Source: Lytechinus pictus
Taxonomy: Eukaryota
Assembly: GCF_037042905.1 (NCBI RefSeq)
Contig: NC_087245.1
Location: 8,806,001-8,870,000, forward strand
DNA length: 64,000 nt
Reading direction: 5' to 3'
The notes below the pieces were generated by a model. That model was not told the DNA's origin and searched no databases. It saw only the letters and a program-made list of their open reading frames with translations. Below, piece after piece: positions 1-64,000 of this stretch. The position numbers were made by a program, and so were the translations under genes. Each line of letters starts with the position of its first letter. The stretch's first letter is position 1.

Positions 1-521
1 ACTGGCATTCTCCTTGCTCATCATTCACTAACAACAAATGTAATTCACACATATTGATATCATAGGCTCGGGTTTCAATTAGGAGCATGCACTTTATCAC
101 GTTTTAGGCTTGAAGTATTATAACACAATCCTGTCACACGTATACAAGTATATAATGTTGTCTACCTGTCTCCAGCACTGAGACGTCCTATAGATATGAA
201 ACCATTGGGTAAAGTCAAGTAATTTTTCAAAAGCACATCCTCCATGAAAGCTTTCCAACAATGTAGAGTACGTGTAAGCGTTCAAATGAAGAAACAAATA
301 TGTTGTGTTTATTCACCATCTAATTGACTTTTTGCAACTATTTCCTCAAGTTCTTTCAAAGAATGTTACATGTATATAAAAAAAAACCAAGGCTGTGATA
401 ACAAGGTGGTTGGATTTAGGTATTGCTTAAGTATTAAAAATCTGAGATGAATTGGAGCAGTCTATAAAACAAAGAAGAGTTGATGATATAGTCATACAGC
501 AAAGTATTCCAGCCCTGACAT

Positions 522-720
522 ATCAATTCAATTCAATTTCAATTCAATTCAATTCAATTCAATTCAATTCAATTCAAAATTTATTTCAATCAATCAATCA
601 TAAAAATACAGGTATATACAAATTAGGTAAAAACATGGGATTGGGAGCCCCTAGAAGTTTTCATTAAAAAAACTTGTGAGTGGGGCACCACCATGGTACA
701 ATCAAATACAAATTAATATA
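522..720 (-). mobile_element. 3' end of a LINE (L2/CR1 group) with (TTGAA)n tail
   Basis: (AATTC)n run at 524-576, next to a stem-loop-like segment (gggagcccc...ggggcacc). This is the usual layout of a LINE 3' UTR read on the minus strand. Confidence 0.5.
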
Positions 721-3329
721 ATATCCCCACCACCTCTCATTTTTTTAAAGGTACAAATGAACCCATTCTAATCTATGGCATCATGAAAACTCATCTTTTT
801 TTATGCTTTATTTTTCAACAGCATTCTTTCTTTCTTACGTGGTATGCACAAACTCCATAGGAAATTCTTTTTTATATTCCTTTGAAAAATGCAAAGAATG
901 TTGCTTGTCGCAAATGCTACTGTAGATATTGGCGCAGATGCCTGGCGAAGGGGAAAATTAGCATCAGAGTCCAGTGTGATGATTAAATTACAGAGCAGCA
1001 ACAATTAGACATCCCCACCGATGTAAGAGACAGAATCTCTGAAGGAGTTGTTGAACCTTTGCAATACCTAGCTAATAGCAACCATTTCAAAGTGGTTTTG
1101 CGAGTTTAAAACATAGAGCTACTCTGGCTGTTTCCAACCTTGTCATGGGCAGAATCTCCACTTTTTTTTATACCCTTACGCTCGAAAGGCTGTAGAGCAG
1201 GACCAGAAATATTAATAGTTGTGCACTCTGTTTTCGCACTCTGAATTATTTTTCTTTTTCATTGATTGGTTTTACAGCTTTATTCAATCTTGAAATTTAA
1301 ACACTCAGTGTCATACTTAATGAGAAGTTTCTTTGAAGTGTTGAAGAGCACAAGTAATTTTCTTTTGTCATAACTATTATATGAATTTTCTGTAACAAAA
1401 ATACAGAGCTGCCTTGTGTCCTCAAATGTCAAATGAATAATCTTCCCATCTATATATACATGGTCGTAGGGTTATGTGTAGGTCAGCAAATCTCTCAAAT
1501 TCGTAGGAGTGAGCAAGTGAACATCTTCATCTTTCACCAAAGTTCCTAATAACTTTCCTTCAATGACGAGGTTCAAGTTTAAAACTTCTCCACTTCTCTA
1601 TCGCTTCTCCACCTGGAGCTCACCTGGGTGAGGAGCTCCTCCCAGAATCAGACTTTACTTGGTTTGGATGCGCTACAGGGTATATACGCTACTTTATTTG
1701 AAAAAGAAAAGAGATTTGTTAGACGGCCTAGGAATTATTATTTTTTAGGAGTTTTTTTTTACATAGGGGCTACCACTGAATATCTTGGGGCTATTTTTGT
1801 TCTTCAAGGCAAGGGGCTACTTATTTTTATTGCACATCAGCAATTTAGCATTCTGAGACTCACTGTGATGCCTAAAAGCTTAAAAAATTATTTCTTATAA
1901 TAATGAAGACTAGGCCAAGACTACCTGAAAGGATATAGATCTACTACCACATCTAACATAAACTCTAGAAATAATAATAATATGAATCAACACTCACCGT
2001 AAGCACATTTGTGGGCTGAGGTATCTTTATGCCACTCAGTATTGTCTATCTTTATATTCATTGTACCCACTGTAAATGGTTCTTTAATGCAACCAAATTT
2101 TTTTTCCGTCCGGCGGATCCTGGTGGTGGCGGGAATGCTCTGCAGGCCCTATGTTACAAAACAGATCCCACCACTACCAAGGCCACATCCAGTACTAAGC
2201 CAATCCAAAACCCATGATATGATTGTTGATCCGTTCTGAACTGTCTATTGTTTTTCTTTGTTCCGTTCTCAGTACTTTTAGTAGTAGTCTGAGAGACCTC
2301 TGGTTCTGGCTGTTTGGTCGAGCCAGGTCGGATGAAGTACTTTTTTATCTCGGACGATGAATCACACATACTATCACAATCAGATTCACAGCAGTTTGTT
2401 CATACATGCATATTTAGGATGCACATGGTCTCGCTACAAGCTGGCACAATCTACTTCTGCATTGTGCATTTATTTACAATCGCGAAGCTTCCAGTTTTAC
2501 GAAAGGCCTTTAATATGTGCCATCAGATCATCCATTGAAGTGATACTGATAGCAAAGGGTGAGCTGCTTGCTTTGCTGCTGATGGAACATAATTGAAAAT
2601 GATGTGAACTTGATGTGCAATATTGTTTTTCATCGTTGGCAATAATTTATTTGGGCAATTCTGAATTAAATAGTTGCCCCAAAACTTTAGGTTTTGAGAA
2701 TTTTTAGGGGCGATTTGGGTTGTCATGAGGGTGATATTGCCAGTAGCCCCCAAGCATTTCCGACGCTGTTGTAGAAATAAAAACTTTTCATTTTTTTTTG
2801 TTAATAATACTGTTATCTCCTTCTGAGAATAATTGCTCTTTTGTTCATGGAAGTTGACATCTTTGTTGCTGTCGTCATGCTTGTGTTGTTGGAATGCCAT
2901 TATTCAAGTTTCATTTCTGCCTTCTGCACTTGTCATCATGCACTCTCGCCTTAAGAAGTAGCCTCCCAACATATCTTTGATGATGCAAAAATTCTGTACT
3001 TAAGAAGCAACAAATTGTTCACATCACCAGCACTGCAATTGATAAGTGTCAACCATTGGAATCAATTTTTTGTTGTTGAAATTAATTAAAATGATATTAT
3101 GGACGATATTTAGTCATAAAAAAGGTAGTAAGATATTGATAAACAATTCAACATTTTTTAAAAGTGCACTACTGAGATGGTTTCCATACTCCTATGCCTG
3201 GAGTGAAATTAAAAAAAAAAAGGGAAAAAATTATTTGGTAAAAAGCATTTAAAACAACACCCTCTTTGTAAAGGTATCTTTAACATCTGTTAAAATTTTG
3301 TGTTGACAAGACTTTATTGCCAAGACCTG

Positions 3330-3505
3330 GGGAGCGTTTCATGAAAGGACTTGTCACAGGTTTTATCCGACAAGTCCTGTTATATCCAAAGTGGTTTTAT
3401 CCATTAGTTATCATACGAACTACATTTTACAGCCAATCAAAATCAAGGAAAGTTGTCGGATCTGGCAACTTGTCAGATGAAAATGTTGGTTGATGAAATG
3501 CTCCC
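3330..3505. mobile_element. Harbinger-like MITE
   Basis: TIR GGGAGCGTTTCAT...ATGAAATGCTCCC; flanks CTG/TTG, read as an imperfect 3-bp TSD. Confidence 0.65.
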
Positions 3506-4547
3506 TTGAAGGGCCTACAAGCTTGTTCTGAAAAAGCCCAGTTATGATTAAAGGATTCTTTACTCCTTTGTTCTTACTGAAAAAAAAATTGTATTGTGTC
3601 ATTTAAAGCTAAAAAGCTAATTCAGTGCTTGTTGCAGCATTACCACCTGTGCCCTATCAGTGGTTCAAACACTTCCATTGCAATCAAAAGCCACTTTCGG
3701 TACCTTGCCAGCACTCTCCCATAGATGCTTTTTACTTTTTTCCCCTTATCATACTGTAATACTGCCTACAATCTCCCCTTTCTTCTTTACCACATAATAA
3801 TTAATATCAAATAATTATGTCATCAGAGTGGATTTACTTTTTTTGTGGGAGGGAGTTGGGGGCTGGTTGCCGACATCTTTCCTAAATTCCACTTTTGTTC
3901 ATTCTATTTGTCCGTTGTCAATGTTTGCTAACCAAATTCCCTTGATTCTCTGGGTAACTTATTAATTAAAAAGAAATATGTATTTGACTATTTCAGGAAT
4001 ATCTTAATTTTCTTATTTTTTATTATTTATTTTATTATTATTATTATTATTATTTTTTTTTTTTGGGAGGGGCTCACTTGCAAACGATCTTAAAATGTAG
4101 GTAATGACAGCCCTCAAATTTATTGACTCACTATGCCATATTGATCCTATGAACACATTTTTTCATCATGCTATTAGTTGCCCAATCTTGTGTACATTTT
4201 CATTGTGATATATTTATATAACTTGAGTGTAATTTGGTGTTGGAAATTGAATAGAATTAACCCAAAGTTAATTTCTTGAAAATCCAAGATACATGGATTT
4301 GCATTTAGGAAATAAATGTACAGACTCTTTTAATTTCCATGTTTGTTATACTATTGTTCTGTTTTAATGTTTCTTATGAATGTACAATATTTGTATTGTT
4401 CAGATTGATTTTAATTCTATCTCCATTCTCCTATGACAGCGTGCAAGTAAGGTTTGGGTGAATTGCTCTAGGCTTGGGCTCTACCACAATGGATATTCTT
4501 ATGATCATCTGACATTATACAAAACAAGTTTAAGTTTACAGAATTCA

Positions 4548-4845
4548 ACGGTAAATAGTGATTTGGTCTATACCTGTTTTTTCATTTGATCTCTCATGCT
4601 ATATTTGTTTCCTCTTATGTCCACTTGGTCTCACACCACTTTTGATTATCAACATCATTTTCATTTGACACAGTGCAACATATTATATATTGAAGTGAAA
4701 ATTAGCCATGAGATCAAGTGATGTGATGTTGTACCAAATGATTATGAAGACCAAATTGATAGTAGTAGTGGGTTAAAGTTATGATGGTGTTAAATGGTCT
4801 GAGGATGATTTGCTACTAGACCAAGTGGATACAAACCACTTTTAC
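4548..4845. repeat. Degenerate MITE with inverted ~15-bp subrepeats (related to 8935-9347)
   Basis: ttggtct motifs on the left, agaccaa motifs on the right. Confidence 0.35.
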
Positions 4846-4976
4846 CACTTTGCTTGATATATCACCCAAGTATATGAAAGTAAACCACTAGGCTGTCACC
4901 CATAACTGGTAAGAATTAAGCCAACAATTCCCCTGGAAGGAATCAAAATCACCGGCAAGATTGTACAAGATCATGT

Positions 4977-5134
4977 GGTGGTTGTTTCATAAAGCTGTTT
5001 GCAAGTTATGAATGGCTTAACGCATGACTGGTGACCATTTCTTGTACTAAATTATATTTTCCTATGTAACTTAGTACTAAAGAACATGTGCCAGTCTTGC
5101 GTAAAGCCATGAGTAACTCTATGAAACACCCACC
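4977..5134. mobile_element. Palindromic Harbinger-like MITE (same family as 18293-18487)
   Basis: TIR GGTGGTTGTTTCATA...TATGAAACACCCACC. Confidence 0.65.
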
Positions 5135-5678
5135 CATTCTTATAGGGAATATTAATAACAAACAGAAATGTCTTTGAAAGAACAATTTTGTTTAAAAAAA
5201 AATCATAGGCCTATTCCTTGAAAATTGATTTGTAACGGATCGGGCTTGCAGAATGCAGAAAAAAGGTTGAATATTAACCCAATGAAGACTGAGCCCAAGG
5301 TCTGTTGTAAATGCACCAAATAATCAGCCAATCTCCAGTGGGTTAAATGTTTATATTTTTTTGCTCTTTGTAATATCCTTTAAACAATTTATCTTAATTG
5401 AAAATATGTTCATGTATGAATATGCAATGTATGTTGAAAAAGTTAAGCATTTTAAATTGTCTTTTAGGAAAGAGGCTTACCACCAACGGAATGCTAAAAT
5501 TCAAGGTTTTGTTGATAAAATTATATGTGCAGTTATACATTTTACTCCTATTTCCTGCAAATTGTAGTGTTTATTATTACTGAATTATTGTTCTTTTTTT
5601 ACAAAACCTATTCCCAAGTAATTTTCCCTTCATTATTTATATTTTTTAAAATATTCATCTTGATTTAATATATGAATA

Positions 5679-5793
5679 ATGATGGCTGTGGCATCTTAAT
5701 GTAGGATATACCTGACGGGGAGATGGTGTCCTGTGAATGATGAGCCTACGGGGCATTGTCCCTTAAATTGTAGGAGAACGGCATGCCCTATCA
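5679..5793. repeat. Dispersed ~115-nt putatively structured repeat, copy 1
   Basis: Aligns to 8309-8420: shares GGGAGATGGTGnCCTGTGAAT and CGGGGCnTTGTCCCTTAAATTGTnGGnGAACGGCAnGCCC. Confidence 0.6.
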
Positions 5794-6471
5794 GGTAGAT
5801 TTTTAAAATAATTATAATTGTGTAGGTCTTAGAATAGGGCTGTGTGAATTACATGACCATCAGTGATCATATTTTATTTCATGTAGACCTACATATTGTG
5901 CATACTATGATGTTCAATTCTTAATGCACCTCTCGCCCTCTGTGTGGAGTCAGTTTTGTTGATATGTCTACCACATTGAGAAGTACCACTTTTGAGACAT
6001 GTAGTAATGTACATGTAGGAACTCATATTTATGTAACTTTGGTAATTTGCAACAGTATTTTTATTTTATTCATTTTTAAAAATTTTACCAAAAGGCCCAT
6101 TTTAGTTAATATGAATTCCTACTTGTTGCATCCCTGAACAGCAAGGTGCCATTTCAGGCTTATAATTATTGTAACTGTCATTATGTAAACTACCTTGGAA
6201 ACCTTGATATAGCTTTGTTTGATGATTCCTGCTACTGTGGTAGTTACTATGAAATTTAGTTAAGTTACTTATCGTAAGTCCTTTTTGTGAAATTAGCCCA
6301 AGAACTTGTTAAAAAAAGTTTGTTATTAAGTATAATTATTTTATTGTAACAATAATCATAACAGAAAGCAGGAAATCAATGCTCTCTTCTGACTTAAAGT
6401 GTACTTAGGTTTGACTTTTTACAAGTGTTTTTTTTTTTTTAAACTAGTGCCCATATGTATCTTTTCTGCAG

Positions 6472-6493
6472 GGACCTTTGAAATCAGAAATAG
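6472..6493 (+). other. Candidate 22-nt micro-exon
   Basis: cttttctgcag|GGACCTTTGAAATCAGAAATAG|gtaaga: near-consensus acceptor and donor. Confidence 0.3.
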
Positions 6494-6843
6494 GTAAGAA
6501 ATTCAGTGTTCAAAAACTGTAAATTATCCAGTTTACAAACTAAATTTCCTTATTTATATACCGGTATTACAAATTGCACATGATTTCAAATTTTTTATCA
6601 ACCAAATATAACTATGGCATTAAGAATACCAAGTAGAATTAGTAAATTTACTTCCTTGACTTCATCACCTTGTTTTGTTATGATGTTTCATTGTACACTG
6701 TATATGGGTATACCCATAGTTATTTTCACTATTGCAATTTGTAATTCCTCAGCTGGAGTTGGCTCGCTATCTTGAAGCAAGAAGCGAAGAATCATAAGAC
6801 CAGGAGTTTGGAAATATATTAGTGTGAATGCAAGAATATCATA

Positions 6844-7117
6844 AGAGGTGTGGCTCAGTGGATTAGTCTTCGGACTTTGAACCACAAAGTCCGGGGTTCA
6901 AATCCCACCGCAGCACTAGCGTCCTTTGGCAAGGCGTTTATCTTCATTTGCCACTCTTTACCCTGGTATAGTAAATGGGTACCCGGTAGGTAGGAGTTCC
7001 TTGAATGCTCGATGCTTCGATCAGGGTAGCCATGCTAAAGCCCGGGTAATAGTATGCAATGCAATGCTAAGGAACATTTTAATTAAACGATATATAAATG
7101 TTGCATATTATTATTAA
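6844..7117 (+). mobile_element. tRNA-derived SINE (SINE2) with Deu/Nin-like central domain
   Basis: Pol III A box TGGCTCAGTGG (6851-6861) and B box GGTTCAAATCC (6895-6905), central tcctttggcaaggc...taaatgggtacc block, (TAT)n tail. Confidence 0.85.
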
Positions 7118-8308
7118 TATTGATCTCCGTGGAGATCAGCTGTACGTCACAGTGTAAAAAGGTTTGAAACTCGACGAAAGAAGTATCGTGATGATATGCG
7201 GGTAGCTAGAAAACTATGTCAACAGATGAATATCAATGACTTGACAGCTAATTTCTTCTGCCCCACGTGCATGAGAAAATTTTTAATCTAGGATTGGCAT
7301 TGACAGCCCTTCCAAGACTCAATCATGCAAGCAGTCATCTTACTCTATTCGAAGGGATTGCTAAGAGATTATTATTACAATGTTTCTTGCAGACAAATTC
7401 AAGGAAGAAAGTTGAAAAGTATTGCATGGTATTGCGTGCATTTCCTTGGTCCTATTGGTTGATATCTAGATAAGTACTTTTTAGTACATAAACTGGTTAG
7501 AAATGTGTGATTCTGTGAATTTCTTAAAATTTCTTTATTTCATTGGTCCATTAGTCTGCAGGAAATTGCAGCAATTACCAAGAGCATCAGTCAGGCATAG
7601 GATGCTGAGCCCTACTACCATGGTAGTTGCCATTATGAGAAAATTACGACAGTTGTAATTTATCTATGAAACAGACCCCTGACCTGTGTGTTTTGCACAC
7701 AAAAATTATACCAAATGGATTGCACAAAATAAACTTCTTGCTCGTAATATCTTCATTAATTTTTATTAATATAGTTCTTTTTTGTAATAATTATGTTTAC
7801 CTAAATATTGCATCAACTGCAGGATTATTATTTTTGTGTACAGTAGGCTATATTGTATAAACTACCAGATTGTTATGAGAGACTGTTTGCATGAATCATT
7901 ATGAATCTTGCGTCAGTATGTTCACTCTGCTGCTCCAACCTTTACCCATCAAACCGTACAGCAGGTACATAACTTCTGGAGATCAGTTCACCTTGTATGA
8001 AGACAACCTGGGCCAAGTAACATTAAGCTTAATGATTGATCATTGGGCTGATTTCGACGATTGATCATACACAATGATTCATGTATTCAATCATAGAAAT
8101 CAACCTCACAATCAAGTGATAAGCTCTATCTTACAGTGCCCTGATCTGCTTTACTTCATCATTCATGTCTTGGAAGTGTAGTAATCAACAATTGAAACTG
8201 AAATCTGCTATCAATAATCTGAATTCATGCTGGTCAAGAAGTCATCACTGGAAGTCTACTTGATTTGGATTTTTCAACAACGAATAAAAAATATGTCAGA
8301 CTTAATAC

Positions 8309-8420
8309 GTGGTGGTCATGTCATAGTGTAGGAATGTCTGGCTGGGAGATGGTGACCTGTGAATTCTGTACCCACGGGGCCTTGTCCCTTAAATTGTGGG
8401 TGAACGGCACGCCCAGTCAT
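8309..8420. repeat. Dispersed ~115-nt putatively structured repeat, copy 2
   Basis: Homologous to 5679-5793. Confidence 0.6.
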
Positions 8421-8934
8421 ACTTTAGCTTTTGCTTTTTTTGTAGGGTGTAGCACATTGTGCCTTGACAAAAGTTTGGGCCATGTTTTGCAGCTTTAATC
8501 CTGAAATAGGCTTCCATTCCTTTCCAATGTTCTATTTTCAGCATGGAAAAAACAACAGTGAATGCAGGCAAGCCACTGTGAAGAAGCTTAGCAGGATTTT
8601 GGCTGAAGGACATGGCCTAGACTTCTGTTTAGGTGCTTTAAATACAGATGCCACTGCCATCGTTTGCTATTAGCCAAGTGCTCTCAATGTTAATGTCATT
8701 TTTGTAAGAATAAAGGGTTCATCATGAATCTATTATACAGGAGTTCATTATCTTGGTTTCTTATTCACATGCAAATCATCGATGGACAAAACGTGTGTAT
8801 TTTTCTTTTTTCTTTTAATTTCTTCTCTGTATGAATATAATCTTTGATTAGATGATAAAGAATGTTATCTATGAAAATATTTCATGGAATAATAGATTCA
8901 GAGCAAAATTGTCTGTAAATACAAGTGGCATTGT

Positions 8935-9347
8935 GGTTTATTTCCAATTCATCTAATGCCAATTCGTTTAATGCCAATTCTTCTAATTGCCAACTTGTCT
9001 ACTATCATTTGGTCTGCTATCAGTTTGTCTACTATCCACATAGTCTAATTGCAAATTCGTCCACTCTCCATTTCGTCTTGTAACCAGTTGGTCCAATAGC
9101 CATTAAGTCCATATACCATTTGGTCTGATAAAGTGTTAATTGTACAAAATGAATGAAAATGAAATGTATATTAGACCAACTGGTTATGAGACGAGATGGC
9201 CATAGACGAAATGGCGATTAGACAAAGTGATGATTGGACCAAATGGTGTTAGATGAAATGTTGATGGACGGAATGGCATTAGACTAAATGAAAGTAGACA
9301 ATGTGGTGAGTGGACGAGTTGGAAATAGAAGAATTGGCAATTTACGG
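8935..9347. mobile_element. Foldback MITE with inverted arrays of ~15-bp subrepeats
   Basis: Left arm has repeats like ccaattcgtctaatg and right arm has cattagacgaaatgg; terminal tccaattc/gaattggc. Confidence 0.7.
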
Positions 9348-9356
9348 GTATTGTTA

Positions 9357-9517
9357 TACCTCAGTCATATTTGCCTTACGGCGGCTGTGTGGCGAGTCGA
9401 TAACAGCTGGCTAACATTTTTGTACCGGCTTTATATAGGTGGCTAGAATAAAAATGAATAAACCGTTTTTTTTCGACTCGCCGTACGGCCGCCGTTGGGT
9501 AAGTATGACTGAGGTGT
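9357..9517. mobile_element. Palindromic MITE (same family as 17259-17408)
   Basis: TIR ACCTCAGTCATA...TATGACTGAGGT; internal inverted GGCGAGTCGA/TCGACTCGCC. Confidence 0.75.
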
Positions 9518-9656
9518 AATTCTTTACATTGCCAACTACATAATTGATATGAGTCATGTAAGGCATTATTCGCAACACTGAGATTTTAATAATTTAAAGA
9601 GGTCTTAATAGAGCCTTTATGAAATTGGATACACCAATGTTTCTATACATGTAAGG

Positions 9657-9882
9657 CAAGGCTTGACCTTTGCACTGGCCTGTGGCAACAATACACAAGT
9701 CAGGCCACCAAAATTCTGTAAAAGCCCATACTTGGCCTGGATGGGCTACCACAGTTTTGATAAATTGTAATGTTTTCTATTGCTTTAGGGCCACCAAATT
9801 TGCTTTGAGGGCCACCAAAAATAAATTTGATGATTTTGGTTGACTGATCGGGCCACCAAGAAAAAAGTTAGTGTGGAGCCTT
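9657..9882. mobile_element. Possible hAT-like MITE with GGGCCACCAA subrepeats
   Basis: Four to five (g)ggccacca motifs; degenerate AGGGCT...AGCCTT ends. Confidence 0.35.
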
Positions 9883-11189
9883 ATGTATGGTATCTCAATT
9901 TTGAGGAGATTTGTCCAGTGTCCAATTCAAATAATTTCAGTAGAATATCGAAGTTCTATGATCATTGCTGCATTGATGGAAGACCACCTTTATCATGACA
10001 TGTCACTTGGAAAGGAGAATGCCCTTTTAGTCGATTAGACATTTTTCGAACCTAGAAATGTTCTTTCCGATTAAGTTTTTTTCTTGATTCGTGTTCCTAT
10101 GGGGTCCTAGAACAAATTCAGCTTGGTTGCCCAAACGGCAACCTTGGGTAACTTTGCTAATTTGCATAAATCCAAAATGGCCGCCAGATACCAACTTAAA
10201 AACTGAACTTGTGAATCCCTTGCAGCAGAATGATGAGGAATACCTCTTTTTATGGGTTTTGGTGTGCAAAGAATCCATTTCTAATATCGATTTTGCTACA
10301 TAAGGTGATCTTCAGGCTAACTCCAAGATGGCCGCCAGATGCCATCTTGAAAAATTAGATTTGAACCCCTTGCACCAGAATGATGAGTAATACCTCTTTT
10401 TATGCGTTTTGGGGTGTGTAGAATCCATTTATGTTATCTATTTTGCAATATAAAGTCATCTTCAGGTTAAATCCAAGATGGCCGCCAGGTGGACGCCATC
10501 TTCAGAAATTAACTTTTGAACCCTTTGCTCCAGAATGATGATCATTACCTCTTTTTAGGGGATTTGGTGTGTGTAGAATCCATTAATTTTATAATTTTAG
10601 ATTATAGGATCATCTTCAGGTTTAATTCAAGATGGCCACGAGATGTCATTTTGGAAACTTGAGCTTTTGAATCACTAATCCCAGAGTACTATATAACAAC
10701 TTATAATAAGGGGTTTAGGTGGTGTTTCTGTAAGTTTTTCTCTTTTTCAAAAGATGGTCTGCTGCAGGGTAAATGGCCTATAACGTATAGTAAGATGGCT
10801 GACAGGCCTAAGCTAAGAAAAATATGACTGAAACCACTTTCCGGACACTGATAGGACCTCTTTGGAAGGGTTCATACAGCGGTGAACACTTCCTCTTGAC
10901 TTTTTGTCGCTCAAAATTTGTTGAACATCTGTCACGAAATTACATATTAATTTTGTACAGCCTTTGAGCAAAAAACAATATATTTCTAATTTGAACAAGT
11001 TCGGGAAGCTAACTTGATCATTCTTAATTCAACTCGCCCCTAGGTATTCAGGGATATCCTTTAAGCTTCCTCACGGTCTTCACTATCCCGATCTAAACAA
11101 GTCTCAAAATCTCTTCCTCGACATCCTCCATCACGACACTTTCGTCATTTCCAGTTTTGACATTGTCATGATTGTGAACGATAGTGCAT

Positions 11190-12260
11190 GGATTGTAGAA
11201 TTCCACTTTACCTGAACTGTAGAATGTCGTACATGACAAATGCTCTTTGTGGCATCCACATATCTCAGTGCTGCATCTCTTACCCTGTGACCTACATCAT
11301 GTACATTGACAGCGAATTACATCAATCGGTTCAGGTGGAGTAGGGACACCTAGAGCAATGACAGCAATGGGGATTTCATCTCGGATCTCCCATCCAAATT
11401 GAGCTATATCCCCGGGCTCATCAAGGGGCTGGTACTGATCTACAGTTATCAAAAGAGCTCGAAGCGCATGCAGCAACAGGTTATTAGATGTTGGAGGTAG
11501 GGCCATTACTTTAGGATTCTTTTTCTTCTTGTTGAAGAGAGAGAAGCGAGCTGACTCCATAGACACGTCTGGTTGATGGCCATACATAGCAAGACAGAAG
11601 GGTTTTGCTGCTTCCATCAGATCTGTGAGAGTGGTCCCTACCTTTCCAAGTATCTTAGCCAAACCTTGACAATCCCTGGCAAGTATAGTGTGTTGAGTGC
11701 ACTTATCTTGCCTTTGATTTCGTGTCGCATCCACTGAGGGCATGAACACCAAGCAATTGCAAACATTTTGGTCCCAGGTCAACACAGATTGTATTGATAT
11801 CCAGTACTGTACCATCGATCTCACCGTTCCATTTGTACCTTGCACTATAGCTCCACCTGATTAACCCAATAGTCAAGCAGGACAAAAATGTCTGTGTCAT
11901 CGCTATAAGCACACAAAGCACCCTCTGACCACAGCTTGCTGCAAGACATAGGAGATCAAGGTGATATCTACCTCATCATGAGCAAACACACCATCAGCAA
12001 GTGTCTCCGTTGTTGTATGCTACCCTAGACCATGGACCTACCATTAGGTCCATGCCTAGATTGATGGTAGGCATACTCAACAAGCTTGCCAGCCTCCGTT
12101 TGTTGTTCTTGCTCCTCATGATATCTCTCGTTGGCAGGTAACTGGTGATGGAGAACTTATGGTCTATGATAACTTCACCAGCTCTTAGTATTATCTCATA
12201 ATCATTGACAGAAATGTCATTGTGCACGTCGAAAAGAGCACTCTTCTTTCTTCCATCTGT
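11190..12260 (-). pseudogene. Academ protein C-terminal relic: XPG/PIN-like nuclease plus Cys-rich zinc finger
   Basis: Motifs across frames: HDEVDITLISY, SDDTDIFV, HALSGCDT, LPPTSNNLLLHALRA, GW, then IRCQC...C...CGC...LSCT; frameshifts and stops present. Confidence 0.8.
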
Positions 12261-12959
12261 ATAGTGACTCAAATGTCCTTGGGAAGGTGAGATGAGATCT
12301 AAGGAAGTGCCACCATGGGGAAATAATGGAAGTGTCGAGATGGAGAATATCAAGGGAGAGGTCTTTGAGCATTGTTTAGATCAGGATGGTAAAGACAACG
12401 AGGAAGAAGATATCCCTGAATACCTTGAGGTCGAGTGGAAATCGAGTAAACTTCTCGAACTTGATCGAACTTATTCGAGAGGAATACTACACACCACTGA
12501 AACATCTTATAGTGAGCTGCTATATATTAGTCTGGGATGAGTGGTCATAAGCTCAAGCTTTCAAAGACAATGTCAATGACAATGATTATATTTCTTTGAC
12601 GGCCCCTCCTGGGGGCATAGAAGAAATATAACAACTTACAACAATGGCAATAATAGGCATAAGAAAAAAAATACCAAGGTAACAAAAAAAAAAAAAGATT
12701 AATAAAAAGAAAGAAAAAAAGAATCAAACATGATGATAATAAACATATGTACAATACAAGAGCAGTAATAGAAATAGAAACGGGCACAAATTAACCCACC
12801 CACTCCCGACATGCCAGAGAGTATCTGGAGACTGGTACCCCACTGAGCATGTGCAGGTGCAATCCAACAAAATCTGAAATCATGCCCTAATACGAGAAAG
12901 TAACCAAGACAGCAACTACACTATAATAAGATATTACAATTTTGACATAATGAATTTAC

Positions 12960-15400
12960 AAAATCTTGACAGATTTTTCAAGTCTTTTGTATTTCTCATA
13001 TTAAACAGCTTGTGCACTTAAATCACGTTTGGTCTGACAAAATAATACCCTTTAATTTAAGCTTTCCTTTCACTTTCAAAAGCAGGACAATTAAACGCAT
13101 AATGAAACTCGTCACCTGGCTCATGCGAGTCACATAGAGTACAAGTTTGCAAACCTTGATTAGGCAGGTAACGACCATTAGCAATTGGCAATCTATGATT
13201 TCCACAACGATATTTACAGAGTTCAATCCTATCTGCAAAATCTAATTTCACTAAATAGTTCTCAAACCCAAAATCTTGTTTGAATATCCTATAATTCATG
13301 CACAAACGGTTTCTATTAATTTCAGTATTCAATTCCTGTTTAGCAATATCATCCAATCTGAGACTCACAGTTGACTTAACCCACTTAACGTCCAAGACCA
13401 TATTCTCAACACTCCACAGATTAGTCATCCCACATCTATCCAAAATTTCTTTCACTTTTACTATCCATGGTGACTTATAAAGGTCCCTATCATGAAGTTG
13501 ACGCAAAAGCCTATAAATCATACTTGACAATTTAGATTTTCCATTTACACTTTGACGAATCCTTGCCCAAAGATTTATCATACGCTTTTCAATAATATAA
13601 AGCAGACTGACTTTTCCCAATTCGCCATATGTCATACAATTCGCAGACCCTCGACTAAGTCCAAGGAGGCTTTTTATAAACTTCTTATAAAACATTTCAA
13701 TACAATCTACATCACCAAACCCCAAATTTCACTACCATATAACAAAATTGGTACCACCAGCTGATCAAACAATTCACATTGAATGTCCAAAGGCAAACTC
13801 AACACCTTGGCCTTACTTTTAAGATTAAACATTGCTCTCCTAGCCTGATTAACTTGCTTTTTCATAGCTTTCTTGAAGGAGCCATTGTAATTAAAAGTGG
13901 TACCTAGATAAATATAATCCTCTACGACTTCAAGAGCAGTATCCCCAAACAAAAACTCTGGATATTTACGAACCTTTCCACGTGAGAAAATCACAACTTT
14001 AGTCTTGCTTGTATTAACAGAAAGTTTCCACTGCTCACAATATTGATGAACAGCCGACAGAGCAGACTGAAGTTCTTGAGCCGACTCAGCCAATATTATT
14101 GTATGGTCAGCATATAATAAAACACATAATCGTAAGAAAACTTCCACATCATCATTGCTCAGGTAGTCCCTTATTAGAGAAGAGCACATATTTAAGCCTT
14201 TATAATACCGACTAACAAAATATTCAGAAAAACTGCAAAGAGCAAAGGAGATAAATTTTCACCCTGACGCACTCCGATATTACAGGTAAAGAAATCAGAA
14301 ATGTTATATCCATACTTTATGCATGATTTAGCATTTTCATACATATTATAAACAACACTAATAATCTTCCCATTGATACCACATGAAATCAACTTCGACC
14401 AGAGACTAGATCTGTCAACAAGGTCAAAGGCTTTTCTGTAGTCAATAAAGGCACAGTTAATTCTCTTCGCATCGTGTAGATACAAATCGATCAAACCATG
14501 TAATGTAGGGTACTATGACTTTTTCTAAACCCTGCCTGCTCATCGCCTAAAATTCCTGCACATTCCAAGTAATTAGAAAGCCTAGAGTTAATACAAGCAA
14601 GTGAACAATCTAATGAATAAATATGAAAATCTGTGATTTTAGACAACAAAGAAGGCGAAACGAGCACATAATCAATAACACTTGAGCCTTTAGATGTTTG
14701 ACAGGTAAACTCCCCTAGGCCCTGATCATCCCCAAATCTCCCATTAACGATTTTAACATCCAGATTTTTACACAGTTCTAATAAATTCAGACCATTATTG
14801 TTTACACAATGGTCCTTACTACAACGCTCTGTAACTATTCCAGCTGCAGATAGATCATATTTAGAACTCAACGACATCAGCGACGTCAGTTCTACACCAC
14901 CCTCTACAGACACAGGATCCTCAGGTTCAATGAAATCACTCCTAGTTCCTGTCCTTGCATTAAAATCCCCCAACAAAATAACAGGAATATTATACTTAAC
15001 TCTGTAATCTACTAAATCTTCTGCAATATGATCAAAAACATCATTATGATGGAAAGGTGAGCCTTCACAAGGAATGTATACTATACCCAAAATAAATTCA
15101 TGAAATGGGAAGGTTACTTTGAGCCAAAAGACAAATTCAGATTTGTAATCTGTTATCACTTCCACATTTCCAACGTAATTACTCTTAACATAAATGCATA
15201 GACCATGAGCACCACCGAATCTATGTGCCTTACTTTTACTTGGCATAACAAACGAGACAAAACCAGGAACAAAAATTGATTCATCATTTGAGCACTTTGT
15301 TTCAGTGAGACATACAAAGTAAAATTTTTTGACAAATTCTTCAAAAATACCTAAACGGAGTTTGCTCCTGAGACCACACACATTTAAGCTGACAAAGTTC
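12960..15400 (-). pseudogene. LINE ORF2: AP endonuclease, reverse transcriptase, C-terminal CCHC finger (frameshifted)
   Basis: APE: LTET, GDFNARTG, SVIDY. RT: EQAGFR, FIDYRKAFD, GVRQGENLSPLLF, YADHT (YADD mutated), YLG. C-terminus GNHRLPI..GRY, CxxC..DEFH..C. Confidence 0.9.
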
Positions 15401-15960
15401 AGTTCGCACCTGTTATTGGGGCCGTGCCTGTCCTAAAACTTTGGGAAATGGCGAAGATCTTTGACTTTTGTCTCGTCCCATCCCACTTCCAAAGATCATC
15501 TGGGGAGTCAGTCACATTCATCTCTTCATGGCCATTAACCTGCTGCTTGCAATGAATCTTCCCTTCCACAGACCAGCACCCCTTGATTGACGAATCTTTC
15601 TTCAACTCACGCAACATCGAATTACGTAGAGGTGTGAGATCTTCGTTCACATAGATGGACTGGTATCCATCAACAGTCGTCAACTTCTTCTTGTTCTTCA
15701 TGATGGCTGACTTGACATCACGTCGAACAAACTTCGCTATGATGCTCTTCTTTGAAGGCAGCATGTGACTGACACTAATGTCAGCATTAGTGACCGCAAC
15801 TCCCATTGCACCTGCCACTTTGATAACAGCATCGTTTGAAGACTCCCCCTCAGACAGCTGCACACCATGAATCCTGATGGACTCCCTTCTGGAGTACTGC
15901 TCCATACGATCTATCTCGAAACTGTTCTGTGCCACTACACTCTTAACGCGTTCAAGACCA
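15399..15960 (-). pseudogene. LINE ORF1 (L1/transposase-22-type RNA-binding protein) fragment
   Basis: EQYSRRESIRIHGV, DISVSH, IIAKFVRR, IYVNEDLT motifs. Confidence 0.85.
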
Positions 15961-17258
15961 TCAAACTTCCTTTCAACTTCCTTTCCTTTCCTTCCTTTCC
16001 TTCCTTTGACATCTGGTAGCCATCTTGAATTAGACCTGAAGATGATCCTATATTGTAAAAGTTATAACATAAATGGATTCTACACACCCCAAAACCTCTA
16101 AAAAGATGTATTGTTCATCATTCTGGGCCAAAGGGTTCTAAAGTTAATTTCCTAAAATGGCGTTGATCTGGCGGCCATCTTGGATTTGACCTTAAGATGA
16201 CCTTATATAGCAAAATTGATAATAGAAATGGATTCTTCACACCACAAAACCCCTAAAAAGAGTTATTATTCATCATTCTGGGGCAACGGGTTCAAATTTA
16301 ATTGTTCAAGAGTGCGTCTGGCGGCGGCCATCTTGAATTTGACCTGAAGATGACCTTATATAGCAAAATTGATAATAGAAATGGATTATTCGCACCACAA
16401 AACCCCTAAAAAGAGGTATTCCTCATCATTTTCGTGCAAGGGGCTCCAAAGTTAACTTTTTAAGTTGGTATCTGGCGGCCATTTTGGATTTATGCAAATT
16501 AGCAAAATTGCCCAAAGTTGCCGTTTTGGCAACCAAGCTGAATTGGTTCTAGGACCCCATAGGAACATGAATCAAGAAAAAAACTTCATCAGAAAGAACA
16601 TTTCTAGGTTGGTGTACTGAGCCTATGGGACTGTCAAATCGACTATTTATTAACTCCATATGATATATTGTACTTTATGTGAGGAACAAGGAAGCTAAGT
16701 GACATGCTTATCTTATATACATGTATTCAGCTAAAATATGCCCTTGCCACTGATTTTCGTCCTTCGCATTGTGCAAAATTGCCCTTATGCAATCCGTGAA
16801 TCATGTATGGCAATAAATCTGTGAAATATCTTGCACAGTTAGCTTGTTTATCACACATTGGTTTTGGAATGAAGAGTGCAAGATACATTTGAGTGTGTCA
16901 AAAATTGTTGGCAATCATATTTTATGGTGTTGTGATTTCCTCATTTGTGTAGGGGTATTCGTCCTTTTCAGTGATATTTCTAGTTTTCTTTTATCCTGTC
17001 ATTGTGTACTGTATGTATATCAAACAAAACTTAAATATAAATTAGGGAGGCTATGGAACAGAAACTTCCTATATGAATAGAAACTTCCTATATGAATAGA
17101 AAATTCAGACAACATACTGTATTTTCAATGTACTATGTTTATCATGCTGCGTCAGCAACTACGCCATTTACAATGAAGGGCTGATGAAGCTTGCAGCCTC
17201 GCAAGCTAAAGCCTAAACAAGATAAAAATTTCATCAATGTGAAAAAGGATGTGTTGGT

Positions 17259-17408
17259 TACCTCGGTCAGTTGCTCTACGGCGAGTCGAAAACAGCCGTT
17301 TTAAATTTTTTTGTACCAGCTACATATAAGTGGTTTGATTAAAAATGAATAAAACGGCTGTTTTCGACTCGCCGTATGGCCGCCGCAGTGCAAATGTGAC
17401 TGAGGTAT
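17259..17408. mobile_element. Palindromic MITE (family of 9357-9517)
   Basis: TACCTCGGTCA...TGACTGAGGTA; long internal inverted repeat CGGCGAGTCGAAAACAGCCGTTTTA/TAAAACGGCTGTTTTCGACTCGCCG. Confidence 0.75.
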
Positions 17409-18292
17409 TTGTATTGATATGTTAACTTTATTATCAAAATATTTAAACCAGTTGTAGGAAACTATGCCCATTTGAATAAAACTACTATATTTGTGGTGTA
17501 TCAATAAAGAGGAAACCCAACATTCATCTTTGTTTGTGAGAACATTGAACAAATTGATAACCATAAAACTTTGATCATTTGAATGTATGCATTGCCAGAA
17601 TTACTATTATAAATCGTTATTATTATGTATTGCACTGCACTTTTCACTTTCATCCGGTGTTTATGTTGATATTTTGTATAGAAATTGAACCATATTTTTG
17701 TAGTTATACCCATAGTGTAATTTGCACTTGTATGCACACCTAATTGAGTGCCTCCAAGGGACTTTATACCTACATGTAGGTTGCCAAAATGATTCAGTGT
17801 GGTTTAATGTATCGAGCTTGGCACTGGCAAGGTTTTGCTTTTTGAGCAAAGAGGCGTTTTCTTTTAGTGTGTATTGCAAATTGTTTTCTTACCCAATTAA
17901 TGGACTATAGGCCATATTTACTGAAAATGAAATAAAAACATTTTGATATAAGATAATTGTGATTGACGCATAGATTTATATTCTTTGATGAACGAGACCA
18001 ATGAAACAAATCATCAACAAGTTTCAAGGACCATGTTCATTATCACTGGGCACCATGTTCTTAAGAAGTATTGCAAAATAGCAAATGGTCCTCTTACAAA
18101 AGTCCTGCTTATTATAAGGAAATCATGGTGAGTGCATTTCAATGAACAATGCAATCATGCATTTGCATATTAATATGAATATTACTAAAAAAAATTGTTT
18201 ATGCATTTGAATTGTATTATACTCATCATGTTTGAAAATGCAGTTTGTTTAGCTTGCAAGTGAACCAAATGCAATATTGTATATTATTTTCA

Positions 18293-18487
18293 GGAGGTCG
18301 CTTCATAAAGCTGTTTGTAAGTTAAGAGTGACTTTAAGAACGTCTGGTGATCCTTTCTTGTGGTAAATGATATTCACCATTAAATGTTCATTGGTGATTA
18401 TTTAGTAGGCTTACTTAAAGCTTCAACAATCATTTTTAAAGTCACTCTTTAACTTACGAACAGCTTTATACACTTATACACCCACCA
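18293..18487. mobile_element. Palindromic Harbinger-like MITE (family of 4977-5134)
   Basis: ATAAAGCTGTTTGTAAGTTAAGAGTGACTTTAA is inverted relative to TTAAAGTCACTCTTTAACTTACGAACAGCTTTAT. Confidence 0.65.
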
Positions 18488-18880
18488 GAACAAAGATGTT
18501 CAGTGATGGTCCTAAAAACATCAACATACCATTTTATACTGATAAGATGAACTTTTAAGAGATGGAATCTAGCTGAGTTTCTTTTAGGATAATTAAACAA
18601 TTTTAGTTGGAATTATTTATGTGCTATTCACACATTTCTTTTGTTGTTCATGTTATTGTGTATTCCAGTGATTCTTCTTTCATTGATCACTTGGTTGATA
18701 TAATTGCAAACGGAACACATTTAAAAATACCAGAGATGACACTTTTTATGCTAATGCATGAATTCAGGCTCTATCAAGTTATTTTAATGTCATCTGGAGG
18801 AAACTTTGTCTATTAAAGATGGCTCTTTGTAGATGATTTTCAGGCTTTTAAAAACTATTAATGCCATCTCTGATGCACAA

Positions 18881-19100
18881 CAGCTGTGCTCAAAATTTAG
18901 TGAACCCTACCACAAAATGCACTCCTTCATACCGAGTATTAAATGTAGACAACAACAATAAATGTTCTGTGAGCCCAGAGAAACAAAGTAGTGAATTTAA
19001 TATGTTCATCACCTGACGTCACAATTAAATATATAAAACATGGCAGAACTTTCACTATGTTAATTTTCTAGATGGGTTCACTAACCTTTTAGCGCCACTG
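18881..19100. mobile_element. Tc1/mariner-type MITE
   Basis: TIR CAGCTGTGCTCAAAATTTAGTGAACCC...GGGTTCACTAACCTTTTAGCGCCACTG followed by TA. Confidence 0.6.
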
Positions 19101-20715
19101 TATGCTTGCAATTGTCATTTCCGAAGAACATGGAAATTAAGGTTGCACCTCATTTTATGGCATATCTATGATAGAATTTGAAAGAAGGGCAACAAAGAAT
19201 GTGTTATCAAGTCCACTGAGTATAAGAGGATCTTACAAGCAATAGAACATTCGATCACTGGCATCTAGTGAGTTAAACTTTTGTGGAGTTCAAGGTTTTT
19301 TTTTATGCAAGACAGTGTATTATTGTGAGTTAAGTGAGTGAACAAGCGAGATTAGCCCCGCCCTCCGACCCAAGTTCTTAATTGACAATTTGATACTGTC
19401 ATGGATTCGGAAGGTTATTTGATAATGCAGTTGTCCACATGTACAAGAAAAATTTGGAAAAAAATATAAAAGTCAGCCATAGAGTGAAAAAAATCAGTAC
19501 AAAGAACACTTTTTAAATATAGTGTTAATATTCGATACAAAGATGAATATGATTAGTTTTCAATGTATTTATGTATATTTTTTTACTTATTTATTTTGTG
19601 GAGGGTGAGTAGGTACATGTACCAGGTAGAGCAGTATATTTCTTTTGAACACATTCCTTTTTAAGAGAGGAAAGAAGAGGGACTTGTGGATATTTAATGC
19701 CCTGATTCAATATTTGATTTTTTCAATCTTGTGTACAGCACATTTAATATGTTGAGAGACTTGTGCTTTGAGCGAGTTTCGTGGAAGAGTACTGAACCAT
19801 AGAATCCAACAGCACAATCATACATTTATAAAGATAGTATACAAGGAAGCTTTTTACAGGGTTTAGAGGTCCAGGGACTGGGATACAAGAGGGGTGTTCA
19901 CAAAGAGCCACACTTAAATGCCAACGTGCAATCTTAATGATCAATACGCAGTAGTGCGCGTCCTCTCCACATGATCTGACCAACGCAGTCTTGCCTTTTA
20001 TACCGCACACAACTAGACATTTGAGTTTTGAGTTTTAACTAGGCTATTTCAGAACAAGTTCATATGATCTCCGTGGCAAGGTCAACACAAAATTTGCATA
20101 TAAAGGGCACTTGTAATGGGTGCTGTTATGTGAATTCTTTTTCTAACAATTATAGTAACTTTGCTGATAGTAACTCTTCACTCTTTGCTGAGTTCTCTGA
20201 ATTAAAAACTCATTCATTTTGTTGATTATTGGTTGCAGGTGGTACATGAGTGTCCCTAGAGCTTATCAGCAGATTACCATACACAAGATCATTTCATCTT
20301 TGAACTGCAGTGATGAAATGTTCATTGCAGTTTCATGCAATCATTGAGAATGCATCACATCGATGTAAAAAACAAATATGGTGAGATGATAAGTACAGTA
20401 ACATATTTATTTGAATGTACGATTTGAATTTAGTGATGGCCAGCCCAGCCTGGTGCCAATGGCCACCAGAAACGGCGTCACCCAGAATGTCTAACTTGCT
20501 AGCCAGCCTGGCCACCTACATACCGCAGTTCGAGGGTTCAAATGAGTCCCTAGAGTCCCTTTCCCTCAAGTTAACCTACAGACAAGTCATATTTGGCAAC
20601 CAACAATACAATGCCTTCTGTGATCTGATTACCCCTCTTCGGTGTGGGCGAGCTATGAAGGAAGGAAAATATAATGCTTGCCTTTGATCAGGTGCGTTTG
20701 CAATGTTTGGATGTT

Positions 20716-21737
20716 TTTGTCTCGCCTGCATAGCAGAGCGAGACTATAGGCGCCGCTTTTCCGACGGCGGCGGCAGGGGCGGTGTCAACATCAAATCTTA
20801 ACCTAAGGTTAAGTTTTTGAAATGACATCATAACTTAGAAAGTATATGGACCTAGTTCATGAAACTTGAACATAAGATTAATCAAGTATTACTTAACATG
20901 CTGCTTGAGTTTCAGGTCACATGACTAAGGTCAAAGATCATTTAGGGTCAATGAACTTAGACCATGTTGGGAGAATTATTTTCAAAATCTTAACCGAAGG
21001 TTAAGTTTTTGAAATGACATCATAACTTAAAAAGTATATGGACCTAGTTCATGAAACTTGGGCATAAGGTTAATCAAGTATTAGTGAACATCCTTTCTGA
21101 GTTTCAGGTCACATGACCAAGGTCAAAGGTCATTTAGGGTCAATGAACTTTGGCCAAGTTGGGGGTATTTGTTGAATTACCTTCATAACTTTGAAAATTT
21201 ATGGATCTAGTTCATGAAACTTGGACATTAGGTTAATCAAGTACCACTGAATATTCTGTGCGAGTTTCAGGTCACATGACCATGGTCAATGGTCATTTAA
21301 GGTCAATGAACTTTGGCCGTGTTGGGGGTCTTTGTTAAATTACCATCCTAACTCTGAAGTTTATGGATCTATTTCATAAAACTTGGGATATAAGAGTAAT
21401 CAAGTATCACTGAACATCCCCTGTGAGTTTCAGGTCACAAAACCAAGGTCAAAGGTCAGTTAAAGTCAATAAACGTAGGCCATGTTGGGGTAATTGTTGA
21501 ATTGCCATCATAACTTTGAAAGTTTATGGATAGAGTGAATGAAATGTGGACATGGGTGTAGTTGACAAGTCTTAAGTCACCGTTCAAATGTCATCTATGG
21601 TCAATGAACGTGGTATTATGTCATTATATGAATGGTGTTTTTGTGAATGATTATTTTATAGTAGTTTTCAAAGTTAGCACTGCTGCTATATTAAATCGCG
21701 TAATGCAGGCGAGACTGCCAGAGGCGTTCCACTTGTT
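20716..21737 (+). mobile_element. Helentron-associated HINE (DINE-1/Tsp-like), family A copy 1
   Basis: 5' subTIR GTCTCGCCTGCAT and 3' partner ATGCAGGCGAGAC; short IR and (GGC)n; about 5 core units of 192/163 bp; terminal hairpin then ACTTGTT; T-rich insertion site. Confidence 0.8.
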
Positions 21738-21964
21738 TTTTTAGATGACCGTTAATAGTAAGTCAATCAGCCGGTATGCTTGAAAACATCACGACATCAG
21801 AAGTCTTGGTGAAATCTTCCCAAACCTTACTCATTTTCTCATTCTGAAGAACTTCCAACCAATATACCAATAACCAAAAAGCTTATTGGTGTAGTCTGGT
21901 GCACTCAATAACTTGCCAAGATGTTGATTTATCAAGATCTCTTTGTTACCTTTCAGAATCTTTT

Positions 21965-22765
21965 GGGCAGGTTACTGTTGTGTGTAATACACAATCGTCT
22001 GCGAACAGACGATATCAAGATTCTAAGCCTTCAGGGACGTCGTTGGTATAAAGTAGAAAGTCTTATATGCCCAGTGACACTATTCCCTGTGGCACGCTAG
22101 AATCTACAATGATCAATTCAGAATGTTCACCCTCTACCACTACACGTTGTTTACGTTTGGTGAGAAACTCTTCAATCCATTTGTGAGCTTTACCTCTTAT
22201 ACCATAGCGCCAGAGTTTAAGCAATAATCTTTGCGCAACTTTATCGAATGCTTTCTGGAAGTCCATTATTATGACATCCACTTGGCGTCTTTGGTCTAGC
22301 TCACTTGCGATATCCTGTACTGTAGATATCAGTTGAGTTTCGCAAGAGTAGTTTTTGCGAAGCCCATGCTGATGATCAAACAGGATATCGTAAGTATCTA
22401 GGTGAGACATAATATTGGAATACAGGATATGTTCAAATACTTTACTACATACTGATGTAAGATTTATTGATCGATAATTTGCTGGAAGAGTGTTATCACT
22501 TTTCTTAAAGATAGGTGTTAAGTTAGAACACAACCAGTTTTCAGAAACTATTCCTGTTTCAAATGATCATTAAAGACAATGGCAAGAGCTGGGCTAATTT
22601 CATGAGCTACAGTCTGGAGGACCCAGGGGGAAATATCGTCTGGGCCTACTGCTTTATTTGGATTGAGATTCTTGAGTTGTTTGATAACCCCTTCCACAGT
22701 TATTTTAATATCTGGCATCGTTGGGATATTTGTTTCACCTTCTCAGGGGAAATCTATTAGTCTCT
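21965..22765 (-). pseudogene. CR1-type LINE reverse transcriptase fragment
   Basis: TPIFKK, NYRSINLTSVCSKVFE, QHGLRKNYSCETQL, DFQKAFDKV, VPQG, LFADDCV. Confidence 0.85.
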
Positions 22766-22959
22766 CTAGTGTTAATTGTTGCTTGTATTGTTTATAAAGG
22801 AGTTCAGCCTTTTGCTTGTCTGTTACAAGCATATCAGTTTCCATATCCCATTAAGCATTGCCCCTGCCCGTCCTTCCGTCCCCCCACTTGGTTTCCGCGC
22901 AATAACCCGAAAAATATTTAATGGATAAAATTTTTTTTGGTGTGAATGTAGATGACACT

Positions 22960-24270
22960 AAAATACAGGCTAAGTTTGAATTTGGAGTCCGCAGGTCAAA
23001 GGTCACATAAGCTGCATTTGCACATCTGCCACCACCACCTCTGAGACATGGGTAACAAAAGCAGGAGAGATTCCTTGTGCCAACTGTTCCTCCCTTTGTG
23101 CTCTTGATACTGTGTAATTTCCTTGTTCCTTTAACAGTTCTTAGGGCCCTCCCGTCTTGCCGCTCTTGCAAAACTTCATGTTTTACAAAAATGACCGATC
23201 TCCTAAATGGACAGCAGCATTGGATTTCAGAAAATGATATATTTGCTCTGGGGTGCTGATTGTGGCAGTTCCTGCTCTGACGGCTTCACTTGCCTTCCTC
23301 TTTACAACCCCACTCGCCATCACTGGCGCCCTTGCCATGTCTAGTTTCCGAATAGTTGTGATGTATGATGTGTCCAAAATCCTCCCTCCCATAGCTAATG
23401 TCCGAAATAGGCCCCTTGCTTTTATATTGGCTACTACAGCCGTCAAAGAAACGGTAAAACTCGAAGTTCAACCCCCTGGTTGCAGTTAAATGCTTGGTGA
23501 CTCTGCGATGGAATTCGTGCACAAGATGGTAGTCGTGGATTAAATCATCACAAACCATTTCAATACTCTCCGTCACATATTTCAAACATGTTGGACAGAT
23601 GTAATATTTGACCTCAGGATGGACTGTTGCAGCATCGTGCGAATAATATGCGCTTTGAACCTCTCGCTGATGCTCGCACTTGAAATTTTCAGCAAAATCA
23701 TACACCCCCAATACCTCATCCATTTGCAGATTCTTTCGGAGATTTTTTGCTTGATTACCTTGCCAATCATTGTTGAACAAGTGTTCACTGAATGGGACTA
23801 TCTCCTCCTTAAGCTCATTTACCAAATCCTGCACTGTTCCCTGTTTCTCTATTGGCTTACGTTTCTTCACTTCCTTGGTCCCCTTTTTGGTGTGGCATGT
23901 TGTTTTTACGGTGTTGTTTTTTACGGTTAACGGTGGACTATTGTCCACCATTTCCACTTTATAATCATGGTCTTGTCAAGGTCTGGATAGGTTGCAGTCG
24001 TTGGTCTAAAATATCTACACCACATTTCTTGCTCTTCTGATACAGGAATGATGGTTGAAATCCCATCCTGGTGGTTTCGGGCACATTGTTGCTTTGACAA
24101 CATTATAGCCATCTTTGAAGGCTGTTGATCGCTTGTATTTTTAAATTTACGTTTTCACAGTACTCACAAAGACAACCAATATATTTGGCTTGTCTAGTTT
24201 TTACATGTTTGGTCTGTAGCTGTAGAACACATGTTATGGTAAAAGTTCATTTTGAGGTCAACATTCGAGT
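22960..24270 (-). pseudogene. Sola2-like DDD transposase relic
   Basis: CLCEYCEN, DFAENF...EVQSAYY, DGCSSQYK, HGKGASDG..GVVKR, VKGTRKLH, SCFCYPC; frameshifted. Confidence 0.75.
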
Positions 24271-25560
24271 TTATGCATGAATGTTGCTAGGACATCAAGC
24301 TCATTTTCCTTCAAAGAGATTAGTTGAGATAAAGTGGCAACATGCTTTCGTAATGCTGTACTGGTGATGTTCTCTGGACGTTCAACTCCTGATGCTTGAG
24401 CAAATTTATGGAGGCAATCTGAACCTCTGTATGATGTATTGCAACCTGGAATACCAAGGAGATTCTCGTCTTTCACACCAGCAGCTGCTCTTTTTTCTGT
24501 CAGGAGGTTGATGTTTGTTACCATTTCCTTTGTTAAAAGGACTGGAACTTTCCTTCCTCTCACAGCTGTTGCTTCTATTTTGACAGGAAAGACATCATTT
24601 CTGGATTACCATCTCCTAACTTGGCTTTTGAAATGTCATCAACTTTTAGCCTCTGCACTTCCCCACTAGTGTTGCCAGGGGGATATTGTGCTTCTTGTAA
24701 AATGGCCTTGTTTTCTTCAATAGCCTGGAACACACATTGGCGAACCTTAGTAACTTCACAAGTAACTGGAATTGCAGGCGGAGCATTCCATCGTTTCTCC
24801 TCAAGATTCTGTAATGCACCTTTCAAAACTTCAACTCTCCATTCCCTCTTGCACAGATCTTCAAAAGCTTCTGCTTTCAATTTCATGACTCTATCCTCCT
24901 GCTTGAAGGCTTCAGCCCGACAAATTGTGGAACACATGCTAAGACTGTTCCGACTTCAAAGCTAGGGAAGGAGTTGCTTACTTTCCTGCTTTGGCATTGA
25001 ATCCTGCCTCCTGCCTTACTGCATTAATAACATCAAACATTTTGGGATCACTGCAGTCTTTTATTATCTTCCCTAAGTCTTATCAATAATCTGGCCATCT
25101 CATGCATCTTCTGGCTCACCTTCTGGTAGCAGGTAGAGTTGCTTGCCTTGGTTTGTTTCAGAACATGAGAATCCACCTTGCATATCAAGTCAAATCATTT
25201 CTGTTCACCATAGAAATTGGACAGGGATATCTTATTCAGCTCAAGACCTTCTCTTGCAATTTTGCCGTTGCACTGTTAGACATTGGCAGCCTCAATGCGC
25301 ATCTTGACTGTAGAGTCTTGCCAGACTTTCCCACTTTTCTGAGATACAAAGCAATTTTTTTATGCTTCCACATGTCACTTGACATAAACCAACAAAAGCA
25401 TTCATCACATGGGAGGTAATCCCTGTAATCAGCATATCCACTTGGTCTCTTCACTGGTATGAGAGTACCACTCTGAGCTGCTAAGACAGAAATATTATGT
25501 TTGTGATTGCCTTCATTTTGAATAATCTTTAGCAGTTCAGCTCTTGCTTTATCTTCTTTC
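24270..25560 (-). pseudogene. Crypton-like tyrosine recombinase relic
   Basis: GNHKHN, YLPCxxC..W.H, W..EV..ALxNL..KRWN, SGEVQRL, RGRKVPVLLT, RGSDCL, ITSTALRKHVAT, LATFMH; truncated before the catalytic Tyr. Confidence 0.7.
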
Positions 25561-25920
25561 TTGATGGAACATGTGACCTGCCTTGCCATCCCCCAAGCAG
25601 GTGTCCTTTGGTTTGCCACTGCCACCAGCTTCCGTTGGTAGTAGGCCTCCATCCTGGTGGTCAGGAAATCTAGAAGCTGTGGCACATTGAAAGCTTTCGT
25701 TCTATGCAAGAAGGAATCCTTCAGAACACACGTAGCAGCCTCTGCATAATTGTTGGTATTGTTCCCCTGAGTCATCAGGTGTTGCCGACATGCATGTGCC
25801 CATACCTCCTTCCTGTCGTGCAGTCCTTCGATGTAGGCCTTGTAGAAGTTGCAATTTATGTAGTTGTTTTAGAGATGGCAAGTGGGCTCCATGAAAGTCA
25901 TTCATAATGGCAGGTATAAT
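25560..25920 (-). pseudogene. MULE/MuDR-type transposase, 3' exon relic
   Basis: W...R..LMTQGNNTNNYAEAA..VLKD..L.RTKAFNV.QL; continues the exon at 32501-33740. Confidence 0.7.
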
Positions 25921-26019
25921 TGTCAGCGCATTATTCTAAAATAATTGAATAAATTACAAATTCATCAAGCTCGTTGAATCCATGTTTACCTGAAAGTTGA
26001 AAAATTATATTCATAGATA

Positions 26020-26201
26020 ATAGGCAGTCTCTAAAATCTGATTGATGTTCTTATTATTTGCTTATGATAATTGGTGGATTAAATACAGAAATAGCAGAGA
26101 CTTCTTCTTTATAGGCAGTCTCTAAAATCTGATTGATGTTCTTATTATTTGCTTATGATAATTGATGGATTAAATACAGAAATAGCAGAGACTTCTTTTT
26201 T
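26020..26201. repeat. Tandem duplication, 2 x ~91 bp
   Basis: ataggcagtctctaaaatctg...gcagagacttct repeated almost identically. Confidence 0.9.
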
Positions 26202-26499
26202 AACCCCTTTGTAAACAAAATTCTTGATTTTAACATTACATGACTGTTATGAACACAGCCCTACTCTAGGGCCCGTATTCTGATAGCGTGGTTTAACTTA
26301 ACCCTGGTCTAAGTGTGGTAATAAACTGCCATATTTAAACCTAGGTTTAAGTTTCGTATTCCGATAGCAAGGTTTAAGTTAACCCTGGTCTAAGTGTGGT
26401 AATAAATCCTCAAAAAGTTAAACTCGCGCAGGGGGTAGTTTAAGCCTGGTTTAAATCCAACAAATCATGGCCTACAATTTTTTAGAATTTATGCCTATA

Positions 26500-27725
26500 T
26501 TGCATTACAAGCTACTTTCTCAGTTTTTAACCGATTTTCATGAAATTTGGAACACACATTGTTCTCAAGGTAAGGAGGTGTAAGAGTTTTTTTTTTCCTT
26601 TTTTGGAGATTGTGTTGCCATGGTAACAGTATATTATGGCCAAAATTTTGCCGTTTAAAATACTTTCATCAGTTTTCTACCAATTCTCAAGAAAGTTGGC
26701 TCACACATTGATTTTGAGGTAAAGATGTGCAAGACACATTTTTTAATGTGTCGGAAATTGTGTTGCCATGGTAACGGTATATTATGGCAAAAGCTATGTA
26801 TAAATCTTGCTGTTCCAACTACTTCCTCAGTTATTAACAAATTCTCATGAAATTTGGCACATACATTAGTCTTATTGTGAAGATGTGCAAAACATATTAT
26901 ATGCCTAAAGTATATAATTGCGTTGCCATGGTAACAACATATTAAATATCGAAAATTAGGTGAAAAACTTGTGGTTTTTATTACTTAAGAAATTTTTAAC
27001 CATTTCTCATGATATTTGGCACAGACTTTAGTCTTTAGGTGAAAATTTGCAAGACACATTTTTGAATATATGTCAGAAATTGTGTTGCCATGGTAACGGT
27101 ATATTATGGCAAAACTTATGTAAAAATCTTGCAATTTCCAACTACTTCCCCAGTTTTAACCAATTCTCATGAAATGTGGCACAAACATTAGTCTTGATGT
27201 GAAGATGTGCAAAATATATTCATGACTTTATAAAAAAATCAGGTTGCCATGTTAACAAATCAAATATCAAAGTTAGATGAAAATTTAGTGATTTGACCTA
27301 TTTTATCAGTTTCCAAGTGGTCAATTCTAAAAAAAAAATTGGCACATACATTTATGTTGAGGTGAAGATGTCTAAGATATATTTTTGTCTGTATCAGAAA
27401 TTGTGTTGCCATGGTATAAACATATTAAATAACAAAAATAAGGTGAAAATTTGGTAGTTCAAACTCCTTCATCTTTTTTTAACCAATGCTCATAAAATTT
27501 GGCACACTAATTAGTCTTGAATTGAAGATGTGCAAGACATATTTTTGTATGTATCAGAAATCGTGTTGCCATGGTAACAACATATTACATAATGAATTAG
27601 GTGAAAATCTGAACTCCTTCATTAGTTTTCAACCAGTTCTTATAAAAGTTGGCTCACACATTGGTTTTGAGGTATAGTTCTGCAAGACATATATTTGTAT
27701 ACATGTGTTGGAAACTGTGTTGGGC
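26500..27725. repeat. Tandem array of ~160-bp units containing GTTGCCATGGTAAC
   Basis: Motif starts at 26614, 26762, 26922, 27084, 27243, 27405, 27565. Confidence 0.85.
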
Positions 27726-27976
27726 ACATTTGCTCATTCATCAAAATATGTGTGTGTATGGTAACTACACACACCATAATAAGATTAAGACAATGCTAAC
27801 TGTTGTTTGGCTACAAAGAGAACTACATAGTACATGTAGCTGTAGGCTTAGTACTAGTTTTAAGGGGCTGCTAGACCTCTAGATCTCGAACTACAGTCCA
27901 GAGCTTTAGATCTAGATCCTTTAGAGCTAGTAATAGAAATAATCCAACAGATCAGTAGCCTACTTCCTTTAATTAA

Positions 27977-30596
27977 CTCTTTAAGAGCCATTGGCAGCTA
28001 TAGCTGCCCATAGCCCTCTAGTGCCACTGGCAGCTATAGTTGCCCAACTAACTTTTTTTTGTTTAACCAATTTTACAGCCAGAAAATCAACACTATATTC
28101 TGTGTTTTTTATGTTGTTATATTGGCAAGGAATTCACAATTGATTTTGTTATATAATGAATAGTGGTTTACATAGACATTTTTTGAGTAAAATGGCATTT
28201 TGATTTCGGATATTGCCGCGATCTGAATCAAAATTTCCCCTATAGACACGTGTGATATAAAGATTGTGTGTAGCAATACACGTACTTCTACGGGCAGAGC
28301 AAAGGCGAGTGTGCGAAGGCATTCAGCTCAGAATTGACCAATGACAGAGCGGTACGATGTCTCTCACCCAACGCTACTCGCCCATTCGCTATTGTTTTAT
28401 GAATATTCATGAGCTATCGATCGGCTATTCTGCAGGCCGGTATGGTAGTATTCTTGTGTCAAGGCTTTTTTCTGCCTGCAAATGTGCACGGTTTGGGGGA
28501 GATTTTTTGGGGGTGGGGGGGGGGAAAGGTCTTATACTTTGTTTTTTTAGCATTCTCACAAAATTGTTCTCGTTATAAATATATGAGTAAAGAAGGCTGT
28601 CATTTCCAACTCTCATCGCACTGCAATCATCACACTCATTATTTATTTATTCATTTATTATTATTATTATTATCATTATTAGTATTACTATTATCGTAAT
28701 CATTATTATCATTATAGTTATTGCTATTATTATCATTATTATTCTCCTTTACCTTCTTATTATTAATGTTATTGCCATCAGAATCATCATCATCATCATT
28801 ATGATTATTATTAAAAAATAATTGTTGTAATCATATCAATTGCATTCCTTCTGCAGCCAAACTCTCTCTTCATAAACTTAAGATCAGGTAAATAACGGTT
28901 CATATTCGTTTGTGTTTTTATAGCCCAAACCATAAAAAAAGAATGATTGACATTGTTATGCTTATCAATATCATATTCAAACTTCTCACAAAAATATGAA
29001 TCGTTCAATATTCTCCTCGAATCAAATAGGAAGAAGCAAAACAAATACATGTGATAATTAAAACGGCCGATAATACCGCTTTATTCGTCTCAAGATGTTT
29101 TGAGGAAAAGAAAAAAAGGGATACATTAACAAAACCGATCAGACCGACCTGTTAGTTGCTGCATCATTGACGTCACTATCAAAGGGATTTTAAAACGACT
29201 TTAGAGAGTAGAAATGAAAATGATAACGATGATAACGGGTTGAATATTACATTTCTTTATACCACGCATATTATTGTACACTATGTTATCTGAACAAATA
29301 AATTTCTTTTACCACGGATAGTGCTACGAGCTGGGGAGGCCCTGGGCGGACCGGGATGCAGGATTTTTCTGTAGGGGGGCAAATTGTTTTCTCTTTACCT
29401 GGGTCACCCATAAGAAATCAATACCGGAACCTTTGAAAGTATTCAAATGTCAAATCAAAAGACGCGCATGAGCCCCGATTTCTATGAACATCCTGTGCTA
29501 AATTACTCTCCTAGATAATAGGTCAGAAGGGAGCGCGGATTAGAGATTCCTCATGAAAGAGAGTCTGGGCATCTATTGTTCATGACTTGGTGGCATGACC
29601 AAAAGAAAGTAGTCACGTAGAATGTTAACAGGTGGCTACTTTGGTCAGACCAGTAATACAGAACAAATAGGCCTATTTTCTTTTTGAAAATTTGTATTGA
29701 TTTTTTTGTTTGTAACTGATTTGCATTCCCTCTTCTCTGATTCACGAAAAATAAACTTTTTTTTCTTTTTCTCGTCTGTGCACTTTGCCAAGAACGCCCA
29801 TATTATTTTGTGGGATTTTATACCCCAAACTTGTAAGTATTGAAACTGTCCGACCCCTCTTTATCTTTATTTCAATATATCATCTTAAGTTCTTTTATAT
29901 TTTGTCTCCTTCTGACTGGCAATAACTTTGTTTGTTACACTACAAATAAACAAATTACAGAGTCTTATTTTGAAGACTACACGAATGAAAGGGTACGGTT
30001 GGCCGCACTTTGAAGATACATGGCTCTAATATATTATTGTGTGTGTTTGCGTGGGGATCGCAGCTGTGCTGTGATTGGTCACTTGATCGGCGACAATGCC
30101 CTTTTTTGGAACAGGTCGCTTTATCGTACTTCAGAGGAAATAACTTGAATAGCAAAATAGTATTTTATTCAAAAGAGCATTATTTTTCGTTATTTCTTTT
30201 TGTTCAATTTCATTAATAGATACGTCATTTGAAAGGGTAAACATTGAACTTTCATTTTATCTTCTTAATTTCTTGGTATCTCTACAATTCCTCAGGTTAT
30301 TTACTTTTTAAAATGTTCATGAAATCATAATTTTCTAGGTTTTACTTATTGAAAAAAAACGATGTAAAATATTACATCTTTTCTCCATTTTTCCAAACGC
30401 AAATATGAAAGATAATAACACGACCATAAAGCCCATGAACCATGCATCATTTCATGTGTAGAAGGTTTTATTATACAACGTACGGGTAAAGAATTATGAC
30501 CGTTTTAAAATCAGTCGCTGCTCACATTTCGGTCAATTTAGGGTTCCCTCGAATATCCCTGGCAGTAGAGGGGTATTGGGCCTGGCAGGGTAAGAG
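27977..30596. mobile_element. Non-autonomous piggyBac-like element nested in Harbinger
   Basis: TTAA on both sides; termini CTCTTtaagaGCCA...TGGCagggtAAGAG, with subterminal repeats. Confidence 0.6.
28636..28815. repeat. Low-complexity (ATT/ATC)n tract
   Basis: Direct reading. Confidence 0.85.
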
Positions 30597-32500
30597 TTAA
30601 AGGCCTAAAGTTAGATGAGTAGATCTACTGAGTACTGTAGACTAGCCTACATTTACTTTTTTTTAGAATCTACATTGAGCATGTTGAGAGTCTACAAACC
30701 TCTAGACCTATTACATGTAGACCTAGATTGATATAGATCTAGTTCTAGGTCTAGATAGGGTCTAACTTTTAGTCTAAGTTATTTAGTCTACTAGATCTAG
30801 GCCAGCGTTAGACATTCTAGATCATACAGTAGACTAGATCAGCCAGTCCTAATGTTAGGGCTACCGGCTAGGCTAGAAATAGAATCTAGAAAGAATAGAT
30901 AGCACAGACAAACGTTAGGCCAAGATCTAAATTCTTACATAAATCTAGGCCAGGCCTAGTCTAGTCAAGAATGAGCTGTTGGTCTAGGTTTAGGCCTGTT
31001 TTCTAGTCCTGGATCTGGAAACCTAAACGAGTCCCCCAAAATGTTTAAAATTAAATAAAAAAACTCTTCAAAGAAACAGATATGGACCTAAAACTGGAGT
31101 AGAGAGATGTCTAGGACTAATTCTAAATTTAGCCAGGCCTAGTTACTTGGCAAGCAATGCAGCGATAGTTGGATCTAACACTGTAATGTAGACATGAATA
31201 ACCGTTGTTTCTGAAGATTTATTTTAAAAATTCTGACATTTTACTGTCGTATCACATTGCCTTGGTGAGAGAGGCCAACAAAGACTGTCATAGTTCAGCG
31301 AGCAACCAATACAGAGACTGTTCAAAGCTTTTTGTCTAAGTAAGAGTATCAGATCTAAGGTTAGAATAATCTATAGGCCCTAGGCCTATCTAAGTTAGTA
31401 TCATCCCTGTCCCAGACCCGGTCCAGAGACTGTTCAAAGCTTTTTGTCTTAGACAAATCAGATCTATTCGTATTCCACTAACTTTGTTAGATCTAAGGTT
31501 AGAATAATAATCTATATCTATCCCTGTCCCTAAGCTGAGCCAGCCTAAGTCATGAATGTTGTTCTAGGCCTAGACCAATATGTATCTTCAGTCTCGGTTG
31601 CTCCACTAACTCACTAGACTACGTATCGTAGACACGTTTTGCTTCAGGAAAGTAAAAGTAAAACAGTCAAAAAACAATGTTCAATTCTCCTCCAAACAAT
31701 TGGGCCTAGGCTAGATCTAACTATAGGCCTAATGTCAGACCCAAGACTACTCTCAAAAGTTAAAAAAATTCCCTTACTTAAAGTTAGAATAAAGACGTCG
31801 ACCTCTTAACTTATTGTTTTACTTTTAGATCTAGGACTAGAGTCTAGACTCTAGTCTAACGTTAGAGTGTTTGAGGGGAATCTATTCAATTTAGATTTTG
31901 ACAAACATGAAAAGCAATGAATGGGACTGATACACAAAAAACTGCATATCACTCGGTTTGGGGTTGAAATGTTTTAGTAATTAACAAAAATAAAGAAAAA
32001 CTTAATGAAAATTTCTTACCATATATGGGTGATGAATTATTTTCTTTCACTACAATAGTTGTAATTAGTTTCCATAAAATCCAAATTTTTAAGAAAAAAC
32101 AACTTTAGTAAAATTTTTTCAACTTTGTTGCAATCATCCCTGCAGCAGTAATTTACCAAAAAGGTGCTAGTCTTGGTTAAAAGAGGGTTATTATTTCCAA
32201 AAATAATTTTAAACCCGGGTTTAACCCAGGTTTAGTTAAACCCGGCTATCAGAATACCAAAATAATTAAACTACACTTAGACCAGAGGTGAGGTTTAGAG
32301 GAGGTTTAGTTAAACCAGGGTTAACTTTAGACTAGGGTTAAATTAAACCTGCTATCAGAATACGGGCCTAGGAGTCTAAAAGGAGGTTTTAATTAACATA
32401 TGAAATTGAAGTACATCTTTACTATATAATAGGAATGATTAATGACAATGGCATTGCATGGCATATCATACTGCAATCATCGCTAATCTGGCTTACTTAC

Positions 32501-33740
32501 CGTAACATCAATGGGTCACTCATTGCATGGTCATAAGCAGCATCAACCTCCGCAATACATTGGGACAGTGATTTTCCGTTTCAAAAAATTGCCTTTTCCG
32601 TTTCAGAAAATCTCAAATTCCGTTTCAGCATGTCAGAAAACGGAAATTCCGTTTCCCCATAGACTTTGTACACACGGAAAAGTGACAATTCCGTTTACAC
32701 ATTTACATGCACACTCGCACTGGTCAAAATTTGTATCTGCTACTGTACCAACAACACAATAAAATCCGTTCTAATCGGATCTATGCGGGTGAATAAAATA
32801 TTCTAACACACCCATTTTGCATGCATACATCCTCACCTTTCATATTATTAGCATTATTTCACGGTGAAATGATATTTCATCGATAATTTTGGGGTTTTTT
32901 GGACATCGTTATCATCAGTCATCGTCTTCTCCCAATCCGCCATCTTGGATTTTAAGACCACGATATCGTGCTGTTACATCTTCAAACGTAGAGGGCAGCA
33001 ACACACAACTGTGTACATGTAGTTGAACGATACATGTGTGCATGTGAAGCCCAACCCGGCGCGGCCGGCCGGGTACGGGTACGGTGCGGGGTACAATCGA
33101 GTGTGCTGATGTCGAGTGCAGTCACGATGTGTGAATTATCATGATAGTAGCGAAGTGAGATCGTGTTTTCTGGGTTTTTTTTGGCCATTTAATATTCTCA
33201 TTTTGTTGTGATTTTGGAGTAATTTCTGTTGCTATTCTGTGTATTTTGAGGGAAAATACGTTTTCCGTGATTTTCCGTTTGAAATGCCATTTTCCGTTTC
33301 AAAAGGCCCTTTCCGTGAATTCCGTCCGTTTTCCGGAATCGCGGAAAATCACTGTCCCTAAATACAACATCTGTTTCATGTGGCCGAAAAAAGGACTGAT
33401 GGTGGACGGTGGCACTTCTCGATCTTATGTTTCCCATCCCACAGCCATCTCCACACAACTTGAGAATGTGGAATGTGCAGAGGAACAAGCTGGCATCAGG
33501 ATATACTGAGCTGAGGGCCTTGCGTTCAGCTAGGCAATTATTAGTGATGAAGATTTGCGGTCCTCTATCTTCCTTGCCCAAAAAATGCATTCGTTGAAAA
33601 AACTGATTGTAGTAGCTTCAATCCGGCCTGTATTGTCTTTTGTGCCTCATTTGAGCATATCACTACTCCAATAGTAAGGCCCCCGGCAATGCTGTGTGTC
33701 AGCAGTTGAAAAACTCTGCAGTCATGGCGATCAACATTTC
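32501..33740 (-). pseudogene. MULE-type transposase core exon, interrupted by a MITE
   Basis: GNVDRH..RVF.LLTHSIAGGL.IG, GPQIFITNN..AER.AL..VYP.A..FLCTFH; acceptor gacag before 33740 and donor gtaagt after 32501. Confidence 0.75.
32560..33360. mobile_element. hAT-like MITE with apparent 6-bp TSD
   Basis: TIR GGGACAGTGATTTTCCG...CGGAAAATCACTGTCCC; AATACA on both flanks; TTCCGT subterminal repeats. Confidence 0.75.
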
Positions 33741-34678
33741 CTGTCATCAGAAATAAATGCATGTGTTTAGAATAGGAAAAAATTATCAGAAAGATGAGAA
33801 AATTATGTTTCTTGGATAAAGTGATTTAAATAATAAATACACTAATTGTAGAGCAATTCAGCTTTCACTTTATATGTATGATCACTTATTACTTCAGTAT
33901 CTAAATATTTCTCGTCTTGGATTCATAATGATAAATCTTACAAAGTTAAGAAAGATATTACGAATGAAAAAATATATACAGGTCATTCTGTTGTATCACT
34001 CAAAATAAACAGAATGCAAGGGTAGTATGGTTTGTGTTGTGACTTTACTTCGGTTTCACTTTGCAAGTGTTATTCCTCAATCACGTCATGATTGAATATT
34101 TCCACATCTCCCCAGTCTACAAAATTCCAAATAAATTCAAAATAGTCCAAAATGATAGTCCAAAGAAGGATCTGGTTTTAGAGTTCACTGATAAGTCCCT
34201 TGAAAATATTCTTTCAATCTTAGTCAAGTTCTGTTTTAATTTCAATTTTAACTTTCCCAATATTACTGCCCAACTAAGAAAATCTTGTTTCATTTAATAG
34301 ACAGTCTGTTGGGCGGTTTTACAAATCGTCCGGATCTTGTTTGCATTTCTGTCACAGCTCTTGTTGGGGAGGCACGTTGCTAAATCGGGCCAGTCTGCTG
34401 GGTAAGCTGCAGGGCATCTGGCTCAGCAGGATCATCAGGGCTTGTTGGTAGACTGGAAGACTCTGGCACTGTGGTCATCTTCGCTGGAAATCAGTGCCTT
34501 CCGATTGCGACATATTGTATCATGCTCTGTCTGGAGATGGTTGGATCTTGGTTGTGCTTTCTGGATGACAGTCCCATAGCGAGACTGATCACAGATCCAA
34601 CCCAAATCCCCTGGGTGTAGCTCTGAAAGTTCACATGAGTCATGGTGCCTGTTGTAGGTCATCATCTGATCTGACCAG

Positions 34679-36668
34679 GGGCCCATTTCATAAAGAGTTG
34701 CTATCATAGCAAGTTGCTATCATAGCAACTCTGGTAGAATAGCAGCTTTTACTTGCTATGCTAGCAACTTGCTATGCTAGCAACTTTGCATTTCATAAAA
34801 GCACATTCGCTGGAAAGTCAGCTTGACTTTCCAGCTATTTATTTGAATAGTCATGTACGAGGCTGATTAGGGGGGAATCCCCTTTCTCTCCAGTTTTTTG
34901 TTTTCAATTCAAGTCATAAGTTTTGGTAGAAAGCACTGGCGGATCCGGGGGGGGGGGGGGGGGGGGGCACAGCCGGCCCATGCCCCCCCCCCACCTTTGA
35001 GAAGCAAAATTAGAAGAAGAAAAATTGAAAGAGTATATTATTATTTTTTTGCTTATTAATTTTTTCGGGAGCGAAATTATTATTTAGCAGCTGCAAACAG
35101 GGTCTGCAGCATAAGACTAGCAGTTGAAGCAGAGTGATGGCTCTATGGCGATAGTTTGCAATTCTAGAAGAGAATAAGAAGAAAATATCTATTTGTCACA
35201 GGATGGCATAGCATTGTTTCTCCATTGTGTAAGTTTTCAGAGAATTGATTTCATTTAGCCCTATGCCAGGGAAAAAATTATTTAAAAAAGGGGGAAAATT
35301 TATTATTATTGCCGGTCAAAATTTCACCTTCAACAAATTTTCTACCGTACAAGTTTAATTTCAGTCCCACACTTGACTATTTGTGTCGGTAATGCAAGGT
35401 TGTATCAACAACAAGTCAAGGCAGGCGGCGGCCCACTGCTGGTGCAGTGCTGTATGATCACCCTGAAGCAAGTAAATTTGTAGGCTCTAATTATGCATGA
35501 AACATCGAAAATGACCTTAAAAGATTATTTTTGTTCAAAATGGAAATGATTTTTAAGTTATCGGTTTCAACGGTGAATAACCATTCAGTAGGCCCCTAAA
35601 TGCATTCAACAATGCCATGGCCACAACTTTTTTTTTTTAGAAAGTCAGAAACAGAAAAAAAAGCAATCACTTTTTTATCGCATACATTCGTAATTCCGAA
35701 GCTTCATTATTCCGAAGGTTCGTTAGTCCGAAAACGAAGTGAGGTTCGTAATTCCGAAGGTTCGTTAATCCGAAAACGAAATGGTTAACGAACGTTATTT
35801 CGTTTTCGGACTAACGAACCTTATTTCGTTTTCGGATTAACGAATCTTCGGAACAACGAACCTTATTTCGTTCTTGGATTAACGAACCTTCGGAACATCA
35901 AACCTTATTTCGTTTTCGGATTGTCGAACCTTCGGAATAACGCCACAAATGTTCGGATTAACGAACTCTTTTACGTTTTCAGATTAACGAACATCGAGGT
36001 ATAGGCAATTTACGTGTTTCGGAATTACGGACCTTCGGAATTACGAAGTGTAACCTTTTTTATGGCCTAGGGCTTTTTTAATTTAGGCCTTGCATTAAAC
36101 ACTTCCACATAATAGATCTACCTTCCTCTATTTTTTCCCACAAGAAAAAAAATCCTTTAAATTTTTTTTTTTTTAAGTCTGTCTATAACTTGCCTCCCTT
36201 TTTTTCCCTTTGCCTGCCCTGGGAAAGACTGAAAAATTTGCTGTTTCGGAGGAATTTTTAGATTTTTTTTTTTTTTTGGGGTGGTAGGTAGAACAAAAAA
36301 AAAGAAACAGCATTTCTACTAGAAAGCATTACATTAATATTTTCTTTATTAGCATTATCACAGACATTGCTCTAAATATCTGTTCTCTTGTAAGAGCCCT
36401 TTGGGCATGCCTGAGCACAACGTACACCATTCTTAACAATGAAAAACCCTTTACAGTGTCAACTTGACGCTCCCCCATGACCAGCGTCAAATATTTAACC
36501 CTATTTGACGCTCCAGTAACCATACTTGTCGCTCCAGTAAAAAGTTGACGCTCCAGTCATTTTTATGAAATGCGCTGCAGCGTCAAATATTTAATTTGAC
36601 GCTGCAGGTGAAAATTTGACGCTGTTTTGGGACTTGACGCTGACGCTGTACCTTTATGAAATAGGCCC
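34679..36668. mobile_element. Non-autonomous Harbinger element
   Basis: TIR GGGCCCATTTCATAAAG...CTTTATGAAATAGGCCC; CAG/CAG TSD; different subterminal repeats at each end (TTGCTA left, TTGACGCT right). Confidence 0.85.
35681..36055. mobile_element. Foldback MITE built from inverted ~15/25-bp TTCG..TCCGAA units
   Basis: TTCGTAATTCCGAAG on the left, CTTCGGAATTACGAA on the right. Confidence 0.75.
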
Positions 36669-37869
36669 CAGTACTCCTCCTCCCTCACAAGGTAACACAA
36701 GGACCTGGGTCTTCAATCTCTTGCCCATGAGAAGTTCCCAAGGAGCTAGCCCATTTTGGAGTAGAGACACTCGATAGCTGAGAAGGGCTAGGTGGATGTC
36801 ATGGTTCTTTTTCAGCAATGCCTTGACAGTGCTAACTCCTCTTTCAGCTTTACCATTTGCTTGCGGGTACAACTGGTAGTATAGACAAATCCATTCTCTT
36901 CAGCAAGCTCTCTTAAGTTCTCATTGGCAAATTGGGGCCATTGTCTGATACTACAAGGTCCGGAATCCCATGGATTGCAAAGATCTCCTTCAGGGAATAA
37001 ATTACTGCTGCTGTTGTCTGACCATGCAGTTATTTTACTTCAATCCACCTCAAGTAGAAGTCAACGACTATTAGGAATGTTTTCCCTTAGTGTTCGAACA
37101 AGTCCCATGGACATTCCCATGGCCATGAAGGAAAGGACGAGGGAATCAAAGGCTTGTGGACTTCTTATCGATGGATAGCACAGATTGTACTTTTTGAAAT
37201 CAATTCTTCCAATGACTTTGATAGACCTGGCCACCACACTGATTCTCTTGATTGGACTGGATTGCATCACAAATGTCCCTTAGTCACCACTAACATCATG
37301 AAATTTACCAGAAATTGTTTTCATTAATATATTTGAAACAATCATGACCAAGTTTGGACCCCTCTCATGTAACTTGCCATATTTTCTGTAACTTAACAAG
37401 TCAAATTTTCAAAATTCTATTGCATTTTTCATTATTCCAATGTGATTGTAAAGAAAAGATTATTATAAGCAATATGATGATGATACAATACTGGTAATAT
37501 TGCACTAATAGAAATCCGTTCCAGATTTCCAAAATGAAATGATCAACTTACCCAGAATAAAAGTTATAATTAACTACTGACATTTTCAATGCAGAAGATA
37601 GGATACAAGATTTGCCAGTACAGTTTTTCCATAATTCAATGCGACATTCATTGTTCATGAAATAGAATGCATTTGGCTTCAATACTTTTTGAAAGTGATT
37701 TGGTTTTAAACAATTTTGGAGTTCCTGAATGTTAACTCATTACAGTGAACAGGGTATACCAAATTGCTCTATAAATCAACAACATATGTAATCTCTAATT
37801 TTGTAACCCTAAAATCTGATTCTATTATTCTGTGAATGGAGTGGTATATTACAGACTCTCTCTTACTGA

Positions 37870-38762
37870 TCAGATCATCGTCACTTCTTCATGCAATTTT
37901 GATCCGTCAATTGCAAGAATGAGAACGGAGCGAACGGTAGAAAAACGAGAAAAATAAAAACTTTGTGAAAGGGTGTGAAAAAAGAAGGAAAAGCAAGAAA
38001 ATAAATACCTCTGCATAAAATCCATGGTAGCACATACTTCCTGGTGGTAGGCAATGCCGAAAATATGTGATGCAAAAATAATCCGCACCCCGGCAATGAA
38101 AGTTGGAATTGAATCATTAACAACGTGGCTATCATTTGTCAATTGTGGGTAACAATGTGCATGAAATTTTTATCTAATTTGATTTAGAAGATTTAGATGA
38201 AAAAAAAACAGTTTCTTTTCTTCATTTTCCACCTGCATTTATTACAACTTCATCTAAAAAAAGAGAGCCAATGGAGTATATTAGAGAGTCAAAAGGGGCC
38301 TAAGCTTTTGATCCTAGCAGAATCTTCGTCGGAGGCCAAATTCTCCGACGAAGATTCTGCTAGGATCGAAAGCTTAGGCCCCTTTTGACTCTCTAAAAAA
38401 TATATTGATAAGACCTAAAACAAATAATTAAAATGTCACTAAAAAATCAACTCATTTTGTAAAGATGGATAAAATTGAGGTCGTCATGTCAGGAGGAAGG
38501 TTCAGCTAAATGTTGACCTCGTTGCCAGGTTACGACGATGCAGTGCACGTAAATGCATATACAGCGCGCAAAGTTGAATTTTTGTACAGTATTTGACCCG
38601 TAAAGTTTACAATTTTTGTTAGCATGCAGATTCATTCTGGCATGATACGTATGACGTCACGGCCTTATTTACAGACCTTTACTGTAAAAAGACGTATACG
38701 ATAAATATTCGATGAGTTTTACAGCCGGTGAATTGTAAAATTTACAGAGATTTTTTACAGTG
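37870..38762 (-). mobile_element. EnSpm/CACTA-like terminus plus accessory-ORF exon relic
   Basis: Minus strand begins CACTGTAAAAAATCTCTGTAAATTTTACA with TGTAAA subrepeats; peptide FIAGVRIIFASHIFGIAY...ATMDFMQR resembles the SAMD3-like second ORF of animal EnSpm, followed by a gtattt donor. Confidence 0.55.
38281..38396. repeat. Near-perfect hairpin MITE (54-bp arms, 8-nt loop)
   Basis: Arms differ at one position; TA-flanked GAGAG...CTCTC ends. Confidence 0.9.
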
Positions 38763-39254
38763 TACAAATTTTGCGACCATTCCGCCACACAATTTTTTTT
38801 TACTGTATCGCTCGCTGACTTTTTACTTTCAAGTCAACTGGTTCGTGTTTTCCGTGCTCTGAACCACGATCACAATAATTGCAATATAAACTCAATGGAT
38901 TGTCAACAGGCATGCAAACCAGCATGGACCAGTAGCCAGGATATGATGTATTCACTTTCTCAGTAAATTACTCTCTGATAAATCAATGGTACCACATTAA
39001 CATGACATCATCACCAATCAAAATATTGAATGCTTTCTGGTAATGATGAAATCTTCTCCTTTCTGGTGACTTGACACAAATTGCATAATAATTATTTGCA
39101 TGTTCTGGGACATTTAATAATGCGGACAAGTTTTAAGAAAATCGATATGTTGCTGTCAGTATAAATTTAGCTACCCACTTGTGATGAGATTGGGAGGTCT
39201 TTAAATATATATGGAAATGCTGATTCAAAACAAAATTGTTTGCAACTAGGGATT

Positions 39255-41223
39255 CCCCTAATGAGTTCACAGGTTTCAGTCCATTTGAATTGGTATATGG
39301 TCATGAGGTTAGGAGCCCCCTAAAGCTTATCAAAGAGAGGTTTATGGTTCAGGATGATGATGTAAACCTTCTAGACTGTGTCAAAGTCTAGAGAAAGGCT
39401 CTCAAAAGCTTGTGATGTGGCTAAGGAACACTTGAAAGTGCCGCAGGGAAAAACGAAAGCTCAAGCTGACAAAAATGCAAAAGAGCAAAGTTTCAAGCCT
39501 GGAGACAAAGTGTTAGTATTGTTGCCTTTGCAAGGTGAGCCCCTGAAAGCTAGGTTTAGTGGTCCCTACATAGTCAAAAAGAAATTGAATGATGTCAACT
39601 ATGTGATCAGTACCCCTGATCGAAGAAAGTCTCAAAGAGTGTCATGTAAACATGTTGAAAGAATACTTTGAGCGAGAGGCTTTTCAGCCAATAGGTGTAA
39701 CACAGGTCAAAGAAGAAGAAAAGCATGTAGATGTACATGAAGATGAATGCTATGGAAAGATAGATAATGAATTGTCTTATACAGATGTATCGAAGAACGA
39801 AACATGTGTAAAGTTGTCTAACTCAGAGATGTTAGAAAATATGGATAAGGCATTAAAACACTGCCTGAAGATCAGAGAAATGATATATCTGGCCTGTTAA
39901 GAGAATATGAAAATGTGTGTAAAGACAAACCAGGGCATACGCCTTTAACTGTACATGATGTAGACGTAGGTGATGTAAGACCTATTAAACAGAATTCTTA
40001 TAGGCTCAATCCAAGCAAGTTGGAAATGGTTAATAAGGAAATACAGTTTATGTTAGATAATGACATAATCGAACCGAGTCAGAGTAGTTGGAGTTCCCCT
40101 ATTGTAATGGTTCCAAAGCCAGACGGCTCTCAGAGATTTTGCATTGATTACCGAAAGGTAAATGCAGTAACTAAGACTGACTCGTATCCAATTCCTAGGT
40201 TAGAAGAATGTATTGATAGAGTTGGAAATTCTGCCTATATCACAAAGGTAGACTTGCTTAAAGGATATTGGCAAGTGCCACTGACTGACCGAGCCAAAGA
40301 GATATCAGCCTATGTCACACCTGAAGGCTTATTTCAACGCAAAGTCATGCCTTTTGGAATGAAAAATGCACCAGCAACCTTCCAAAGGTTAACAAATCAA
40401 GTGATTGCTGGGCTTGACAATTGTGTCGTATACATAGAAGACATCCTAGTATACAGTGATACTTGGAATGATCATCTGGATCATTTGAGAGCACTGTTTG
40501 ACAGGCTGGATAAAGCCAACCTAGTAGTGAATCTGATGAAGAGTGAATTCGCCAAGGCAAAGGTCACATATCTTGGTAATGTGGTTGTCAAGGGCAAGTG
40601 CTACCAAGAGAAGCCAAGATACAAGCTATCTTAGAGTTCCCAATTCCCACAACTAAGAAAGAATTGCTCAGATTCTTAGGTATGAGTGGCTTCTACAGGA
40701 AATTTGTTCCAAATTACAGTACAGTGGATAGTCCTCTGACAAACCTGAAGGCAAAAGTGAATTATGTTTGGTCTGACTAATGTCAGAGATCATTTGAGAA
40801 ATTAAAGGCCATTTTGGTGAATGAGCCTGTTTTGGCAGCTCCAAACTTCACAAAGCCACTCAAAGTAGCTATTGATGCATGTGATGTTGGAGTAGGAGCA
40901 GTATTGCTCCAAGAAGATGAAGAAGGCATAAAAAACCAGTGTGCTACTTCTCCAAGAAACTCAATTGGTTTCAGAAGAGGTACTGAACTATTGAAAAAGA
41001 GGCCCTGAGTCTCGTACTTGCCCTTCAGCAGTTTGAGGTGTATTGAACCAATGGGGGAAATTACAGTCTATACAGACCACAATCCTCTTGTGTTTTTGGA
41101 GAAATTCATAACAAAGAACCAAAGACTGTACAGATTGAGCCTAATGCTCCAACCATTCCCTCTAAAAATTGTACACATAAAAGGAAAGAATAATGTTATT
41201 GCTGATGCTCTTTCAAGAGTATA
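39255..41223 (+). pseudogene. Gmr1-like Ty3/Gypsy pol relic (IN C-terminus, then RT, then RNase H)
   Basis: GFSPFELVYG and GDKVLV...FSGPY (integrase GPY/F) lie upstream of the RT (WSSPIVMVPKPDG, FCIDYRKVN, MPFGMKNAPATFQR, YIED) and RNase H (DACDVGVGAVL, TDHNPL, NVIADALSR then stop). Confidence 0.9.
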
Positions 41224-41427
41224 AAAAGTGAAATTATTTATGTTTTTTGACCAAGTGTGTCATTAGAAGAAAATGTCTTTGATGTTCATTTATTTAAACA
41301 TGTTTGTTAGTACTTTGTATACGATATTGTAAATGATTTATCAAGATGACTTTGAAAAGTTAAAGAAAAAAATAATCTTAAAGAAACCTTTACTACGGTA
41401 AAGCTTTCTTTTCCCCGGTGGGGGAGG

Positions 41428-42206
41428 TGTCATATATAAGAAGAATTGTAAGAGCAATTACATTCGTTTATTTAGGATATTCATAGCATAGAATGATTTT
41501 TTAAACATGTTCTTTAATAAGCCAAGGAATTTTGTTATTTCTGAATAGAGACTGCAACACAAGAGATTTCTGGCAGTAGTGAAAAGAACAATAGGATTAG
41601 CTATGCTGTTGACATTGTTAATTTCACTAAGGTCATTCAAGAGTCTTCTAAAATTAGACTGCTCTAGAAATTGGCAGAATGTTCTTTTTGTAGACTCAAG
41701 AGTTTCACACCAGACTTTATGTCTGAGCATAGACTATTTCCACCTGGAATACAACATTTATCTTCTGTGGAATTATTTGCACGCCATCAATGAACTGTTT
41801 GCAGTTACTTTGAAAGAGGAATTCTCAGTTCTCATCGAGATCATCAACCTGTTTTAATGAACGCTTTTCAACCCATGGATTGCTGAAATTGACTGTTAAT
41901 CATCATCAACATCGTCTTCACGGACATTTCAACTCATTACAGTGACTCTTAGTATTCATCGTGCTTCAACATCGGTTTCATCATCGCCATCAATGTGAAC
42001 TTTAATTTACGGAATCTTCGCCAACCCACTTGGATTTTTATTTGGAAATAACCTTAGATTGCACTTCTAACACTTTAAGAGATGTAAGATTATCGTTATT
42101 TTTTATTTGTTTGTGTATGGTTAATTATTTCCTGTAATTAAAAAAAAAAGGGAAATCAAATATTAAAACTAAAATTTTCATTATTAATTGTTGCAGTATC
42201 GTAACA
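41428..42206 (+). mobile_element. 3' LTR of the Gmr1-like element
   Basis: Polypurine tract GGTGGGGGAGG directly before TGTCA; candidate end TAACA at 42206. Confidence 0.7.
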
Positions 42207-43844
42207 TTATGGAAAAACTTACATCGTGTAAACTGATATTCTTTCAAATAGGTAGGCGTGTAGCTTTGTTCTCAGCTTGGTTCTGCCAACCTTATGGTAG
42301 TCTGCAGATTTGTTATCCAAAGCTCCTTTCAAGTTGGGTGGCATTGGTGGAAGTTTGAATACAGCTGGCCAATGCTTTTGGTCTTGTGCCCCTTGCTCAT
42401 CTCTAAAAAAAATTGATTACAGAAACCGACTGCAAGGTTCATAAAACGCACCAACAGAAAGTAGATCTACACTGTATCATGTTGTTATACTCTCAGTCTC
42501 GCGTTAGTAGTGAAAAAAGTACCGGTAGTATGGAAGTGGATCGTATTACCGAACACTTTTCATGAATTCAATCATATCAACCACATTATTCTCATAAAAT
42601 TGACAAAATTTTCACCATTAATACACGATTACCTACAAAATATAAATATGTAAATTTTTTTCCAAATTTGATTTTCTTTTTTCAAGCGCTATTAGCTTCA
42701 ATGGGACCACTCTTCACATGTGAAATATTTTGGTCACTTGAAAAAGGTATTATATTACCGAACGTGTGTTTTCTACGGGAAAATTTGAGAAAACAACAAA
42801 ATCACTGATGAGCTATTTTGACATTATTTTATTATTTTTAGAATATTAAGACTTTGAAAATGCGTTTTGACCATTTTTCATCATCTTTCTATTCAAGTTC
42901 CCTTTGGGAGGATGTTGCAAACTTTTGAGCGTATGAAATTATTTTCTGACGTGTACAATGCGTGTGTGCGATAATACAAGGCTGGTCAGTAATACAATCA
43001 CTCACTATACAAGGGTTTGTATGACAAGTTCAACACAGACGGGTATACCGTATGCACATTTGGAAATCAACAACCCTTAACACTTGAAGTGCTATCGGCG
43101 AACCAGTTCGCCGAGAAAACAATGGGACATATACCTTTCAATTCGAAAAATAAACATCACTGAATTTCCTTTCAAAGAAATTTTTCATAAAATGAATAGG
43201 CCTACATAGGGGATGCAAAAATGGGTTAAATCACTCGTCCTGATACCATTGCGATTTTTCCAGAAAATTATACATTTTTGAAAGGCTGTAAACATAAGAA
43301 CAAAACAGCTCACCATCCAAAGTGTTCACATCAGATAGCACTACTGGGGTCAAAGACACATTTTATTTCCCATGTGGACCCCTAAAGCTTGGATTTATGT
43401 AAACCCAAAGGGTCCAAAACTAGCTCAAAATTTACTATTATTATTTTTTTTAATCACATTTTGCTGATTTATTTGAAGTAACTTGGTCATTGGACCTCAA
43501 GATTTCAGAGCCAACGCTAAAGTTGCTTAACATGCACTAGATGGTACTAATTGCACATTTCTGCAACAAAGGTATAATATCAACGAAATCACAGGAAGGT
43601 AAATATATGTTATCGACAGCATCTGAAGTGAACCCACTGAAACACATACTGCAAACAAGTCAGCATTACTGTTCTTTGGTTTTGGGTCACTTTTTCCTGT
43701 CAGTGTTTTAAATCGCTGTCTTGAGTGATAATTGTATGATAACTTGCCAAGGAGTTCAAATTATTATATTAAAAATATTTAAGCTTGTTAGATGTGGAAG
43801 TGTACTCAGATGCAGGAAACCCATAGGATAAAACAAGTACCAGC

Positions 43845-44140
43845 AGATACTAGCTGTTAGTATAGCTGATGGGTAGCTGCTTCGGAACTGGTGGCTATGT
43901 AACCGCTACCAGTGGCTATATAGCCGCTACCAAAATCACATGCAAATTAGTTGATAGCTGCTATGCAGGTCAAACTAGCAGCAAGGTAGCAGCTATGTTT
44001 ATCATGCAGGTGGAATTAGCGGCTATGTAGCTAGCTAAATCACATGCAAATTAGTTGTAGCGGCTATATGTATATAGCAGCAGCTTAGGTAGTGGCTATT
44101 TCTCCTGCTAGTATACAAGCCGACTTTCCTGCTAGCTAGC
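43845..44140. repeat. Degenerate short-period (GCTA/TAGC-rich) array
   Basis: Repeated ggctatgtagc/tagcagc motifs and a duplicated aaatcacatgcaaattagttg. Confidence 0.55.
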
Positions 44141-46020
44141 ACACGGTGCAAAATTTGGCAGAGTTGTAAGCTTATATTTTGAAGCTTTTAAATCCTGAAA
44201 TACAATTACATTTAGTTCATGGTAATACAAGTAAGGGTTGTATAGTGCAATAGATGCCATACTACCCCTTACACCTGTCTGCATCCTAAGCTCCACCAAG
44301 TTATCACCACTTGTGATTGGTAGCGTGGTAGTCAGACGTCATCACATCTCGTCTTCAAATCCAGTGGTGATAGATCATCAATTGAAGTTGGTCACCATTG
44401 GAGATGATAGAGCAGTAGGTGCATGACCTATCATCGCTGGTGATTGACAACGTGAAACATCGTCATTGATGATAAAGTCTGTATGTATTATGGTCTTAGT
44501 AAGTTCACATCAGCAGTAGATAGGACATTATCCTACGAGGGGGAAAGTCGAGCGAAAATCAGACATTTCAAACTGAAATAGCTAAATTTCAGCAGATTTA
44601 CAAAAGACATGTGTTACATTTAAGCATTTCTATCCTTCATATGTCAATGATAGGTAACATCAGCTTCGGAAAGTAGAGTAGGTTAAACTATTCATAAGGG
44701 GAAACCCCCAAAACAAATGCATTTCTCACCAAACATCAGCGGAGGTTAAATGCCAAGTATGTACCTCCACCTTTACACTTTTCGTTATTTAGATTTTTCT
44801 CTAAAGTTGACTCTTTCCTTTGTTTGACCTGCATAGCAGAGTGAGACTATACGCTTTATACATAACACTGAGAAATGCTCTATTTTCAGGCTTATGTGAG
44901 GTCACAAAAAGATACATAATTCTGTAACGGTACAACTAAATTTTTATAAATTTGGTGTTAAAAGATGTGCAAGTCTGTATAAAATAGAATCCTGAAGTGG
45001 TTTGGCATGTAATGCACTGGTTTCAATTTAACATTAAAAGTTAGCGAGGAGGGGGCCATTATACCTCATTAGCATTCAGAGGGTTCGAACAAGAGTGACC
45101 TTGTTTCAATACTTTTTAGAACATTTTAAGCCTTTTTGACAATGCCAGTGGAATAATTGGGCTAGTAAACATAAATCAACACCAGATTCAGCTCAATAGG
45201 CCTTCAAATAAGAAAACGAGGACTTTTTCCATTCTCAAGACTCAGCACTTTTAGGCCTTGCCCCTCAAAATCATTTTTGGCCCTCACTGTCCCATTTTTC
45301 AACAAATTTTTCTTAAAAATTGTGTCATATCGATCAGGACAACATTCTGCTTTAAATGATATATGTAAAACTTGATTCTGAAATATCACTCGTTTATAGC
45401 CCACCTCTTATGCCATTGGCATTCATATACTTGTGTGTCACCCTATATATACACAAAGAAGGAAGTCCCCCTAAATCAAATTGCTGTAACTTTTGAACGG
45501 AATAATTTTGAAATATATTTCGTAGGTAGTTTTCTACACACATTAAGCGACTCCTGGAGAAAAATGAGATTGGTCGGTTGAGTCATGCACAGGCTGGTCA
45601 TGCATGAGTAATCAAAGATTAAATTAAAAATGACAATTTTTTAAAGTCACAAGAGTCATTTTTTAGATTGTGTAATTACAAAGTTGGGCAAAGGTTGTTT
45701 TTAGGTGAATTTTATGGTGTTAATGCTGTTTTACTATCTATCATTTAGCCACCTCACACAAAATTTTGATATCGTATGTTTATGGTTGAGTACAATGTTT
45801 TGTGACGTATCATCATCTAGGGGTTTATGGCAGTATCCCTTACAACTTGTTAAAACATGTTAAAATTGGAAAATGTTGGTGGCTCCCCCAATTACTTGGC
45901 CCATCCCCTTTTTTAAATTCTGGATCCACCACTGATTTGTCCATAAATTTCAACTGATCCTGAGAAGTTGTTAGGAAAAGAATACATTTATCCAGTATAA
46001 AGGGTATTCATTCCCAAGTT

Positions 46021-47376
46021 TTTGTCTCACCTGCATAGCAGAGTGAGATTATAAGCGCCACTTTTCCGACAGCGGCGTCAACACCAAATCTTAACCAAGG
46101 TTAAGATTTTGAAATGAGAGCATAACTTAGAAATTATATAGACCTAGTTCATGAAACGTGGCCATAAAGTTAATCCAGTATTACTGAACATCCTGCCTGA
46201 GTTTCAGGTCACATGACCAAGGTCAAAGGTCATTTAGGGTCAATGAACTTAGACCATGTTGGGGGAATCAACATCAAAATCTTAACCTAAGGTTAAGTTT
46301 TTGAAATGTCATCATAACTTAGAAAATATATGGACCTAGTGTATGCAACTTGGACATAAGGTTAATCCAGTATTACTGAACATCCTGCCTGAGTTTCAGG
46401 TCACATGACCAAGGTCAAAGGTCATTTAGGGTCAATGAACTTAGACCATGTTGGGGGAATCAACATCAAAATCTTAACCTAAGGTTAAGTTTTTGAAATG
46501 TCATCATAACTTAGAAAATATATGGACCTAGTGTATGCAACTTGGACATAAGGTTAATCAAGTATTACTGAACATCCTGCTTGAGTTTCACGTCACATGA
46601 CCAATGTCAAAGGTCATTTCGGGTCAATGAACTTTGGCCAAATTGGGGATATCTGTTGAATCACCATCATAACTTTAAAAGTTTATGAATCTTATTCATA
46701 AAACTTGGACATAAGAGTAATCAAGTATCACTGAACATCCTGTGCAAGTTTCAGGTCACATGATCAAGGTCAAAGGTCATAAGGGTCAATTAATTTTTGC
46801 CAAATTGGTTTTTTGTTGTTGAAATACCATCATAACTTTGAAAGTTTATTGGTCTAGTTCATAAAACTTGGACATAAGAATAATCAAGTATCACTGAACA
46901 TCCTGTGCGAATTTCAGGTCACATGACCAACGTCAATGGTCAATGAACTTTGGCCATAATGGGGTATCTGTTGAATTACCATCATAACTGAAAGTTTATG
47001 GATCTGATTAATGAAACTTGGACATAAGAGTAATCAATTATCTTTGAAGATCCCGTCTGAGTTTCAGGTCACATGACCAAAGTCAAAGGTCATTAAGGTC
47101 ATTGAACTTTGGCCATTTTAGTGGTAATTATTAGATTGCTGTCATAACTTTCAAAGTTTATAGATATAGTGTATAAAATGTGGATATAAGAGTAATCAAG
47201 TATCACTGACTGTCAAGTTTAAGTTCACATGATCAAGGTCAAATGTCAATGAACGTAGTATTGTATCATTCTGTGAAGGGTGTTTTGTGAATGATTATAG
47301 TAGTTTTCAAAGTCAGCACTGCTGCTATATTGAATCGTGTGATGTAGGTGAGACCGCCAGAGGCATTCCACTTGTT
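46021..47376 (+). mobile_element. HINE family A copy 2
   Basis: Same ends as 20716-21737 (GTCTCACCTGCAT...ATGTAGGTGAGAC, hairpin, CTTGTT); about 7 core units. A 5'-end fragment of the family is also at ~44822-44852. Confidence 0.8.
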
Positions 47377-48595
47377 TTGATAATGTCGTGCAGCTGTTGA
47401 AAAAACCTTAGCATGTTCCACATATCTTGAGGTTACATGGCTTTCTACTTCTACGCTCTTGTTCAAATGTGGGATTACTATCCCCTGCCATGCCTTTGTT
47501 TGTCTTATATACAGTATGCCCTCCTTTCTGAACATTTCTAGTCCTTTGAGGCATTCATTCTTTGGTAACTTAAGGACTCTCTGAACCTCTTCCAAGTTCT
47601 TATGTTTTGTTTTTATGTCTCTTGATAGCTTTGATTGATATTTGCCACAAAAGGTGCAAACCCTATAGTGGCATTTATACTTCTGTGGTTTCTTTTTCCA
47701 TTTTGCTTGGTGACTTCACCTTCTGTTCTCTCATTCCAAGTTGAAAATGAGAATCTTCTTCCTCTGCCAGAGTGGAATGCTTATCTATGCATACCCTGGG
47801 TTGTTTCAGTGATTTCTTTGCAATTTTGCTTCCTGTTTTCCTTTCACATCCTCTCAAATCTGAATGGGAATCAGAAAGCTCGTCCCAAAAAGGGGCATGG
47901 TCGTCTTTGCTTACCTGGGGATGTTTCAGTGATTGCTTTTCAGATTCACATCCTAATTTTCCTTTCTGTCCTCGCAAACCAGGATGGGAATCTGAAAATT
48001 TGTTTTCAGAAATGGTGTGCTCATCCGTGCAATGTCTCCCCATTTTCTTTTCAAGGTTCCTTCCCAACCAGTGCTCCTTAGCTCATTTGGATTTTCTGGA
48101 GGTCTTATTCCTTCGTGTACATCAGTGCTGCTCAGCTCAAGAGGATTTTCTGGAGTTCTCATTTCTTCATGTACATCGGTGCTCCTCAGCTCATTTGGAT
48201 TTTCCAGAGTTCTCATTTCTTCATGTACATCAGTGCTCCTCAGCTCATTTGGATTTTCTGGAGGTCTTATTGCTACATGTTCATCAGTGCTGCTAAGCTC
48301 AACAGGATTTTCTGGAGTTCTTATTCCTTCATGTACTTCCACACTAGGCATAAAATTGATCTGTTGTTCCTCTTCCTGCAGACCGTTTTCTGTGTCTTTC
48401 TTTTTTGCCCTCCAAGGGAGATCTCTTACTCCATAATCGTAGCGAATTTATTCCCCGCTTTTTTTATCTCTTTTAGCAAACAGACAGAGAAATGTTGACT
48501 TTTCATGCTTTATAGCTTTCATCTTTGCATTTTCTCCTTTTCCGACAGCGTCATTCGCAAGGCGACCCAGTCCAATAGAGTTAGTTGCATCAACA
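47377..48595 (-). pseudogene. SET-domain C-terminus + minisatellite + acidic linker + Zn-finger-like start of a recombinase-associated protein
   Basis: Acceptor ttttcag before 48595, then VDATNSIGLGRLANDA...N.KM...LCLFAKRD...GE*IRYDYG..DLPWR (PR-Set7-like); later CTFCGKYQSKLSRDIKTKHK..EV...LPK..FRKEGI...CxxC.GFF. Confidence 0.7.
48069..48338. repeat. 54-bp minisatellite, 5 units, in frame (18 aa)
   Basis: Units start at 48069, 48123, 48177, 48231, 48285; minus-strand peptide PENPNELRSTDVHEEMRT. Confidence 0.9.
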
Positions 48596-48618
48596 CTGAA
48601 AAGTGAGGAATGAACATA

Positions 48619-50193
48619 AGTGTCACCAAGAAGTACTTGTACACTACACATTAACCACACTGTTAAAAGAAGCTGAAATATGCTGGAAATAGAAAATTCC
48701 CATGGTTATCATAAAATCTAATGAATTGTATATCAAATTAAAGAGAACGAGATGAATCTTCGACCAAGCGTGGTTGAACTTTATGCCTCCGCCACTACCA
48801 AATCAGAAATAAATGGCACTTCATGTTGATTCATTTTCATTTATACAATGACATCTTTGACCTTGACCTTTGACCTTGTGACCCCTAAATCTAATGAGAG
48901 CATTGCCCTTTCCATATGCATACATAAGTCAAGTTTGTTGAACCGTCAAATGGTTATTGAGTTATCACGAGAAAGAACCATTTCTATATACATAATGACC
49001 TCTATGACCTTTGACCTTGAGACCCCAAAATCTAATCAGATCATTGACCCTCCCATATGCATACCTGTGCCAAGTTTGAGGTTGATCTGTCGAATGGTTC
49101 TTAAGTTGTCGCAAGAACGAGCCATTTTTATGTGTTTTATTTAAATTACTGCTATGACCTTGACCTTTGACCTTGAGACCCCAAAATCTAATCAGATCAT
49201 TGTCCCTCCCATATACATACCTGTGCCAAGTTTGAGGTTGATCTGTCAAATGGTTCTTAAGTTATCGCGAGAACGAGCCATTTTTATGTGTTTTATTACT
49301 GCTTTGACCTTGACCTTTGACCTTGAGACTCCAAAATCTAATCAGATCATTGTCCCTCCAATATGCATATACGAGCCAAGTTTGAAGTTGATCTGTGAAA
49401 CGGTTCTTAAGTTATCGCGAGAACCAAAACGGGACAGACGGACGGACGGACGACCCGAAAACATAATGCCTCCTGCAACCACCTACATGTATGGTCAGGG
49501 GAGGCATAAAAGTAAAGCCTTCGTTTTGAATATAGCTGCAAGTTGTGATCAGCCATGTATGAATAATATTGACTCATCAAATGCAATAATGCATATTTCC
49601 AGACCTTTCTGTAATCATTGAAGCATAACTCGTAATCTGTTGATGATCATGGCTTGTTCACCCATTTGATATATGACATGCATATCCCTGAATTTGACAC
49701 ACGATAGTATTTCAATTTGTATTACTCAATTTGAAAACATTTTTTGATGCATGTCTCGTCATTGTTGTCTTATTGACTTTTTTACAGGGGATGCAATAAG
49801 ATTTATAATTCATATTTCATTTCCTGAAAACATGAATAAAACCAACTGAAATGCTCAGAATTGGATATCAAATTAGAGGATATCATTTCGTCTTTTGCAG
49901 AAAATAAGGAAAAAGCCATGATCATTGAAGCATGAGTTATGCTTCAATGATCACAGCAATGTCAGAAAATAGGTTTTGGTGTGCATAATGGATCATATCT
50001 CTTCATGCATGAATGATCATGATTTTTAACTACACGAAATCAAAGGCTATTCTTTCTCTATAATTTGATATACAATTCAGTAATTATAAGACAAACAGTT
50101 TGTGACTTTTTTTTTTACTTGTAGCATGGTTCATCTTCTCCTTTTCATAGTTTGGTGGTTCATGTGCAGTGTACAAGTAATTCTTGGTGACAC
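48619..50193. mobile_element. TIR element containing a nested HINE
   Basis: ~40-bp inverted repeat AGTGTCACCAAGAAnTACTTGTACACTnCACATnAACCAC at 48619 and, inverted, ending at 50193. Confidence 0.6.
48745..49511 (-). mobile_element. HINE family B
   Basis: Minus strand: subTIR TTATGCCTCC, IR GGAGGCAT, (CCGT)n microsatellite, about 4 core units of ~150 bp, 3' GGAGGCATAA then hairpin TTCAACCA...TGGTCGAA and CTCGTT. Confidence 0.8.
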
Positions 50194-50449
50194 TACATGT
50201 GCATGTAGTCCTTAGTTTGTAAATGTTATGAATGAATTTTACAGCGCCCTCATTAGTCACTACAGAGAGAGAGAGAGAGAGAAAGAAAATGGAAGTATTC
50301 TCAACTATGTGCAGCTAAAATTAATGCCTGTCATTGCCAGATTTGAAATAGATCACACATTGCACTTATAAAATTGTCAAAAACTTTGAAATTCTGATCA
50401 GATTAATGCCACTCTCATGCATGATTTCAGTTTGAACTTGGTTTGTTAA

Positions 50450-50717
50450 AGGGGAATGCAGTGTTCTTGTTCGAATATTCAGAAGCTTTTCGGCTAAGTT
50501 GCTCTTTAGGATATAAGGATTAAAATGAAATGAATCATGGCATAAATATCAAAGGGATAGCTTATTAATTTCAAATAAAATATTTAGGAGTGCAGATAAG
50601 GGGCCCCCCATCATACAAAATGCAGGTTTTTGTAGGAAATTGTAGATTTTTTAATTTGCTATTCAAAATTATTGTTCTTTGATTGAAATAGTAAAATTTC
50701 CAGGGTGAAGTACCCCT
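50450..50717. mobile_element. Kolobok-like MITE
   Basis: TTAA-AGGGG...CCCCT-TTAA. Confidence 0.5.
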
Positions 50718-52212
50718 TTAAGTGAACAGGCCATGGGTCAACTGTTTTAATTCTTTGCACAATTAGAGGGAGGGAAATTTCTGTTGTGTGCCTTAAAGCT
50801 ATTGTAAAGGCCTAAATGGAGTCGGGAGTTGTTTACTTTGTCCAACTTCTTTGTCTTCTCTGCCCGCTGTGATGGCTTGTGCACCAGTATGCATACAATA
50901 CAACTGCAATATTCATATCTAACTTAGATATATCACAGGCTAAACAATCTCCATATTGTAAAACTTAATAGAATTAGGCCTTAATTAACTTAAGGCAGGA
51001 TTCCACACTAACATTTTGTGGCAGTTGCCGGTTGCCCCTAGTCACAGCATCAAAATTACTGCATTTAATTTATATTGATCTCGTGGCTCAAAAATAATGA
51101 AATAAAGTTAGATATAGTGACAATCCAATTACCGGATATAGACTACCAGACATGTATTGAAATATCGCACTTTACAGAAATAATATGCGTGCATGGGCAT
51201 ACACCATCCCTGTTCGAATGAGAAAATGAAAAGGAAATCCTAATGACAGGGCATGAAAAAACATAACTTAATTCTCATTAATAATGACACACTGATGATA
51301 AAATGATATTGAATGCAAAATTTTAAAGTGTCCGGTAGGCCTATAATTACATTTATCTAGACCTCTACAGTAGATCTAGGCCTACATGCTGCAATTTTTA
51401 GTTACCAGTTTACCTGTTTCACGTCAGACTCAATATAATAGACATAACTATGAAAAATTGCGATGTGTAGGCTAGGCCTGTTTTGAAAACACGTGTACAC
51501 GGGTACTTGCACATAAAATGAAAACACGGTGATGTTTTTTTGAAGAAAGGTGTTGGACTCAGAATAAAGAGATTTCAGACAAGTTCGTATGTTCAGAATA
51601 GCATGTTATGATTCATGGAAACGTGATGATGACGTGTCGGTATCGATACTTGTGATCGGGATATAGGTATATATCTTCAAGTCCCAAACATCTCCCTTCC
51701 TTTGAAATTAGAAAAAAAAGATAGTGAAATCTTTCATTAAATAGTAATTGATTTTGTTTTTTCAACTACCTTCTTTCTTTTCTTTTTTTTGCGAATTGTT
51801 TTGCTGAGCTTCTGCACCCCAGTCACATTACATTCAGTGATACCTTTCAAAGCAATTTAAAAAGAAAAAATATGTGAAAAAATTATGAGTCTTTTGTCCA
51901 TTTATCAGTATTTAGGCACAGAGTTCAATGTCCAGTGTGTGAAGTTCAGTGGAGAAATGAGTCCCGCGTCTTGAAAAATCAAATTTAAAACACAGTCCAA
52001 GGCATTTTCCTGCTTCTGAACGCGATGTCCTTTGTACGCGAAAAAAATATCAACTATATGCCAGACTTTTGGCATCATCAACCAATTAAAACAACACAAA
52101 AAAAAGTCCTTAGCTGTAAAAAAAAACACGAAGCAAAAAAACGGTTTTGTAATATATACACTTGTTTCTTTTTACAAGTCCAGTCTCTCAGTTATTATCC
52201 TTACGGTGTATG

Positions 52213-55210
52213 TTATTTGCTAACGAACTGATTATATTTTGCTGGCATCTGGATTCCTGTTCTTGTGCGCGTAGATTTGGTAGGCCAGTTCGATTGGTTC
52301 GTTACGCGATCAGCGCTTGTCGACTGAGTCTGAGAGCTGTTCGCGGGTACCTCCTTAGCACGTGATTCGACTGGTTTAGCCGTCACTTCGGCGTAGGATG
52401 GTTGCTGACGTGTCTTCTGACCCACTGGCTGGAATATAGTAGCATCTTCTTGGCTACCATGCGTTGTAGGGCTCTCTGTCTCAGCAATCTGTGTGTCTGG
52501 AATGAGAGGTTCAGCTGTTGATCTCAAGAACCTCCGGTTCCTCCTTAACATTCGGCCAGCTTCTGTTTGAACCAAGAATGACCGTGGACCAACTTTCTCC
52601 ATGCAGATTCCTCTGCCCCACTCCAGGCCACGATTCTTAGGCTGGATGCGGACCTGTTGCCCAATCTCTAGCTCAGGAAGCGGAGTTGCTGTTCGGTCAT
52701 AGTATTTCTTGGCTTTCTGTTTCTTGTGACTGATGTGTTGTGATACACCTCCTATTACTTGTGGTTTAAGGAGTGCTTCTGGTGTTGGTAGTAGTGTTGG
52801 TTCGTCGAGCCATCATCTTTTGTGCCGGGCTGGCACCACTATCAGCAGGCGTATTCCTCCAGTCCAATAAAGCCAACTGGACGTCTTCTCCTTGTTTTGC
52901 TGCTTTCTTGAGTAGAGTCTTGGCAATTTTCACTGCTGATTCTGCTTTTCCATTGCTTTGAGCATGCAATGGTGAAGAGGTTATATGCTCAACCTCCCAG
53001 TCGGCAACAAACTGAGCATACTCCTTGGCAACAAACTGGGGTCCATTGTCAGTTATCACCTTGTCTGGACGTCCATACCGTGCGAAATGGCCTTTTGTGC
53101 ATGCCACAATGACTGCTGCCCTTGTGTCACCTGTTATCTTGTCGATCTCCCAGTAATCACTGTAGTGGTCAACAGTTATCAGATAGTCCTCATTGTGGAG
53201 AGTGAAGAGGTCCTGTGACACGATACTCTGCTCGGCCTGCTCGGAATATCATATGAAAACATCGGCTCCTTTTGTTGTTTTGGCTGAAAAGCATTGCAGG
53301 TGCTACATTGTGTCACCTTTTCTTTCGCCTCTGCCTGCATACCTGGCCAAAAGAGAACATCCCGAGCGCATCTAACACAGGCATCGACTCCGAGGTGACT
53401 GCTATGCACTCCATTCAGCATTAGGGCTCTCATGGCTGATGGAACAATGACTTTCTCGCCCTTGTATAGAACTCCATTCTGTACCGTTATTTCGTCTCGG
53501 TAATTGTAGTACTCGCGTACTACTACAGGAACATCATCCTTGGTCTCCAACCATCCGTTCATTACTACCGACGTCAGTGTATGCAGTGCTGGATCTTGGA
53601 GCGTCTCCTTTTGCAGCTGAATAGATGTTGCATCACTGATTCGGAGGTACTTGGTCTGATTGATTTGTTCTATCTCCTGATAGATCTTATCTCTGCCTTC
53701 AGTGGTCGGTAAGAACGCTCTGCTCAGCCAATCAGCGATATACATTTCTCTGCCTGGACAGTATATCACATCCAGAAGGTAGTTCTGGAGTCTTAGCATC
53801 ATCCTTTGGAGCCGTTTTGGGGCACTATGTATAGCCTTCTTGAAGATTGGTACGAGGGGTTTGTGATCGGTATGCACTGTTACATCTCTTCCCCGTATGA
53901 AGTGGTCAAACTTCTCGCAGCTGTATACTATAGCCAAGCACTCCTTTTCAATTTGGGCATAGTTTTGTTCACTCCTTGTCAAGGATCTAGATGCAAAGGA
54001 TACTGGCTGCCCATTCAGAAACAAGGTCGCTCCCAGTCCCTTCTCCGAAGCATCACATCGTATGGTGACCTCCTCTTTTACGTCAAAGTACTTGAGCACT
54101 GGAGCTTGTGTGAGGAGTTGTTGCACCTCTGAGCGTTTCCTCAGGTTCCGGTCTCCACTCAAAGTGCACATCCTTGTCAGTCAAACGTCCCAGAGGCTCC
54201 GCCACATCTTATAGTCGAGGCAAGAATCTTGAAAGGTAAGTGACACTACCCAATAGCCTCTGGAAACCTTTCTTGTCAGTCGGAGTTGGCATCTCCACAA
54301 CAGCCTGTACCTTCTTTGGATCTGGTTTAAGGCCAGTTGATGTCAAAAGATGTCCCATGTATGGCACTTCACTCAGTCGTAATCTGAGCTTCTTGTTCAA
54401 GGTCAGCCCGACCTTTCTTGCTCTTGCCAAGAACTTGCGGAGATTATTGTCGTGGTCTGCAGGGGCTTCCTCCAGATTAGCACCACTACCATATACTAGG
54501 AATTCATCTGCCACAACATCAACACCAGATAAGCCTTCAATGATCTCATGTTGCCTTCTCTGAAACTCTTCCGGTGCCGTACATATGCCAAAGGGCATAC
54601 GAGTCCATCTATAATGACCGAATGGCGTTGCAAATGTCGTCAGTAAACTGCTCCTTTCTGTCAGCTTCACTTGCCAGAAACCGTCCTTTGCATCTAGCAC
54701 TGAGAACACCTTGGCCTTGGCAAGCTTTGGTAGGATGTCATCCATCGTGGGCATAAGATAGTGTGGTCTCTTCAGCGCTCTGTTCAGTTCTCTCGGATCC
54801 AAGCAGATTCTGAGTTTCTGATTCTGAGCCTCTCTGCTTTAGCTCATCAAGCTTCTGCTTCAGTTCTCCCTTCAGAGGCACTACCACCTTCCTAGCTAAG
54901 TTCTAGACTGAGGGAATGGATGGATCGATCTCCATGTCGTAGTCACCTGGCAGGCAACCAAGACCCTCAAAGACATCAGCATAATCATCAATAATACTGT
55001 CCTCCATTACGTTGATTTCATCAGTAACATTGACAGTAATCGGTCCCATGTCGATGGATGTCTTGCTGGACAATAGGGGTATGTGTCAGACATCAACTAT
55101 CTTGAATGTGATATCATGCTGCTTGGTACCATAACGACAAGTGTACGTCTTCTCTCCCAGAACTGGAATTATGCTGCAATTCAACAGCCTTATTCTGGAT
55201 TTGCTTGGAT
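52213..55210 (-). pseudogene. Ty3/Gypsy pol relic (PR C-terminus, RT, RNase H, IN); no LTRs seen
   Basis: CLDPRELN, LDAKDGFWQ, RMPFG, VADEF (ADD mutated), CDASEKGLGA, YAQIEKE, TDHKPL, HSSHLG...CxxC, TDNGPQF, SNGKAE, PRSFLV..RRNR; frameshifted. Confidence 0.9.
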
Positions 55211-55443
55211 CGATGCATGGTTGTAAGAGTAACAGTTAAAAGCTTCAATCAGAACTCTATTGAACACATTCAATTAGTAACACTTTTACACATTGGCACC
55301 AAAAGGAACAAGAAATTGTTTTTGAACTGGCATAGTATTTTCAAGTTTGCAGTAGCCCTCATCTGCTCCACTCTTCATAATATTTTTTTCTGCAGGTTAT
55401 GACCGATTGTAGAAGAATGCTTTAAATATTTTCAGTCTTTAAA

Positions 55444-55522
55444 TAGTCAACTCTGCCTAAGTCGAATCTGTTGGGACTGAAGAAATTGCTTCGACTTTTT
55501 TTGACTTAGGCAGAGTTGACTG
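55444..55522. mobile_element. Tiny pogo/Tigger-like MITE
   Basis: AGTCAACTCTGCCTAAGTC...GACTTAGGCAGAGTTGACTG followed by TA. Confidence 0.7.
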
Positions 55523-55941
55523 TACCTTCTAGTGGGGAAATCAGAAATGATTTTTGTAACATTAATTAGGATATTATTACAGCCTCAATATATTTGATAA
55601 GTTTCATTTCAAGCTACAAAGAGAAGGTTTCTCCTCCCCCCACATCAAAGTTTGCAAATGAAGGACACGACAGTTCAACACGTGGTGTATTATTTACCAG
55701 AAGTAAGAACATTTTCTAAAAATGCATGATGAATTATCTACTTTTGAATTTTGATTCCAAGTCAAGGATTTACCAATCCTTTAAATTTTCAAATATTTCT
55801 TTGGAACAAGCTCCTTATTACTTACATACTGCAGGACAACATAGAGCCAAATTTGTAGCAAAGTTATCCCGATTAACACCACCTTACAGTATTTGTTTCT
55901 TTGATTTTACTGTTCATTCGTATCAAGACTTTTTCTTTTAA

Positions 55942-56609
55942 AGGGTCACTATTACGGAAATACATGTTAGCTTCTATTGATGTATATGGGTTCATACATT
56001 AAGAAATTAATAACCGTTTCATAAAAATGTTTCCCATATTTATAATTAATTTTTTCTGAAGTTTTTTTCACCTAGCTAAGGAACGCCCCTAAAAATCCTC
56101 CAGATATTCATGAGTACCTTGTGACATCACTTGTCACTCACAAGCAGGAAAAATCAACATAACAATGCACAGTATCATGCAACTCAATGAGCGAGCTGCT
56201 AATGCTCACAATAGCAGGACAGATTTTTATACAATGCCACCTCACAACATTTCTTACTTCACTGCTTGGACATGCCAGACATAGCATAATCTGAATGGTT
56301 GTTAGGTGGTATTCATTGAAAAATCTGTCCTGCTATTGTGAGCATTAGCAGCTCGCTAGGTGAGTTGCATGATATTGTGTATTGTTATGTTGATTTTTCC
56401 TGCTTGTGAGCGACAAGTGATGTCACAAGGTACTCATGAATATCTGGAGGATTTTCGGGGGGCGTTTCTTAGCTAGGTGAAAAAAATTTCAGAAAAAAAT
56501 TAATTAAAAATATGGGAAACATATTTTTATGAAACGGTTATTAATTTATTAATGTATGAACCCATATACATCAATAGAAGCTAACATGTATTTCCGTAAT
56601 AGTGACCCT
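55942..56609. mobile_element. Kolobok-like foldback element with ~290-bp arms
   Basis: TTAA TSD; AGGGTCAC...GTGACCCT termini; arms 55942-~56228 and ~56319-56609 are highly similar inverted repeats. Confidence 0.85.
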
Positions 56610-57225
56610 TTAAATCAAGACCTATTCCCTTAACAGATCTTACAGGAATATTAAAATAAACACTGATCAGGGTACACATGGAGCAATTGAAAAATGCTAC
56701 TTTAACCAAATTCATGGTTGACTGGTGTGAAAACTTGTAAGAGAGTCAATGTAATGGTTCATAGTGATGCGCATCAAATTAATAGATTAGCCGGACAGTC
56801 AATGTTTTTCACAGTTCAAAACTGGTAATATTGGAGTCTAGTTGAACTCATGCTTTCAATCAGTTTTGGATCTGGCAGTCGCTGGATGATGCTATTGTGG
56901 TGTTCCAGGGAAATGTCTCTCTTCAGCGGCCACCTGAAAATACCTCTGCTTCCTTGTACTACCTCCATGTAGTTGTTACCTCATCAGCTAACACAGCCAT
57001 AACCTAATAATGATGACAAGATAAGGGAATATTCTTTTATCATGAACATCAAAGTGAAATGGCATTTGTGAAAAAAGCATTGTGAGATAATTTCATTCAT
57101 TCCTGGCATTTCTTTAAATATACAAACTTTTGGCAGAATAGTGATATTCATGGTCTCATATCAAACAACTTACATTATTAGGAGAGTTATAAATTATATT
57201 AAATGGGTTTTTGATATCTGATTTA

Positions 57226-60200
57226 TAGTCGATTTCACAGTCTCATAGGCTCAATACACCAACCTAGAAATGTTCTTTCCGATGAAGTTTTTTTCTTGAT
57301 TCGTGTTCCTATGGGATCCTAGAACAAATTCAGCTTGGTTGCCCAAAGTTGCCGTTTGGGCAATTTTGCTAATTTGCATAAATCCAAAATGGCCGCCAGA
57401 TGCCATCTTGAAAACCTAACTTTTGAACCCCTTTCCCCAAAATGATGAGTAATGACTCTTTTTATGGGTTTACAGATGTGTAGAACCGATTTCTGTAATC
57501 ATTTTTGCAATATAAGGTCATCTTCAGGTCAAATCCAAGATGGCCGCCAGATGCCATCTTGAAAAATTGACTTTTGATCCCCTTGCCCCAGAATGACGGG
57601 TAATACCTCTGTTTAGGGGTTTTGGGGTGCGCAGACTCCATTTCTGCTTTCTATTTTGCAATGGAATGTTATATTCAGGTCAAATCCAAAATGGCCGCCG
57701 TATGACGCCATCTTGAAATATCAACTTTTTAACCCTTTGCCCCAGAATCATAAATAATAACTCTATTCATGAGTCATTTGGTATGTTGATTCAATTTATG
57801 CTGTAATTTTGCATAAAGGATAATCTTCAGATCAATTCCAAGATGGCCGCCAACCGCCATCTTGAAAAATATACTTTCCGAGGCTTATACGTGTTAGAAC
57901 TAATGTAAAGGGATTTCAGTAAGAATACTCATTTCTTTTATTAATTCTCAAGTTTTTGTCCCAGAATCATGAATAATCCCTCTTTTCGTGAGTTATTTGG
58001 TATGTTGATTCCATTTCTGTTAATAATTTAGCAATATAGGATCATCTCCAGGTCAAAATAATCCAAAATGGCCACTAAACGCCATATTAAGAAAAAAACT
58101 ACTTCCCGAGACTATTGAACCTTGAATAAGTACTCTCCCTAATAATAGGTTACTATTATGTATGGGAGCTCATGTAAGAGGATTTCAGTGAGAGTGATTC
58201 ATTTCTTTTATCACTCCATTTTTAGTTCGAGGTAATTCAAGTAATGTCTTAGATGGTCAGATGGTTGATAGATTTCGTCATTAACAGCTTACTTTAGAAT
58301 AAAACCATTCCAAGGTTTGGGCTATGATTTCGGGAGTTCTAATCCTTTTTTTTTTTTTTTTCTGTCCAACCATACTTTTCCAGTGAAAGTATTATTTGAA
58401 TTAAAAAGTGATTTCTTCGTATTTTTTTTTTTAAATAGTTAACTTATTAACTTCCTTCATAATTATTATTGGACTTTTCCTCCTGACAAGAGCCATTGAC
58501 TTGGTCAGCAGGAGTGCACTATTTAGCCTCCTGCAGAAGATAGGCTCCCCAAAGACTGTTCCATGGTCAGGATGGATCTCATTCGTGAAATGTTGTGCGA
58601 AAACGATGTCACCCCCTGCCTCTCAAGAGGTGAGAGTACAAGACCTAGTCATACATAACAGCTGCCTGTCCTGTGCATGTAAGGGTTTTGGATCATCCAT
58701 CAGCCTGTGAGACAGAAATCCTGATCGACTCAAGACACCGACTAGTAGCGACTGTCCTCCAGATATCTATATCAACAGCACGCACTCGTCTGGTTGTGGT
58801 GGACTCCTCACCGACCTTGGATCGACTATATGTCTCTAGCTCCCTTTCACTGGACAAGTATATAAGCACCAGGATAGTAAAATCTGTCACAGTCATGACC
58901 AAGCTCTTGTGCGGAAGTAAGTCCTGGAAAACGTACGCCGACCAAGAAAAGTGGCTAAACACCTTCCATGTCAGCTGCCTTGGACGTATCATGCACATTA
59001 AATGGCAGGACAAAATGAAAAATACAGAGGCCCTTCAGCGTATGTGCTGGCATCCCAAGCTTATTCTCGCTCCTTAGTCAAAGGCACCTCAAGTGGTTGG
59101 TGCATGTTCGCCGCATGAAACCTTGGCGAATCCCTTCTTGGATTCGCCAAGGTTAGTTGAGCTGTGTGATTGGTCTCATCCCCATCGGTAAATCACACCT
59201 CCGTTATAAAGACACCTGCAAATGTGACTTAAAACTTGCCGGCATATACACTAAGTACGCTTATGAAGATGTAGATGATAGTCGCCATTCTATGTAGAGC
59301 TACTAAGTACAGGGGTCAAGACGTCAGAAAGTAATCGGAATGCTAAATTGGCAGACCAAAGACGTAGGAGGAAGGCTAGGGCAGCATCTCTATATAAACG
59401 TGTCTCAGTGCCGTTCTCCTTCATCTGTACAAATTTGCTCTAGAGACTGCCACTATAGAGTGGAGCTCTACAGTCACTTTAGAAAATGTAAGACCTAGCG
59501 GTACACCATCGTCTTTTAAGGCGAACTGATGCCTACCAATCATTGGACACATTGATTTAGAAAAAAATATTGAGAAAACACTTTCAAATTCAAATAAGAC
59601 CCTAAAAGCCTCTACAGTACAAAAGTATGGATGGACATTAAAAAAATAAAAATACACGCGAAATGGATCATAGCCCAAACCTAAAGAGGATTCATTCTAA
59701 GTTGAGCAGTTAATGTCGAAATCTGACATCTAAGATATAACTTCACCTTGACCTTAAACTTGATAAGTAATAAAAGAAATGAGTACTCTTACTGAAATCC
59801 CTTTACATTAGCTCTTACACGTATAAGCCTCGGAAAGTATTTTTTCAAGATGGCGGTTGGCAGCCATCTTGGATTTGATCTGAAGGTTATCCTTTATGCA
59901 AAATTACAGCATAAATTGAATCAACATACCAAATGACTCATGAATAGGGTTATTATTTATGATTTTGGGGCAAAGGGTTCAACAGTTGATATTTCAAGAT
60001 GGCGTCATATGGCGGCCATCTTGGATTTGACCTGAAGATGACATTATATTTCAAAATAGAAAGCAGAAATGGATTCTGCACACCCCAAACCCCTAAACAG
60101 AGGTATTACTCGTCATTCTGGGGCAAGGGGATCAAAAGTCAATTTTTCAAGATGGCATCTGGCGGCCATCTAGGAATTTACCTGAAGATGACCTTATATT

Positions 60201-60456
60201 GCAAAAATGATTACAGAAATCTCTAAACCTCTAAAACGAGTCATTACTCATCATTTTGTTGAAAGGAGTTCAAAAGTTAGGATTTCAAGATGGCATCTGG
60301 CGGCCATTTTGGATTTATGCAAATTAGCAAAATTGCCCAAACGGCAACTTTGGGCAACCAAGCTGAATTTGTTCTAGGACCCCATAGGAACACGAATCAA
60401 GAAAAAAACTTCATCGGAAAGAACATTTCTAGGTTCGGAACATGTCAAATCGACTA
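57226..60456 (+). mobile_element. Academ copy 2 (non-autonomous, opposite orientation to copy 1)
   Basis: TAGTCG...CGACTA with TTA/TTA TSD; ~700-bp TIRs of ~151-bp units homologous to copy 1; end-specific sequences are swapped relative to copy 1. Confidence 0.85.
58480..59540 (+). pseudogene. RTE-clade LINE 3' fragment inside Academ copy 2
   Basis: DLVSRSALFSLLQKIG.P, LNTFH..CL.RIM.IKWQDK..NTE.L, QR.L.W..HV.RM...RIP; RTE-like 3' end ccatcgtc...gatgcc. Confidence 0.75.
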
Positions 60457-60559
60457 TTATATCTTCAATAAATGTAAGGGAATCTACTTGGGCAAAAGTA
60501 TGGAGAAACAAGAATATCTGCATGTTTATATTCTTAAATACCTACTTAATTACATACAA

Positions 60560-61210
60560 GCTTAGTGTTCCTACCTCTCCCGTGTAAGTCTTGGTTTTTT
60601 TCCCAACAGGTATAGCAACTTTCACGAACTGTCCTACAGTGACACCGCAATCTTTGTCGGTCTGAGGATGGGCATTTTCAACGGACTCTGGAATGGCTTG
60701 GTACTGTACTGTGTCTTCCAAAATAGAGACATTGATTCGAACTCAGGTGATCTCTTCATTGTCAATTTCATCTTCCAAGGAGCTTTCACTTCTGCTCTCG
60801 ACCTCTGTGGAAGGTTCCTCATCATGCTTGTTGCCTACGCTTTCTGAACAGTCTACTCGTCTTATGTTTGTCAGTTTCCAGTCGTCCACAATCTCTGAGT
60901 TTTGACACCTTCCTTCTGGAACAGAAGAACATCCGGAACAGAAACAAGAAAATCTCCGTGCTTTGATGACATAAGGGTCCAATGCTTTGATGGCATGAAG
61001 TTTCCTTGTCCCTTGGACTGTTCCCACATTGCTCCTCTGTGGTCTGCTTCTACTTATCTCCGATGGGTCTACCATAATAAATGTCCATCTTGAATGGTTA
61101 CATTGTTCATCTACGTTGTCTGGCTTTGCCATCGTCTTGCTACAGAATTCCACAAATGATTTGCTCTCTGTTACTACAACATCATTGTCGGCGCGAACTG
61201 CTTGTGACAC
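60560..61210 (-). pseudogene. Sola2-like transposase C-terminal relic
   Basis: SQAVRA, VQGTRKLHAIK, RRFSCFCSGC...C.N; homologous to 22960-23290. Confidence 0.65.
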
Positions 61211-63282
61211 AGAGTTCTTGATTATTCTTGGTCGGTCTGATAAGCTCTTTATTTACAAAATGTATTCACATGTTACATCTATCTTCGTTGAAAACATGTT
61301 TGGTACTTGGAAACTCCTGTGTGTGTTATGCTGTAGTATTGATTGGGAAATAAAGACTGTGCTCTTGTGTTCTAGCACAAGACTTCGGCACATGTACGTA
61401 ACCCCCGAATGTACGTAACTAAAAGACAGACAAAAACTTTGAGGGGTGCCATCTCAAGGGCCGGCCGAAATTGTTCATAGCTCTTTCATCATACCCCGTG
61501 CGCTCACTCTCCACGCAATCGTTCAATGCACACCTGTTACAAAGTTGACTTCAATCACGGAAGAGAAAGACGCGTTACGTACATTCAGAAACCAGACAGA
61601 CTTTCATCAGAGCAAAACTTAATCGTTTTTATTAAAAAAATGAGCGACATAAGCAAAGAAAATCATTTGCAAGTTAAATACAATCTTATGTTGTAACAGA
61701 GTATGGTACAACATGCTGTTTATCCCTTGTATTAAGATAGTGATACTGTAGTGAACGTACGTATCGGGAAAGACAGACATTTATTCTTTAACAAGGAAGA
61801 ATACAGACACTTCTTATTAGTACTTGCGGAAACAGAAACTGCTCAATTTTTTGGGAGGATCCCCAAAGAGTTCTCTTCATGATAAACGCAGAGTTTATTA
61901 TATCCTCTTACCTTTCATTATTTTTTTAAACAGAAAGAAATCATACATGCTTTCGTGCTAGAAAAAAAAATTGAGTACATGCGCCAAATTTGTCATTTCA
62001 ATATTATTTTTGTAGAAGTTACTAAAATCCTTGTGCATAGATGTATTTATTATGTAATTAGATAATTTATAGTATAAAAACACAAAATACAATATTCTGT
62101 AAACAATTTTCTTTTATTTATTGACATTATAGTTTTTCTTTTTCATTGACCCCATTACTATAGAATACCCCAGGTGTAAATCAAAATTTTGAAAATTCAT
62201 AACTTTTAAACGGATTATCCGATTTTGCTCAAATTTTCAGTTTGATCATTGTATTTTTCTTCATTCACTGACAGCAATGTCTGTGGTTAATTCTCCTTTA
62301 AGCTTTTAATAAGGTTGTTTAAACTCTGACAACTGTTAATTGATTACCTGGAATCTCAATAATCATGATAATTGTCCTCTGCACCAGCCTATTGTATTCA
62401 GTCAGCAGGCCTGTCAGTGTCGATCACTCAGTCAGTGTCACCACTGGTCACATACACAGTTTTTCTAACTTGTACAACTCGACCCTCTGGCGATACGGAT
62501 TTGTACCGGATATCAAAACACTTGACCAACATCAAAGCAATATCATATTCTTCCCTTGAACCAAAACATAAAGTTCTATCACAAGAATTTGGGTGTGATG
62601 GACAAGCATAAAACTGAAGATCAAAATCAAAACAAAGAGTGCCAATTTGCTCACTGTATTGACAAGAAATAGTTTTGGAATAACATGGACTCCATGCCAA
62701 ATTTGGCAGGCTGAAGGTCCTAAAAGCCATTATATTTTGTTTTAAGGATGCTAGATCTAACTAAACTAAAGAAGAGACACTAGTCGATTCAGGTTATGCT
62801 ACCACCTACGGCTTAGCCTAGCCTGGCCCTTGACCTCGTGTAGGTGTACAAAGTACTAGTAGGCCAAATATAAAAAAGCACGCACATGTGCTGTGCGGTA
62901 TATCACGCGCGCCAGTAGTAGCGCGCATATTTCCGGTCGATCGTCCGCGATAATTGTATCTATACTGCCCTGGTGATTGCGATATTGTGAATGAATAAAA
63001 GGGATTATTGTGTGTCGTGAGGGCACCCGGTATTTAACATTGTTAGAAAACAACAATGTGTTTCCAATTTTGTCATCAAACTTCACACAAAGCAGAAAAG
63101 TAGAAATTTCTGCATAAGGAACCGGTACTTGTAATAGAAATATACAAATTTATTTTCGTTTAAAACGAAAAAAATGAGCTGTACAGCCAATGTACTCTTT
63201 TGCAAACCTCGATATATACTATACCCACAATTTAGGGTTGCAAAGGTGATCACTCAGTGAGGTTACAAAATTACTTATTGAT

Positions 63283-64000
63283 CTTAACGATAGTTGGCGC
63301 TATTCTTTGTCTACCCCAAACCATTTGAACAATCAAATCACATCTCTTCAGAAAAAATGCGGGTCGAAACAATAGGACACGAATATGTTCTCCTGTTGGC
63401 TGATTGGAAGCTGCTCCTTGTAGAGGTTTCGAAGATTAATTTTCTTCTCACCTCGAATCGAGGCCTTCACACGAATTGTGCGGAAAGGCTCATCAAAGTC
63501 ATACCTGAGGAGGATGACATTAGGCTCACTCCTCTGATATCGGAGCTGCTTGATCTTAAGCTACTTGACATTGTTTCCCTCTACATCTTTCTTCATATTC
63601 GTGAACAACCGAGCATCCAAGTCTTTGAAGTCAATGAGGTCCTCATGCTGAAGCTGTACAACGGCATATGGATTCTGCTTGCATGCCAACTTAATGACAT
63701 TCACCCACTCCTGTGGATGGTAATGGATGCCCTTTTCTTGGAGTATTCTATGGTCGAGTGGATTAAATCCACCTCCATGTGGGTGTGTCCTGTTTCCAGG
63801 AACTTCTGGTCATGACATCCAATGGGCTGGTTCTTACAACATAATTAAGGCAAGCCGACAAATATCTGTTGTGGTTCTGACCACCGCAACAGTCAGAGAA
63901 GAGACTTACATGTTTAGTGGATGATGGCAAGTCAAACAATGCTCTCATGAGGCAAGTGCCTATTTCACAATCACCTCTCTTGCCTTGGTGTTCTGACCAA
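63283..64000 (-). pseudogene. Sola1-like transposase relic (runs off the window end)
   Basis: LFSDCCGGQNHN and (frameshifted) KFLETGHTHMEVD.IHSTIE. Confidence 0.75.

Follow-up and report, generated by a model that had tools for sequence, protein, structure and literature searches.

The 64,000-nucleotide stretch of the Lytechinus pictus genome analysed here (the window; NC_087245.1, positions 8,806,001 to 8,870,000) belongs to a field of transposable element (TE) relics, about 90 kb long, which lies directly behind an IQCC-like gene on the plus strand and in which nearly all relics face against that gene. The IQCC-like exons run on the plus strand from -26212 to a stop codon near -1735 (L018:8217-8270), and because the window starts 1.7 kb behind this stop, relics on its minus strand are antisense to IQCC. 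The domain starts at the stop codon, at the gene's 3' end, and ends at about +68 kb if judged by CpG content or at +93.5 kb if judged by relic orientation, the latter edge having been set after inspection of the data; the window is its first 64 kb. Over this part (1-64000), which is CpG-depleted and rich in TE relics, transcription probably runs in the plus direction. What is new here is the IQCC-like gene just upstream, the CpG depletion of the spacers, two orphan relics and the finding that the plus-strand elements are both high-copy. A plausible candidate explanation, unproven and put forward tentatively, is a read-through cluster behind IQCC that makes antisense piRNAs.

The window had been described as having no evident host gene. 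By a Pfam-type domain scan this holds within its borders, with no host domain in 30 of the 32 ORFs of at least 120 aa, nor in 150 shorter ones (almost all drawn from 202 ORFs of 60-119 aa, exons below 60 aa falling mostly outside the scan), and the plus-strand host gene ends just outside. Downstream to +164 kb, where 150 of the 169 flank ORFs of at least 100 aa were scanned, no host domain was found either. ARAGORN found no tRNA gene. A kinase-like stretch at 65.2-65.9 kb was considered as a host exon and rejected, its frames being broken and without a Pfam match. The alternative initially offered for the strand bias, that the region is intronic to a coding gene on plus, would place host exons on both sides; the last coding exon of IQCC, which is common to three urchin species, precedes the window, which removes this alternative for the known coding exons of IQCC, although a non-coding or unseen gene may still supply such an intron.

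Sequence immediately behind IQCC (1-8900, plus strand) is mostly low-copy, T-rich and CpG-poor, and is a candidate for a long 3' UTR of IQCC or for the start of read-through. The first AATAAA on the plus strand after the IQCC stop is found at 2776, leaving 4.5 kb without one, a point in favour of read-through, and the first ATTAAA at 433. From 10 kb onwards the plus strand shows no depletion of AATAAA (44 plus vs 36 minus), and the base skew is weak (-0.014), both of which count against a read-through model.

For the relics themselves we use the names Sola1, Sola2, Academ, RTEX, RTE, CR1, Gmr1, SET element and DIRS, which are presumptive labels, in part those of the original prediction. The first large minus-strand feature is a high-copy TIR element (10025-16646) with Academ-like ORF remnants at 11096-12380, recognised by ORFs and a composition scan only, within which a high-copy LINE encoding ORF1, endonuclease (EN) and reverse transcriptase (RT) is nested on the same strand (12562-16061, EN and RT at 13057-16061; Pfam). 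Further along the minus strand come an internal fragment of a low-copy CR1-like RT with one partial 89% copy (21766-22790; Pfam), a Sola2-like transposase fragment (fragment a, 23004-24210; 89% to the Diadema protein P0002 over the queried ORF), a tyrosine-recombinase-type (YR-type) fragment that adjoins the Sola2-like and MULE pieces (24276-25571; 62-78% to P0030, atlas lead 0.91) and the later part of a MULE transposase (25542-25844). The earlier MULE part is at 33198-33825 (minus; Pfam), and the pieces at 33379-33825 and 25542-25844 are colinear on P0047 and form one element, parted by two nested high-copy non-coding TIR/MITE elements (26270-32370, listed without strand). The middles of the MULE, YR-type, Sola2-like and CR1-like elements form a mosaic in which successive pieces are 0-220 bases apart and lack their ends, and the later MULE part and the YR-type fragment share one open frame (ORF 25236-25868).

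Beyond this mosaic, the minus strand carries a decayed Gypsy integrase fragment (36723-37104; tblastn 7e-10), a SET element relic that belongs broadly to one family with the YR-type fragment (47266-48705; tblastn 1.7e-11), a broken, 5'-truncated Gypsy pol with RT, RNase H and integrase (52213-55079; Pfam), a second Sola2-like fragment distant from the first (fragment b, 60575-61246; 8e-14 for 60575-61225) and a Sola1-like transposase relic that extends past the window end and adjoins further minus-strand fragments (63387-64806; atlas 0.97). Two elements lie on the plus strand: a high-copy Gmr1-type Gypsy derivative of 89-95% identity (39237-42200, coding 39375-41221), whose domain order is integrase C-terminus, then RT, then RNase H, and a high-copy TIR element carrying an RTE-like piece (57214-60463, the piece at 58649-59176), which has a second copy in the opposite orientation at 82.7-86.4 kb.

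The original prediction had set 13 minus-strand relics against two on plus, with a sign-test p of about 0.007. Ten of the 13 are backed by database or homology evidence and an eleventh, the Academ-like element, by ORFs only; for the EnSpm there was no match in the ORFs of 38672-39132 and nothing recognised by eye, and the LINE tail matched no protein, the one feature found for it being a TCAAT array at 523-577. Both plus-strand relics were recovered, the Gmr1-type element by Pfam and the RTE-like piece by the composition scan. The bias is thus real but weaker than claimed (10:2, p=0.039; 11:2, p=0.022), and counting the four abutting relics as one gives 8:2 (p=0.11) or 7:2 (p=0.18). Of the coding bases, 14,470 are on minus and 2,375 on plus, and low-copy relics are divided 9:0 between minus and plus vs 2:2 for high-copy ones (Fisher p=0.077). 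Because this window is one of 232 in the genome that carry such predictions, several with p<0.05 are expected by chance.

The prediction had also proposed measuring TE orientation in the flanks, and there the bias continues downstream, in sequence that had played no part in the prediction, and stops upstream of IQCC. From the IQCC stop to +128 kb, outside the window, 6 relics are on minus and 1 on plus (one-sided p=0.0625). The first minus-strand relic after the stop is an L2-like RT at -700 to +50, which may lie in the IQCC 3' UTR; a P0028-like element, a Harbinger, a second Gypsy, the second RTE-TIR copy and a weakly supported CR1-like tail follow on minus, the single plus relic being a DIRS-like element. 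Upstream of IQCC, 3 plus relics stand against 1 minus. A divergent promoter, with plus relics upstream and minus relics downstream, was rejected, since exons of IQCC account for the ORFs found upstream on plus (-9760, -5032 and -4139).

Spacer CpG observed/expected has a median of 0.42 in 13 tiles vs 0.85 in 38 flanking tiles, and the strong drop begins within the last exons of IQCC, at about -5 kb. Methylation in invertebrates is reported to be concentrated on transcribed genes (PMC11292947), and the depletion would be consistent with germline methylation along a transcription unit. IQCC's own introns are largely not CpG-depleted (0.84 for the whole gene), which counts against the read-through model. 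No CpG-rich patch was found in the first 9 kb (1-kb values of 0.16-0.54). Private mutations in three young elements fell on 3 of 156 CpG sites vs 44 of 4935 others, changes too few to read methylation or strand asymmetry from.

Two of the relics are orphans in the genome: the next relative of the Sola2-like relic has 38% aa identity, and the next best relative of the Gypsy at 52213-55079 has 60%. In DNA copy searches that scored 33-40 candidates each, no close copy of the SET element was found among 39 and no copy of the MULE/YR/Sola2/CR1 mosaic elsewhere among 40. Within 264 kb, none of the 13 relics tested has a second copy (the high-copy RTE-TIR element, outside the 13, is present twice). 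Orphans of this kind may be frequent in the genome, a point against the read-through model.

Transcription data covered the 9.9-kb stretch from 47300 to 57200. A search of indexed runs listed no small-RNA run and no RNA run holding this stretch, an outcome neutral for the model; 18 of its 24 rows were guessed to be RNA, with small shares (0.05-0.07), run X3 among them. In raw reads of two stranded, rRNA-depleted total-RNA runs of unspecified tissue (X21 and X23; some 1.3 Gb, or 6%, of each), reads lay on repeats only. The unique portions of the stretch drew practically none from plus or minus, and no GT-AG splice joint showed up in it. The predicted plus-strand transcription unit gains indirect support from the upstream gene, the CpG-depleted spacers and the bias beyond the window, but these two runs showed no transcript of it. 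Separately, run X19, which may be DNA, gave near-identical contigs over 48009-52087 with depth rising through 2, 2.6, 5.6 and 9.1; they end just before an A-rich tract on the plus strand, a lead compatible with oligo-dT priming on plus-strand RNA. Contigs from run X3, guessed to be RNA, span the Gypsy (about 95% identity) but barely extend into its flanks, give no strand, and may represent a relative in another species or population; they were set aside as evidence.

Under the read-through model, polymerase from the IQCC promoter would, in some cells of the germline or embryo, run past a poly(A) signal that is weak, yielding a long plus-strand RNA across the domain, and the TE pieces lying antisense within it would be cut into piRNAs. 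Antisense insertions would be kept and sense ones purged over time; such retention and purging would leave low-copy relics all on minus, plus-strand elements only high-copy, and several families surviving only here. As the locus is largely low-copy, its small RNAs would map uniquely; should they refute the model, the field would be an ordinary TE-rich spacer. Extending the model to sea urchins in general is possible though doubtful: they may keep gene-coupled, one-strand archives of transposon genes, that is, read-through domains behind ordinary genes in which coding middles of DNA-transposon, recombinase, LINE and LTR families are held antisense and compacted, including horizontally acquired families now absent elsewhere in the genome. 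If such archives are real, a CpG loss like that of gene bodies would allow them to be located by sequence only, and the range of read-through piRNA clusters would widen to echinoderms. A literature search of incomplete coverage listed nothing on sea-urchin clusters of the unistrand or read-through type.

Plus-strand transcription with no special piRNA role, whether leaky read-through, a lncRNA or an intron of a non-coding or unseen gene, is a somewhat unlikely but serious rival: sense insertions would be purged only because their poly(A) and splice signals interfere, antisense TE bias is reported for mammalian introns (PMC3517506, PMC3088655), and the CpG depletion, the bias and the contrast between low- and high-copy relics would be explained equally well. 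Most short exons would have escaped our scan, yet no host exon was found, this rival too needs a transcript, and it gives no reason to expect that orphan families are retained or that coding middles are packed into a mosaic. An ordinary TE graveyard, its bias due to chance, nesting and the choice of an extreme window and its CpG loss to methylation unrelated to transcription, seems unlikely. The modest p values (0.02-0.04, or 0.1-0.2 with the mosaic merged), the number of windows with predictions, the blank RNA runs and the post hoc 93.5-kb edge all speak for it; the bias, however, goes on in sequence outside the prediction and changes upstream of IQCC, and the strong CpG drop starts within that gene's last exons.

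That the shared orientation is a by-product of joining, through capture by one large mobile element, RT template switching or tandem duplication, we consider improbable. The close-set middles of the mosaic, which lack their ends, and the shared MULE and YR frame are what joining would produce, but the mosaic lacked a copy among the candidates scored, no enclosing terminal repeats were seen among repeats of at least 250 bp, and separate relics over 90 kb stay unexplained. Tandem duplication was rejected on the absence of second copies within 264 kb, and a LINE template-switch chimera because the CR1 piece showed no 3' tail of a LINE. Least credible, and very improbable in our judgement, is a strict flamenco-type cluster that targets Gypsy and has its own promoter and a spliced precursor; the bias to one strand, the presence of each family once and the gene lying upstream are all as it would have them, but Gypsy makes up only 2 of the 11 minus relics, and neither a CpG-rich patch at the start nor GT-AG joints in the stretch covered by RNA were seen.

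Comparison with known clusters places the read-through model in context. Flam-like clusters are reported to be enriched in Gypsy LTR elements, which drive their strand bias (PMC10643416), and in flamenco 49 of 52 TEs are reported to be present once, with the promoter 1.7 kb from DIP1 (PMC4120762). The IQCC field resembles them in its strong strand bias, in having each family once in the locus and in some elements that look horizontally acquired, but a Gypsy-driven bias does not fit it and an own promoter seems not to; the label 'flamenco-like' fails on composition because Gypsy accounts for so few of the minus relics, and the plus strand holds one Gypsy-type element. In fly genes, host transcription through an antisense TE in the 3' UTR is described as sufficient for piRNAs (PMC13226689), and the L2-like RT may sit in just such a position, although those are single insertions, whereas the field here spans about 90 kb and many families. 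In mammals, pre-pachytene piC-DoGs (Zim2 and TMEM181, for example) are reported to arise by germ-cell-specific read-through, with antisense TE fragments extending for 50-100 kb downstream of a gene (PMC11615739). Dense antisense fragments behind a gene are shared with the present field, and read-through of similar cell specificity could explain the blank RNA runs; the targets described there are young LINE-1 and ERVs, whereas many relics here come from families without a close member left in the assembly and the transcript is putative. Mosquito core piRNA clusters are described as one-directional read-through from upstream genes (10.1101/2022.08.22.504762), and like them the IQCC field starts directly behind a host gene of its own direction, is one-directional and trap-like in content, and holds mostly antisense foreign fragments (10-11:2 inside the window and 6:1 outside, p being modest given nesting). 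Their cargo consists of non-retroviral viral elements, whereas the relics here, known from sequence alone, are of DNA-transposon, YR, LINE and Gypsy type. On this comparison the read-through cluster of mosquitoes and mammals, not flamenco, appears the closest model, and its confirmation would add an invertebrate deuterostome to the insects and mammals that have such clusters, with DNA transposons as the target in this case.

Across the 64-kb window and 100 kb on each side of it (from an 812-Mb genome), the minus-strand bias of the original prediction, put at 13 relics against 2, was confirmed in part and sharpened. Among the window's ORFs, Pfam placed a LINE (EN+RT), a CR1-like RT, a MULE and a Gypsy pol on the minus strand and a Gmr1-type integrase-RT-RNase H on the plus strand, and a family-free scan of amino-acid composition (trained on 16 regional ORFs, 7 of them in the window) agreed with this strand picture. 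Homology backed a first Sola2 relic (89% identity to a Diadema protein over the queried ORF), a second Sola2 relic, the SET element and a second Gypsy piece, the YR-type relic has 62-78% identity to P0030 and was also an atlas lead, and the Sola1 relic has an atlas score of 0.97. Most superfamily names, such as Sola1, Sola2 and Academ, are labels that we presume to apply. The Academ-like ORFs gave no database match and were counted as likely. Of the 13 minus relics, support thus exists for 10 and an eleventh is likely, with two relics on plus (sign test, p=0.039 for 10:2 or p=0.022 for 11:2); the EnSpm piece and LINE tail are left out of these counts.

A plus-strand exon at L018:7025-7159, in the flanking DNA, corresponds to a Lytechinus protein 550 aa long and to the S. 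purpuratus 'IQ domain-containing protein C-like'. The exons of this IQCC-like gene, whose C-terminus is common to three species, span -26212 to a stop near -1735, so the window lies 3' of the gene, with its minus relics antisense to it. Counting from the stop to +128 kb but excluding the window itself, six relics are minus and one is plus (one-sided p=0.0625). The minus entries are an L2-like RT (-700..+50), a P0028-like element in three pieces (81210 to 69661), a Harbinger-type DDE and a second Gypsy in the downstream flank, the second copy of an RTE-carrying TIR element (counted as minus) and a weakly supported CR1-like tail; the sole plus entry is a DIRS-like element at 95.8-104 kb. In the DNA ahead of IQCC, plus-strand events number three, namely a tandem L1-like array taken as one event, an endonuclease ORF and an RT, and the single minus event is rva_4; a C2H2-bearing repeat has two copies per orientation there. 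The bias thus persists downstream and is absent upstream, making it local and placing its start at the gene's end.

The upstream flank also holds a UDP-glucuronosyltransferase host gene (L013:824-5276, minus). Its L1/Tx1-like array (L010:4537 to L012:1422, plus) comprises three head-to-tail copies spaced by ~5.85 kb; two of them keep ORF1 (518 aa, with a zinc knuckle) and ORF2 (~1302 aa) intact, and the third diverges at many positions. The four C2H2-finger-bearing copies (L014:2509 to L015:5943), mixed with short tandem arrays, surround the near-intact rva_4 integrase ORF. The high-copy RTE-carrying element, with an RTE-like LINE fragment as cargo, is bounded by terminal inverted repeats of ~700 bp, to which the repeats of the Academ-like element are related; its two local copies (57214-60463 and L020:8695 to L021:6470) are mutually opposite. 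In the downstream flank, 327-bp direct repeats of 97% identity (L019:5916-6240 and L020:2511-2837) bracket a 6.3-kb block that contains the Harbinger-type relic and splits the P0028-like element.

The four high-copy orientable elements divide into two minus and two plus, against nine of nine minus for the remainder (Fisher p=0.077), and for six of these nine we found zero DNA copies or one partial copy among 39-40 scored candidates. A genome-wide search with the Diadema protein ranked the window itself first, the next full-length relative having 38% identity (51 of 83 candidates scored); for the window Gypsy the next relative has 60% identity (121 of 1273 scored). The Sola2-like relic (23004-24210, minus), whose Diadema antillarum counterpart is multi-copy and which has 78% identity to an Asterias protein, may reflect horizontal transfer among echinoderms, given its want of a close relative in its own genome.

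CpG o/e falls at -5 kb from ~0.9 to 0.2-0.5 and stays mostly low until about +68 kb, with a median of 0.42 in 13 hand-picked low-copy spacer tiles versus 0.85 in 38 flank tiles, adjacent tiles not being independent. The long first intron of IQCC is not depleted, and a methylation test on young copies had low power. The regional minimum (0.17) lies at L019:721-1920 (minus), where an unknown Cys/His-rich fragment and one that we take, from its motif, to be kinase-like adjoin the Sola1-like relic; the kinase-like fragment had no Pfam match, and both fragments are omitted from the downstream count. In most invertebrates, methylation is focused on genes that are transcribed, and some species methylate TEs as well (PMC11292947), a pattern by which the CpG-poor domain suggests germline transcription, short of proof. 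On the plus strand, AATAAA is absent between the IQCC stop and +2776, with ATTAAA present at +433; AATAAA counts are 8 plus versus 18 minus from -1.7 to +10 kb (p=0.076) and 44 versus 36 from 10 to 68 kb.

No run listed as containing 47300-57200 is recorded as RNA. Reads or contigs were compared over this stretch in 4 of 24 listed runs. In X21 and X23 (stranded, rRNA-depleted, tissue unspecified; 6% of each run) reads fell on repeats only, with ≤0.14-fold depth in unique bins save one at 1.7 in X23, a result that speaks against this stretch being transcribed constitutively. Read-through of mammalian piC-DoGs is confined to germ cells (PMC11615739), so these blanks are compatible with a read-through model. 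X19, of unrecorded kind, yields near-identical contigs at 48009-52087 whose depth climbs and ends abruptly before a plus-strand A-rich tract, a gradient that we treat as a lead only. Strandless contigs of X3 (organism A; RNA is a guess) hold a ~95% identical Gypsy relative (52153-55224); 17 organism A runs from five studies contain 5-7% of the stretch's words, X3 being the one compared in detail.

The Academ-like element harbours a nested LINE, the MULE is a single element broken by 6 kb of nested MITEs, and from 25844 down to 21766 coding middles of MULE, YR-type, Sola2-like and CR1-like elements form a nearly spacer-free mosaic. There, an open frame of 210 aa (25236-25868, minus) runs from a MULE transposase piece at aa 1-100 into a YR-type piece at aa 100-210. 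Counting the mosaic once gives p 0.11-0.18 and, since 232 windows of this genome were surveyed, the in-window test alone is unconvincing; chance, nesting and multiple testing together are nonetheless an unlikely account, with the bias reappearing downstream. That the shared strand is a by-product of the joining process seems less likely still, and tandem duplication as its source gave a negative result in this region. We infer that plus-strand transcription of some form is probable. A transcribed domain might simply have lost its sense insertions to purging while playing no part in piRNA production, which is somewhat more plausible than chance. The best reading, which we hold tentatively, is that IQCC read-through would supply a plus-strand precursor, that antisense TE pieces within it would give rise to piRNAs and that selection would retain such pieces; this role is proposed and unproven.

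Among known systems, flamenco is a trap holding one piece per invader (PMC4120762), which the relics without close relatives resemble as far as this locus shows. The flamenco-like label itself fails on the Gypsy criterion of flam-like clusters (PMC10643416), and flamenco in the strict sense is very improbable. Two positional features of read-through clusters are present, namely a start near the 3' end of a same-direction gene and mostly antisense fragments. As a candidate rather than an established member, the window would share its mode of working with the mosquito read-through clusters (10.1101/2022.08.22.504762) and the mammalian piC-DoGs (PMC11615739).
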